Shown: positions 1 through 64,000 of the stretch, one piece after another
Layout: the number at the start of each line of letters is the position of its first letter
How positions within the stretch are numbered: the stretch's first letter is position 1
Assembly: GCF_964213995.1 (NCBI RefSeq)
Contig: NC_135811.1
Span: forward strand, 30,814,001 to 30,878,000
Direction: 5' to 3'
DNA: 64,000 bases
From: Mustelus asterias
Lineage: Eukaryota
Translations under genes and position numbers: made by a program
Notes under the pieces: model-generated
Seen by the model: the letters and a program-made list of their open reading frames with translations, nothing else
Told to the model about the DNA's origin: nothing
Database searches by the model: none

Positions 1-1269
1 ACAAAGAAGAGCGTGACTTATTATGGAAAAGTACAACCTTGTGGGTGCAATTTATATGGTCTGTTGAATGCCGTGTCACTCACAGGGTGCCCTGGCACAA
101 TTATAATTGGAATATAGAATGGAACTCCACTTAAAGGTGCCATTGTGCATATTGTAAATCAAAATATTGTCAACAGGCAATGGGAAGAATACCTTGTTTT
201 GTGCAGAGAAATATCTGTAGTAGCTATGAGAACATTGGTGTCTGAAAAACAATAAAATATACAGCAGTGTTTTTCTGTCTGCTTGGAGGAAAAAAGAAAG
301 AAACGATAGATGTAATTAAAGACTGTATGGATCCCAATGTAAAGCTTGGATTGTTGTAGTTTTTCTTGCCAGTGTTTTGTGTCTGCTGCTAATATGCTCC
401 TGAAAAAAAATTGGTATTGATTTTTTTTTTTCACAGTCTTGCAAAAATGTAATGAGATACAAAACTGATTACCCAGATAATTTTGATGAGGTGAAGGGTT
501 ACACACTGGTTATCAATGTATAATCATCTTTATATATTAAAAAATCATAATACAAAGCAGTTTCATTTCTAAGGTAAAAGATTAGTGCAAACACACCCAT
601 CACATGATAGCATATACTTTCATTATTATCAGTTGCCCTTTCATCTATGTAATATTATTGTACCAATTTCAACGTGCATGCATCACAATAAAAGAAAAGA
701 TCTCCAGCAACATCAATCAATACTAAAAAAGAATATAAAATTTTTGCTGATTAATTTGAAGATCATTGGGTTGCGAGTTAGACCACTTCTGCTCTGCCAC
801 TCAGCCACAGTTGCTTTTTGCTCCTGTCTTCTGCTGAAGCTGAAGACATATTTTGCTCTACTCCCTGCTGGTCAATTCAATGAGACATCTCTAGTGTATA
901 AAATAACAAAGAATACCTAGTTACGTTACTGATCTTAACAAATTGTTAGCTTTAGTTATTAGGGGTCAGAGGTCTGATTTGTAAGATCTATACGCCAAAG
1001 TATTCTGTTTTATTTAATGAAAGGCCTATCTTGACAGTAAAAGCCACTAACAAGGTTGTTAGGAATGGCTTAACAGACCTTCCAATTAAGTCCTAATTTG
1101 ATGTCAATTATTCAATAGAAGTCATTGATATATAAAGGGGTCACAGGTGGCACTATTTTGTTGGTGGAGAATTGTGTGTGAAGTTGGATTAAAGAAATAA
1201 AGATATTTTGTGAAGAAGCAGAACTTGTGTCTCCTTTACAGCAACCGTGAGGCTCAAATAAAGGTATTC

Positions 1270-1452
1270 ATGTAGAGAGAGTAAAGCCAATGTTTTGAAT
1301 TGGATGACCCTTCATCAGACTTGCGAAGGGCCATCCAAACTCGAAATGTTGGACCTATTCTCTCTCCACAGATGCTGTCAGACCTGCTGAGATTTTCCAG
1401 CATTTTCTGTTTTTGTTTCAGATTCCAGCATCCACTATATTTTGCCTTTAAC
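1270..1452. mobile_element. Penelope-derived mini fold-back element (family B) with two degenerate hammerhead motifs
   Basis: Flanked by direct repeat AAGGTATTC (1261-1269, 1453-1461). Minus strand reads CTGATGA AGGGTCATCCAATTC AAAA CATT and plus strand reads CTTGCGA AGGGCCATCCAAACTC GAAA TGTT. Its tail is also seen at 24270-24360 and 29320-29380. Confidence 0.7.
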
Positions 1453-1964
1453 AAGGTATTCGTCGTTGCTTAGCACTGCTCTGAAGATTGTTCCTATCCA
1501 AAATTTGGGGGGAAAAAGCAGCAAAATCAAGAGAAGTTTTTTTGCTTTCTCGGTTTGTCAAGAGCAAATCATGGACAAATTAAGAACAGTTATTTGGGGC
1601 TGTGGAGATAAGTGAAAGTAAATATTGTGCTCCAAGTTAATTTGTAAACTTAACTCATGGAGATATTTTAAAATATCAACACAGCTACAGGCGAGAAAAT
1701 TGAGCAATAGCAAGGATAAAGAACAACAAATCTTAATCTTTAGGTCTCCTCAATTGCAAACACACAAAATGAATTCAGAATTTTGTAATAATGGTGCTAA
1801 TTGGTGCTGTCCGTGTTTATCCTCTACAAAGCAGTTTAGAACCTCAACCTCATCCCATCCAATTCTTTGTAGCACTGTTTTCCCATATTCTATCTTTCCA
1901 AGTTTACTTTTAGTTGTACCCTGTTATCCTTTCCTAATCCAAAAAATAAATAAATGATGTTAAT

Positions 1965-4897
1965 AGTTCATGCAAATTCACAAATAGAAGGGTTGTGTGT
2001 GGTGGTAATAATCTTCTGAGGTGTGTGTATTTCAATGCCAGGAGTATTGTGGGGAAGGCAAACGACCTGAGGGTGTGGATTGACACGTGGAATTATGACA
2101 TTATAGCCATCAGTGAAACTTGGCTACAGGAGGGGCAGGACTGGCAGCTCAATGTTCCAGGGTTCCGATGTTTCGGACGTGATAGAGGCAGAGGGATGAA
2201 GGGTGGGGGGGTGGCATTGCGAGTCAGGGAAAATGTTACAGCAGTGCTCAGGCAGGACAGATTAGAGGGCTTGTCTACCGAGGCCATATGGGTGGAGCTG
2301 AGAAACAGGAGAGGTATGACCACATTAATGGGGTTGTATTATAGACCACCCAATAGTCAGCGACAATTGGAGGAGCAAATCTGTAGAGAGATAGCAGACA
2401 ACTGTAGGAAACATAAAGTTGTGATAGTAGGGGATTTTAATTTTCCACATATAGATTGGGACTCCCATACTGTTCAAGGTCTAGACGGGTTAGAGTTTGC
2501 AAAATGTGTTCAGGAAAATTTTCTAAATCAATATATAGAGGTACCAACTGGACAGGATGCAATGTTAGACCTCCTATTAGGAAATGAGTTAGGACAAGTG
2601 ACAGAAGTGTGTGTAGGGGAATACTTTGGTTCCAGTGATCATAACACCATTAGTTTCAACTTGATCATGGATAAAGATAGATCTGGTCCTCGGGTTGAGG
2701 TTCTAAACTGGAAAAAGGCCAAATTTGAAGAAATGAGAAAGGATCTAAAAAGAGTGGATTGGGACAGGCTGTTCTCTGGCAAGGATGTGAATGGTAAGTG
2801 GGAAGCCTTCAAAGGAGAAATTTTAAGAGTGCAGAGTTTGTATGTTCCTGTCAGGATTAAAGGCAAAGTGAATAAGAATAAGGAACCTTGGTTCTCGAGG
2901 GATATTGGAACTCTAATCAAGAAGAAGAGAGAGATGTATGACATGTATAGGCAACAGGGAGCAAATAAGATGGTTGAGGAGTATAAAAAGTGCAAGAAAC
3001 TACTTAAGAAAGAAATCAGGAGGGCTAAAAGAAGACATGAGGTTGCTTTGGCAGACAAGGTGAAGGATAATCCTAAGAGCTTCTACAGGTATATTAAGAG
3101 CAAAAGGATCGTAAGGATAAAATTGGTCCTCTTGAAGATCAGAGTGGTTGGCTATGTATGGAACCAAAAGCAATGGGGGAGATATTAAATGGGTTTTTTG
3201 CATCCGTATTTACTAAGGAAACTGGCATGGAGTCTATGGAAATAAGGCAAACAAGTAGGGAGATCATGGAACCTATACAGATTAAAGGGGAGGAGGTGCT
3301 TGCTGTCTTGAGACAAATCAGAGTAGATAAATCTCCAGGATCGGACAGGGTATTCCCTCGGACCTTGAAGGAGACTAGTGTTGAAATTGCAGGGGCCCTG
3401 GCAGAGATATTTAAAATGTTGGTATCCACGGGTGAGGTGCCGGATGATTAGAGGATAGCTCATGTTGTTCCGTTGTTTAAAAAAGGCTCAAAAAGTAATA
3501 CAGGAAATTATAGGCCAGTAAGTTTGACGTCAGTAGTAGGTAAATTATTGGAAGGAGTACTAAGAGATAGGATCTACAAATATTTGGATAGGCAGGGACT
3601 TATTAGGGAGAGTCAACATGGCTTTGTGCGTGGTAGGTCATGTTTAACCAATCTATTAGAGTTTTTCGAGGCGGTTACCAGGAAAGTGGATGAAGGGAAG
3701 GCAGTGGATGTTGTCTACATGGACTTCAGTAAGGCCTTTGACAAGGTCCCGCATGGGAGATTAGTCAGGAAGGTTCGGTCGCTAGGTATACATGGAGAGG
3801 TAGTAAATTGGATTAGACATTGGCTCAATGGGAGAAGCCAGAGAGTGGTAGTGGAGGATTGCTTCTCTGAGTGGAGGCCTGTGACTAGTGGTGCGCCACA
3901 GGGATCAGTGTTGGGTCAATTGTTGTTTGTCATCTATATCAATGATCTGGATGATAATGTGGTAAATTGGATCAGCAAATTTGCTGATGACACAAAGATT
4001 GGAGGTGTAGTGGACAGTGAGGAAGGTTTTGCAGAGGGATTTGGACCAGCTAGAAAAATGGGCTGAAAAATGGCAGATGGAGTTTAATGCAGACAAGTGT
4101 GAGGTATTGCACTTTGGAAGGACAAACCAAGGTAGAACATACAAGGTAAATGGTAGGACACTGAAGAGTGCAGTAGAACAGAGGGATCTGGGAATACAGA
4201 TACATAATTCCCTAAAAGTGGTGTCACAGGTAGATAGGGTCGTAAAGAGTGCTTTTGGTACATTGGCCTTTATAAATCAAAGTATTGAGTATAAAAATTG
4301 GAATGTTATGATGAGGTTGTATAAGACACTGGTGAGGCTGAATTTAGAGTATCGTGTGCAGTTTTGGTCACCTAATTACAGGAAGCATATTAATAAGGTT
4401 GAAAGAGTGCAGAGAAGGTTTACAAGGATGTTGCCAGGACTTGAGAGACTGAGTTACAGGGAAAGGTTGAATAGGTTAGGACTTTATTCCCTGGAGCGCA
4501 GAAGAATGAGGGGAGATTTGATAGAGGTGTATAAAATTATGATGGGTATAGATAGAGTGAATGCAAGCAGGCTTTTTCCACTGAGGCTAGAGGAGAAAAT
4601 AACTAGAGGACGTGGGTTAAGGGTGAGGGAGGAAAAGTTTAAAGGGAATATTAGGGGGGGGTTTCTTCACACAGAGAGTGGTGGGAGTGTGGAATGAGCT
4701 GCCACATGAGGTGGTGAATGCGGGCTCACTTTTAACATTTAAGAAAAACTTGGACAGGTACATGAATGAGAGGGGTGTGGAGGGATATGGTCCAGGTGCA
4801 GGTCAGTGGGACGAGGCAGAAAAATGGTTCGGCACAGCCAAGAAGGGCCAAAAGGCCTGTTTCTGTGCTGTAATGTTCTATGGTTTTATGGTTCTAA
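1965..4897 (+). mobile_element. CR1-clade LINE (HER1-like), near-complete ORF2 (APE endonuclease + RT), disrupted
   Basis: APE motifs YFNARS, ETWL, GDFN, SDH. RT motifs [24 protein letters not shown]. Frameshifts or stops near 3110, 3449, 4030 and 4660. (ATGGTTCT)-type 3' tail. 5' boundary approximate. Confidence 0.95.
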
Positions 4898-5013
4898 TAT
4901 TTGCTACTCCGATTTCAGTGACCATGAGTATCACTTTTAATCCCTGCTCTATATTTTTCTTTGTGAATATCTCAGCAGACACATATATGTCAAAATCTTG
5001 TTGGAGTTTACAC

Positions 5014-5195
5014 TGGAGGGATCTCATGGTCCTCCTGATGGCACTCTCCCACCGTGGGTTTTCCAGTGGCGAGGGGTGCGTTCAACAGGAAACCTCATTG
5101 ACAACAGTGGGACCATAAGATCATGCTGCCAGTGAGTGATGCAGCACCTCCCTCCACCATGAAACACACTGTGGAGTGGCAGGAAAATCCCACCC
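5014..5195. mobile_element. Short MITE-like repeat (GGGAT...ATCCC ends), family 1
   Basis: Imperfect terminal inverted ends; internal similarity to 19130-19337. Confidence 0.55.
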
Positions 5196-5269
5196 ATTGT
5201 ACCTTTATATTTTGACAATGTAAAGCTGTATTTTTCTTTACATAAACTGCTGGGTTTTTTAAAAATGTA

Positions 5270-5608
5270 AGTGTTGCAGGCAAGACCAGCATTTGTTGCT
5301 CATTCCTTATTGCCCTTGAGAAGGTGGTGGTGAGCTGCCATCTTGAACAACTGCTGTCCATGTGGTATAGGTAAACCAGCAGTGCTGTTAGGAAGGGAAT
5401 TCCAGGATTTTGATGCAGCAAATGAAGCAATGGCGATTATAGATCCAAGTCAGGATGCTGTGTGGCTTGGAGGGGAACTGCAGATGGTGGTCTTCCCACG
5501 CATTCATGTTCTAGGTGGTAGAGATTGTGGGTTTGGAAGGTGCTGTCAAAGAATCTTTGGTAAGTTTCTGTAGTGCATTTTGTACTTGGTAAACACTGCT
5601 GCCACTGT
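5270..5608 (-). mobile_element. 3' end of an old CR1/L2-group LINE
   Basis: Same sequence family as 27505-27850 (ttgcccttgagaa.gtggtggtgagctgcc), where it adjoins RT fragments. Confidence 0.7.
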
Positions 5609-5980
5609 ATGTTAAGGGATGATATAAATACTTATATCAGGTGAGCTTTAGCCGGTGCAGTGATAAATCTGTTTAAAGGGTTTTGTTTATTGGATATTAG
5701 TTTTGATTGGAATATCTGATATATATTGGTTAAGGGTTATACATTATTGTGGTTGTTTTGTTTTCACTTGTAATTGATAAAAGCTATTGCTAATATTCAT
5801 CCCGTATATGTTAACTATATTCTTAAATAACTTTGTTTGATAAAAGCTCCCTAGTGGGTCTTTTGAATTACACCTGAAGTGAAACATCTCATGCTTATCT
5901 TAGCCAAATTCAAAATGCAAAACTTATGATTCAAGCGGGCTTCATGAAACACTTTGTAGTTTCTAACCTGAACTAAACAA
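5609..5980 (+). mobile_element. Possible degraded solo LTR
   Basis: TG...CA-bounded AT-rich segment between the LINE tail and the Gypsy internal sequence; no TSD confirmed. Confidence 0.3.
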
Positions 5981-7221
5981 AAGGAACAATTTTAGCATTG
6001 TGACACTCCATACCACACATCTTCTCCTTCATTTCCTCAATTTTACTTTGAAGTTCTAACAGTTCATTGGTTTCACTTTTTAATTCTGCTTTCAACCAAT
6101 TGTGCTGATTTATCAGAAACTCCTTTTCTTGTTCAAAGGATTTTCCCTGATACTTCATAAATACTTCTGATGCTTGAAATTCACCAGGTTTTAACTAAAG
6201 ATTAACCTTTGCTAAGTTTGCTTTTTCAAATTTATCCTTTGGACAGTTCAAGTCGTCAGTCAAATCTTCAACTTTCCCTGACTGATTCTCAATAGTTCTC
6301 ATCAATCCTTTATTTTCATTCACAAAATCCTCTTTCATACATGAGAGTTGATTTTCTACATTACTTCAATTTCCCTGTTATCTGCAATAAATGTCTAAAT
6401 TTTGTCCACAGTAGTTTTCAGTTCATTAAGATCACCATGATCAACTGCCTGTTGCAATGTAGTTGTCATCACATTAGTGTCTCCACAAACCAAATCATTA
6501 CCCGGAATGAAATCTATTCCTCCAATTGGTAATAAAGGAATGATTCCCACTGTAACAATTCTGTTCACAAAGTTACTACTTAAATTAACTTCACACAAAG
6601 AAACGGGTTCATCCCTTCCATTAATACCCATTACTAATACTTTTTCCTTCATGAAGCAATCTAGAACACAATTTGTATCAACAGCCACCATCAATAATTG
6701 ATCTGCTCCTGTATCTCTTAAAATTTTAATTAGTTTATTTATTGTGTTAGACGAATAGGGGAATATTCCTCCTTTTGAAGCAAAACATCCAGGACCCCCA
6801 ATAACCTGACTTCCTTCACCAATACTCAAATAATCCTCTGAACTATCTTGAATGTTATCCCATTTCCTCATTGATTCTGAAAGAGCATGTTTTACCTGTA
6901 CCACTGCTATAGTTTCCACAGCAATTTCCTTTTCAAATCCTCCCTTTCCAACTATTGCAACTGGTCTCCCATTTAGTTTCCAACAATCTGCCTGCATATG
7001 TCTCACTTTGTTATAATTGAAACAGTTAGGCCTCTGAATTTCGCAAGATAATAGAAAAAAAAGGTTTGGTTCTATGGACCAGTTCATTATCATCAGCCAG
7101 CTCTTCTGCCTGCCTGACAGGCAGTTTTAACTTTTTGTTCCTCAACATGAGATCTAATAAGCAAATGAAGTGAATCTTTAAATCCTTCTAAAATAATCAC
7201 CTCTCTAAGGGCTTCATATGT

Positions 7222-7672
7222 TCTCTGCGGAACTTGGCTATCAGTTTCTGCTCAGGCCAACACACTTCACGACACACGACAACACAGAATCGCTGAGCAG
7301 AAACTGATAGTCAAGTTCCGCACACACAAGGATGGCCTCAACCGGGATCTTAGGTTCATGTCACACTATCTGTAACCCCCACGACTTGCCTGGGCTTGCA
7401 AAACCTTGCTAACTGTCCTGGCTGGAGAGAATACACACCTCTTTAACTTGTGCTTGGCCCTCGCTCCACTCACATTGTCTGTATCTTTAAGACTTGATTA
7501 CCTGTAAAGACTCGCATTCCAACTATTATCTTGTAAATTGAGTTTGTGTCTGTAAATGCCCTGTTTGTGAACACAAGTCCTCACTCACCTGATGAAGGAG
7601 CAGCGCTCCGAAAGCTTGTGCTGCCAAATAAACCTGTTGGATTTTAACCTGGTGTTGTGAGACTTCTTACTG
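7222..7672. mobile_element. Penelope-like element fragment (family A): pseudo-LTR plus short inverted piece
   Basis: 7225-7255 is the reverse complement of about 7293-7323; body is homologous to 57450-57866. Confidence 0.85.
7586..7620 (+). ncRNA. Minimal hammerhead ribozyme motif (Penelope type)
   Basis: CAC-CTGATGA-A-GGAGC AGC GCTCC-GAAA-GCTT-GTG: catalytic core, stem II, stem I CAC/GTG, palindromic stem III. Confidence 0.8.
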
Positions 7673-7782
7673 TACTTTCTGTAAGCCAGTCAGAGTTAGA
7701 TCTTCCATTTTTAGAAAAGCCTTAGCAATTTCCAATGCCATTTTGTATTCTAACCATAAAATATACCTCACATAACTCCAAT

Positions 7783-8135
7783 TGTGGCATAGTGGTTAGC
7801 ACTGCTGTCTCTCAGCGCCAGGAACCTGGGTTCGATTCCTGGCTTGGGTCACTGTCTGTGCAGAGTCAGCACCAGGAACCTGGGTTCGATTCCTGGCTTG
7901 GGTCACTTCTGTGCGAAGTCTGCACTTTCTCCCCGTGTCAACGTGGGTTTCCTCTGGGTGCTCTGGTTTCCTCCAACAGTCTGAAAGACGTGCTGGTTAG
8001 GTGCATTGGCCATACTAAATTCTCCCTCCATGTACCCGAACAGGTGCCAAAGTGTGGCGACTAGGGGCTTTTCACAGTAACTTCATTGCAATGTTAATGT
8101 AAGCCTACTTGTGACTAATAAATAAACTTTTCTTT
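7783..8135 (+). mobile_element. tRNA-derived V-SINE (HE1-like head, alternative tail) with tandemly duplicated B box
   Basis: A box TGGTTAGCA; B box GGTTCGATTCC twice (units 7813-7866 and 7867-7918); V-domain-like TAAATTCTCCC; AATAAA/T-rich tail. Confidence 0.9.
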
Positions 8136-8304
8136 TCTTTTAATTGAGTTGCCCACTTACTCCTTTTTAAGGATCCCACCATTTAACAATAAATCCCAGA
8201 CCAAGTTTTACTATTCAGAATCCAGTAACTTGGTTTCCATTTTCAAAATATCCCAATGAATTACAACTAATCAGCATCAAATAACCCTGTCTCCACATTT
8301 TGAA

Positions 8305-8322
8305 ATCCTGCAACAGTCCCCA
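8305..8322 (-). promoter_or_regulatory. Degenerate tRNA-Pro primer-binding site
   Basis: Minus strand TGGGGACTGTTGCAGGAT, 4 nt after the LTR end; 13/18 match to TGGGGGCTCGTCCGGGAT. Confidence 0.7.
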
Positions 8323-8326
8323 CTTT

Positions 8327-9265
8327 TGTTACGATCCCAGTTGGTGTTACTACTGGATGGGAAGATTCCAGAATGGAACCCTGGCTCAAAGGATCGCAAC
8401 CTAACCCTTTTTTTTAGCAAACCTGGAGGAACAGAGTCACAAGACAACTAATTAGTTCTGGCAACAAGGAAAGAAACATTTATTACACGTTGATTATAAT
8501 ATCGTACGCCTTTCCTCGCCAGCCCCCCCCCATCCTAGCTTCACAAATGTATACCGTTTTCAAAAATAACACCCCACTCTGAGCCAAATGGCTAATGCCA
8601 CTCCAACTGATCTTCGTGGATTTCTCACAATCCCTCCCGATTATCACATGAGAGTTTCCAAACAGCACTCCCAAAAAGATAGGCTTTAAAGTCATCTTTC
8701 AAACAATACTTTCCATCAGCCATTTTCATTAAAAATCCACTCCAAGCTTTCCAACAATCCTGTCAAACAAACTTCAACACTCTGTTTAAGTACCTGTTTC
8801 CTCTGTTCCTTTAACCCCAGACTTCTTGGAAACTTCTCTTTATTTCTCTCGTTTTCTTAATTTGCTGTTCTCCAAGTCTCCTGCACTTGTTTTCTTAGTC
8901 ATTACTCCATGGTATGACTTTACTTCTAACAAAGTGAGAGAGATGTTCCCTCTCTACTCTGTTATAATCAACTGCTGTGTTCAGCTAAAACTACACTCAT
9001 ACAGCCATCCTATGCTAAAGGTGCCCTGGTTATTAAACAATGACTTTATACTTCTCCCAGCTTGTTTGTTTTTATGCTGTAGCCCTCTCTAAGCTCAATA
9101 GAAGCACAGTTTGAAATGAAACCAAACCCAGACATACTTTGTTTAGCATGAATCCAATTCTAATCCTCTTATACAGAACCACTAAATTAAACCCATTTAA
9201 ATTTGTACATTATTTCTAATATTTAACAATACAGATCCTTTAAAACTACCTCTGTTTTCCTGACA
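8327..9265 (-). mobile_element. 5' LTR of the Gypsy element
   Basis: Minus strand TGTCAGG...CGTAACA, followed by the PBS and gag. Confidence 0.75.
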
Positions 9266-9294
9266 CTAGTCAATTTACATCTTGAGATTCTTAT

Positions 9295-11035
9295 AGATTG
9301 CCCGTATTGGCAACCTTATAAATTGTAAATAGGGCCCAAGTCATTTGTACACTGTGCAAACTTGATGTTGAAGTAGAGCGCATCAAAGCCATCCTGCAGG
9401 ATAATGGCTACCCTGGTCAGATCATTGCTTGTTGTATATCATGCAAACTCATGGATGGGCCTAAGCCTGCCACTTTCCAACTGACCTCAGATTACCCGAA
9501 AAGAGCAAGGTGTCTCAAAAGTTTAAGCAACAGGTGAAGGTAGCTGTTTCACACTGCTTCTACACAGTGCAACATGAGTGGTATTCACCACTAACTGGAT
9601 GCTGCCACCAAACCAGAAAGATGTCCTGCCTCTTGCACATATGAGCAAATATGTGGTGTATGAATTTCAGTACTGGAGTGATGCCAGGTATGTAGGCCAT
9701 ATGTCCCAATGACTGGCGGATCATTTCAAATAGCAAGTCCATTTGGCTGTTCATGGCAGGCGAAGTACTAACTGTACCCAAATGGAGTTTAACCCTGATA
9801 AATGTGAGGTGATTCATTTTGTTAGGACTAATTTAAATGTGGATTACAGGGTCAAAGGTATGGTTCTGAAGATTGTGGAGGAACAGAGAGATCTTGAGGT
9901 CTATATCCACAGATCTCTAAAGGTTGCCACTCAAGTGGATAGAGCTGTGAAGAAGGCCTATAGTCTGTTAGCTTTTATTAACAGGGGGTTGGAGTTTAAG
10001 AGCCATGGGGTTATGCTGCAACTGTACAGGACCTTGGTGAGACCACATTTGGAATATTGTGTGCAGTTCTGGTCACCTCACTATAAGAAGGATGTGGAAG
10101 CGCTGGAAAGAGTGCAGAGGAGATTTACCAGGATGCTGCCTGGTTTGGAGGGTAGGTCTTATGAGGAAAGGTTGAGGGAGCTAGGGCTGTTCTCTCTGGA
10201 GTGGAGGAGGCTGAGGGGAGACTTAATAGAGGTTTATAAAATGATGAAGGGGATAGATAGAGTGAACGTTCAAAGACTATTTCCTCGGGTGGATGGAGCT
10301 ATTACAAGGGGGCATAACTATAGGGTTCATGGTGGGAGATATAGGAAGGATATCAGAGGTAGGTTCTTTACGCAGAGAGTGGTTGGGGTGTGGAATGGAC
10401 TGCCTGCAGTGATAGTGGAGTCAGACACTTTAGGAACATTTAAGCGGTTATTGGATAGGCACATGGAGCACACCAGGATGATAGGGAGTGGGATAGCTTG
10501 ATCTTGGTTTCGGATAAAGCTCGGCACAACATCGTGGGCCAAAGGGCCTGTTCTGTGCTGTACTGTTCTATGTTCTATGTTCTATGTAACCAACCTCTGT
10601 TTGCAAAACTCAAAACAAAATGTCTAACATTAGATGTGATTGTGCAGTTGGACAACACTTGCTAAAAAATCAAGATTGTGCAAAGAACTACACTGAAAAC
10701 CAATTCAAGAATTTCAGAATGCGGCCCCCTTATGCATGCTACAAGTCACATATATTCGCATACAAGGACCTGTCCTTTGCAGACAGAAGGAGCATGTCCA
10801 CACCTTGTGCCTTTTGCAACTAACCTAAAGCATGGGGGACAGCCATTACCTGATTCGTTCCTCATGGCAATGCCTTGATGAATCGGAGTTGATCCCCCTG
10901 GTTTGAATTTGAACAAAAGCTTGGCAGTTAATTTTTCTCTGTTGCTTTTTCCATGGTAATGCCTCTACCAATCAGAGTCCACTTGACAACCAATCATCAA
11001 TCTTTTCTCATGCAGTATAAATTATTGTTCCATTG
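9295..11035 (+). mobile_element. Penelope-like element (family C): end of RT plus GIY-YIG, split by a CR1 insertion
   Basis: Translated remnants ILQDNGYP and VVYEFQYWSDARYVGH, then after the CR1 CDCAVGQHLLKNQDC, then a 3' UTR cut by a second CR1. Confidence 0.75.
9781..10586 (+). mobile_element. 5'-truncated CR1 LINE (EHTRMIGSGIA subfamily)
   Basis: C-terminal ORF2 MEFNPDKCEV...; (CTATGTT)n tail; possible TSD TACCCAA/TAACCAA. Confidence 0.95.
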
Positions 11036-14000
11036 ACTGTTGCAGTTGCGGTGACGGAGACATGGTTAAAAGAAGGACAGGACTGGCAGCTGAATATTCC
11101 GGGGTATAAGTGTTTTAGGCGAGACAGAGGAGGGGCTAAAAAAGGTGGGGGAGTAGCGGTATTAGTTAGGGAGCATATTACAGCGGTGCAGAGGGTGGAC
11201 AATTTAGAGGGGTCATGTAATGAGTCGCTGTGGGTGAAGCTCAGAAACAGGAAAGGTGCAATCACTATGCTGGGGGTATACTACAGGCCACCCAACAGCC
11301 CACGAGAAGTGGAGGAATGGATATGTCAGGAGATTCTGGATATGTGCAGAAAAAATAGGGTTGTTGTAGTGGGAGACTTCAATTTCCCTGGTATAGACTG
11401 GAAAGTGCTTAGGGCTGGGGGTCTGGACGGGGAGGAATTTGTAAAATACATACTGGAATGTTCTTTGGAACAGTATGTAGATAGCCCAACTAGAGAGGGG
11501 GCTATACGGGATCTAGTTCTGGGAAATGAGCCCGGTCAGGTCGTCAAAGTTTCGGTAGGGGAACATGTGTCAAGTAGTGACCACAACTCTGTTAACTTTA
11601 GGATAGTAATGGACAAGGACGAGTGTTGTCCTAAGGGTAGGGTGCTAAATTGGGGGAAGGCTAACTATAGCCGGATTAGGCAGGAATTGGTGGCAGTTGA
11701 TTAGGAGAGGCTGTTCAGGGGTAAGTCCACGTCTGGCATGTGGGAGTCTTTTAAGGGACAGTTGATAAGGCTGCAGGACAGGCATGTGCCTGTAAAAAGG
11801 AAGGATAGGAAAGGTAGGATTCGAGTGCCGTGGATAACCAGGGAAATTGAGGATCTGATCAAAAAGAAAAGAGAGGCATACGTTAGGTCATAGAAATCAT
11901 AGAAACCCTACAGTACAGAAAGAGGCCATTCGGCCCATCGAGTCTGCACCGACCACAATACCACCCAGGCCCTACCCCCATATCCCTACATATTTTACCC
12001 ACTAATCCCTCTAATCTACATATCCCAGGACACTAAGGGGCAATTTTAGCATGGCCAATCAACCTAACCCGCACATCTTTGGACTGTGGGAGGAAACCGG
12101 AGCACCCGGAGGAAACCCACGCAGACACGAGGAGAATGTGCAAACTCCACACAGACAGTGACCCAAGCCGGGAATCGAACCCAGGTCCCTGGAGCTGTGA
12201 AGCAGCAGTGCTAACCACTTGTGCTACCGTGCCGTCCAGGCAACTGAAAACAGATGGAGCTCTGGAGGAATACAGAGAGAGTAGGAAAGAACTCAGATGG
12301 GGAGTTAGAAGGGCAAAAAGAGGTCACGAAGTGTTCTTGGCAGACAGGATTAAGGAGAATCCTAAGGCATTTTATTCATGTGTTAGGAACAAAAGAGTTG
12401 TCAGGGAAAAAGTCAGACCTCTCGGGGGCAAAGGAGGGGAATTATGCTTAGAACCCAAGGGAACAGGGGAGATCCTAAATGAGTACTTTGCATCGGTATT
12501 CACAAAGGAGAGGGACTTGTTGACTGGGAGTGTCTCAGAGGGAGGTGTTGACCCGTTAGAGAGAATCTCCATTACAAGGGAGGAAGTGTTAGGTTTTTTA
12601 GGTAACATTAAAACTGACAAATCCCCAGGGCCTGATGGCATCTATCCTAGACTGCTCAGGGAGACAAGAGATGTAATTGCTGGGCCTTTGACAGAAATAT
12701 TTGTCTCTTCATTGGACACAGGTGAGGTCCCTGAGGATTGGAGGATAGCGAATGTGGTACCGTTATTTAAGGAGGGTAGCAGGGATAACCCGGGTAATTA
12801 TAGGCCAGTGAGCTTGACGTCCGTGGTGAGGAAGTTGTTGGAGAGGATTCTTAGAGACAGGATGTATGCGCATTTAGAATGGAACAATCTCATTAGTGAC
12901 AGACAGCATGGTTTTGTAAGAGGGAGGTCGTGCCTTACAAATTTGGTGGAGTTTTTTGAGGAAGTGACAAAAACGGTTGACGATGGAAGGGCCATGAATG
13001 TCATCTATGTGGATTTCAGAAAGGCATTTGACAAAGTCCCTCATGGCAGGTTGGTTAAGAAAGTTAAGGCTCATGGGATACAAGGAGAGGTGGCTAGATG
13101 GGTAGAAAACTGGCTTGGCCACAGGAGACAGAGGGTAACAGTCGAAGGGTCTTTTTCCGGCTGGAGGTCTGTGACCAGTGGTGTTCCACAGGGCTCTGTA
13201 CTGGGACCTCTGCTATTTGTGATATATATAAATGATTTGGAAGAAGGTGTAACTGGTGTTATCAGCAAGTTTGCTGATGACACGAAGATGGCTGGACTTG
13301 CGGATAGCGATGAACATTGTCGGACAATACAGCAGGATATGGATAGGCTGGAAAATTGGGCGGAGAAATGGCAGATGGAATTTAATCCCAATAAATGCGA
13401 AGTGATGCATTTTGGAAGAACTAATGTAGAGGGGAGTTATACAATAAATGGCAGAGCCATCAAGAGTATAGAAACACAGAGGGAACTAGGTGTGCAAGTC
13501 CACAAATCCTTGAAGGTGGCAGCACAGGTGGAGAAGGTGGTGAAGAAGGCATATGATATGCTTGCCTTTATAGGACGGGGTATAGAGTATAAAAGCTGGA
13601 GTCTGATGTTGCAGCTGTACAGAACGCTGGTTAGGCCACATTTGGAGTACTGCATCCAGTTCTGGTCGCCGCACTACCAGAAGGACGTGGAGGCTTTAGA
13701 GAGAGTGCAGAGAAGGTTTACCAGGATGTTGCCTGGTATGGAGGGTCTTAGCTATGAGGAGAGATTGGGTAAACTGGGGTTGTTCTCCCTGGAAAGACGG
13801 AGAATGAGGGGAGACCTAATAGAGGTGTACAAAATTATGAAGGGTACAGATAGGGTGAACGGTGGGAAGCTTTTTCCCAGGTCGGAGGTGATGATCACGA
13901 GGGGTCGCGGGCTCAAGGTGAGAGGGGCGAGGTATAACTCAGATATCAGAGGGACGTTTTTTACACAGAGGGTGGTGGGGGCCTGGAATGCGCTGCCAAG

Positions 14001-14173
14001 TAGGGTGGTGGAGGCAGACACGCTGGCATCGTTTAAGACTTACCTGGATAGTCACATGAGCAGTCTGGGAATGGAGGGATACAAACGAATGGTCTAGTTG
14101 GACCAATAAGCGGCACAGGCTTGGAGGGCCGAAGGGCCTGTTTCCTGTGCTGTACTGTTCTTTGTTCTTTGTT
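11036..14173 (+). mobile_element. CR1 LINE ORF2 (APE + RT), young, interrupted by a SINE
   Basis: ETWL, GDFN and SDH motifs; one stop at 11702; open frame 12234-14097 with [22 protein letters not shown]; (TTGTTCT) tail. Confidence 0.95.
11890..12233 (-). mobile_element. HE1-type V-SINE inserted in CR1 ORF2
   Basis: Minus-strand A and B boxes, GGCCATGCTAAAATTGCCCC V domain, CR1-like (TTCTATGA) tail, GTC duplicated at both junctions. Confidence 0.93.
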
Positions 14174-14864
14174 AATTTTTTTATCTGTCCTGAAAGTAAA
14201 TGAAACTATTTTCAAGTCTATAAGATTTTTTAGGAACTGGAAAGGACCAGCGAGCTCAAACAAGCTTGTGCCTTTTTCATAGATTAGTCACACCTCACAA
14301 ATCTTTCTCTTTCCAGAACTGCAGCCAATTAACTCTTGAAGCTATGTTATTTAATTAGTGGACTATTTAGCGAGAGTTTGTGTTCCCCTTTTATAACAGT
14401 TTTATTCACTTTACCACTAACATCACCAAGGAGAAAGTAAGAATCTTACTCCTGTGAAAATGCGATTATTGAGATGTTTTTCCTTACTTTGAAAGATTTA
14501 CTGTTCTTCTGAATTATTCATTTTTCACATGTATGAATGAATCTCAACAATCGGTATGTTATCCAGTATGTTAATTTAATTATTCTTCTTTCCACTATTA
14601 TCCTGTTTCCATAAATGTACTCTGGGCCCTAGTCTTCTCAAAGGTATTATTAATGCTGATTTGTACTGGAAGACATGAAGTAATTCTGCTTTTCTCACTC
14701 TGAACAAAGCACACTGCTCACACAAGAGGTACCGATAATATATTTTACTCTTGACATAATAGTTTAATTATTAACAAATGATCTGTTTAGTTCTTGCTTT
14801 ATAAAACATACAACCACAATACCAAGTTTGAGCATTGATTTACTCCCAGTTGTGCGTTTGACTA

Positions 14865-15900
14865 ATAGAATCATAGCACCTTACAATACAGAAGTAGGCA
14901 ATTCAGCCCATCATCTGTGTGCCAGCTCAAGCAAAGGGCTATACAAATTAGTGCCACTATTGTCTTCTTTCCCCAAAGCCTTGCATTTTTCTCCTCTTTC
15001 AGTATTTATGAAATATTTTTGAAAGTTATTGTATGTGAAATGGCTTTCGCTAACCTTTCAGACAATGCATTCGAGCTGCTTGCAAAAAATGTTTTCTCAA
15101 ATCATGTCAGGCTCTTTTGCCAATTACTTTAAATTTATGTTCTCCGCTTACTGACACTTTGGCCATTGGAAACTGTTTCCCCTATTTATCCTCTCAAAAC
15201 CCTTCAGTATTTTGAAAACCTCGATTAAATATCTTTCTTTGTCTCTACTGTAAGGAGTACAATTTGTTTTTCTAGTCTCTTCATGTGTCTGAATTCCCTC
15301 AATCTTGGTAGCATTTTAGTAAATCTCCTCTGCACCTTCTCCAAAGACTTGACATTCTTCTAGACGTGCGGTGCCTAGAATTGAACACAATGTTCCAGAT
15401 CATGTCTAAGCAGTGATTTGTGAAGGTTTACTACAACATCCATGTTTTTGGACTCAGTGTCTCTATTATTAAAGCCAAGGACCTGTATACTTTTTTGACA
15501 TCCTTCTCAACTTGTCCTTCCATCTTAAAGATTTCTGTACATAGCCCTCCAGATCTCTTGCTCACCTTTTAAAATTGTATCATCTGACTTATATTACATC
15601 TCTTCATTCTTCTGCCAAAAATGCATCGCTCATATTTCTCTACATTAAATTTCATCAGCTAAATATCTCCCATTTCAACAGTCTATCTACGTCCTCCATT
15701 ACTATCTTTTTCACTGTTAGCTACTTTTCTATATTTTATATCATCTGCAAACTTTGGAATGATGCTCTGTATACCCAAGTCTAGGCTATGATTTTATATC
15801 AAAAACAGCAGTTGTCTTAATACTAGTCCCTGGAGGACATGACATATATTTTCTTCTAGTCTGAAAAACAACAATTGACCACTACTCTGTTTTCTGTCTA
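14865..15900 (-). mobile_element. Old degraded CR1 3' fragment
   Basis: Reverse-strand similarity to CR1 ORF2 C-terminus and tail (tagaatcatag...; atcatctgcaaactt encodes KFADD). Confidence 0.75.
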
Positions 15901-16091
15901 TTAGCTAATATTTCCTCATTAGTATTCACGATCAATTGTTGATCTCCAGCAGTTACAAAGAACATAATCATTCCAGATGTTTCCCTACTCTGTGTATTGT
16001 GCCAATATCAATACAATACTCTCTAACAGTCCAGGCGAAAGCCATCTAACTCTGTTCTACCTCACAGAGTGCAGATGCATATACAAAATAT

Positions 16092-16298
16092 ATATCTCAA
16101 ATCTATTCTGGTTGCAGTTAAAGGCATTACCAAAAAGTGACAAAATAGAACTGCTAATATTTCTGCATAAATTCTTATAAAGTGAATGTTCCTTAGCATT
16201 GGATGGTTATGAATAAATATAGAATTAAGAAGCAAACCATATTGCGTATGCAGTGATTCAGGACCTTGTTCCATTAGTGCATTGTTTTACACCAATTC
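16092..16298. repeat. Left arm of an old inverted repeat (partner about 18309-18873)
   Basis: Reverse complement aligns, for example AACTGCAACCAGAATAGATTTGAGATAT vs AACTGCAATCAGAATAGATTTGAGATAT. Confidence 0.8.
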
Positions 16299-16779
16299 AT
16301 CCTGATGGTTTTCCACATATTGAATTCCTGATTTTAGCTGAATCGTCAGGTTTATCTGCCAAGCTCAGCATTGTACCCCTGGACAACATACTGATTGTAA
16401 ATTAACCAGAGGAGGCAGAAATAATGGGTAGAGCCACCCTGGTTAACAATGCTAGTGGAGAATAACGGAACACTATTAGCACAGACCGAGGTGCATGTCA
16501 ACTATTTGAGATCTGTCGACTGGAAAACACCATCTGTTATGAGGGGAACCTGTAAAGGGCATAAGCAACTTTTAAAAATTGGAAGGAAATATAAATTAAG
16601 AAGAGCAAACTGCAAAATCGTGCCGGATAAAAATGAATTGTGATATTATTTGGAAATGAAAACAAATGAATGGCTTAATTGGGGAAAATGTGCGCAAATG
16701 ATCTGAATCTGTTCCTATTTTAAAATTATAACCTTTCCGTCCAAAATACAGCAGAATTTAGCAAACTTCTACGTGCATA

Positions 16780-18305
16780 CGAACATACAAAATAGGAACA
16801 GAAGTAGGCCATTTTTCCCCTCCAGCCCTGATGCGCGATATAACTCACGAGGCTAGAGATGCTCGAGGAAATAAAGGCTTTTATTAACTATTACAATAGA
16901 GCTACCATATATAGTACATGATCCCAGACTGAGGGGTCCCAGACAGAGCAGTGACCTTTATACCTCTCCCAGGAGGCGGAGCCCGACTGGGATGTACCAT
17001 AACTATAATACAGGTAGAACAGCCCAACCCTAACCCCAACAGTAACAAGTAGAACAACCCAACCCTAACCCCAACAGCAACATATATACAGACTCATAGT
17101 ACTGGCCAGACCCTGGCTCAGTACTGTCTGGTGGGAACCAACGATGGTTCACCACAAGCCCACACCTCCATTCAATAAGATCATGAGGGACATCTCACAA
17201 GAATTTGTTAAAATGTCAGTTCTGGTGAGAAAACCGGTGTGGAGCACTCCAGCTCCACTGGCCGGTTTCCTCCCAGAATATTCACACTTTGACAGCTAAA
17301 AGAAAGAGTGGGCAGGTTTTGCACCATGAGCCTGGTGGGGCGGGTACTCAGAGCTGGTAAAAGCCAGCTGCACAGAGATCGGGATGCCATTTTTAAAGGG
17401 CGCCCTAATCCAAACTAAAAGGACACATTAAAGTAGAGGAAATAACTTCACCCCTTATTTTTAAAAAAAATAAAGAGGACATTTGTAAACAAAAAAGTTT
17501 AAAAAGGACAATAAATATATTCCCCACTTCACCACACATCAATGTCCCCCATGAGGCACTCAAGTCCCGACCTGGCAGTGCCAACCAATGCCAGGGGACA
17601 GTGCCAGTCGACAACCTGGCCATGTCCCTCTCCACTTACCCCTGCACCCCCGGAGGGATCCCTCGACAGGTTTATGTTTTAAAAGATCTGGCGAGAACCT
17701 CGCCAATGTGAAATCACATCAGTGAGGTATGAATATTCAGTGAGGTGGATGATTCGACGACAGGACTAATTAATTATATTCAGATTTATTAAAATATATT
17801 AAAATCAGGTTCTCACCCATTATGGGTGTGAACTTGATTACGTCATCGGCAAAGGCCAATGAAAATCGGAAATCACAGTTATGCCAGAGTGAACCATGCT
17901 TTTAGAATCTGACAGTATTTTGACCCCACTCCGCTGATCCTGCGAAGAATGTGGGGTCAGAATCCTTCATCCATGGCTGATTTGTTTATGTTTTGAGTTC
18001 TCCCTTCCTGGTAACCTTTGATTCTAGCTGAATATGAATCTATCTACCTCTGCCTTAAAAATAATCAATGACTCCTCTTCAGCTGCCTTCTGAGGAAAAG
18101 AGCTCCAAATTCTCACAATCCTCTGAAAGAAAAACTTTCTTCTCATCTCCGACCAATAAGGGCAACACTTAATTTTTCAAACAGTGCCTCCTGGTCTGGA
18201 CTCACCCATAAGAGGAAATGCCCTTTCCATGTCCATTTTGTCAAGACCATTTAGAATCTTATATACTTCAATCAAATCATCCCTCACTCTTCTAAACTCC
18301 AGGGG
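16780..18305 (-). mobile_element. Old CR1 3' end split by a solo LTR and a GC-rich insertion (about 17186-17970)
   Basis: CR1 tail pieces at about 16780-16828, 17157-17186 and 17970-18305 join into a continuous 3' end. Confidence 0.7.
16829..17156 (-). mobile_element. Solo LTR (328 bp) with 5-bp TSD
   Basis: TG...CA ends; AGCCC at 16824-16828 and 17157-17161; minus-strand TATAAAA and AATAAA; internal ~35-bp tandem repeat. Confidence 0.9.
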
Positions 18306-18503
18306 GAAATAATGGTGTAGACAATAATGAATGACTGGAGTAAACTACAAGGCTATACACATCTGTGATCAACTATCTTTTATCACTGCATCACACAATA
18401 TTGCTTCCTCGTTCTATATTCATTTATAATCACCCACTGTTGAGGAATATCTACTCATTCATTCATTCAGGAATATTCATTAGCAGTTTTATATTTAGTC
18501 ACA

Positions 18504-18825
18504 GGGCAACAGGTGGCACAGTGGTTGGCACTGCTGCCGCACAGTTGTTGGCACTGCTGCCTCACAGCGCCGGAGACACGGGTTCCTGTGTGGAGTTTGC
18601 ACATTCTCCCCTGCCTGTGTGGGTTTCCTGTGGGTGCTCCGATTTCCTCCCACAGTGTAAAGGTGCGTGGGTTAGGTTGATTGGCCATGCTAAATTGCCC
18701 CTTTGTGTCAGAGGAATTAGGAGGGTAAATATGTGGGGTTACGGGGATAGGGCCTGGTGGGATTGTTGTCAGTGCAGGCTCAATGGGCCAAATGGCCTCG
18801 TTCTGTACTGCAGGGATTCTATGAT
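18504..18825 (+). mobile_element. HE1-type V-SINE
   Basis: TSD TCACA (18499-18503, 18826-18830); duplicated A-box region; V domain; CR1-like tail. Confidence 0.9.
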
Positions 18826-19129
18826 TCACATTTCAGTCATGTTTTAACTGCAATCAGAATAGATTTGAGATATGTACTGGAGTTTCTATTTTAAAGCCTT
18901 AGTAAGTCTGTGGTAGCTGTTTGTTTAATAAAGATATATATATATTATATGTTATATACTATATATGTATATATTTCATTATATATTAACATCGTTCAGC
19001 AATGGTTCAGTTGGTAGCATTTTCACTTCTGAGTCTGAATGTTGTGGGTTCACTCTGAAACTCAAGTACAACAATTCTAGACTGACACTTCAATGCAACA
19101 CTGACGGAATGCTGCACTGTTATAGATAC

Positions 19130-19337
19130 TGGCAGGGTTTTCTTGCCCTTCCTGCCGGCAGGATCTTCTAGTCCCACTGACCGTGCACCCCTGTCATGGG
19201 TTTCCCAGCAGTGTGGAGTGGGTTCAATGGGAATCCCATTGACTGCGGTTGGACCAGAAAGTCCTGCCACTTGCCAATGACAAGCCACCCCCCCACCGCT
19301 GAGAAATACGCCATATGGGGGCCAGAGAATCCCACCC
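19130..19337. mobile_element. MITE-like repeat, family 1
   Basis: Homologous to 5014-5195; ends in GAATCCCACCC. Confidence 0.55.
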
Positions 19338-19352
19338 ACTGTTTTCAGTGGA

Positions 19353-19469
19353 TGGGCAGGATTTTACAGTCTCATTCGTAAAATCCTGCCTGAGGTCAAT
19401 GGACCTTTCCACGGTCCGCCCCTCACCCACTCCGATTCCTGTGGCGGACAGGACGGTAAAATTCCAGCC
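19353..19469. mobile_element. MITE-like repeat, family 2
   Basis: GGGCAGGATTTTAC...GTAAAATTCCAGCC inverted ends; core GAGGTCAATGGACCTTT shared with 20115-20250. Confidence 0.6.
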
Positions 19470-19551
19470 GATACGTTAAAAGACGTTGTGTCAACCCTCC
19501 TAACTTTATGTTACAGATCCCAAGGCACTATTTTGAAAAAGAGCAGCAGAG

Positions 19552-19866
19552 TGGGTGGCACAGTGGCAAATACTGCTGCCTCACAGCGCCAGGGACCTGG
19601 GTTTGATTCCCAGCTTGGGTCACTGTCTCTGTGGAGTTTACACATTCTCCCCATGTCTGCACTGGTTTCCCCTGGGTACTCCGGTTTCCTCCCACACTCC
19701 AAAGATGTACAGATTAGGTGGATTGGCCGTGCTAAATTGCCCCTTACTGTCAGGGGGATTGGCTAGGGTAAATGTATGGGGATAGGGCCTGGGTGGGATT
19801 GTGATCGGTGCAGACTCGATGGGCTGAATGACTTGCTTTTGCACTGTACGATTCTATGATTCTATG
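19552..19866 (+). mobile_element. HE1-type V-SINE
   Basis: A and B boxes, GCTAAATTGCCCC, (ATTCTATG) tail. Confidence 0.9.
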
Positions 19867-20114
19867 AGTTACCCATAGTGTCCTGGCCAATATTTAATCC
19901 TCCAACCAATAGCACAAAAATATTTTTACATTGCTTTTTTGTGGGACTTATAGTATGCAAGTTAGCATCTGTGTTTCCCACAATACAAGGATGGCTACGC
20001 ATCAAGAAGTATCTAATTCATTGAGAAACATTTAAGATGGTTGTGAAAGGTACTATATATAAACAAGGCTTTCTTTCGTTTTTCCCATGGTGCTGATTCA
20101 ACCGAGATTACAAG

Positions 20115-20250
20115 TGAGATTTTCCAGTCACACCCATTCCAAGACTGGAAATTCCCTCCCGAGGTCAATGGACCTTTAAATGGTCGGTCAAATTTTCCAT
20201 CTCTCCCGCCACGGTTCCTGCAGTGGGCGGGAGCAGAAAATTTACCCCAA
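20115..20250. mobile_element. MITE-like repeat, family 2
   Basis: Homologous to 19353-19469. Confidence 0.55.
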
Positions 20251-20829
20251 AGAGTTTATTGTGTGGGCATCAGGAGTGCCAGCCCAAGATTTATCACTCC
20301 TGTGACAGAGTGCTCACGTCTATCGATGGACTACACCACTGAGTCATCATTTGAGACTTTGGTTTTGCAGAATTTGCAATACTTCACAAACATGGTGTCT
20401 TGATAACATAGTAGCAGGAGCTATGACATTTATTATTAAAAAATGAACATTCCTTTTAACTCAATAACCTCTTTTACACAAGTTTACTCATCTTGTCTTC
20501 GGTGTTTTAAAACTATGTACCATCTGGAATTTTCATTAAATCAAATAAGAAATCTTTTCTTGATTACACCTGATGCAGGGATGAGGTACAACATCTTGCC
20601 AGTAGGTTGTGCTGTGTAACACCACATCACCACAGTCCCTTTTGCCATATGTCTAAATCAAAACCAACTTCAGCATTTTCACGAAACAAGATACAACCTT
20701 GAGTTTCTCATCATCCACAGTACACACCCATGGAAATCTGCCTTATTATTTACCCAGTAATATACAATTTTTTTCACAACAATGAGATAAAGGACAATTT
20801 TAACCCCCGCCTGCCAAGAACAGTGTAAG

Positions 20830-20970
20830 AAGTTTAACAACACCAGATTAAAGTCCAACAGGTTTATTTGGTAGCAAAAGCCACACAAGCTTTCGGAGCT
20901 CCAAGCCCCTTCTTCAGGTGAGTAAACTTCTTACTGTGTTTACCCCAGTCCAACACCGGCATCTCCACAT
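20830..20970. mobile_element. Penelope family A mini-insertion (inverted pLTR end plus 3' tail) with 15-bp TSD
   Basis: CAAGAACAGTGTAAG at 20815-20829 and 20971-20985. Confidence 0.88.
20884..20920 (-). ncRNA. Minimal hammerhead ribozyme motif
   Basis: Minus strand CAC-CTGAAGA-A-GGGGCT TGG AGCTCC-GAAA-GCTT-GTG. Confidence 0.8.
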
Positions 20971-21151
20971 CAAGAACAGTGTAAGCAGAGGGGTTTAAAA
21001 TCACTTCTGTGACCAGCTGACTCCCCCATCATTCCAACTGACCTGTGCGGTTGTGTGTCCCTTGGCAAGTGGGGTCCTAATTAAAAGGTTAAAGTACCGC
21101 TTTGATATGGTCGTACCAACACGCACCACATTTTAACTATAAATTGCGGAT

Positions 21152-21460
21152 GAAAGTAAAGTTTATTTATTAGTCACAAGTAGTCTTACATTAACACTGC
21201 AATGAAGTTACTGTGAAAATCCCCTGGTTGCCACACTCCGGTGCCTGTTCAGGTGCACGGAGGGAGAATTTAGCATGACCAATTTACCTAACCTGCATAT
21301 CTTTGGACTGTGAGAGGAAACCGGAGCACCCAGAGGAAACCCATGCAGAGACGGGGAGAATGTGCAAATTCCACATAGACAGTGACCCAAACCAGGAATT
21401 GAACCTGGGTTCCTGGTGCTGTGAGGCAGCAGTGCTAACCACTATGCCACCGTGCCACCC
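21152..21460 (-). mobile_element. V-SINE (alternative-tail family)
   Basis: Reverse-complement homolog of 7783-8135. Confidence 0.9.
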
Positions 21461-22532
21461 ATTGATCTTCCCATTCTTGAATCTGCAAGCATATCCTTGC
21501 TGGATTAGCATTTGAGAAGTCCTGATGCAGTATTAAGGGAGTGGGGGGTGTTGTCTATTCTGTAGCCCACTGAATCACAGGATCTTTGTTGCCTGGATCA
21601 CCAGGTGTGTTTCAATCTTCCAGACTGCTGTAACTACTTGCAACACGGCCTGCTGTTTGCTGGGCTGGTGGGGATGGATCAGTGGACTTCAAAGGCATTA
21701 AAGCTCTGAATATTTATACTGCTGGCTCCTTTCAGTCAGCAAAAAAGGAGGTACCGGACACATGTAGTTCACAGCTACACCACCAGGCAGGACATCACCT
21801 TCCCCACTGGCCACAGCAATCAACAGGAGAGGCCTCATGGCTTTGTAGCAATTGCTGCCTATGATAGTTTGCAGCACAGAATTGACTATATGCATGTGGC
21901 CAGTGAGGCACCAGAACACAAGCCAGCAGGGTCAGTTATAGAATAGGATGCCAGTCTAACAATATTCCGTCTGATTATAGGAACATGCAGAGCTGTGCAA
22001 TTTATCCAGCAAGTTTCCTAGATGCTTTTGTTCTCAGATATGCTTCCATCCCCCTCTTACTCAATCTTAGGAGCAGCAAGACAGGATGGCAGCTAGGAAA
22101 CAACTGATAGCTCCAGACAACTGACTACTGATGCTCATGCACAATTCCACCATTCCAAAACTACTCCATTACTATTTGTAAGGAGCATTACAAATCTGAA
22201 TTAAATGTTTGAAAATTGAAACTGCTAATTAAGTTTTTCCTCCACTTCTAAAAGCGTGTGTGGAAATCAGTGTAGCAATGAGTTTTCTAGGAACAAGATT
22301 GGTGTTACTATTGCTATACTTGTTTGAATAACTATAGTTGCATTAACTTGTGATTCTTAGTTATTTTATGCTCTTAGTATTCATAACCGGGTAATATAAA
22401 TTGTATCAAAGCCTTACAAAACATTTAAAAAGCAGTTTTCAGATGCATGATTATGTTAGAAATTTTCCGAATTATTTTATTAGTGACCACTTGTAATTTC
22501 ATTACATCATCTGCAGAAAACCTCAAGAGTAA

Positions 22533-23143
22533 GTTTATTAACAGGGGGTTTGAGTTTAAGAGCTGTGGGGTTATGCTGCAACTGTACAGGACCTTGGTGA
22601 GACCACATTTGGAATATTGTGTGCATTTCTGGTCGCCTCACTATAGGAAGGATGTGGAAGCATTAGAAAGAGTGCAAAGAAGATTTACCAGGATGCTGCC
22701 TGGTTTGGAGGGTAGGTCTTATGAGGAAAGGTTGAGGGAGCTAGGGCTGTTCTCTCTGGAGCTGAGGAGGCTGAGAGGCGACTTAATAGAGGTTTATAAG
22801 ATGATGAGGAGGATAGATAGAGTGGACGTTCAGAGACTATTTCCTCGGGTGGATGTAGCTGTTACTAGGAGGCATAACTATAAGGTTCATGGTGGGAGAT
22901 ATAGGAGGGATGTCCGAGGTAGGTTCTTTACTCAGAGAGTGGTTGGGGTGTGGAATGGACTGCCTGCTGTGATAGTGGAGTCAGACACTTTAGGAAATTT
23001 CAAGCGGTTATTGGATAGGCACATGGAGCACACCAGAATGATAGGGAGTGGGATAGCTTGATCTTGGTTCGGACAAAGCTCGGCACAACATCAAGGGCTG
23101 AAGGGCCTGTACTGTGCTGTACTGTTCTATGTTCTATGTTCTA
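22533..23143 (+). mobile_element. 5'-truncated CR1 LINE (EHTRMIGSGIA subfamily)
   Basis: FINRG...RPHLEYC...; (CTATGTT) tail. Confidence 0.95.
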
Positions 23144-24269
23144 CTCAAACAGAGGTTCAAATACATGGACTACTCACTAGACTGTCTACAATATACCTCC
23201 TGATAGCTCTCATGATGTGAAATGAGCAGTATGACATTGCAGACGTGTCTGAATGTGAAAGAAGAAGAGATGCAATAGTCATTACCGAATGAGGAAGACG
23301 TGGGGAAAGGAGAGAAAGCAACAGAGGAAGTAGGACTACATCAGTATCTTGCCTCCAGCGGTGACAAAAATCGGCTCCTAAATCAACAAATCTAGTGAGT
23401 CCCACACACCCGAGAACTTTCAAAGAGATTCGGAAATAACGGTCCCAATCATAATCTTAAAGTATTTAATTATTCGTTTAAATAGCGCTGGTGGGGTAGT
23501 CCTGCTTGCTGCTGAACAACCTGTCTACTTTGCATACTTCCAGTGGACACTCCTGGCATGAATACTAGTGCCTTCCTCAAAATGGCGTCTATCACAGCTC
23601 ACACCAGGAATGTGCACACGCACAGCACAGACTACATATGGAGGCAAAATAGCACTGGTGGCAACAGAAAACAGGTGCTAAGGAGTCTAATTTCATGGCC
23701 AAAATCTGGTGTGAATTCATTCCAGAGCAGACAACCTAACGAATTGTATATTCTGCTTTTGCAATTGGATGACTGTTGAACTTAAAGTGTATCGGATTTC
23801 ATAATTCTGTGGGCACAGAATTTACAAAATATAACCCACTCTATGGAATTTTCTCTGCTCCACAGATTCTCTTTAGGAAAAGAATGAAAATCTTGATTCC
23901 CTCTTCATTGTTGGCAGTGATATGATTGTTGTGCTGTTTTGAGTTATTTTTAGTGAATTTCTTCATACATTTAGATGCAAGAAATTCCTCAATCTTGGAA
24001 TGATAGACTGCGAGAAGTGAACTGGAAATGGACTCTACAGTGAGCCTTTTAGTTATTGTGACTTATTCTATTTCTCAACCATATGCAGTTACTATTAATG
24101 TCAATGCACTATAGTATGATTTTATTTATAACTGATGAATCAGGATACTATGCAACCATTCTGTGGCTTTCTGAGACCAGCAGGCTTTATTTTGCTAATA
24201 TTTCACCAATGCAAATTATTTTTAAGGTTGCCGTGTGGCAATGTGCCAACACAGAATTGAAGGAACGCA

Positions 24270-24830
24270 AGAAACAAAATACTGCAGATGCTGGAAATCT
24301 GAAATAAAAGCAGAAAATGCTGGTATTACTGAGCAGATCAGGCAGCATCTGTGGAGAGAGAAATGGAGTTCGTGTTTCAAGCCCATGACCAGTCATCAGA
24401 ACTGGGAAGAATTAGAAATGTAATAGACTTTGAGCATGTGAAAGGGGCAAAGTGGGAAGAAAAAGCTGGATGTCCAATCTCTCTACATTTCCACCCCTAC
24501 TAGGACACTCTGGGAGCTTTCCACTTCTTCCTTGAATAGGAGCCTGACCAGTCCCCATCGACCAGCCAAATTGAACTTGTTCTCAACGTGAAAAACTTTA
24601 GCTCCAATCATTTCTTTCAAATAAAAGGTGTTTCTATGGGTATCTACATATGTCTAAACAATGCTTGCGTTTTTGCCCATTGTCTTTGGTCCCCACCGTA
24701 ATCTTCATTTCCCAGCCATTGATTCTATCCTCCCCCGGTAAAGGCCAGAGAAACTGTTTGCAATCTTCATGTCATTTGTTTGGCCCTTAGGTGAGCTTCT
24801 GACCACGATCACAGGACTTCCAATTTCCAC
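24270..24830. mobile_element. Penelope family B fragment: inverted pLTR with hammerhead remnant plus RT pieces
   Basis: Minus 24367-24403 reads AGTT-CTGATGA...GAAA-CACG-AACT. Plus-strand RT remnants DVQSLY (about 24470) and FFQIKGVSMG (about 24611). Confidence 0.7.
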
Positions 24831-24831
24831 T

Positions 24832-25984
24832 TAGAACCATAGAACCATAGAACATTACAGCACAGAAACAGGCCTTTTGGCTCTTCTTGGCTGTGCCGAA
24901 CCATTTTTCTGCCTAGTCCCACTGACCTGCACCTGGACCATATCCCTCCACACCCCTCTCATCCATGTACCTGTTCAAGTTTTTCTTAAATGTTAAAAGT
25001 TACCATTTCATCTGGCAGCTCATTCCACACTCCCACCACTCTCTGTGTGAAGAAGCCCCCCCTAATATTCCCTTTAAACTTTTCCCCCTTCACCCTTAAC
25101 CCATGTCCTCTAGTTTTTTTCTCCCCTAGCCTCAGTGGAAAAAGCCTGCTTGCATTCACTCTATCTATACCCATCATAATTTTATACACCTCTATCAAAT
25201 CTCCCCTCATTCTTCTATGCTCCAGGGAATAAAGTCCTAACCTATTCAACCTTTCTCTGTAACTCAGTTTCTCAAGTCCCGGCAACATCCTTGTAAACCT
25301 TCTCTGCGCTCTTTCAACGTTATTAATATGCTTCCTGTAATTAGGTGACGAAAACTGCACACGATACTCTAAATTCGGCCTCACCAATGTTTTATACAAC
25401 CTCATCATAACATTCCAACTCTTATACTCAATACTTTGATTTATAAAGGCCAATGTACCAAAAGCACTCTTTATGACCCTATCTACCTGTGACACCACTT
25501 TTAGGGAATTATGTATCTGTATTCCCAGATCCCTCTGTTCTACTGCACTCTTCAGTGTCCTACCATTTACCTTGTATGTTCTACCTTGGTTTGTCCTTCC
25601 AAAGTGCAATACCTCACACTTGTCTGCATTAAACTCCATCTGCCATTTTTCAGCCCATTTTTCTAGCTGGTCCAAATCCCTCTGCAAAACCTTCCTCACT
25701 GTCCACTACACCTCCAATCTTTGTATCATCAGCAAATTTGCTGATCCAATTTACCACATTATCATCCAGATCATTGATATAGATGACAAACAACAATGGT
25801 CCCAGCACTGATCCCTGTGGCACACCACTAGTCACAGGCCTCCACTCAGAGAAGCAATCTTCCACTACCACTCTCTGGCTTCTTCCATTGAGCCAATGTC
25901 TAATCCAATTTACTACCTCTCCATGTATACCTAGCGACTGAACCTTTCTAACCTCCCATGCGGGACCTTGTCAAAGGCCTTACT
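24832..25984 (-). mobile_element. 5'-truncated CR1 LINE, same subfamily as 1965-4897
   Basis: ORFs 24986-25699 and 25650-25871 are near-identical to 4017-4697 and 3473-4066; same tail. Confidence 0.95.
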
Positions 25985-27504
25985 TGTGTAGCATCACCCA
26001 ATTTCATCCAAACCTCAGCTTGAATGCAGCTGAAATCTTTGCTCTTGCATTTTTTATTCACTTGCCTGAGTTTTCAAAGCACTCCTGGCTAGACTCCCAT
26101 TTGCTCCACTCCTCAAACCTGAGATCATCCAAAATTATGCTGCCCATATTGTATCTCACACCAAGTCCTATTCACCCAAAGTGTATTCTTTATACTAGGT
26201 GATAGCAAATAGCATTAAGACACAAGTCTTTCAGGATACGTCAACATGCTAGTACCTTCTGTCCTACAACTGCATTGCTTCCCATTACTTCCAGTTAACT
26301 GCTTCCCAGTTTTTCTGATTCAATTTGTCCAGTTTCTTGAAATATAGTGTAAATTAGAAATAAAATTGATTTACAAAATTTAGTTCATCTAATGTTTTGA
26401 ATGGAAGGTGCAGATAGTCATGCAACAATTTGCATTTATATAGCACCTTTAATCTAGCAAAACATCCTCAATGCAGTATATCAATGCCATTAAATGCCAT
26501 TTGAATCTTCAGAATCCTTAGCTACACCAGCATAATTAATCACCACATGGTAATCTCATCAATAAGAGGCGGTAGGACTATTTAAAATGCTGTATTATCC
26601 AATTAGGTTGCTGATATTAATATTAGGTCCAATGCAGCACTACTGAAGTTACCATTTATAAATATATAATATTAAATACTTTGCATTTAATACAATTAAT
26701 TATCAGACAGAAGCCCAGAAGGGAAGTATGTTTTCAGCCGTATATAATTAGCTCATCAAAATTGAAACACAGCCATTTTATTGTTTCGTACAAGCTTTAC
26801 TTTATACATCTGGAATATCACTCCTACATCTGGGAAAGAACTTCTTCCTCATTGGCTTAATGTGAATGCTGCTCAATCAAAAGAAGCACCCAAAAAAAAC
26901 TCATCAGAACACAAATATACCACTTCCTGCACATTGCACTATGTACAGAATATTTGCAGTGTTTTAATGTTAAATGTTCCCTGGAACTTTCCAAAGTCCC
27001 TTCCTTGGTTGCTTTCCTGGAATCAGTTCTGAGGCTGCACCAGGATGCACTGTTCCTCCATGTTAAGAATTAATGCGAGTCATTTCTTTTACTGACGTTA
27101 TTGTGTAATTCCCTTTTTCTCATTCGCTTTTCCAAATACATTCTAATTGCCAGTATTTTAAAAGAAATAGTTTTACATTTCTTTAAATTACTCCACAGAT
27201 GTGTTCTACTCTAACACATATAACTCAGATTCTGTTTCAATAGGCCTTAGGCAATTGTTATAATGAAAGTTTGGTTTAAAAAAAATACAGTTCATTAGAA
27301 GAGTATTCTACTATCCTTACCCAATTACAATAATGTCTCCTTTAAAACACAGCAATGAATTTCATTTCAAAATTAAATATTAATTCAGACTAGTGCATCT
27401 ACAGAGTATATCTTGGTATATTTTTAAAGTCATTCCTGTCTCTATAAAGGTTTATCCATTCATACAAAGACCATTAAAACATATACCATTGCTGTAGAAA
27501 GAAT

Positions 27505-28600
27505 GTTTTTTTACTGCCCATCCTAATTGCCCTTGAGAAAATGGTGGTGAGCTGCCATCTTGAACTATTGCAGTCCATTTAGTGTAGGTTCTGTTAGAGG
27601 GGGAAGTTCCAGGATTTTGACCCAGCAACAGTAAAGGAATGGTGATATACTTCCAAGTCAGGATGGTAAATGGTTTGGCGGGGAACTTCCAGGTGGTGGT
27701 GTTCCCATGTATCTGCTGCCTTTGCCCTTCTAGATGGTAGTGGGTTTGGAAAGTGCTGTTTAAGAAGCCTTGATGAGTTCCTGCTGTGCATATTGTGGAT
27801 GGCACGCACAGCTGTTACTGAGCATGATGGTAGTGGAAGTGAATGTTTATGGATGAATGCCAAGCAAGTAGATTGTGTCATCTTGGATACTGTCAAGCTT
27901 CTTCAGTTTTGTTGGAGCTGCACTCATCCAGTAGCCCATCATATTCCTGACTAGTGCCTTGTAGATTGTGGACAGGCTTTGGGGAGTCAGGAGCTGAGTC
28001 GCTCGCCATAGATTTTCTAACCTCTGACCTGCACTTGTAGCCATAGTATTTTTATGGCTAGTGCAGTTCAATTTCTGGTCAATGGTAACCTCCAGGATGT
28101 TGATAGTGGGGGATTCAGCAATGGTAATCCATTGCATGGCAAAGGACGATGGTTAAATTCTCTCTTGTGGGAGATTGTCTTGCCTTGCACTTGTATGGCA
28201 TAAATGTTACTGACACCTCATGCTTGGATATTGTCCAGGTCTTGCTGCATTTGGATATGGACTGCTTCAGTATCTGAGGAGCTATGAATGGTGCTGAACA
28301 TTGTGCAATCATCAGCGATGATGGAAGGAAGATAATTGATGAAGCAGCTGAAGATGGTTTGGCCTAGAACTCTACCCTGAGGAATTCCTGCAGTGATGTC
28401 CTGGAACAGAGATGACTGACCTCCAACAACCGCAATCATCTTCCTCTGTGTTAGGTATGACTCCAACCAGCAGAGAATCCCCCCCACCCCACACTTCCAT
28501 ACCCCACTCCGATTCACATGAACTTCAGTTTTGCTAGATTCCTTGATGTCACTCTCAGTCTAATGCTGCCTTGATGTCAAGAGGAATCACTCTCACCTCA
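27505..28600 (-). mobile_element. Old CR1/L2-group LINE, RT and 3' end
   Basis: GIPQGRVLGQTIFSCFIN...ADDCTMF; LSTIYKALVRN. Confidence 0.85.
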
Positions 28601-28879
28601 TTGGTACCCTTTCTGAATTCAAAAAATTTAAATGAACAGTAAACTTGTACTAACAATAAAAGAATCCAAAATAGGTTGTGACATTTCTTCCAAGGTTTCA
28701 TTTTTTCCACTATCAATAAGAATATAAGATGTCTTTATCTTCTTTGTGTCTTTGGATGCTCATATACATCACAGGACATCACAGAGAGATTTTCGTCTTT
28801 GCCCAGTGCTAATAGATTTGACTGCACTGGGGTGCCTCCACACTCAAATAGGCTGTCACTTTCCAGACTTGACCTTGCA

Positions 28880-29380
28880 GCATGAACCCTTTTGTCACAT
28901 AATCTTTCCTGACTTCCACCCTACCATAGATAGGCCTTTCCTTTTGCTCTTTTTTTCCCCGGACCCCACCACCTGCCCCACCTTTCGTTTTTCTTAAATC
29001 TATTACATATCTAATGTTTTCCCAGTCCAGATGAAAGGACCTGGAACTAAAATGTGAGAGCTTTATTCATGGGACTGCCAATCGCGCGTTGGTTGTGCGG
29101 TACCTGGTCCACATTCCTCTTGACTGTACACACGCTGATTTCTATTTGAACTGGAATTTAAAATGTAGTGTCACCGCTATTGGCTCCTCAATCAAGCTGT
29201 CGCCTAGAGTATTATCCATTGGTTTATTCCCGTCTTTTATGCTGCTTTTGTTTTTGCTGAATGTTGGTGGCGGGGAACTGGCTGACCGATGGTTCAAAGT
29301 CATAAAAATGTGAGGGTGTATCTCTCTCCACAGACGCTACCTGACGTGCTGAGTATTTCCAATGTTTACTGTTTTCATTC
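28880..29380 (+). mobile_element. Penelope family B 3' end interrupted by an inverted copy of neighbouring DNA
   Basis: Decayed hammerhead CAGATGAAAGG...AAAATGTG near 29028-29056; family tail resumes at about 29320 (tctctctccacagacgctacctgac). Confidence 0.6.
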
Positions 29381-29965
29381 ACTTCCTGGAAGAATGTCCG
29401 CTAGCTGCTTGTGCCAGGAGGTGAAAGACCATAAATGGATAGCACATGGCTCACGGCTATCGGGGAGGAAAGTAGAAACTGAAAACTACATTTTAATAAG
29501 AGGTGGACAAAAATCTACACCAGTATCCTTTTTTCTGCCTCCGCCCTCATTTTTTTGGTTAAACAATGATGGCTGATGGATTCACTTGGCAAACCTCCGA
29601 AAGGAGTTACTGAGTGGACAGCGTGAATGTATTGATTTAATGTCAATGGATAATCATGAACCCACCAGGGCCTCAACTTCCACTGTTGGTATTCACTTAT
29701 CTCCCTCACATTTTTATGACTTTGAACCATCGGTCAGCCAGTTCCCCGCCACCAACATTCAGCAAAAACAAAAGCAGCATAAAAGACGGGAATAAACCAA
29801 CAGATAATAACAATTCTAGGCGACAGCTTGATTGAGGAGCCAATAGCGGTGACACTACATTTTAAATTCCAGTTCAAATAGAAATCAGCGTGTGTACAGT
29901 CAAGAGGAATGTGGACCAGGTACCACACAACCAACGCGCGACTGGCAGTCCTGCGAATGAAGCTC
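29058..29965. repeat. Inverted repeat, ~260-bp arms (29058-29316 and 29703-29965)
   Basis: Arms are near-identical reverse complements; spacer about 386 bp. Confidence 0.95.
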
Positions 29966-30848
29966 CCCCAATTAAATTGATGTATTTTTATTTTTATTTT
30001 TGATGCGGGAAGATAAAGAAACATACAAATCAAATGCAATCTGAAGCCGTGAATTGCAGCGCCATCAACTGGTGCCAGTGAATTGTTTTCAAAAGTACTG
30101 AGGGACACAATGCTTTTCTTATCGTTTTACCATGAATTCTGAGAGCAACACACACTGTCCTTCCTTGTAAGCCGGTTTGGTGGTTTGTGGATCGCGCTCA
30201 CAGATTTTGACACAATGTAGAGTTGATCGTGGGCGTTTGTAGTGGTAAAAACAACCATTGATTAAAAATGCAGGCAAATTAAATTGAAGGAAACGTTTTG
30301 ATCTGTTGTTTTAGTATTGTAACCTTCCTGCCCCTTACAATTTTCATGGCAGAGTTTATTGCAAGTACATCAGTTCCCATAATAGAGTGGCGTTGTCCCA
30401 GATTCCGTGCGGGAGTAAGAACCTTTCTGATAACTCTGGATAGTTTTTCAGCTTGGGGTGAAGATTCCTGAAACTGCGGTAAGATCAGAAGCTGCAAGTC
30501 AAATGTTTGATAGCATCATTGCACTGCTTAATAAACGGGTGCAGTGTGAAAGAGTAAGGAGATCAGCCGGTTACAGGCAATCTTTTCCTAAGCACTTTCA
30601 ATGTCGGAAACTAACAAATATTTACTATTGAGTTTATGCACAAATCAATATTAAACAGGCAAATTTCCGAAATTAAAAACTAGCGAGCCTTGTGCTGAGT
30701 GTTAGAATGTGAATAGCGGAAGACAGGCCAGGATTCTATAATTAAACTGAGTAAATGTTCCATTTAACTTAAGCTAAATATTTTATACTATTTAAATGAT
30801 GTGCTCTGTGCAATAAATCACAATGCAACTGAGTTGTACTAATTTACA

Positions 30849-31576
30849 AAGGTAGGGTTCTGAAGACTGTGGAGGAACAGAGAGATCTTGGGGTCCATAT
30901 CCACAGATCTCTAAAGGTTGCCACTCAAGTGGATAGAGCTGTGAAGAAGGCATATAGTGTGTTAGCTTTTATTAACAGGGGGTTGGAGTTTAAGAGCCGT
31001 GGGGTTATGCTGCAACTGTACAGGACCTTGGTGAGACCGCATTTGGGATATTGCGTGCAGTTCTGGTCACCTCACTATAAGAAGGATGTGGAAGCGCTGG
31101 AAAGAGTGCAGAGGAGATTTACCAGGATGCTGCCTGGTTTGGAGTGTCGGTCTTATGAGGAAAGGTTGAGGGAGCTGGGGCTGTTCTCTCTGGAGCGGAG
31201 GAGATTGAGGGGAGACTTAATAGAGGTTTATAAAATGATGAAGGGGATAGATCGAGTGAACGTTCAAAGACTATTTCCTCGGGTGGATGGAGCTATTTCG
31301 AGGGGGCATAACTATAGGGTTCATGGTGGGAGATATAGGAAGGATATCAGAGGTAGGTTCTTCACGCAGAGAGTGGTTGGGGTGTGGAATGGACTGCCTG
31401 CAGTGATAGTGGAGTCAGACACTTTAGGAACATTTAAGCGGTTATTGGATAGGCACATGGAGCACACCAGGATGGTAGGGAGTGGGATCGCTTGATCTTG
31501 GTTTCAGATGAAGGTCGGCACAACATCGTGGGCCGAAGGGCCTGTTCTGTGCTGTACTGTTCTATGTTCTATGTTC
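30849..31576 (+). mobile_element. 5'-truncated CR1 LINE (EHTRM.GSGIA subfamily)
   Basis: ORF 30869-31495 is near-identical to 9781-10501; (CTATGTT) tail. Confidence 0.95.
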
Positions 31577-34500
31577 CCAAACTAACCTGCTATGAAATGG
31601 TACAAATCTGGTCTAAAGCAACGTTGAAAATGCCTTGCCCCTGTGTTGGGTGTAACTAGACTTTCCCTTTATTGAAATCAGCATCTAAGTGATTAGTGAA
31701 ATTCTATTCAGACCCTGCGATTCCCATTCCTCCCCGCCACAATAATGATTTCAGACCCAAACATCGACTCGGCCGGCTTTACACTACACGTGGACAGCTG
31801 GATTTACGCTATTGTGTCATTATGGGCCGGTTTATACACCTCTAGTTTTAGTAGCATCCGAAGTTCACCACTTTCATAATGGCACTTTTTCTAAATCCTT
31901 TTAAAGATTCATCAATAAGTGTCCCTGATATCAGGTCATTGAACAGGACTAACCTTTCGATTTACAGAATTGAGGCCAGAGCAGGCACTAGTTTGATTTC
32001 TCATTAAGAGAAAGCTAGCGAGTAAGATATTAATGGCATATATTAAGTGTTTGGTAAATGTCTGGGTATCTGTTTCCTTTACTTTTGATCAATAGATTGG
32101 ACAGACCGAGAGATAGATGCATATGCTGAGGTAAAGAGAATCAGTGTGCTTTAATCTGTGTTTGAGGAGGAATCTCTTCCTTCCTAGTCTTTTTGTAACA
32201 TACCTTTCCAATTCTGGATAAAGATACATTTCACCAACTTTATAGCAATGAAAAGTCAGACGGGCCAAACTGCCGTGGACAAGAGTAACCGAAGAGGGAT
32301 CAAAAAAACGATTACCGTCTCCATACAGAATGTTAGAACTATGTTGGGGTGATCCCACCTCTAATCCAGCCAGTGTGTCGGTGCAAAAATGTAGCAATCG
32401 GTGTCACCGGCCAGGCGTCCATTTATGGCAGTGTTTGGAGTGGGAGGTTGTGGGAGTGATCCACTGGACTGAATGAACAAATCTCATATCAATATCATTT
32501 CAGAGACCGTACATTTGACTGTTATCACTAGGACAAAGCCAGGATTGTTTAGTTTCGGGCGTAAACTACCCTGTAACAATGAGCAACGAGTCCATCTACC
32601 GTCAAATGTCAGATACCATCTTAGATACGTTTGGGCTTGGATAAATTATTTAGAAAGATATCGAGGTTAGCATTTTCTCCATTAACACATTCGCCCAGTG
32701 AATCATGATTCAAAGCTTTCATTTGGGGCATTCATCATGACTGAGCATGATAATGCAATAATATTGAATAATTCACACGACCTGAACATTGTTTTGGTCG
32801 GATATTGCCTTTTTTGTGGATAAAGGAATTATATGACATTGCTATCGACAGCATTTCTGAACTATTCAGCGTTATGATGATGAATATTATAGCTTGGAAT
32901 CATGCATATTTAACTATGAAAGTGATGGCACGTTATTATTGACTGTATGTCATACCGATTCTGCCTTGTTATCTACCATACCGGTTACATTGTGTTGTTT
33001 TTTTCTTGACTGCTTAAAATGAGCAGGGAATCCAGGAGACATGCAGCTGTATTAACGGAACACTCACGCCAGCACGGAGGGTATAATAATCGAACAAATT
33101 ACCTCGCCTTTAAAATGTTAAAGAGATGGTTCCGGATCAATTTGGCCAACCACTAAAAAGTCACTGTCACAATCATCGGGAAATAAAGGCGGGTTTGGAA
33201 AGACATCATTGAGTTCCTGGTATCAGGCTAGTCTGCAAAGACAAATACCATTTGACAATGTTACCCACCTACAGCCTGAATCACAATAACTTCTGTATTA
33301 AAAATAAAATGCATAAGACAGTAAATCACACGTGAGTGTAATGTAAACCCCACTGTGACACCTTCAGTGCTTAAATACATGACATCTGCTGTAACAAGAT
33401 CAAAAACTGCTGTAAATGCTGTCTGCACCCCACATTGGCTTGCTGTGTGTTTCCAACAGCTCCTGTTTTTATTTCAGATCCGCAGTGTTTTTCTCCCCCA
33501 TTCCTAACATCAATTGTAGCTTGATTTCCAATCGCTTCATCAAGCAGTCAGAAAGGCCACAAGTAAACAAAGGATTTGTTTCTCTCTCTAGCCGGTTCTT
33601 AATGCCAGACTTGTGTAAACAAACACTTCTGTGTCATTTATCAGGTTTACAGATATGTTTGCTTAGAAAAAAAGAGGGCAGCGACTTTCCAAAAACGCTC
33701 TGAATAAACCAGGCTTTGATTTACGCTTGCTTTCCCCTCCGATCAAACCAGATTGTTTTTAATGCATTTGAAATGAAATATTTCTAACGCAGCTTGTAAT
33801 TTATGCATTCGCTATTTTGAGTTTGTTTTCAGCTTCGTATGCACGCCCCATCGAGTTTTCACACATAGTTAACTATGTTGAAAAGAAGCAATTAGGTCCT
33901 GGAGTTAAAATTTGAAGTACTTATTTTTTTCTCTCTAAATAATGTCCTGACACCTTGCTGAAAAATAATCTAGAAGCAGGGAACAGTTTATCTGAAGAAT
34001 TATAAGAGTGGATGCTGATTCCCCTTCCCCGCTCTTTTTAATTCTGGGCCTTATAATGGTCTACAAGTTTAATAATACAGGTCTCATTTTCCTTCATTTA
34101 TAATATTGAGTTGAAAGCGGGATTCCAATTTCCGTCGTGATCTTTTCCAAGCATTTTGGCGCACATGGCGTCAAGAATGTATTAGAGTCATGTTCTGGGT
34201 TTAAATCAGCTTTGAATACAGAGTGATTACAGGCTCGTTTTGGAATCTTAGAGCTAAGCCGAATGTAACAAAAAGAATCAGGCTTGTAAAAAAGAACAAG
34301 CCTAATACAATCAGAGATCCCTACAAAGCGACAAATCCAATACCTTCCAATCTCATAAAAACAGACACCGCAGAATTGCACAAACTTTTTTACAATTGTC
34401 AGATATGATTCGGCCATTTTTCCCGGTTAATACTGACCATATTTTTCTACTTTTTTGTTCCCAACAGAAACAAAATTGATTAATGCCAGGTCGTGTTCTT

Positions 34501-37500
34501 TTAAGTATGATACAAAAATGCATGATGCTGACTTGTAAATTACTTGAATGGTGATGAAAAGAATGTATATCGATAGGGGGTGCTATTACAGGAAGCGTTC
34601 GCCACAGATCCCTAATTATGAGTCATTCAGTCACTCCTATCGGCAGTGCTCCTTCGTCAGAAGTGATAGAACAACTTGTTCCTGAACACGACCTTTATGA
34701 ATGGATTCATCAAGCAGATGAGAGGGGTTTAGGGTTTCCCGTACACAACATTAATCCCGAGAACTAATGACGTACTTTCCCCCAAACTGCGATTCTTCCA
34801 GCCACACGAAGTAACTCATCCCGAATCACGATAGAACAATTATGCCAAAGGAACAGAACTTCTCCCAGATAACTCCCCTCCTCACAGAACACCGCAGACA
34901 AATAGGATTCCGGGGTGTGGTTTCAAACTCTCACTGCAGCTGGCAAAAGGTTAATTGCCCTTGGCTTACCTCTGTCTCTGTCTAGTGGCATGATTGTCAG
35001 CTCTTTAAAAAGAAACTGGGGGAAAAAGAGAGGAAAAGAATCATTCCCTAAAACGATATAAGTCTTCAACATTCAGGGACAACACCTAAAGTATCAAGCA
35101 GCTCGTTTATCTCTTGTTTCAAGACTTCATATTACAAAGGAGCTCCCTGATGATAAGTATCTGCTGTCAGAGAGATTGACTGCCCTGATGGACATGTTCG
35201 CGGTTTCTGATGTCTTCTCCTCAGGGGTTGTTTTAAGACCTCGAAAGCTGTACCTCTCTGATCTGTCTTCCCATAACCTGGAGGGAAATAATTAGCAACA
35301 GAAAAAAAGTCAGTTTGCAACACAGTGGAGGGACGAATGTGATCTCCAAGCAACATCAGAGAGAACAATGCATTCCTTTAGTGAAAGTCATGTAATTAAT
35401 AAGAAGGTGGCTGCTTTTAAAAACACATTGTCCAATTTAGATGTGGACCGTTTTGTTCCTAACCGCTAATTGCCGCATTCAAAGAAAGAGCCAAATCAAC
35501 GTGTGTTAATGATGCTTTTAAGCACAGTTGTGTAATGTGTTGTGTGTGTTCCTGCAGCATTTGTATCACATTTAACAATACATATCCAGTCAATTCAGTT
35601 TGCTTCGTTCATTTTATACCAAGCACCAGATTCAATGTTTTGCCAAGTTTTCAGAGAATTCACAGTAAATTATGTTTAACTATTTTTACAGTAAATACAC
35701 TGGCCATTGCAGGATTCTGATCTACACATTAACCTATTGTGGCTTCATCGGCGGCATTTGAGTTTGGAGTGATTTGATAACTTTGCATTACCCTTTATAT
35801 GTAAACACTGCTTCACCAAATCAGGAAGGGGACAAATTGTTTAAACCAGCATGTAGTGGAACAATAGCTCAGTGGCTGCGTAAAGCGAACTAGGAAAACA
35901 AATGCAGGAGCTGGGGTGATGCAAGATATCAGAAATAAACATTTACCTGTCCTTTTAGAGCAGCATTTTCCCTCAACTATCAATCTACACTACGATATAC
36001 GTGCATCTTCAACAGTACTTAAAGACTTTTATATACATCTGTGCTAACTTCTGTTAATATGCCACACTGATAAAGAGAAGTGCTCTGTCATAGTTATTGT
36101 ATTTGTAAGTATAAAACAACTATGATATACCGTGCATGTGCTATTCAAACGTAACTAATGAGATAGTACCGTAATAGGATATTGAAAGTATTTTTAAAAG
36201 TTCCAACAATGGTGACATACAACCTCCAAATGTGAAGCCCAGGTATGAATATGATACGATTAATATTTTTAAGTAACCTTTAGCACCCCGAGACATTAAC
36301 GTTGCAAGACATACATGAATTAATGATTTAGATGAGACTTCCTTGTTGGTTTGTAAAAGCTGGTATCTTCAAAGAAAATAATCTTAAATTGTAATGTTCG
36401 TTGTACAGAAGGACACTCTCACTTTCTTTTTATCGTCGCTGGTTATTCCACATCATGGGAACACGTGCCCATTTCAGTCCCAACCAGCGCATTAATGTTA
36501 AAATAATTAATGCTGTTACTTCCCATCAACATGACAAATTCAACCAGAATATAAATAGACCACGGAAAAGTTGCCAAAGGATAATAAAGGCTAAGTCAGT
36601 TAAATGGCGGAATGAAATAACTCCCTCCTCACGCGTTCACATGTGCCTACTGAGATTCATGTTTTGATACCAACCGTTTCCGGTAATGGTGTCAGTGGCC
36701 AGTTTCGAATGAGGATCTCGCAACGTTCACTAGTTCTCACCGGTTCGCAATCTACAGAGGCATCCATCAAAAGAGACCCAAACTCTTTACATACCCCGCA
36801 CTTCATTCAAAAGAAGTCATATCCCCACATCTAAAATTATTTGGATCATCCTTTTATCACTTTGTTCATTGCGCTTCCCTTTAAAAGGGTGCACAGTTTA
36901 GATTTGTTTGAGGAGTACTGTATCTCACTTTGCCATCTGATCACCTTTGGATATTACACATATTTACATAGTCAGTCAGCAGTTGCCTTTAAATAACTGA
37001 CTGAAGCCCTGGTGTATATTCCCTCCCTTGCATATAATCTCGCAAACAATCGCGCTTAGTCTCCTTGACAATATTTCAGTTCGGCAGGCAAATACGCGGA
37101 ACTGTAGAACAAAAGAGCTTTATGGCGTTGGCGTAATGAGGCTCGAACTTTAGAAGTAAGTCCAGTCCCCTTTTTAATGACTATCAACACGACATAGTCC
37201 TCCTCGTGGGTGCAGGTGATTCTCTTTTTGAAAAGACAAATTAATTGCAGATGCAAATCATGAATTAATCTGCAGCCTGTAGGGAAATGCATTGCAGTTG
37301 TAATTATCATTGCAACAGCTACCTTTACTGCCCTGTGTAATCGTTAACAAGTATTTTTCTATATAAAGTTATGCACCCATGACTCATTTCCCCATAGATT
37401 TGGGTAAATGTTTTCCTGGGTGTCACGGCGGGTAGTATCGCTTCATTTGCGTCTATTAGAATGGACAATAATGCAATTGTAATATGTGCTGAAAGATAAT

Positions 37501-38356
37501 ACATTGCGTGTTGTGGAGATGTAGACACCGGTCTCAATCAAAGACAGGAGTAAAAGGCAGATAACTGGTAGATTAGCCTGGTCGTTTATAGTGGAATAGA
37601 GCCTTGTATCCTGTGGAATGGCATTAAGTTGTGAATGCTGTCACTTTGCATGAACGAAACGAAAATTAACATTGGGTAAACAACAAACGCCATAGGTTGA
37701 TATAGGAATGATAATGGGTGTTTCAATTTGCACGCACACTCATCCAAATGTGTTGGCATGTTCATCACTGCTGTGAACTATCTGCATTCTAGATGAGAGC
37801 TGGAATGTTGTAATCTTTATCTAGTGTGTGCTTTCGGTCCAAACAGCAAATTGACGCCTTCTATCCGATTCCAGTTCTAGAACATTATGTAAATATATGA
37901 GTAATACAAATAATGCGCTGTGTTCAGCAGCAACATAAAGGAAACAGATTAATAATATGAAAATGAAGATAAACTAAATGGAAGCCGTAGTTTAAAGCTT
38001 TCAAAACAAATTCAATCAAATTCCCCTGCAGCACGCCGTTATGTTGTTTGCCAAACTGAGCTGGCGAGATGGGTAGAATAACATGTCTGTCTGCAGTAGA
38101 AATTGGAATAATAATCAAAATACAGTCCTCGGTTGACATTTACCAAAAACCAAGGGCTACACCTAAGTGTTAGATTAATATAAAACTGGTCTCGTTTACA
38201 GACATAGTATTTCCTCTTCCTCATCGTACTGAATTAGTGCTGTCGCGTTTTGCAAATGTTTGTGTTATAATAGGCTGCGCCTAAAATAATATTCTAAAAT
38301 ATTATACACGTTTTTGCCTTTTATAAAGTAGAAGTGCGCAAGCTATCCACGACTTA

Positions 38357-38421
38357 TGCGTGTGTGTGTGTGTGTGTGTGTGTGTGGAGGGGTGGGGGTT
38401 GGGCGGGGTTGGGGGGGGGGG
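38357..38421. repeat. (TG)n microsatellite followed by G-runs (G-quadruplex potential)
   Basis: About 14 TG units, then GGGG-T-GGGGG-TT-GGG-C-GGGG-TT-G11. Confidence 0.85.
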
Positions 38422-38859
38422 TAAATTCGTCAGGCAAACGGTGGAAATGGTTTATCTCTATTAAATGAACTCATGAGAAATACAGTATAACATTAAAATG
38501 ACATATGCGAAATCCTGCTTCAATCTGAGGTCATACCATATCCGTTCTACTTATAAATCTTCATATACAAATTGGGCTTGCTTCCATAATAAAATTATTG
38601 CTATTTCTTGCAGTGCTACACTTCATAAAATCGCGTTTTAATGTGCCATATATCCCTGGCATATAATACTCCATCACGAAAACCTCTCAAATTCTACGTC
38701 TCAGTTTAAAACCGCATGGAACACTGTAGACATCTCTTTTTGAATCTGGCTGCTTCAAACACGGAGAAGCTTTATTTTTTCTGTGCAGCACCATCCAGCC
38801 AGGATAGAAACTGGAATTTTTTTTTAAAAAAGACAAAGGCTGGAAAATAACCAATTTAC

Positions 38860-39200
38860 AGAAACAAGGTTGTTTTGTTTCCTCATTGGAAAATGTGCTC
38901 CCTCAATGGGTGACCAGGGTGCTGAGGCGCTCAAACTGACAGAGGAGCAAAAAAGCCTGGGCACTTTAAACAAATTTCTCTTACAGATGGAAATGAAGCA
39001 GCGTTTTGTGCCAATGGACAGGAGTAAGTCATTTGCCTACTGCTCGTCTAGTGGTGGTTTACAGGACGAGTTTCTTTTGTGGTATTAGTCTCGTCCTCAT
39101 TTGCTGCCTAATTGGACTATATAAAGCCAATAACAGGCGAGCTCTTATAGCCTTAAGCGAAGCGCAAAGTATAGGGAGGTGGACTCATTACATGCCATTC
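38860..39200 (+). promoter_or_regulatory. Probable Hmx3 proximal promoter
   Basis: TATATAAA at 39118-39125 flanked by ATTGG and CCAAT boxes, about 370 bp upstream of the ATG. Confidence 0.5.
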
Positions 39201-39279
39201 TTTTTTTTCCCCTTCGGTAATCCCATTTGCCATTGTCCGTGCCCAATCGCCGTATACTTTCTGCATTTAACTTGTATGA

Positions 39280-40485
<1,206 letters not shown>

Positions 40486-40996
40486 TCTTATTTTAATATT
40501 TAACTTGCATTACTCTTTTTTGTAAGATTAGACCTTGTAGTTTTGAAACAACGAGCCACAAGAAGACCAGCTGTAAATTTCTACATTGCTCATATTCTTT
40601 AGCCTCACCTGTACCCCTTTAAGGCCAGTCTGGTTTATCCATTTATTCTCATTCTGTTTAACCTTTTTTTTTGTTTTGTAAGATCAAGCCATGTAGTTTT
40701 GAGAGGACCTGCTGTAAATGTCTTTTTTGTAAGTACTAAAAAGAGTGGTGACGATGTTGTTCTTAATTATGGTTTCACGTATCTGTGCAATATTGTACTA
40801 AAGGAGTTAAAGCACTGTTTTTGGAGTCACGAGAAAAAATCAGTGCAAGTCGAAATCCAACTTACATTGGTCTAAACTGGAATAACGTGTGACGATTAGC
40901 GTGTGGAGATTCTGAACACTATCAAATTTCTCATGTCAAGGCGCTTTAACTGAAGGACAATCAGAAAAAAATATTTAAGGTTCTGTTTATTTATTT

Positions 40997-41002
40997 AATA
41001 AA
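40997..41002 (+). promoter_or_regulatory. Probable Hmx3 polyadenylation signal
   Basis: AATAAA after a U-rich run, about 510 nt past the stop codon. Confidence 0.6.
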
Positions 41003-44000
41003 TGTACTGTTTACGTGGTGGCAGCGTATTTTAATTTGCCTGGATTGTAAGTTTATCGACAGAGATCAAAAGATAAAGTTTCTAATTTTTTTTCCAGACA
41101 AAAATACTATTGTGTTTATTATTTCTGATGATTTCTCCAGATGTAACATAGTTATTTGCTGCGAGAATAATTGGTGTTCTGTATGTTTTAGAAAAAAAGA
41201 AATAAAATATTGGCGTTTTTGATATTGTAATGCCGAATTTTGTTGAACAGACTTGTTGTAAACTAAAATAAAATGTAAGCATTCCTTGTTACCCAAATGT
41301 GTAGTTTCATCCAAACATTGGCTCAAGAAACAGGGAAGCCGCTGGTTCGTCAATAAAATGCCATTTATGGCCAAGATATTTGCTGAAACGCCATCAGTTG
41401 AGAGGCCTAAAATTTCATGGCGTCCATGCTTGAGGACCGTTTAGCGGGAAACTAGCTGGATCGGTATTTTACATAATGCATTCGTGTATCTTAATCAGAT
41501 GAATACATTATTCTACACAGCAAAGGAAACACCACCTCAACTTTTCAGTAGTTATTCCGAAGTATTCTGAGTTAACTATTACCTGTTACATGCCGTATTA
41601 TATTTCATGTCCAGTGTAGTGAGGTTGGTGTTTATTTTGGAGTCACGCTTTGCGTTACTATCACGTCTGATGTCTCCCTTCACGGCGTTAGTTTTGAAAT
41701 CTCAGACAGTGGTTAATTAAACTAACTGTAATACAAGTTAGGAAACTGCTGTGAAACCGATGGCTGATCCGCAAAGTGATTCTTTTTTTCAATCAAAACT
41801 TTACTTTTCAAAAGTCCTTTCAATTTATAATGAATGTTATTGGGAAGGCCGACTGATTCTCCAAGGGAACTGAAACTATTTACAGTTACCTGTAATTCCT
41901 TGTTTCCATCGCAATGTCAGTGCACCTCACTTTGCTGCATACACACACGCGCACGCTCACAAGGTAGGAGTATATTAAATATGAATTTTTAAAATTGCCT
42001 TTATGTTAAGTGACAGTTCTTTTTTAAATTTTTAAATGGAATTCCTGCGAGTAAAAGGATCGTTTCTATTCTGAGAGTGGTGTGATATCTAAATAGTATC
42101 CTTAAACCAGCCAGATGCCCTTGCTGAATCAAGTACAGACCAACCGAGTTTAGTGAGTCCTTGAAAGCACAGATACGTGCCGGCGCTTGTATACTGAAAA
42201 TATATTTTAACCATTCCTATTTTTGCAGAAGGTCACGGTTATAGTCCTTTACAGATGAACAACTCTAGGTTATTCCGTGTGTATTTTTATGGTTGACATC
42301 CAAGAAACCATCAGCACCGTGTTCTGATTTTCAGATAGCATTGCTGTTAGTTTATCGCGTGGAAGCTGTCAACAATGTTCTCAGATGATTCGCAAGTGAC
42401 AAGACGCTAACTAGGTGGCTCTGAGCCTTTGATTGTGTTTTAATTTGTTATGCGTCATGGTTGAAAATAAACACAACACAGAAGCCAAAATATGTTGCCT
42501 CTTGTGTGAAGTAATAACAAAATTGTGCCTTGTATTGTTGGCGATACTAACTTTATGACAACAGTGTCAGCATGAACTTTAAGGCGTTTATATAGTAAAC
42601 ACTCAACAGTTTAACCAACAGAAAACAACGACTACAAATATACAAAAGTACTTTTATTTTGTATTGAGTATCCTAAAAGTACCTTGTCTGACCTAATCTA
42701 CACTCTATCAAGAGCTGACCGATAAACACCCATGGTTATACTTCTAATTTTGCACTTTGATTGCATTTTAAAATTGATCAAGCTGTGAAGCGTCTGCTAA
42801 CTAAAAGACAGTCTTGTAGGAAAAAGGCGTGGTGCCCTCTTGCTAACGCAGCTTTACTGATACAACAACTGTGTTGTATCTGATTCAGCACCAACCTGCA
42901 GAAATTTTACCTCTTTTCAATAATCAGTCCAACTTTACATCAAAAAATAAAACAAAATGCGGCTACCTGCCTGTTTTTGATTTTTTGGCTTTGGGTGACC
43001 AGCTCCAACATTCCACTTTCATTAGATTCTACAGTTGCATATCAAGTGTATATCCATTAAAATAATAAGATTTAGAACTACGGTTAGTTTGTTAATTCAA
43101 ATAATATGGTGATATGATTAAATATAGTCACACCTTTTAATATTGGAGCCATTCCAAATATGTAAATGTATATGTAGAAGTATAATTCTATTTCGAAGAT
43201 TTACGATTGTAGTAATCCTCCTTTTTCAAAAGTTTTTTTAGTAGTTTTGCAGGCTTCACTGTTACTTAGTTCTTTCACCCGATGGTATTTCAATTTTCCA
43301 GATTTTATTTGCAACACACTTTCTACGCAATTCAGGTGAAATCAATTTGTTTACACCCCATGTCCACATACCAATGGTACTAGAATGGTTACTGACCAAT
43401 TAAAATATTTAATAAACATGGAGACTAATTTCTTGTTCTCATCTTTCCATCATTCATTCATTTGGTTTCATGTTATTTCCCCTCCTCACATCTTAGCCAC
43501 CAATATAACTTGTCACCCATTTCCCCCCACAGAAATAATTTTCTCGCTCGGTGCCTGGGATTAATGGTCAGACAAGAACTGTTGAGGGAAAACAGTTTCT
43601 GAAAGTCACTATCACAAACCTGTTTAAATAAAAAGATTCCTGCTCAGGACATGCAGCTAAGCAGCCTTTACATCTTTATCAGAATATGCATCAAGTAAGA
43701 CATTTAACATGAACAGTTTATCTCTTCCATTATTCGGCAAAACTTCTTATTTAGAAATATAAAACTTAAGGATGCATGATGGCATGTTTCAAATCCATTA
43801 GGCATGTGAATAATTACTTCATCAGCCATGGTCTAAGTGAAAGATGGAGCAGGCTCGATGGGCTGAATGGCCTACGTCTGTTCCTTTGTTTAACTGTATC
43901 ACACGATCATAATTATAATGGGAAATGTACACAAATCATGTACAGTTCTTTTTAAGGACTAATAACGTTTACATTTTGAAGACCGGACTTGTAAAGCATA

Positions 44001-44774
44001 GGTAAAAGATGGATTGCAGAGTGATGACTCAGAAATAAGAGACGCTAACTGTACAAAGGCTCATCATTAAACGTGGACACCTCCTGCTTAGCACTTAAAC
44101 GTTCAGGTTCCCAAATCTCTGCTTTTGTTTGATATATGGTCATTTCTGTAAATATGGCTGCACATACCCCGCTGTCATATTTGTACATTACACAAATATG
44201 TATTTCTTTTATTTGGTGCAAAACACTGGAAAGTTTTGTATAGCAAACACTCCAATCATTCCAAACAGATATAACCTTTCCATCACTCTCCGGAACAGTC
44301 TTCAGAATGATCATGCGGATCATTTGTAGTGAGCTTAGTTCAGCTTCGGCGGCCTGCGGGTATTTTGCAGTTTAACAACTGCACTAATTTGCGTCGAACT
44401 CTTCAAAATATCTGTTCAACTCTGGCGTTAATCTGTGCCTATCTCTCAGGAACGCTTTGCAGCTTTCCGGGGAGGGGGGGAACGGCGGCAATTGATAGGT
44501 CAGTATATTTGTTTACAAACTTTATTTGTGCATAAAATGTGTTTATTTTATTCAGAGGGACGAGATACAAAGCACCTTCGAGATAATCACGTTCCAGTAT
44601 CGACTTGGGCGATGCAAACTCTGCGAGGGGCCATTAAAGAGCATTAATAGATTGGCATAGCATTATGCTTTAGTTGGTATTGATCGTAAAATGTCTGTAA
44701 AATATTGTTTCAATGAGAGCTGCATTGTTCATCGCACGCTCTTGGAATATTGTGACCTTGGTTTGTTGGCACGG

Positions 44775-44803
44775 AGGGGAAAGGGGGGGGGGGGGGGGGG
44801 GGG
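44775..44803. repeat. Poly-G tract
   Basis: Run of about 21 G. Confidence 0.9.
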
Positions 44804-47800
44804 AGTGAAAATTATCACTCGATACCTAGGGGGCCTTCAAACTTCATCTCCAAACTCCAAATAAACTGTAATACTCGTCATATGTGTTTCTTTTTTTAAA
44901 AAAGGAAAGTCAGAATGGAGTTTAACTGCTGCTAAAATGTCTTCATTCACGTTTCGAACCCTTGTCTCTTGTAAAGGCATCTCTCAAATAGGTTTACTTA
45001 GTAAATGAATCGTGATTCGCGCTTTCCGGCTGTGCCCAACTTATTATTCTGCAGACTAACATCATCAGATATACAAAATAAGTCGCAGGGTTGAAGTATC
45101 TGCTGCTCAGTTGGAAACCTGTACCTTGTTCTACCCGATGTCAAGTGTGAGCCCTACTGAGCATCACCCGGGTCTATTATTATTTTTTTAGATCCGCAGT
45201 TTAAAGAATCCTTTGCACCTCTGAGTCCCATTCGCCTCAGTGATGGAGTGTAACCATCAGATTTTCATCAAAGTTCTATTAAGTGAAACATAGGTTGCAG
45301 GGCACCTCTGATTGAAACAGTTTAAATTTTAATTGTGTTTTTAATTTGACATATAGTTGCTGAAAAGAATGACACTACACGCTACGGGGCGGTCGATTTT
45401 CTTAATTCATCCCCGAGGAATTGATGAGTCTATCAGTCCAGTAGATTGGAAACCCATTAACGCTCTATGGTTTACGCGTCTTAGGTTGTTAATTGGAACT
45501 TGATGGATTGTAGCCCTTTGATAGGCTATGCTGATCTAATCTCGATGACTTCTGTTTTCCAATAAATTACACAATTCATTTTCCAGCCCCGATTACATAA
45601 ATTGTACACCTCCAGGCTCCCGTGGAATAGGGAGCCTTTTTTGCAGCCCGTTGTGAGATGTCATTTGTACCAGCAACACCAAGCTTTTGAATGAAAATCG
45701 AAACATAATCAACGTTTATACTTAGAAAATTTATTGATATCATTTTCTTCGGTAATTTCCTTATTTTAAAGTTCGACGCGCCATACATCATAATACACAC
45801 GTGTAAAGGACTGTGTTTAATATTTATCGAAGCTTGATTCCCAGATCAAACTTGTTTATGACTTCATCTGTCACGGCAGGTGGAACCTTTGCAATATTAT
45901 AGGCGGTCAGGAGGCTATTTCTAGCAGCATAAACCTACTAAAGATCAATTTTCATTAGTGACAATGCGCTCCTGACATCCTCTATACTTTTTTGGAGGGA
46001 GGAGGGAGGATTCCATTTTTTGTGCTCTTGCAATCTGTGCTTAAAGCTTAACAGGCGTGATACAGTAGCAGTGATTACAGGGCAGATTTATTCTAGGTAC
46101 GTTTCCCTCTGACCAGCCTTCAAAAGAAAATACCGAGGGGGGAAATAAAATCACCTCACAAAGCTACAAGCTATGCGGCGAAGAACAGCAGAGGCGTCTT
46201 AGGGCGAACCCTTTTTAAAATAAGTGATTTTAACCGCTCTCTTTAAGCAGATGTCCACGTTTAACAGGCTTTTAAATAGTAAAGGTTCTCAAAATGTGCC
46301 TATTTAATATGTCAAAGCAGATTTCACGCCTTATCTTTATTACCTCCAAACTCCATTCAAACACGGCTGCCTGCTTAGCTGTAGGCAATACATCACATGG
46401 TAAAATGTTTGCTCATGTGCACATATGGCTACCGAATTCGGATTTTAGTTGAGCAACTCAAAGAGAAACTTAATTATCAGGAATTATACACGGTGCAAGT
46501 ACATTTTTAAAATATAATTTAATACAATACTATGGCAATTCAAGTACGAACAATGATAACTTGGCTTCCAATATACATTTGCACCAAATTAAGTCTAGTT
46601 ATGCTCTGGAAAATATGGAAACATGTTTTTGTTTTGGCGAAGTGCGTTTTGTATTACAAATCACAAAGCTGGAAAATTCCAAATGGATTTAAATCAATTG
46701 TAGCAGCGTGTGTGATCTCCCAATGAGTTGTATGACATCCGTGTTTAGTGTCTACATTAGGAACCCGGTGGATAAGTCCGCTCGGGTTGTAACTTTCTGA
46801 AGCTGCGACCATTTCTATTTGTTGTTTAAATGCTGGCTGCAGCCCCAGAGTCTGACTGAAAGCGGAATGAAGACTGATCATCCAGCGCTGTTTGCAAGGG
46901 CGCGCCATGCTAACGAGCTGACACAATGATTAAAGCTGACCATTTGTAATGTGTCGCGACCCCGTGAAAGCATGAAAAGGTTAATGTGGTAGAACGGTGC
47001 GGGGCTCTCACACCTGCCGCCCAGAGCAGGACAGGAGCGCAGCCCCTGTCAATCAATCAATTAACCAAGCCCTTTTTGCAGTCAGCTCTCAGCAGCCAGC
47101 ACAATAATCAAGTAAACAAAGTCGAACTCCTATAAGATCGATTCGGGTTTGCTACAGCAACCTTCAAATGTAGAAACAAAGTATTAGCAGTGGTGGTGTT
47201 TAATTGGATAACACGCGGTATATAAAGAGACAGCCTCAAAATATGACTGTACTGGAATTAATATAATGTAGTAAGACTCTCCTTTTTGGAACAAGGCCCA
47301 CTCTATAGATATATATATATACACACACACAATGTCAATGAAACTGTATTTGTTAATCGAGTTGCTTTTTTGCAGCTGTTAAGATACAGGACAGTCAACT
47401 AAGAAGTCGCAGAGGTCTGTAATATATGAAGGAAGTGAATGTAAATACGGTGAACGCATTAGTGGCAAAGTTCTAGTTATTATTAAACTAAATCCGTGAA
47501 ATTTTAAGTATTTGATAATTATGACCCTCTCAAAAGTTAGCTCCAATTAATCTTATGCTTACAAGGCTCCACTATGTAATGAGATAATCAATAGAAGAGA
47601 TCATGCTAATCTTTCGACAATCTACCAACTTTGTGGGGAAGCAAGAACTGTCAGTCAAATCAGTAATGCGATACTTTGAGGAGTTAATGTACCTAGAAAG
47701 CGATTTAAATCTAATCAGCACATTTCCAGCTTTGTGTTTATTAACCGCCCATCACCATCATTTATCAAAATCATGTCATCCTACAAACTCTGCCTGGTCA

Positions 47801-50605
47801 ACACGGTTAATGCGTTATTTTAATGGTTCACATATCTGTACATCAAGAAATACTCAGATTATGGGATAGGTGCATTTTATTCGATGAACCGGCTAACCAG
47901 CTAGTTCCTTAATTAAACCGAGGATTCAATTAGACAGCCATAAATTAACCCATTTCTTAATGGTACATCTCCCTCAACTAATCTAGCTGCGGTGTTGGAA
48001 ATTTTGTCATTGATTAATTTATTCATTCACTAATCAACGAACTGTCCAATGAGCACTAAATACATCGTGTATTACTCACACTTGCATATCTGTTGCTGAT
48101 AGTAAATAAATTGTCGAGGTTTGCAATGTCCTGACAACTGCCCATGTTGCGCCACTTGGCTGTTCTATCAGATCCATTACAATTGTATCAGCAACATTTG
48201 GGGAGCGGCAAGAATTAAGATAAACTGTGTTTGAGACTGTTATAATATGTGGATAATTAACAAAATTGCATTTTCTATGCTTGAGACACTTTGTTTTGAA
48301 TACTTCTTTCCACTCCGTATTCCTTGGCAAATTGTTAAATACGCACATTGGATGCAACTACAGAAATATACAGCTGCGTCCTTCCATTCATTTGGTTCTA
48401 CGTCTAGAATGTTATTGCTACAACCAGACATATCTTCAAATACTTTTATGAAACGCAAGTTCCGGAACCTTAATTCCAATCAGTTTGTTTCTATCCCTGA
48501 TCTCAAGAATAGAACAATGAAGTGGCCAAAACGCTCTAAAGTCCGTGGCGAATTAATGATCGATTCAAATATAAAAGAGGGTTCATTTAGCATCAATTAT
48601 TCAATATCGTCCATTCCAATAGGAATGTCAAGTAACTGTATCTGGCTATTGGTAATCACAGTCCAATTGAATACTAATGACGAGCTTTAAAATTCCGATT
48701 ACTAAGTTGTTTATCTTATTTTTCCTCCTGTCATATCAATAATCTGTTGAATGTCTGTTGCGATCTCATATTGCATCTTTTCCAGCGTCGCCATGATGCC
48801 TGACGCCAAGAAATGTGCATCCAATGTAATTGCTGTAACTGGTACATGACCCTCTAACCGCACTTAACCTTCGATTTTAGTCAGTTTATAACTTACAAAA
48901 CCAACTGCTCATAAATTCAGTCGGGTGCTAACACAACTGTGGTGCCAAGCCCACAACAAAATAAAGAGAAGCATCCCTTCAGTTGCTCAAATTCCAGCCT
49001 CCAGTATCAGCTGCTTCTTGTGACCAGTCCTCATCAAAATATAGATTGGTGACCATGTTTTACCCTTTACCCCGTCAACAGTCACATTTTGGTAAAGTTT
49101 AACTAATCCAACCTACATCAGACTCACCCAGCGTGATCAGTTTTCAATCTATATTAGCACCCCAGCTTTTTTTAACTTGGAAACTAAGTTTGATTGCAGT
49201 TAAATAACCGAACGTATTTAGCCATCGGTTAAGAAAACTAGCACCAGCTAGGTATTTTTATAGACGTCGTTAGTAACCAAATGTCGCTTCAACCAGAAAC
49301 TATCATTATCCAAATTCATTCAACGTTTGTTATTAGGCTATGCCTGTTCGCAACCCGAACATAACCGCTTTAACTTTCCACAGAATAGTAACCAGACTTG
49401 ACCCAAACTCCCAATCAGTGGGGATCTTGATATGCAGCCATTGTGCATTAGGAAATTCAGACACCAAACCAAACTCATTCCAAATCTCCAATGTCTTTTG
49501 TTATTCGCTGAATCTGTCACCAGCTTCCACTACGGTGTTACAAGGCTCCTGGTGTGATCATGATTACCCGTCTCCTAACCTCCAAACTAAACAAAACAAA
49601 AAAGCTCAACTGCAGTCCAATTTGCATTTTGAAAAAAATAAACGTTTCATGAATCAATTCCAGTATTGAAACAGAACCCAACGTTTTGCTGGTATCACTG
49701 TATCGCTAACTGCGCCAGTCACAGCCTAGTGACTGCTCACACCACCAATCCTCACAACTACATTATAAAACGGAGGAAAGCTTGCACCAAATCGGGTCGA
49801 ATTAGTCATAATGGGCTGAAGAATTATTCCCCATGTGCACGATCTCTCAATAAGGCAAACAAAATGAATTTTGCTATTTAATTCCCAATTGGTGTTATTC
49901 ATTTTCAAATTCTGATAACATTTTATAAATAGTGAATATTCAGATTCATGACTTTCCACCCATCCCCACCTAGCCCATTCCCACTCCCATGCTCTGTCGA
50001 GAAAAAGCAACATCCCAACAGGACACAGGTACAAAGCCGTTAGCAATTTGATCTATTTTATAGGCATGTAACTGGGAGCAGTCCCATTCCTGATTTTCGG
50101 TGAGCAATAACCAGCCTTCTCGGAGCCTAGTATCGAGTTAGACGGTTACACTGTCAAGTGACCTGCACCACAGCCTATCGTTCATTAAAACTTAAAACCA
50201 CCAAACAAATCAGAATCACCACGTGCGCGTATTGGGGCCGCACCTATTGTCACACAATATTGCATCATCTTCCTCCAAAGCGAGAATATATTTTAACATC
50301 ACAAACATCAACAATCAATCACATTCTTGGGCTAACCTAATCATCCCTCAGCTTGTGTAAAGTTCAAAATTTCCGGGACTGACTGCTGTTTTTGATTGGC
50401 TGCAGCAACTCAAACCTACATGCAAATCAGCCAACGCCACTGACTAGGCAGCAGATCAATACAGGTTTACGGGGCGCAGAGAATGCATTCAGCCCGTGCA
50501 TGCTCAGGGAAAACGACTGCAGAACAAAGCCACAACAATATACGCCGTCTAACACTTCTGCAAACGATTGTAAGTAAGTTTATTTTCTTTTTTTATGAAC
50601 ACAGA

Positions 50606-50870
50606 ATGAGTAACAAAGACGACATCACTAAGTGTTCTCCAGCTCCGATCTCCAGCTTTACGATACAGTCCATACTCGGGACCTCGTCGGAGGAAGAACG
50701 CACAGGTTGCAAAGACAATGCCAAAGTAAATGCCAGGAAGCGCTGTTTATCCGACTCCTCGGACGAAGAGTTAACCGAGGAAGGATACAAAGACCTAGCC
50801 TGCTTCTGTTCTGACTCTGGCCCCGCAGAGCCCTGTCGCAGACACCAGACGATCAGCTACACTTGTGTGA
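50606..50870 (+). CDS. hmx2: Homeobox protein HMX2 (Nkx5-2), coding exon 1
   Basis: MSNKDD...PISSFTIQSILG (eh1); donor A|GTAAGT, phase 1. Confidence 0.93.
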
Positions 50871-51938
50871 GTAAGTAAAGCGAAATCATTTTTATTTATC
50901 GAGCAGCATTATCCTCAACTCCCTTTTGTGTATAGTTTGGAGAATGATTTTGAGAAAACAGTGCGCTTGCCCTTAATAATGTTTAACTTTAAATGAAAGA
51001 GTCTTTATTTATAGCTCTCTCTAGATATATTGTTCCGTCCTATCGTATATTCATGTCTCTTACTCCATTCTCGCTAACGCCCAAGCTAATACCAACATTG
51101 TAAACCCATTTAAATCAACAATGCCTCTTACATATCAAGCGAAACTATTAGAAACTCTCTGCAATCAGATAGCATCTGTGGGCTCTAATACTTTGGATGG
51201 ATTTGGTCGGGGAAGCTACTTTGTGCAAACATAAAGGAATTCCATATTTTACCGCGGACAGAAAGCACTCGCATGATTTTTCTTTGACACCAGCAACTTT
51301 GCATTTCAAAAAACACAGCCATTTAGTGAATAGAATTGAAGGGACAGTTACGTTATTACTGGAACACCAGGTAAGAGACTGCGACAGCCGTGCAGTACCT
51401 GCCATCATTCACACCAGATTGCTTCAGGATTATAATCCATTTACATGACTACTTACTTTAATCACATTTAATATTGCGAATTATGATACAAATCAAGCCA
51501 TATACTTCGTCCTGTTGATCTTGAAGGAAGCCCGACAAACACAGGCAAGCGGCGGCATTTAGCAAAATTCTTGGCAAAAAATACAGGTGAGGTTGTCCGC
51601 TAATTCGACGTACATATATAGATAGCTACAGAGGTGGAAAATATGTTTTCTTATCACCTAATCTTAAAAATCTTCACTCCCCTTGCTGCCCGTTGGTATA
51701 TTTATAATATAGTTTTCTTTGTATTTGAAGGCAGTTTCTCATATCAAGTTTTTATGCAAAGATGCATGTCATACATTCCAGACCGGATTAAAAACATCAA
51801 AATAATTGTAAATATGTGTGTCGATCCCTTATTCTTGTCATATATAGATTTAACAAAATATATATAAAGGGGCAGGATGAAAAGAGTACAGATTGGCTAT
51901 AATATATCTGAGAAATGCCTTATTTTTCTGCTTTGTAG

Positions 51939-52480
51939 GTAATACTAAAGGAATTGGCACCGCTGGGCAGGAAAGTGCAGAGAGAAGGCAGCAGCAGTAC
52001 CTGTCGCAAGATGGTCAGGTTTACAAGGAAGAAAAAGAAAAGAACTGCATGCAGACATCAACAGACAGACAGAGGGAGGGAGACAGACAAGGGAACCCGA
52101 CAAAGAAGAAAACTCGCACGGTTTTCTCTCGCAGCCAGGTTTACCAGCTAGAATCCACCTTCGACATGAAACGTTACCTGAGCAGCTCGGAGAGAGCTTG
52201 CCTCGCCACCAGCCTCCAGCTCACAGAGACCCAGGTCAAAACCTGGTTCCAGAACCGCAGGAACAAGTGGAAGCGACAGCTCTCAGCGGAACTCGAGGCG
52301 GCCAACATGGCTCACGCGTCAGCGCAGACTCTAGTAGGAATGCCTCTAGTTTTCAGAGACAATTCCCTTTTGAGGGTTCCAGTCCCCAGATCAATTGCGT
52401 TCCCTGCTCCTTTGTACTACCCAGGCAACAACCTTACAGCTCTTCCCTTCTACAATCTCTACAACAAAATCGAGTACTGA
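51939..52480 (+). CDS. hmx2: HMX2, coding exon 2 (homeodomain)
   Basis: Acceptor ctttgtag in matching phase; homeodomain with QVYQLE and VKTWFQN; HMX2-type C-terminus [24 protein letters not shown]...YNLYNKIEY. Spliced product 268 aa. Confidence 0.97.
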
Positions 52481-55400
52481 CATTTTCTGCTCCACGTCTC
52501 TTTATAATTGTTTAACAATTAAATTGTATATTTATATAATATCCGTATCTGTTTAAAATATATCTTTCTTATATGCAACCACTTGCATAATTATAAAGAC
52601 AACGTGCTTCTCTATAAATTGTATTAAATATACAGTGTATATATGGATTATTTTGCAGTTTCTTATTTGATAATGAGACTTATTTAACTCCTACAATTGA
52701 AGATGGGTGCATTATACTAAAGATATTCACGTCAAAATAGATTTTTTCAGAATGTGTAAAAGACACGTGCAAAAAATGAAGTACTGTACTGATTTTAAGA
52801 ATAATTCTTAATGGCTAACAGCAAACCACAGTGTGTATATCTCATCTGAGGACGTTGCTCAACTTTGGTGATAGGAATTTATTTTTGACATAAACGCATT
52901 TTTTGACAAGGGAAATGAATAGTCAATAACGACATACAAGGAACAATACATATGCTTATTCTGCACATGATTCTTCTTTTACGTTGATTTTTCACTCACG
53001 CCATCGAAAGCAACGCTGACATAATGGCATTTGCAACAGGAAATGCAGACGGATGTGGATTATATGTCAAACATAATTTAGAAAACTTTGTTCATGTGCT
53101 TAATTAATAAATTGAAAATCGGAAACAGGAAAAACAATATTAGTAGCACGTTGTTGTGTAATGTTGCCCGAACGTTGTACTTTCAAAGAAATTTGAATGT
53201 TTTGCTACTAGCTAAACCTGACATTTCCTGTGCAAAAGATTAGAGTTCGCAATTCTCACAAGTAGTACTCCCGAATCTTACAAATTGTTGCAAAAAATAC
53301 ACAAACCTTGTTGAAAAGGTAATGATGCAATTGCAAGGTACAATAGCGGATACTTCAAATATTTTGCTTATTCTTAACTTTGACATGAGGAACACATTCA
53401 GGTTGGCATTTTCAGGGTAATGCATTTGGGCAAAGGAAAGATTAATTCAGAGTACTTAATTAAAATCTTGGGAGATAGTATTTTTTAATTTAAATAATCT
53501 GTAAAGCCACCTTTTCGCGCTATTCAACTTAGTTGCAAAATTTTTAAAAGGCACGTCATTATTCAACAGAACGACGATCTTAAAAGGACAAAGTCTGCAT
53601 TTTTGAATTATGCAGACTGAAGCAAGTGGTCGAAAATTACACCTCTCAGAGACGAAACAGCGTAGGACGTCTCTTAAAATTCAACTTCAAGGGTACAAAG
53701 TTATAACAGTTTAGGCGCATTAAGAATTTTTTAATGTAAACAAATAGCCAAAAATAGGAAAAGCTGGAAGAGGCATAGGCATTGTTTATGTATGTTTTAT
53801 TGCGGCTATGCACCACTATACAAAGTGTACATTGCTATTTCTCCCGAGTATTTCTCCCGAGTTAGCACTGACATTTTACTTTACCTGAACGTTTATAAGA
53901 TGAACGATCAATACCTTCAGCTATTGAAATTAACTGATGACCAACATACACAATTCTTTCATCTTCGCCCTTATCTCTAGTTTGAAACTCCACATTTTCC
54001 GCACGCCCTTCAGTTGAACGTAGAAATATGTGTCATCTTTCAGCATTACCAGACTGCGATAATAGTTACTGCCTAAATTAAATGTAACATCGTTTAATCA
54101 ACAGTTTAGAAGAATTAAGTGCAAGGCAGGTGTTTGTTCTGACGTGAACATTTGTATCGCGAAATCTTTTATCAAAATTTGGGGGAGTAACATATTTTCT
54201 TCACAAATTCTGACATTTATTATGAAATAACGCATTTATGTTGTATTTCTACTCCACTAAACATTAATTAATGTAACAACAGAAAGGCACCTGATATTTG
54301 AAAGGAACATATGGATTTTTAATGTTACTACTATAAATATGCAGTGTAAACCTCCACCCACATGTTGCACAACTATGCAATTCAAGACAATAAGGCCGAA
54401 CTTGCTTTGATTTGCATTTGAAGTTCTTGGTCGAATTTTAGAGAGTAATTCGAACTTTACTTATGGTCTCCGAAAATATTGGGTAATAATGCATGCACCT
54501 GCTCTGACAGGAAAAATCAGTTAAAAGCGGTAATACATGAAAGCTATTACTTTTATTAAATACATTATGTCTAAAAACAGTAACATTTACTCAATGTAAT
54601 ACGCGGTAGAAGGTAGTTTATGATATCATTTTCCGTTATATAACGTTAGTCAAATATAACGTATTTTCTACTTGCATTTATGCGAATTGCAATTGGGGCC
54701 CGCAATAAAATCAAGATCTACTTTGACACAATTTATTAAGATATCTTTATATAACACTTTTTTCGCATTTAAACAAGTATGATCAAACAGAACTGATACC
54801 ATCCTGAAAAGTGGGAGTTGTAGATAATACTGCGAAATTACGGAATGGGTACTTTGGAACAAGAAAAGCATCATTTCGAACTGAGAACAATTTGAAAGTC
54901 TCCAGTTGCATTTATTCCTTGGAACATTTTGGAGAAAAACACATATTTTAACAAAAATAACAAAGTCCTGCAGGTACGTTGGTTTCTTCAATAAAATAAC
55001 GATCACAAATTAAATTACAAAAAAAGTAGACTAAATCAAATGTTAGTAGCAGTACAAACGTATGTATCTATTTATGAATAGCGTCAATAGTATTAGCAAC
55101 AGTTTGAATATGCACGGTATTGAATGTCCGGATAGCACCAGATAACAACCCACTAAGGTAACATTCATCCATTATGCATACGCGTTATATTTTAATTACT
55201 TTAACAGTATTGATACCCTCAGTATAGCCTCCTCCATGCATACACGTTTCTGTTGACTGCATTGCACTGTCATTAAAACTATACGAATTACTTCCTCCGT
55301 GGGATGAAAATCAAAACCATAGTGGCTCACTTTCAAGTAGCGGTTCACGATATTTTAACATTTATGTTATTATATGACTGCAAATGTTATGCTTTCGAAG

Positions 55401-55589
55401 TATTTGAACTGTGTAGCCATCCAAAGTTGCAGAGCGTGACAAAGTTGCATTCTTGCCCTACAGGGCAAACCTGCAGTATAAATTGTTAATTCGTCTCCAA
55501 ATTAGCAGGACTTTTCTTTTGTGTGTGCTTTTTTAAAAAAAAATACACTCGTGTTGTTTTACAATCATTCTCCCGCGATTTGCAGTTTT

Positions 55590-56300
55590 AAATGCGGGTT
55601 CTCGCGCCTTCAAGTTGAAGTTGGGCTGTTGAAGCTTGAGGGAATGAAGCTGGGCGGGTGGGTGTCACGTGAGCTGTCCCAGCCAGCCCCGGGGGGGTGG
55701 GGGAGCGGTGACGTCACATCCTCAACCCAAACGGGCGCTTGAGCGGCCCGAGTTCAAACTGACCAATCAGGATTAAGGATTGTGAAGGGTGCCGGCGCGA
55801 GCGGAGCAGCTTCTGGAACAATCGGAGCGGAATCAGAGTGCGGTTTGAATTCAGTTACTAGTTCAAAACAGAGAGGAAACCGCGGAGGAGGAGGTAGGTA
55901 ATGGAGGGCTCTGCGCACTTCACTTAGTGCGGCGCCATCGCTGGCACCACCGGCATTATGTCTCTCTCAGGCAGCCCGTTGTGCCTGAGCTTGGCGGCCG
56001 GGACGATGCAGTGAAACGGTCCGGCCAGTCGACCCCCCCCCCCCCCCCCCCCAGCCCGCTGCGGGTAGGCCGCAGGCCTGAGCCGGCGCATGCGGCTCAG
56101 TTTTCAGTGCGAGTCCGCCCCCGGGCTCCCCGGCTTTACGGGGCGAGCATGCGGCGGGGTTTTTTTTTACGGCGATTCCACCTCCCATGTTAACGCTTCC
56201 GCCAAATAAATGGAGGATGTGCGGTGGGGGTTTGGGATTGGGTTCGAAATTCAGCGCCAACATGCAAATCAGTTTGACACGGCGGCCATTTTAATTGTCA
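55590..56300 (+). promoter_or_regulatory. bub3: Bub3 CpG-island promoter and non-coding first exon (donor about 55894 or 55898)
   Basis: CpG-rich; CACGTG 55666; TGACGTCA 55709; CCAAT 55763; TTTGAA 55844; GAG|GTAGGT. Confidence 0.75.
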
Positions 56301-56898
56301 GGCGCTGCTCCAATTCAGCCTCCAAACCGTGATACTTTCCTTCAAGGAGCAATCCCTTTCAACAGTACAATGTGAAACTATTGAAGTTGCTATATCAATC
56401 AGCTTTTATTACCCGTCATGTGGTTAATACGAACATTTACAGCCTGGCAATTCCACAAATCTAATAAAGGGGAAGCGTACAACTTAGTGCATTAATATTT
56501 CTCGTTTTCCACTGGCACCATTTTGTTTATGGGCAGACAGCATCTCTGCTTGTTTCCCAAACAGACTGGAACACTGATGCCTAACATCCCTGGCCTATTT
56601 GACCTGGAGCCAGGTAGGCCCAGATAACAAAGCAAATAGAGCCGAGAACTTCCATTAGTATAATGTAGAAACGTTTCGTAATTTGGTTGACAAAGATGTA
56701 GGGGCCGAACATGGACATCAAGTTAAAGAGATGACCAAAATTAGTAAAAGAAGTGGGTTTTAAAGGTGGAGAAGGAGCTGAAGAGGTAGCTGCCAATGGA
56801 GAGGAGTCATGATGCGGAGATGCTGGCGTTGGACTGGGGTAAATACAGTAACCTGGTTTTAAAACTCAAAGTCCAACAGGTTTATTTGGTAGCAAATG

Positions 56899-56935
56899 CC
56901 ATTAGCTTTCGGAGCGCTGCTCCTTCATCAGATGG
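56899..56935 (-). ncRNA. Minimal hammerhead ribozyme motif
   Basis: Minus strand CCAT-CTGATGA-A-GGAGC AGC GCTCC-GAAA-GCTA-ATGG. Confidence 0.82.
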
Positions 56936-57774
56936 AGGGATCTTGGGTTCTCAAACAGGGTATACAGAGACACAAAATCAAGTTACAGAATACTGATTAG
57001 AATGTGAATCTTTACAGCTAATCAGGTCTTAAAGATACAGACAATGTGAGTGGAGGGAGTATTAGGCACAGGTTAAAGAAATGTGTATTGTCTCCAGACA
57101 GGACAGCCAGTGAGATTCTGCAAGTCCAGGAGGCAAGTTGTGGGGGTTACTGATAGTGTGACATGAACCCAAGATCCCGGTTTAGGCCGCCCTCGTGTGT
57201 GGAACTTGGCTATCAGTTTCTGCTCAGCGACTCTGCGCTGTCGTGAAGGCCGCCTTGGAGAACGCTTACCTGAAGATCAGAGGCTGAATGGCTGTGACCG
57301 CTGAAGTGCTCCCCCACAGGAAGAGAACAGTCTTGCCTGGTGATTGTCGAGTGGTGTTCATTCATCCGTTGTCGTAGCGTCTGCATGGTTTCCCCAATGT
57401 ACCATACCATGTACCAAAATCTGATCTTCAGGTAAGCGTTCTCCAAGGCGGCCTTCACGACACACGACAGCGCAGAGTCGCTGAGCAGAAACTGATAGCC
57501 AAGTTCCGCACACATGAGGACGGCCTAAACCGGGATCTTGGGTTCATGTCATACTATCGGTAACCCCCACAGTTTGCCTACTGGACTTGCAGAATCTCAC
57601 TGGCTGTCCTGTCTGGAGACAATACACACTTCTTTAACCTGTGCCTAATGCTCCCTCCACTCATATTGTCTGTATCTTTAAGACCTGATCAGCTGTAAAG
57701 ATTCGCATTCTAATCAGTATTCTGTAACTTGACTTTGTGTCTCTGTATGCCCTGTTTGAGAGCAGATATCCACT

Positions 57775-57811
57775 CCATCTGACGAAGGAGCAGCGCTCCG
57801 AAAGCTAATGG
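57775..57811 (+). ncRNA. Minimal hammerhead ribozyme motif
   Basis: CCAT-CTGACGA-A-GGAGC AGC GCTCC-GAAA-GCTA-ATGG. Confidence 0.82.
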
Positions 57812-58374
57812 CTTTTGCTGCCAAATAAACCTGTTGGACTTTAACCTGGTGTTGTTAAAACTCTTACAATGGAGAGGAGCGCAAGATTTGATCCTGGTGA
57901 CACATTACCCAAATAAGGGGCCGAAGTCATGGGTGAATTTAAAGCAGTTTATTAATTAACAACAGTTTAGCTATGATACATATAGATAGAAAAGACAAGT
58001 GGCCTGAATTTGTTGGTAGTCTCTGATCAGATGAATGAATAGGGGAAAGTAAAGGGATGTTGACCTCTGTGGCTGGTGGTGACATCTCTTCTGAGCAAAC
58101 CAAAGTGTTCTGCAGCCCCCCTCCGGTTTCCTTCTCCACAGAAGACTGTAGACTCCCTTCCTAGCACCTTTTTTATGTACCTTATTTCTAAAAGCTGTTG
58201 GAAATCCCATGTCAATCATTTGTTCCTGTTTACCCAATCACTGAGGGATGGATACTTGGAAAACCGCTTCTCTGCCTGAAATAATCTTGTGGCATGATTT
58301 ACCACTTGCTAGGACATATTTAAGCTTTGCTTGGTTTGGTTTGTGTTTGGGTCACAAAATCTGATCTCATCAGA

Positions 58375-59530
58375 TTTACATAAGAACTGGAACAGAAGTA
58401 AGCAATTCAGGCCCTCGTGCTTGCTTTGCCATTCGGTATGATTGTGGCTGATCTCATCTCCACCTTTCTGTCTGCTCCCCAAAACCCTTTATCCTTCTAA
58501 TTAAAAACCTCTCATCTCAAATTTGTTTAGTGTGTTTGCATCCACTGCACTTGAATAGAGAATTCCACAGATTCACGACCCTTTGAGTGAAGTAATTTCT
58601 CCTCTTTTCTGTTTTAAACCTGCCAATCCTTAGCCTTGTGGCCTCTCATTCTAGAATGCCCAACAAGGAGAAACGTCTGCTCTACATCTACCCTGTCAAT
58701 CCCCTTTAGCATCTTGTATATTTCAATTAGATCTCCCCTCATTCTTCTAAGCTCCAGCGAGTATAAACCTACATCTCAATATCTCTTCATAGGACAGGTC
58801 CTTTATCCCTGGAATCAATCTAGTGAACCTTTGCTGAACTGTCTTTAATGCATTTACATTCTTCCTCAAGCAAGGAGACCAGTGTGCAGATGTATCACCA
58901 ACGCCCTATGCAGTTGCAAAAGCATCTCCCTACTTTTATACTCTGTTCCCTTAACAATGAATGTCAAAACTCCATTTGCCTTCCTCATTACCTGCTGCAT
59001 CTGCACATTAACTTTCTATGATTTGTGCATGAGAACTCCCAAATCTGTCTGCATTGAAGCACTTTGAAGTTTCTCTCCATTTAGGTAGTACGTTGCCTTT
59101 TTGTTCCTCCGGCCAAAATGAATAACCTCACACTTATCCATATTAAATTCCATCTGCCAAGTTTTGACCCACTCACCTAACCTATCCATATCCATTTGTA
59201 AATTTCTTATTTTCTCATTGCAACTTGCTTTTCCATCTATTTTGGTGGTGTCAGTGATTTGACTACAGTACCTTCTATCCCTGCATCCAAATCATTAATA
59301 TAGATTGTAAATAGCTGGGGCCTGAGGACCGAACCATATGGCACACCACTAGTTACAGCTTGCCAACCAAACAAAGACCCAATTACCCCCACTCTGCTTT
59401 TTGTTGATTAGCCCATCCTCTTTCCAAACTAATATATTACCCCCAATCCTATGGGATCTTATTTTGTGTATTGGTCTTTTGTGCGACACCTTATCAAATG
59501 CCTTCTGGATATCCAGATACACTACATTTT
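58375..59530 (-). mobile_element. Old CR1 3' fragment
   Basis: Reverse-strand CR1 motifs: aattccatctgcca (WQMEF), ccttatcaaatgccttctg (QKAFDK), and the tail. Confidence 0.85.
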
Positions 59531-59804
59531 AGGAATGTTTGTTCTAGAATCATGTTCTTTCCAGATTTAACAGGCCTACACTAATCTATGTTTGTCAACC
59601 TGACTCTCTGCAATAGGATATTTAAAAAAGATTTTAAGGTTGTTGAAAGCCAATCCTTACAGGAGGGAGAACACTAGAATTAGGTGCAGGAGAAATGCAC
59701 AGGATACTGCAATGGAATGCTTTGGAGGGTTACAGAGATGGAGAAGGTTAGAGATACAGAGGGAATTAAGCCATGGATGGATTAGAAGAGAGGGACGAGG
59801 GTGA

Positions 59805-59912
59805 GGGCGGCACGGTGATTAGCACTGCTGCCTCAAAGCATCAGGCCCCCGGGTTCAATTCCTGGTTTGGGTCACTGTCTGTGCAGAGTTTTCATGTTCT
59901 CACTGTGTCTGC
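59805..59912 (+). mobile_element. V-SINE 5' fragment
   Basis: GGGCGGCACGGTG...GGGTTCAATTCC head only. Confidence 0.8.
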
Positions 59913-59934
59913 AGGAAATCTGAAGGCAATAAAT

Positions 59935-60233
59935 AGATTTTATTTATTAGTGTCACAAGTCTGCTTACATTAACACTGCAGTGAAGTTACTGTGAAAATC
60001 CCCTAGTTGCCACATTCCGTCGCCTGTTCAAGTACACTGGGAGAATTTTGTATGGCTAATGCACCTAACCAGCACATCTTTTGGACTGTGGGAGGAAACC
60101 AGAGAACCCGAAGAAAACCCACGCAGACACAGGGAGAACGTTCAGACTCCACACAGTGACCCAAGCTGGAATCGAACCTCGGTCCCTGGCGCTGTGAGGT
60201 AGCAGTGCTAACCACTGTGCCACCATGCTGCCC
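59935..60233 (-). mobile_element. V-SINE (alternative-tail family)
   Basis: Homologous to 21152-21460. Confidence 0.9.
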
Positions 60234-60469
60234 TATATGATAGGTTATGGGATTTAGATGGCTCATTGTTGTATAGGGTATTGTGTTATTACACATGCCC
60301 GAACCTGCTTCAGGTCCTACTTGAATATTAAGTAGAGGCGCTATTGTAAATGACAAGCTCAAGAATGTAGCTGTGGTTATTGGTAGGGGATCTTAGTGGG
60401 GAGTGTTTTGATGCCACTAACACCCCAGCAATGGGAGTAGTAGCTTTCCAGTGAACAATTAAAATAAAT

Positions 60470-60910
60470 TTGTCTGAATCCAGACAGGGAAAGATCTGTA
60501 ATAGGGTGGAGAGCAGGAGTAGTTAAATGATGAAAGAGGGATAAAAAAGAAACAAAAGATGAATTCAGAACAGGTATAAATGATAACAATAGAGAGGCAG
60601 AGAAACATGGAAATTCTGCCATTGTGGAGAGACCTGCCTAGCTGAGAAAAGGCAGGTAGATCTCAGAAGTGTACACCATCCCCCTGCAATGTACAAATGG
60701 GAGGTCCCAACCCAACGCACTTACCCATTCCAAGAGCTCTAATGCTGTCATAGAAATCTTAATATTAGAGCCTGAATATGGCAAACTGCCTCGTAGAAAA
60801 ATGAGATGATGTTTCTCAAGTTTGCATTGAACTTCATTGGAACAGCTTAGGAGTATGGACGACTGAATGAGATGGAGAATTATATGACAGGCAAATGGAA
60901 GCTCAGTCAT
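60470..60910 (-). mobile_element. Degraded Penelope family B GIY-YIG C-terminus and 3' UTR
   Basis: VQCKLEKHHLIFLRGSLPYSGSNI resembles a PLE endonuclease end; UTR resembles 28900-28960. Confidence 0.55.
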
Positions 60911-61853
60911 GTTTGATTTTATTTAACTTATAGTTCTCAAAACCAATTTGTACATTTATTCAGAAAAATACCTTTAATGTTTCTGGAGCTATATGCAGTT
61001 ACTACTATTTGGTACCTACATGTTGATTATGAACTGCTTCTACTATCAGTCATGTTACCAAGTTAAATATTGTGGGTGGGTGTCAAAGCACAGTGCTGAG
61101 AAATCCAGTTATTTTAGAGGAGATTTTTAAAATTAAAATTGCATAACTTTAAGAACAAAATGAGTTGCAATTATTCACTTCTACATGTTTGAAGAAACTG
61201 TCTTAATTTGTCTGAATAGCGTGTTACAGGCAGAATTGATTAAGTATTTACAGCGCTGAAATAGTCCAACAGATCCATACTGGTGTTGATGCTCCATACA
61301 AGCCAATTGATATTGCTGTGCCATGTGCAATTCTGAGGTCTACGGTTAAAGATATTTGACGAAGAGTATACTACTAAGTGTAACTACATAGAACAAGTAT
61401 GAGCGCTACCCCTGCAGTTTTGCATTTTCCCAACATATTGGTAATTTGACCTTTCATTGAAATTGACCTTTAAGCATGATTCAGTTTTTATTTTCACTTG
61501 TGCTCTGGCAGTTGACTGGTTGTATGTGAGGGAACCATTTCAGTAGTTCATATTAGATTTTATTATTTTTGGAAGAAAGAGGACTCGGAGTCATGCTTAA
61601 GGGAAAGGTACAGTAGTCATTGTGGTTAATACTCTAATCCAAGAGAGCACAAAGCTCTGTGCTTGGTTGGTCTAATTGCACACCTTTTCCTTGTTTTCAT
61701 CTAAAGTACTGAGTAATATTCAAATTAGACCAGTAGGAATCGTTATTAGTGGTGGTAACAAATCAATTCTCTCTCCTAGTTCTCTGATCTCTGTTTCAAG
61801 TTTGTCAATGATTAGTACAGATCTTGCTGAAGTATTATATTACTTATTTTCAG

Positions 61854-62048
61854 ATGACAGGTTCAAATGAATTCAAACTAAACCAGTGCCCTGAAGATGG
61901 GATCTCTGCCATTAAGTTCAGTCCAAACACCTCTCAGTTCCTGTTGGTGTCATCCTGGGACTGTACCGTTCGTTTATATGACATCACATCAAATAACATG
62001 CGACTCAAGTACCAGCATTCAGCAGCTGTCCTGGATTGTGCTTTTCAT
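61854..62048 (+). CDS. bub3: Mitotic checkpoint protein BUB3, first coding exon (gene continues beyond the window)
   Basis: ttttcag|ATG; MTGSNEFKLNQCPEDGISAIKFSPNTSQFLLVSSWD...AVLDCAFH|gtaaga; 65 codons. Confidence 0.97.
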
Positions 62049-62614
62049 GTAAGAAGCAATTTTATTTTGCCACTGAATTATAGTTACCGGAACTGGAAAA
62101 CATTTCACCTAGTAGCTATGTGGATATTTGTTTTGAGTAGCTGAATAATATTGCCATTTTGACTTCACTCTCAAACATCACCCAAAATAAGCATTAGCCT
62201 TAGCCATACCTGTTTGTATATCATGCCTCACAAAGCAATAGTTGCCTATAGATTTGAAATACTTTGTTCGTTTATATACATGAAACTAAAATCTGCTCAT
62301 ATCTGAATAATCCTATTATAATTCCGCTGCTTTCTAATTTATTCTTGTTTTTCTCATCCCTTCTGTTTTCTGCTTTGTGTGTTTTCCCTTCTGCCACATT
62401 AATTTAATTTTTCCTCCAGAGTATTGGTTACTCTTCCAGTGTAAACACATTGGTCCCAGCTTTCGTCGCTCTGGCAGTGTCCTAGGAACCTAATTCCTTT
62501 CTTTCCCCAATTTCTCTTGCCAAAATTTTGAATTGTTTATCTTATTTTTCCTGTTATTAGGAGTAACCAAGATTTATTACCCTTGAGATATTACTCTTTA
62601 ATGTATGTCATCAA

Positions 62615-63135
62615 AGAATTGAGCACAAAAGTCTGGCTGATACTCCAGTGCAGTACTGAGGGAATATGCTGCCTTATTAAATAAAAATTATTTTCTCCAA
62701 AAGATGTTAAAGGTAACTTACATCATAAGATAAGAGTAGAATTAGGCCATTTGGCCCATTGAGTCCACTCCGCCATTGGATTATGGCTGATATGCTCCTC
62801 ATTCCCATTTTCCTGCCTTCTCCCCATAACCTTTCAACCCATTACCAATTAAAAATCTGTCTAACTCCTCAAATTTACTCACTGTCCCAGCATCCACTGT
62901 CAGAGTATCACCCTTTTTGGGTGATACTTTAACTGGAGACTCTGCACTATCAGATGGGCATAAAATGTCCCATGACATGGTGTTCCTTTCAATGTTTATC
63001 CCTCGATCCGTACTAAAAGCGTTTAATCTGGTCATTATTGCACTGCTGGTTTTGGGAACAATAGTGACTGCACTATTTTTTTAAAAGTTACTTTATTGGT
63101 TCAAAAATGCTTTGGGTTCTGAGGTAATTTATATA
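62615..63135 (+). mobile_element. Deu-type SINE remnant interrupted by a minus-strand CR1 tail (about 62722-62897)
   Basis: gctgatactccagtgcagtactgaggga; inserted cataagataagagtagaattaggccatt.... Confidence 0.6.
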
Positions 63136-63284
63136 AATTTTTTAGTTATACGTTTCTTCTCCAGGGCCTTCGTTTTATTTCTTTTGTGTAATGGGTTCCA
63201 ATAGTAATCAAAACTTACCATATCAAATCTTTTGCATTCCATTCTATTTTTCTTGACTCTTGAACCTGGATGACAATGTACCAT

Positions 63285-63385
63285 TCATAGAACATTATAG
63301 TGCAGTACAGGCCCTTCGGCCCTCGATGTTGCGCTGACCAGTGAAACCAATCTAAAGCCCATCTAACCTACACTATTCCAATATT
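63285..63385 (-). mobile_element. Short CR1 3' tail fragment
   Basis: catagaacattatagtgcagtacaggcccttcggccc. Confidence 0.75.
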
Positions 63386-64000
63386 CATGACTCTTGGTTG
63401 CAGCTACAAAACATGTGTTTGCTCCCCTAACAGAAATTTGCACAATTTCCAATGCATGTATGTATTTTATAATAGATTGTAAAATATTATAAAATATATC
63501 TGAGGTCTGATTTATGCTCTTGATATAAATACTAATGTCTTGGTATAAATGGGGACTTGAATTGTACTGTCTTGCATTCTGCTAATATTTGAGCGCTTGG
63601 ATGTATTGCCTGATCATAGTACATAATGTCAGCTATTATCTTGTTCATCATACAGCCATCAAGCTCATTCGTTTTAATTCAGTGCATATTTATGGTGTGT
63701 AACTTAACCGCTGTGCAAAACAGTTATATTTATCAATATTGAATCCGATTTGCTGTTTATTTTCCATTTGAAAAGATAATCTAAGTCCTACTGCAACTCT
63801 TTTACTGTATCGTCTGTTTCTATTAACAAAATGGGGAGAACATTAAATTGACAACATGTTGGTTTTGGAGGCCTTATGGATTATGCAAGTAGTTTTTATG
63901 AGGTACAATACAAAAAATGTCTATTGGGGAGAATATAACAAATAAGAGTCTATTATGCTACTTCAATAAGATCATGGTCAATCATCTATCTCAACTCTAC

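What the first reader, a model, noticed from the sequence alone, without database searches (positions are those of the whole stretch)
7586..57811. Family of minimal hammerhead ribozymes with compensatory covariation, carried by Penelope elements
Seen in sequence: four copies (7586-7620 +, 20884-20920 -, 56899-56935 -, 57775-57811 +) keep CUGANGA and GAAA invariant. Only N7 varies in the core (T, A, T, C). Stem I switches from CAC/GTG to CCAT/ATGG, and stem II from GGAGC/GCTCC to GGGGCT/AGCTCC, with pairing kept. Stem III is reduced to the palindrome AGCU, with cleavage triplets CUU or CUA. Established: Penelope pLTRs encode such minimal hammerheads, proposed to cleave as dimers, and an extra A after A9 is tolerated in the CChMVd viroid hammerhead. 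Inference: the structure is under selection in this shark PLE lineage, and whether these copies cleave is untested.
Basis: partly seen in the sequence, partly recalled or inferred. Interest (0 to 1): 0.8.

Follow-up and report, generated by a model that had tools for sequence, protein, structure and literature searches.

The report
Penelope hammerheads with a cleavage footprint
These are small self-cutting RNA motifs of a known kind carried by a very abundant jumping gene, and in one young branch many inserted copies begin exactly where the RNA should cut itself, which may be a record of the ribozyme working in the living animal.

Summary
The four motifs are real and sit 215 nt behind the GIY-YIG stop codon of a Neptune-type Penelope-like element (PLE). 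They are Cervera-2014 minimal hammerheads, a known kind that this scan has met in other genomes. Corrections: the four copies are three insertions (copies 3 and 4 are the two arms of one insertion with a 13-bp target-site duplication); their covariation is one stem I event; stem II changes only to a wobble plus an added pair; H17 also varies. Genome-wide there are at least 130,288 exact motif matches (35 per Mb). Subfamily-level stem changes keep pairing and G17 is rare (1,075 of 113,781), but inserted copies decay neutrally (lethal G12A 13,760, tolerated C11.1U 15,032). So selection acted on source elements, not on these copies. New lead: in the young subfamily of copy 2, 1,431 of 49,657 arms are 5'-truncated exactly at the predicted scissile bond, against 132-337 at five neighbouring positions. 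Replication is partial (subfamily D 86 vs 31; A 288 vs 302; C confounded). That may be a genomic footprint of cleavage in vivo; a promoter or an RT stop at the same base is not excluded. No cleavage assay or RNA evidence was obtained.

The parts
7586..7620 (+). Minimal hammerhead, copy 1 (3-bp stem I, 5-bp stem II, CUU; predicted cut after 7617)
7265..7670 (+). PLE 3' arm holding copy 1: decayed GIY-YIG end, 3' UTR, hammerhead, tail ending at the near (short) end site
7226..7255 (-). 30-bp stub of the inverted arm of the copy 1 insertion; the rest is missing
20884..20920 (-). Minimal hammerhead, copy 2, young subfamily B (6-bp stem II with G-U, CUU; predicted cut after 20887)
20825..20971 (.). 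Two-armed mini-insertion holding copy 2: minus arm ends at the short site, plus arm (about 20931-20971) is tail only and ends at the long site; 14-bp duplication 20816-20829 / 20972-20985, 5 nt of it shared with the element end
56899..56935 (-). Minimal hammerhead, copy 3, subfamily A (4-bp stem I, CUA; predicted cut after 56903)
57775..57811 (+). Minimal hammerhead, copy 4, subfamily A (CUA; predicted cut after 57807)
56807..57866 (.). One head-to-head PLE insertion holding copies 3 and 4; minus arm ends at the long site, plus arm at the short site; arms 92% alike over 424 bp and fold into one duplex as RNA
56794..56806 (+). Left 13-bp target-site duplication
57867..57879 (+). Right 13-bp target-site duplication
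57240..57404 (-). GIY-YIG endonuclease coding remnant (Pfam PF01541, E 0.011, below the curated cut-off)
57420..57563 (+). C-terminal end of the PLE ORF with stop codon at 57561-57563, 215 nt before C3 of copy 4

Best explanation
The motifs are minimal type I hammerheads in the pseudo-LTR of one very abundant Neptune-type PLE family (unit about 3.0 kb; single RT plus GIY-YIG ORF; hammerhead 215 nt after the stop and 97 nt before the next unit's ATG). Shown: insertions are mostly 5'-truncated, head-to-head and two-armed, with one arm ending about 60 nt and the other about 97 nt past the predicted cut, inside 9-14-bp duplications; so the usual template ran through an uncut hammerhead. Shown: source elements kept the fold, while inserted copies, including these four, decay like neutral DNA. 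Inferred: the ribozyme is slow or conditional (needs a second copy through the AGCU palindrome, or the element's protein), cuts a minority of element RNAs at the unit boundary, and those cut RNAs are sometimes reverse-transcribed, leaving arms that start at the scissile bond. The four window copies are passengers; copies 3 and 4 would mask each other as a duplex in a read-through transcript.
For: RT and GIY-YIG in one ORF upstream of the motif, with DKG and CX4CxxC linker motifs; direct repeats with two hammerheads 3,005-3,012 bp apart in 3 of 3 plus-strand copies measured; 81 of 90 head-to-head pairs long+short, matching the two RT start sites and tail of PMC11167929. Structure: 91.8% of cells paired, 33 double-change cells vs 11.4 +/- 2.6; C-G 131, U-A 108, U-G 10, C-A 10, other 4 of 263 arms at pair 2.1:1.1; stepwise wobble shift in subfamily B; a 2,299-copy subfamily with G-C to A-U in stem II (99 of 100 listed); H17 A 124, U 110, C 29, G 0 of 263 and G 1,075 of 113,781 genome-wide. 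Neutral decay: G12A 13,760, C11.1U 15,032. Truncation peak: 1,431 at the cut vs 337, 288, 280, 292, 132 at -4, -1, +1, +2, +4 (n = 49,657).
Against: Only 3 of 9 pairs have any double change, no more than shuffled (204 of 500), and independent events are few. The tail next to the motif is at least as conserved (157,190 exact 34-mers), so conservation alone does not single out catalysis. With flanks, the hammerhead fold is the minimum-energy fold in 1 of 4 copies and z-scores are -1.65 to 0.12. The truncation peak is unclear in subfamily A (288 vs 302), partly a microhomology class in D (36 of 86), and 0 of 30 near-full-length copies start at the cut. PMC11167929 found the anole hammerhead dispensable for insertion in vitro and no RNA-seq ends at its cut. 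Pfam hits are below curated cut-offs.
Confidence: 0.8

Rival explanations
1. The fold is kept for a non-catalytic reason (binding site for the element's protein, promoter or translation signal next to the RT start sites); the truncation peak is a capped transcription start, an RT stop at the three-way junction, or a cut by a host nuclease at the same base.
For: Hammerhead mutants do not impair insertion in vitro (PMC11167929); Naiad PLEs prosper without hammerheads (PMC8557442); the adjoining tail is near-invariant; peak weak in subfamily A; a competing hairpin covers the core in copies 2 and 4.
Against: A binding site would not predict free exchange of A, U and C but not G at position 17. The peak is one base wide and lies on the scissile bond, not at the foot of stem I (-4 is low). 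Subfamily D, with a 9-nt shorter spacer to the tail, leans the same way (50 vs 31 after removing the microhomology class).
Confidence: 0.15
2. The motif is an inherited relic with no present constraint; apparent covariation is a few hitch-hiking changes multiplied by amplification.
For: Stem I covariation is one event; number of covarying pairs not above shuffles; copies decay neutrally.
Against: 52 of 168 upstream UTR columns differ among five subfamily consensuses while the only core positions that differ are N7 and H17; the hypermutable CpG at C11.1-G12 is kept in all five; contigs from four other organisms show the same variable sites (H17, 1.1, 2.1) and no common core change.
Confidence: 0.04
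3. The short copies are a self-propagating non-autonomous retrozyme family (tandem circles processed by the hammerheads) rather than truncated PLE insertions.
For: Very short elements are common; a preprint derives animal retrozymes from PLE pseudo-LTRs (10.64898/2026.07.22.740005).
Against: Copies are head-to-head with heterogeneous 5' ends and own duplications, not head-to-tail arrays; 46 of 128 tail-selected arms lack part or all of the core (a few of these being indel artefacts).
Confidence: 0.01

Closest known systems
Minimal hammerheads (min-HHR) in pLTRs of metazoan Penelope-like elements (Cervera and De la Pena 2014, PMC4209133; read: abstract, results, discussion, bioinformatic methods; supplements not seen)
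   Same: Type I topology, short stem I, G10.1-C11.1, extra nucleotide between 9 and 10.1, palindromic 15.2-16.2 without helix III, many consensus families, mostly single truncated copies; reported for fish Xena, Poseidon and Neptune.
   Different: Copy number at least 130,288 here vs about 4,000 (coelacanth) and 9,000 (Xenopus) there, by different methods; stem II of 5-6 bp; sharks are not named in the parts read; no truncation analysis in the parts read.
Neptune/Nematis-type EN+ PLEs (Craig et al. 2021, PMC8557442; passages read)
   Same: Single ORF RT then GIY-YIG, DKG motif, CX2-5CxxC linker, partial tandems, inverted 5'-truncated copy, 30-40-bp tail at one end only.
   Different: Clade was assigned here by the linker motif only, with no tree; the paper calls hammerhead function in EN+ PLEs unclear.
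Anole Poseidon PAc (Frangieh et al. 2024, PMC11167929; main text read, supplements not seen)
   Same: Two internal RT start sites downstream of the hammerhead give short and long ends; uncut RNA is the main template.
   Different: There the ORF starts inside the hammerhead (here 97 nt after the cut); no RNA-seq ends were found at the cut, whereas here genomic junctions peak at it in one subfamily.
R2 retrotransposon HDV-like ribozyme (PMC3774820; start of abstract seen in a search listing only)
   Same: Works like: ribozyme cut coincides with the 5' junction of inserted copies.
   Different: HDV fold, defines the 5' end of full-length R2; here only about 3% (raw) of arms of one subfamily start at the cut.
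Axolotl non-LTR retrozymes (Cervera and De la Pena 2020, PMC7229834; passages read)
   Same: Type I hammerheads at about 120,000 copies, cleave better as dimers.
   Different: Canonical hammerheads in tandem non-coding repeats; here minimal motifs in dispersed inverted PLE fragments.

Membership tests
Hammerhead ribozyme (type I, minimal) | Core CUGANGA ... GAAA ... UH in type I order | tested here: met
   4 of 4 window copies; 62 of 86 parsable tail-selected arms
Hammerhead ribozyme (type I, minimal) | Stems I and II kept through sequence change | tested here: met
   91.8% paired, 33 double-change cells; few independent events
Hammerhead ribozyme (type I, minimal) | H17 not G | tested here: met
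   0 of 263; 1,075 of 113,781
Hammerhead ribozyme (type I, minimal) | Self-cleavage after H17 | not testable with these tools
   Indirect only: truncation peak in subfamily B, partial replication
Canonical Rfam hammerhead families | Stable helix III and a score at the family threshold | tested here: not met
   No hammerhead among 7 matches at E <= 10; helix III is only the AGCU palindrome
PLE min-HHR (Cervera 2014) | Extra nucleotide between 9 and 10.1, G10.1-C11.1, palindromic 15.2-16.2 | tested here: met
   A at the extra position in 258 of 263 arms
PLE min-HHR (Cervera 2014) | Located in both pLTRs of full-length elements | tested here: met
   Two motifs 3,005-3,012 bp apart in L157/L243, L166/L244, L175/L245
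EN+ Penelope-like element | Single ORF with RT and C-terminal GIY-YIG | tested here: met
   L047 426-aa frame: RVT_1 E 1.5e-6, GIY-YIG E 3.9e-4, both under curated cut-offs; DKG motif
EN+ Penelope-like element | Inverted truncated arm, tail at one end, target-site duplication | tested here: met
   81 of 90 pairs long+short, 65 of these 81 with a duplication of 7 nt or more
Neptune clade | CX2-5CxxC linker between RT and EN | tested here: met
   CX4CxxC in translated copies; shared with Nematis per PMC8557442
Neptune clade | Phylogenetic placement of the RT | not tested
   No reference proteins were fetched
Non-LTR retrozyme | Head-to-tail arrays of short non-coding monomers | tested here: not met
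   Dispersed head-to-head insertions; no genome-wide tandem search was run

The most novel reading that the evidence does not exclude
The single-base excess of 5' truncations at the predicted scissile bond in subfamily B (2.9% of 49,657 arms raw, 4 to 11 times the neighbouring positions) is a fossil record of PLE hammerhead self-cleavage in the germline: cut RNAs with a 5'-OH end were reverse-transcribed by both arms of the insertion machinery. This would be genome-scale evidence that a minimal, helix-III-less hammerhead works in vivo, and peak height per subfamily would be an in vivo activity ranking of natural ribozyme variants.
Probability: 0.5. Interest if true: 0.7.

Novelty: new member of a known kind. 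Interest (0 to 1): 0.5.

Why it matters
The motif class is known, so the catch itself is ordinary. Whether PLE minimal hammerheads cut in vivo is an open question: PMC4209133 has only weak in vitro activity, PMC8557442 calls the function unclear, and PMC11167929 saw no RNA ends at the cut. A genome with more than 130,000 copies turns insertion junctions into a read-out of template 5' ends, and one subfamily shows a sharp signal at the cut. It names the exact variant and base to assay, and a count that can be repeated in any PLE-rich genome.

Tried and rejected
Rfam scan: no hammerhead hit. Sequencing runs: no RNA holder listed; contigs cannot show RNA ends. caught a CR1 LINE end instead of the PLE 5' end (30 loci mostly uninformative; their chance PLE arms entered the 320-arm pool). 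One search had its exclusion letters in the wrong order (423 matches, mostly point mutants) and was not used. One search used a mis-registered stem II and was replaced. Three of 68 distinct tail-selected sequences were dropped before alignment because they were truncated inside the motif and mis-parsed. Idea that the two arms come from different RNA molecules: inconclusive; 13 of 18 pairs fall in the same cluster (21% by chance), median arm-arm distance 3.7% vs about 3% to the nearest other arm. Selection on inserted copies: rejected. Thermodynamic support for the fold: none; simple co-folding did not give the dimer fold, which it cannot represent. Full-length copies starting at the cut: 0 of 30. 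Subfamily-specific controls downstream of the cut could not be run, so the -4, -2 and -1 counts pool subfamilies B and C. Subfamily C test is confounded by B (523 vs 281). Literature: searches listed no paper on shark PLE hammerheads or on PLE truncations at the hammerhead cut; most listed papers were seen as listings only, and subscription journals are not covered.
Full report
Observation. The four motifs are present base for base at the given coordinates. The loose core pattern gives 13 window matches against 5.68 expected, and Rfam lists no hammerhead among 7 weak matches, as expected for a motif without helix III. The family pattern has 113,781 exact matches in the 3.68-Gb genome and 0 for the reversed control. 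A second class with U at 11.2 adds 16,507, giving at least 130,288, or 35 per Mb. The 34-nt tail behind the motif has 157,190 exact matches. In 399,800 bases taken without regard to the motif there were 33 tail-bearing arms and 10 strict motifs, which extrapolates to roughly 300,000 arms.

Anatomy in the window. Copies 3 and 4 are the two arms of one head-to-head insertion (56807-57866) between 13-bp duplications. The arms are 92% alike over 424 bp and, as one RNA, pair with each other through the whole motif. Upstream of the motif lies the end of a GIY-YIG frame with its stop 215 nt before C3. Copy 2 is a 147-bp two-armed insertion whose second arm is tail only. Copy 1 keeps a 30-bp stub of its second arm. 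So the window holds three insertions, not four.

The element. Longer copies encode RT and GIY-YIG in one frame (RVT_1 E 1.5e-6, GIY-YIG E 3.9e-4, both just under Pfam's cut-offs), with a DKG motif and a CX4CxxC linker. By the description in PMC8557442 (passages) that linker marks the Neptune and Nematis clades; I built no RT tree. Of 30 near-full-length copies, 8 reach upstream past the predicted cut; in the three plus-strand ones measured, the two motifs lie 3,005-3,012 bp apart in direct orientation, and the ATG is 97 nt after the cut. Of 90 head-to-head pairs, 81 have one arm ending at a near site and one at a far site about 38 nt further on, 3 scored intermediate and 6 were symmetric; 65 of the 81 but 1 of the 6 show a duplication of 7 nt or more. 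This is the known one-sided tail (PMC8557442, PMC3846280; passages) and matches the two internal RT start sites of anole PAc (PMC11167929; main text). Because both end sites lie downstream of the cut and most arms extend upstream through it, the usual template was uncut there.

Is the structure selected? Among 263 of 320 arms that could be parsed (a pool partly chosen by the motif), pair 2.1:1.1 is C-G 131, U-A 108, U-G 10, C-A 10, other 4. More events appear genome-wide. Subfamily B gains a wobble and a pair, then moves the wobble from pair 3 to pair 2 through a two-wobble intermediate. A 2,299-copy subfamily has A-U for G-C at pair 4 (99 of 100 listed). On 65 tail-selected sequences 91.8% of cells pair and 33 show a double change (shuffles 11.4 +/- 2.6), but the number of pairs with a double change (3 of 9) is not above shuffles, and relatedness alone can inflate the cell counts. 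Across five subfamily consensuses 52 of 168 upstream columns vary while the core varies only at N7 and H17. H17 is A 124, U 110, C 29, G 0 of 263, and G in 1,075 of 113,781 genome-wide. One pair is not kept: pair 5 is C-A in some recurrent variants. Contigs from four other unnamed organisms hold the same element with the same variable sites. Against selection on the copies themselves: at the CpG C11.1-G12, the core-breaking G12A (13,760) is nearly as common as the wobble-forming C11.1U (15,032); 62 of 86 parsable tail-selected arms have an intact core. That G12A abolishes and C11.1U tolerates activity is from general hammerhead knowledge, not from a call. Folding energies give no support: with flanks the hammerhead fold is optimal in 1 of 4 copies, and a competing hairpin covers the core in copies 2 and 4.

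A possible footprint of cleavage. If cut RNA were sometimes copied, arms should start at the scissile bond. In 128 tail-selected arms, 9 start within one base of it, about three times the local rate (several are ambiguous or are partners). I then counted genome-wide, in subfamily B (49,657 arms reach the cut), arms whose element sequence stops at a given base, requiring three mismatching letters beyond. Counts: at the cut 1,431; one base upstream 280; two 292; four 132; one base downstream 288 with a tighter filter; four downstream 337. The two downstream counts include subfamily C and are upper bounds for B. Scaled for filter width the peak is still 3.5 to 11 times its neighbours. The +4 and -4 positions end in the same base as the cut, so the end base does not explain it; a junction class with one base of microhomology makes up about a third of the listed hits both at the cut and at -4. 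Twenty loci covering the first 21 listed hits were fetched: all are two-armed mini-insertions, 19 show a duplication by eye (one flank out of view), and the partner arm never runs more than 2 nt past the cut. No matching partner control was fetched, and partners often end near each other anyway. Replication is partial. Subfamily D, with a 7-nt instead of 16-nt spacer: 86 vs 31, or 50 vs 31 without 36 junctions explained by stem I microhomology. Subfamily A: 288 (tighter filter; about a third palindromic junctions) vs 302, no clear peak. Subfamily C: 523 vs 281, confounded with B. None of 30 near-full-length copies starts at the cut. A capped start site, an RT stop or a host nuclease at the same base cannot be excluded. 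No RNA holder was listed.

Mechanism. Most likely (0.8): a slow or conditional ribozyme at the boundary of tandem PLE units, needing a partner copy through AGCU or the element's protein (dimer activity in PMC4209133; protein-assisted cleavage in PMC11167929), maintained in source elements, cutting a minority of transcripts. Steps shown: location, architecture, constraint at subfamily level, neutral decay of copies, truncation peak in B. Steps inferred: catalysis, dimer or protein dependence, cut RNA as template.

Comparison and novelty. Every listed trait of the Cervera 2014 minimal hammerhead is met (parts 1-2 of 4 read; supplements not seen, and they could name sharks or more counts). That paper gives about 4,000 and 9,000 motifs for coelacanth and Xenopus; axolotl retrozymes reach about 120,000 (PMC7229834, passages). 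A 2026 preprint reports retrozymes in one chondrichthyan (part 1 and passages). Earlier notes of this scan describe the same kind in other genomes, and one describes a single insertion starting at the cut (seen after my counts). Searches listed no paper on PLE truncations at the hammerhead cut; the nearest analogy is R2, whose ribozyme cut is the 5' junction (PMC3774820, listing only). Supplementary Fig. S2 of PMC11167929, not seen, shows genomic ends of PAc and could bear on this.

Verdict. Real, a new member of a known kind. The motif alone would score about 0.25. The truncation peak makes an open question directly testable and raises the score to 0.5.

Noticed in passing
window 39280-40485 and 50444-52480 (+): Two tandem homeobox genes (PF00046, E 5e-22 and 2e-21; 52% identical over 168 aa). 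From recall they look like HMX3 and HMX2.
   Followed up: partly
window about 55640-56250 and 61857-62051 (+): CpG-rich promoter with a likely first exon, and a WD40 coding exon (Rae1 among the longest matches); from recall BUB3, in the HMX3-HMX2-BUB3 order. The copy 3/4 insertion would lie in its first intron and form a 424-bp hairpin in the pre-mRNA.
   Followed up: partly
window about 56850-56867: Micro-inversion of about 20 bp with a few bases lost inside the tail of the copy 3 arm.
   Followed up: no
window 6395-7126 (-): 243-aa frame with a decayed zinc-knuckle-like and a protease-like motif, recalled as LTR-retrotransposon-like; no Pfam match. Copy 1 lies beside it.
   Followed up: partly
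window 1950-4882, 9734-14173, 22429-25984, 30833-31576, 58614-59528: Many CR1-like LINE fragments (label recalled); PLE insertions elsewhere often sit inside such LINEs.
   Followed up: no
window 7784-8135, 11888-12233, 18519-19867, 21153-21464, 59805-60228: A family of 250-340-bp SINE-like repeats, about 80% alike.
   Followed up: no
window 29050-29316 and 29703-29973: 267-bp inverted repeat, 94% identical, not PLE-derived by self-comparison; possibly a DNA transposon.
   Followed up: no
G000, listing: 36 of 86 subfamily D junctions join the end of one arm at the cut to the stem I 5' strand of the other arm, using stem I complementarity as microhomology.
   Followed up: partly
window 20870-20893 (-) and 57800-57817 (+): A competing hairpin pairs GAAAGC with the GCUUUU just after the cut and hides the core; could be an off-state.
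   Followed up: partly
tail-selected arms: A second cluster of 5' ends 35-36 nt upstream of the cut, just outside stem I (12 of 128; some are indel artefacts).
   Followed up: no
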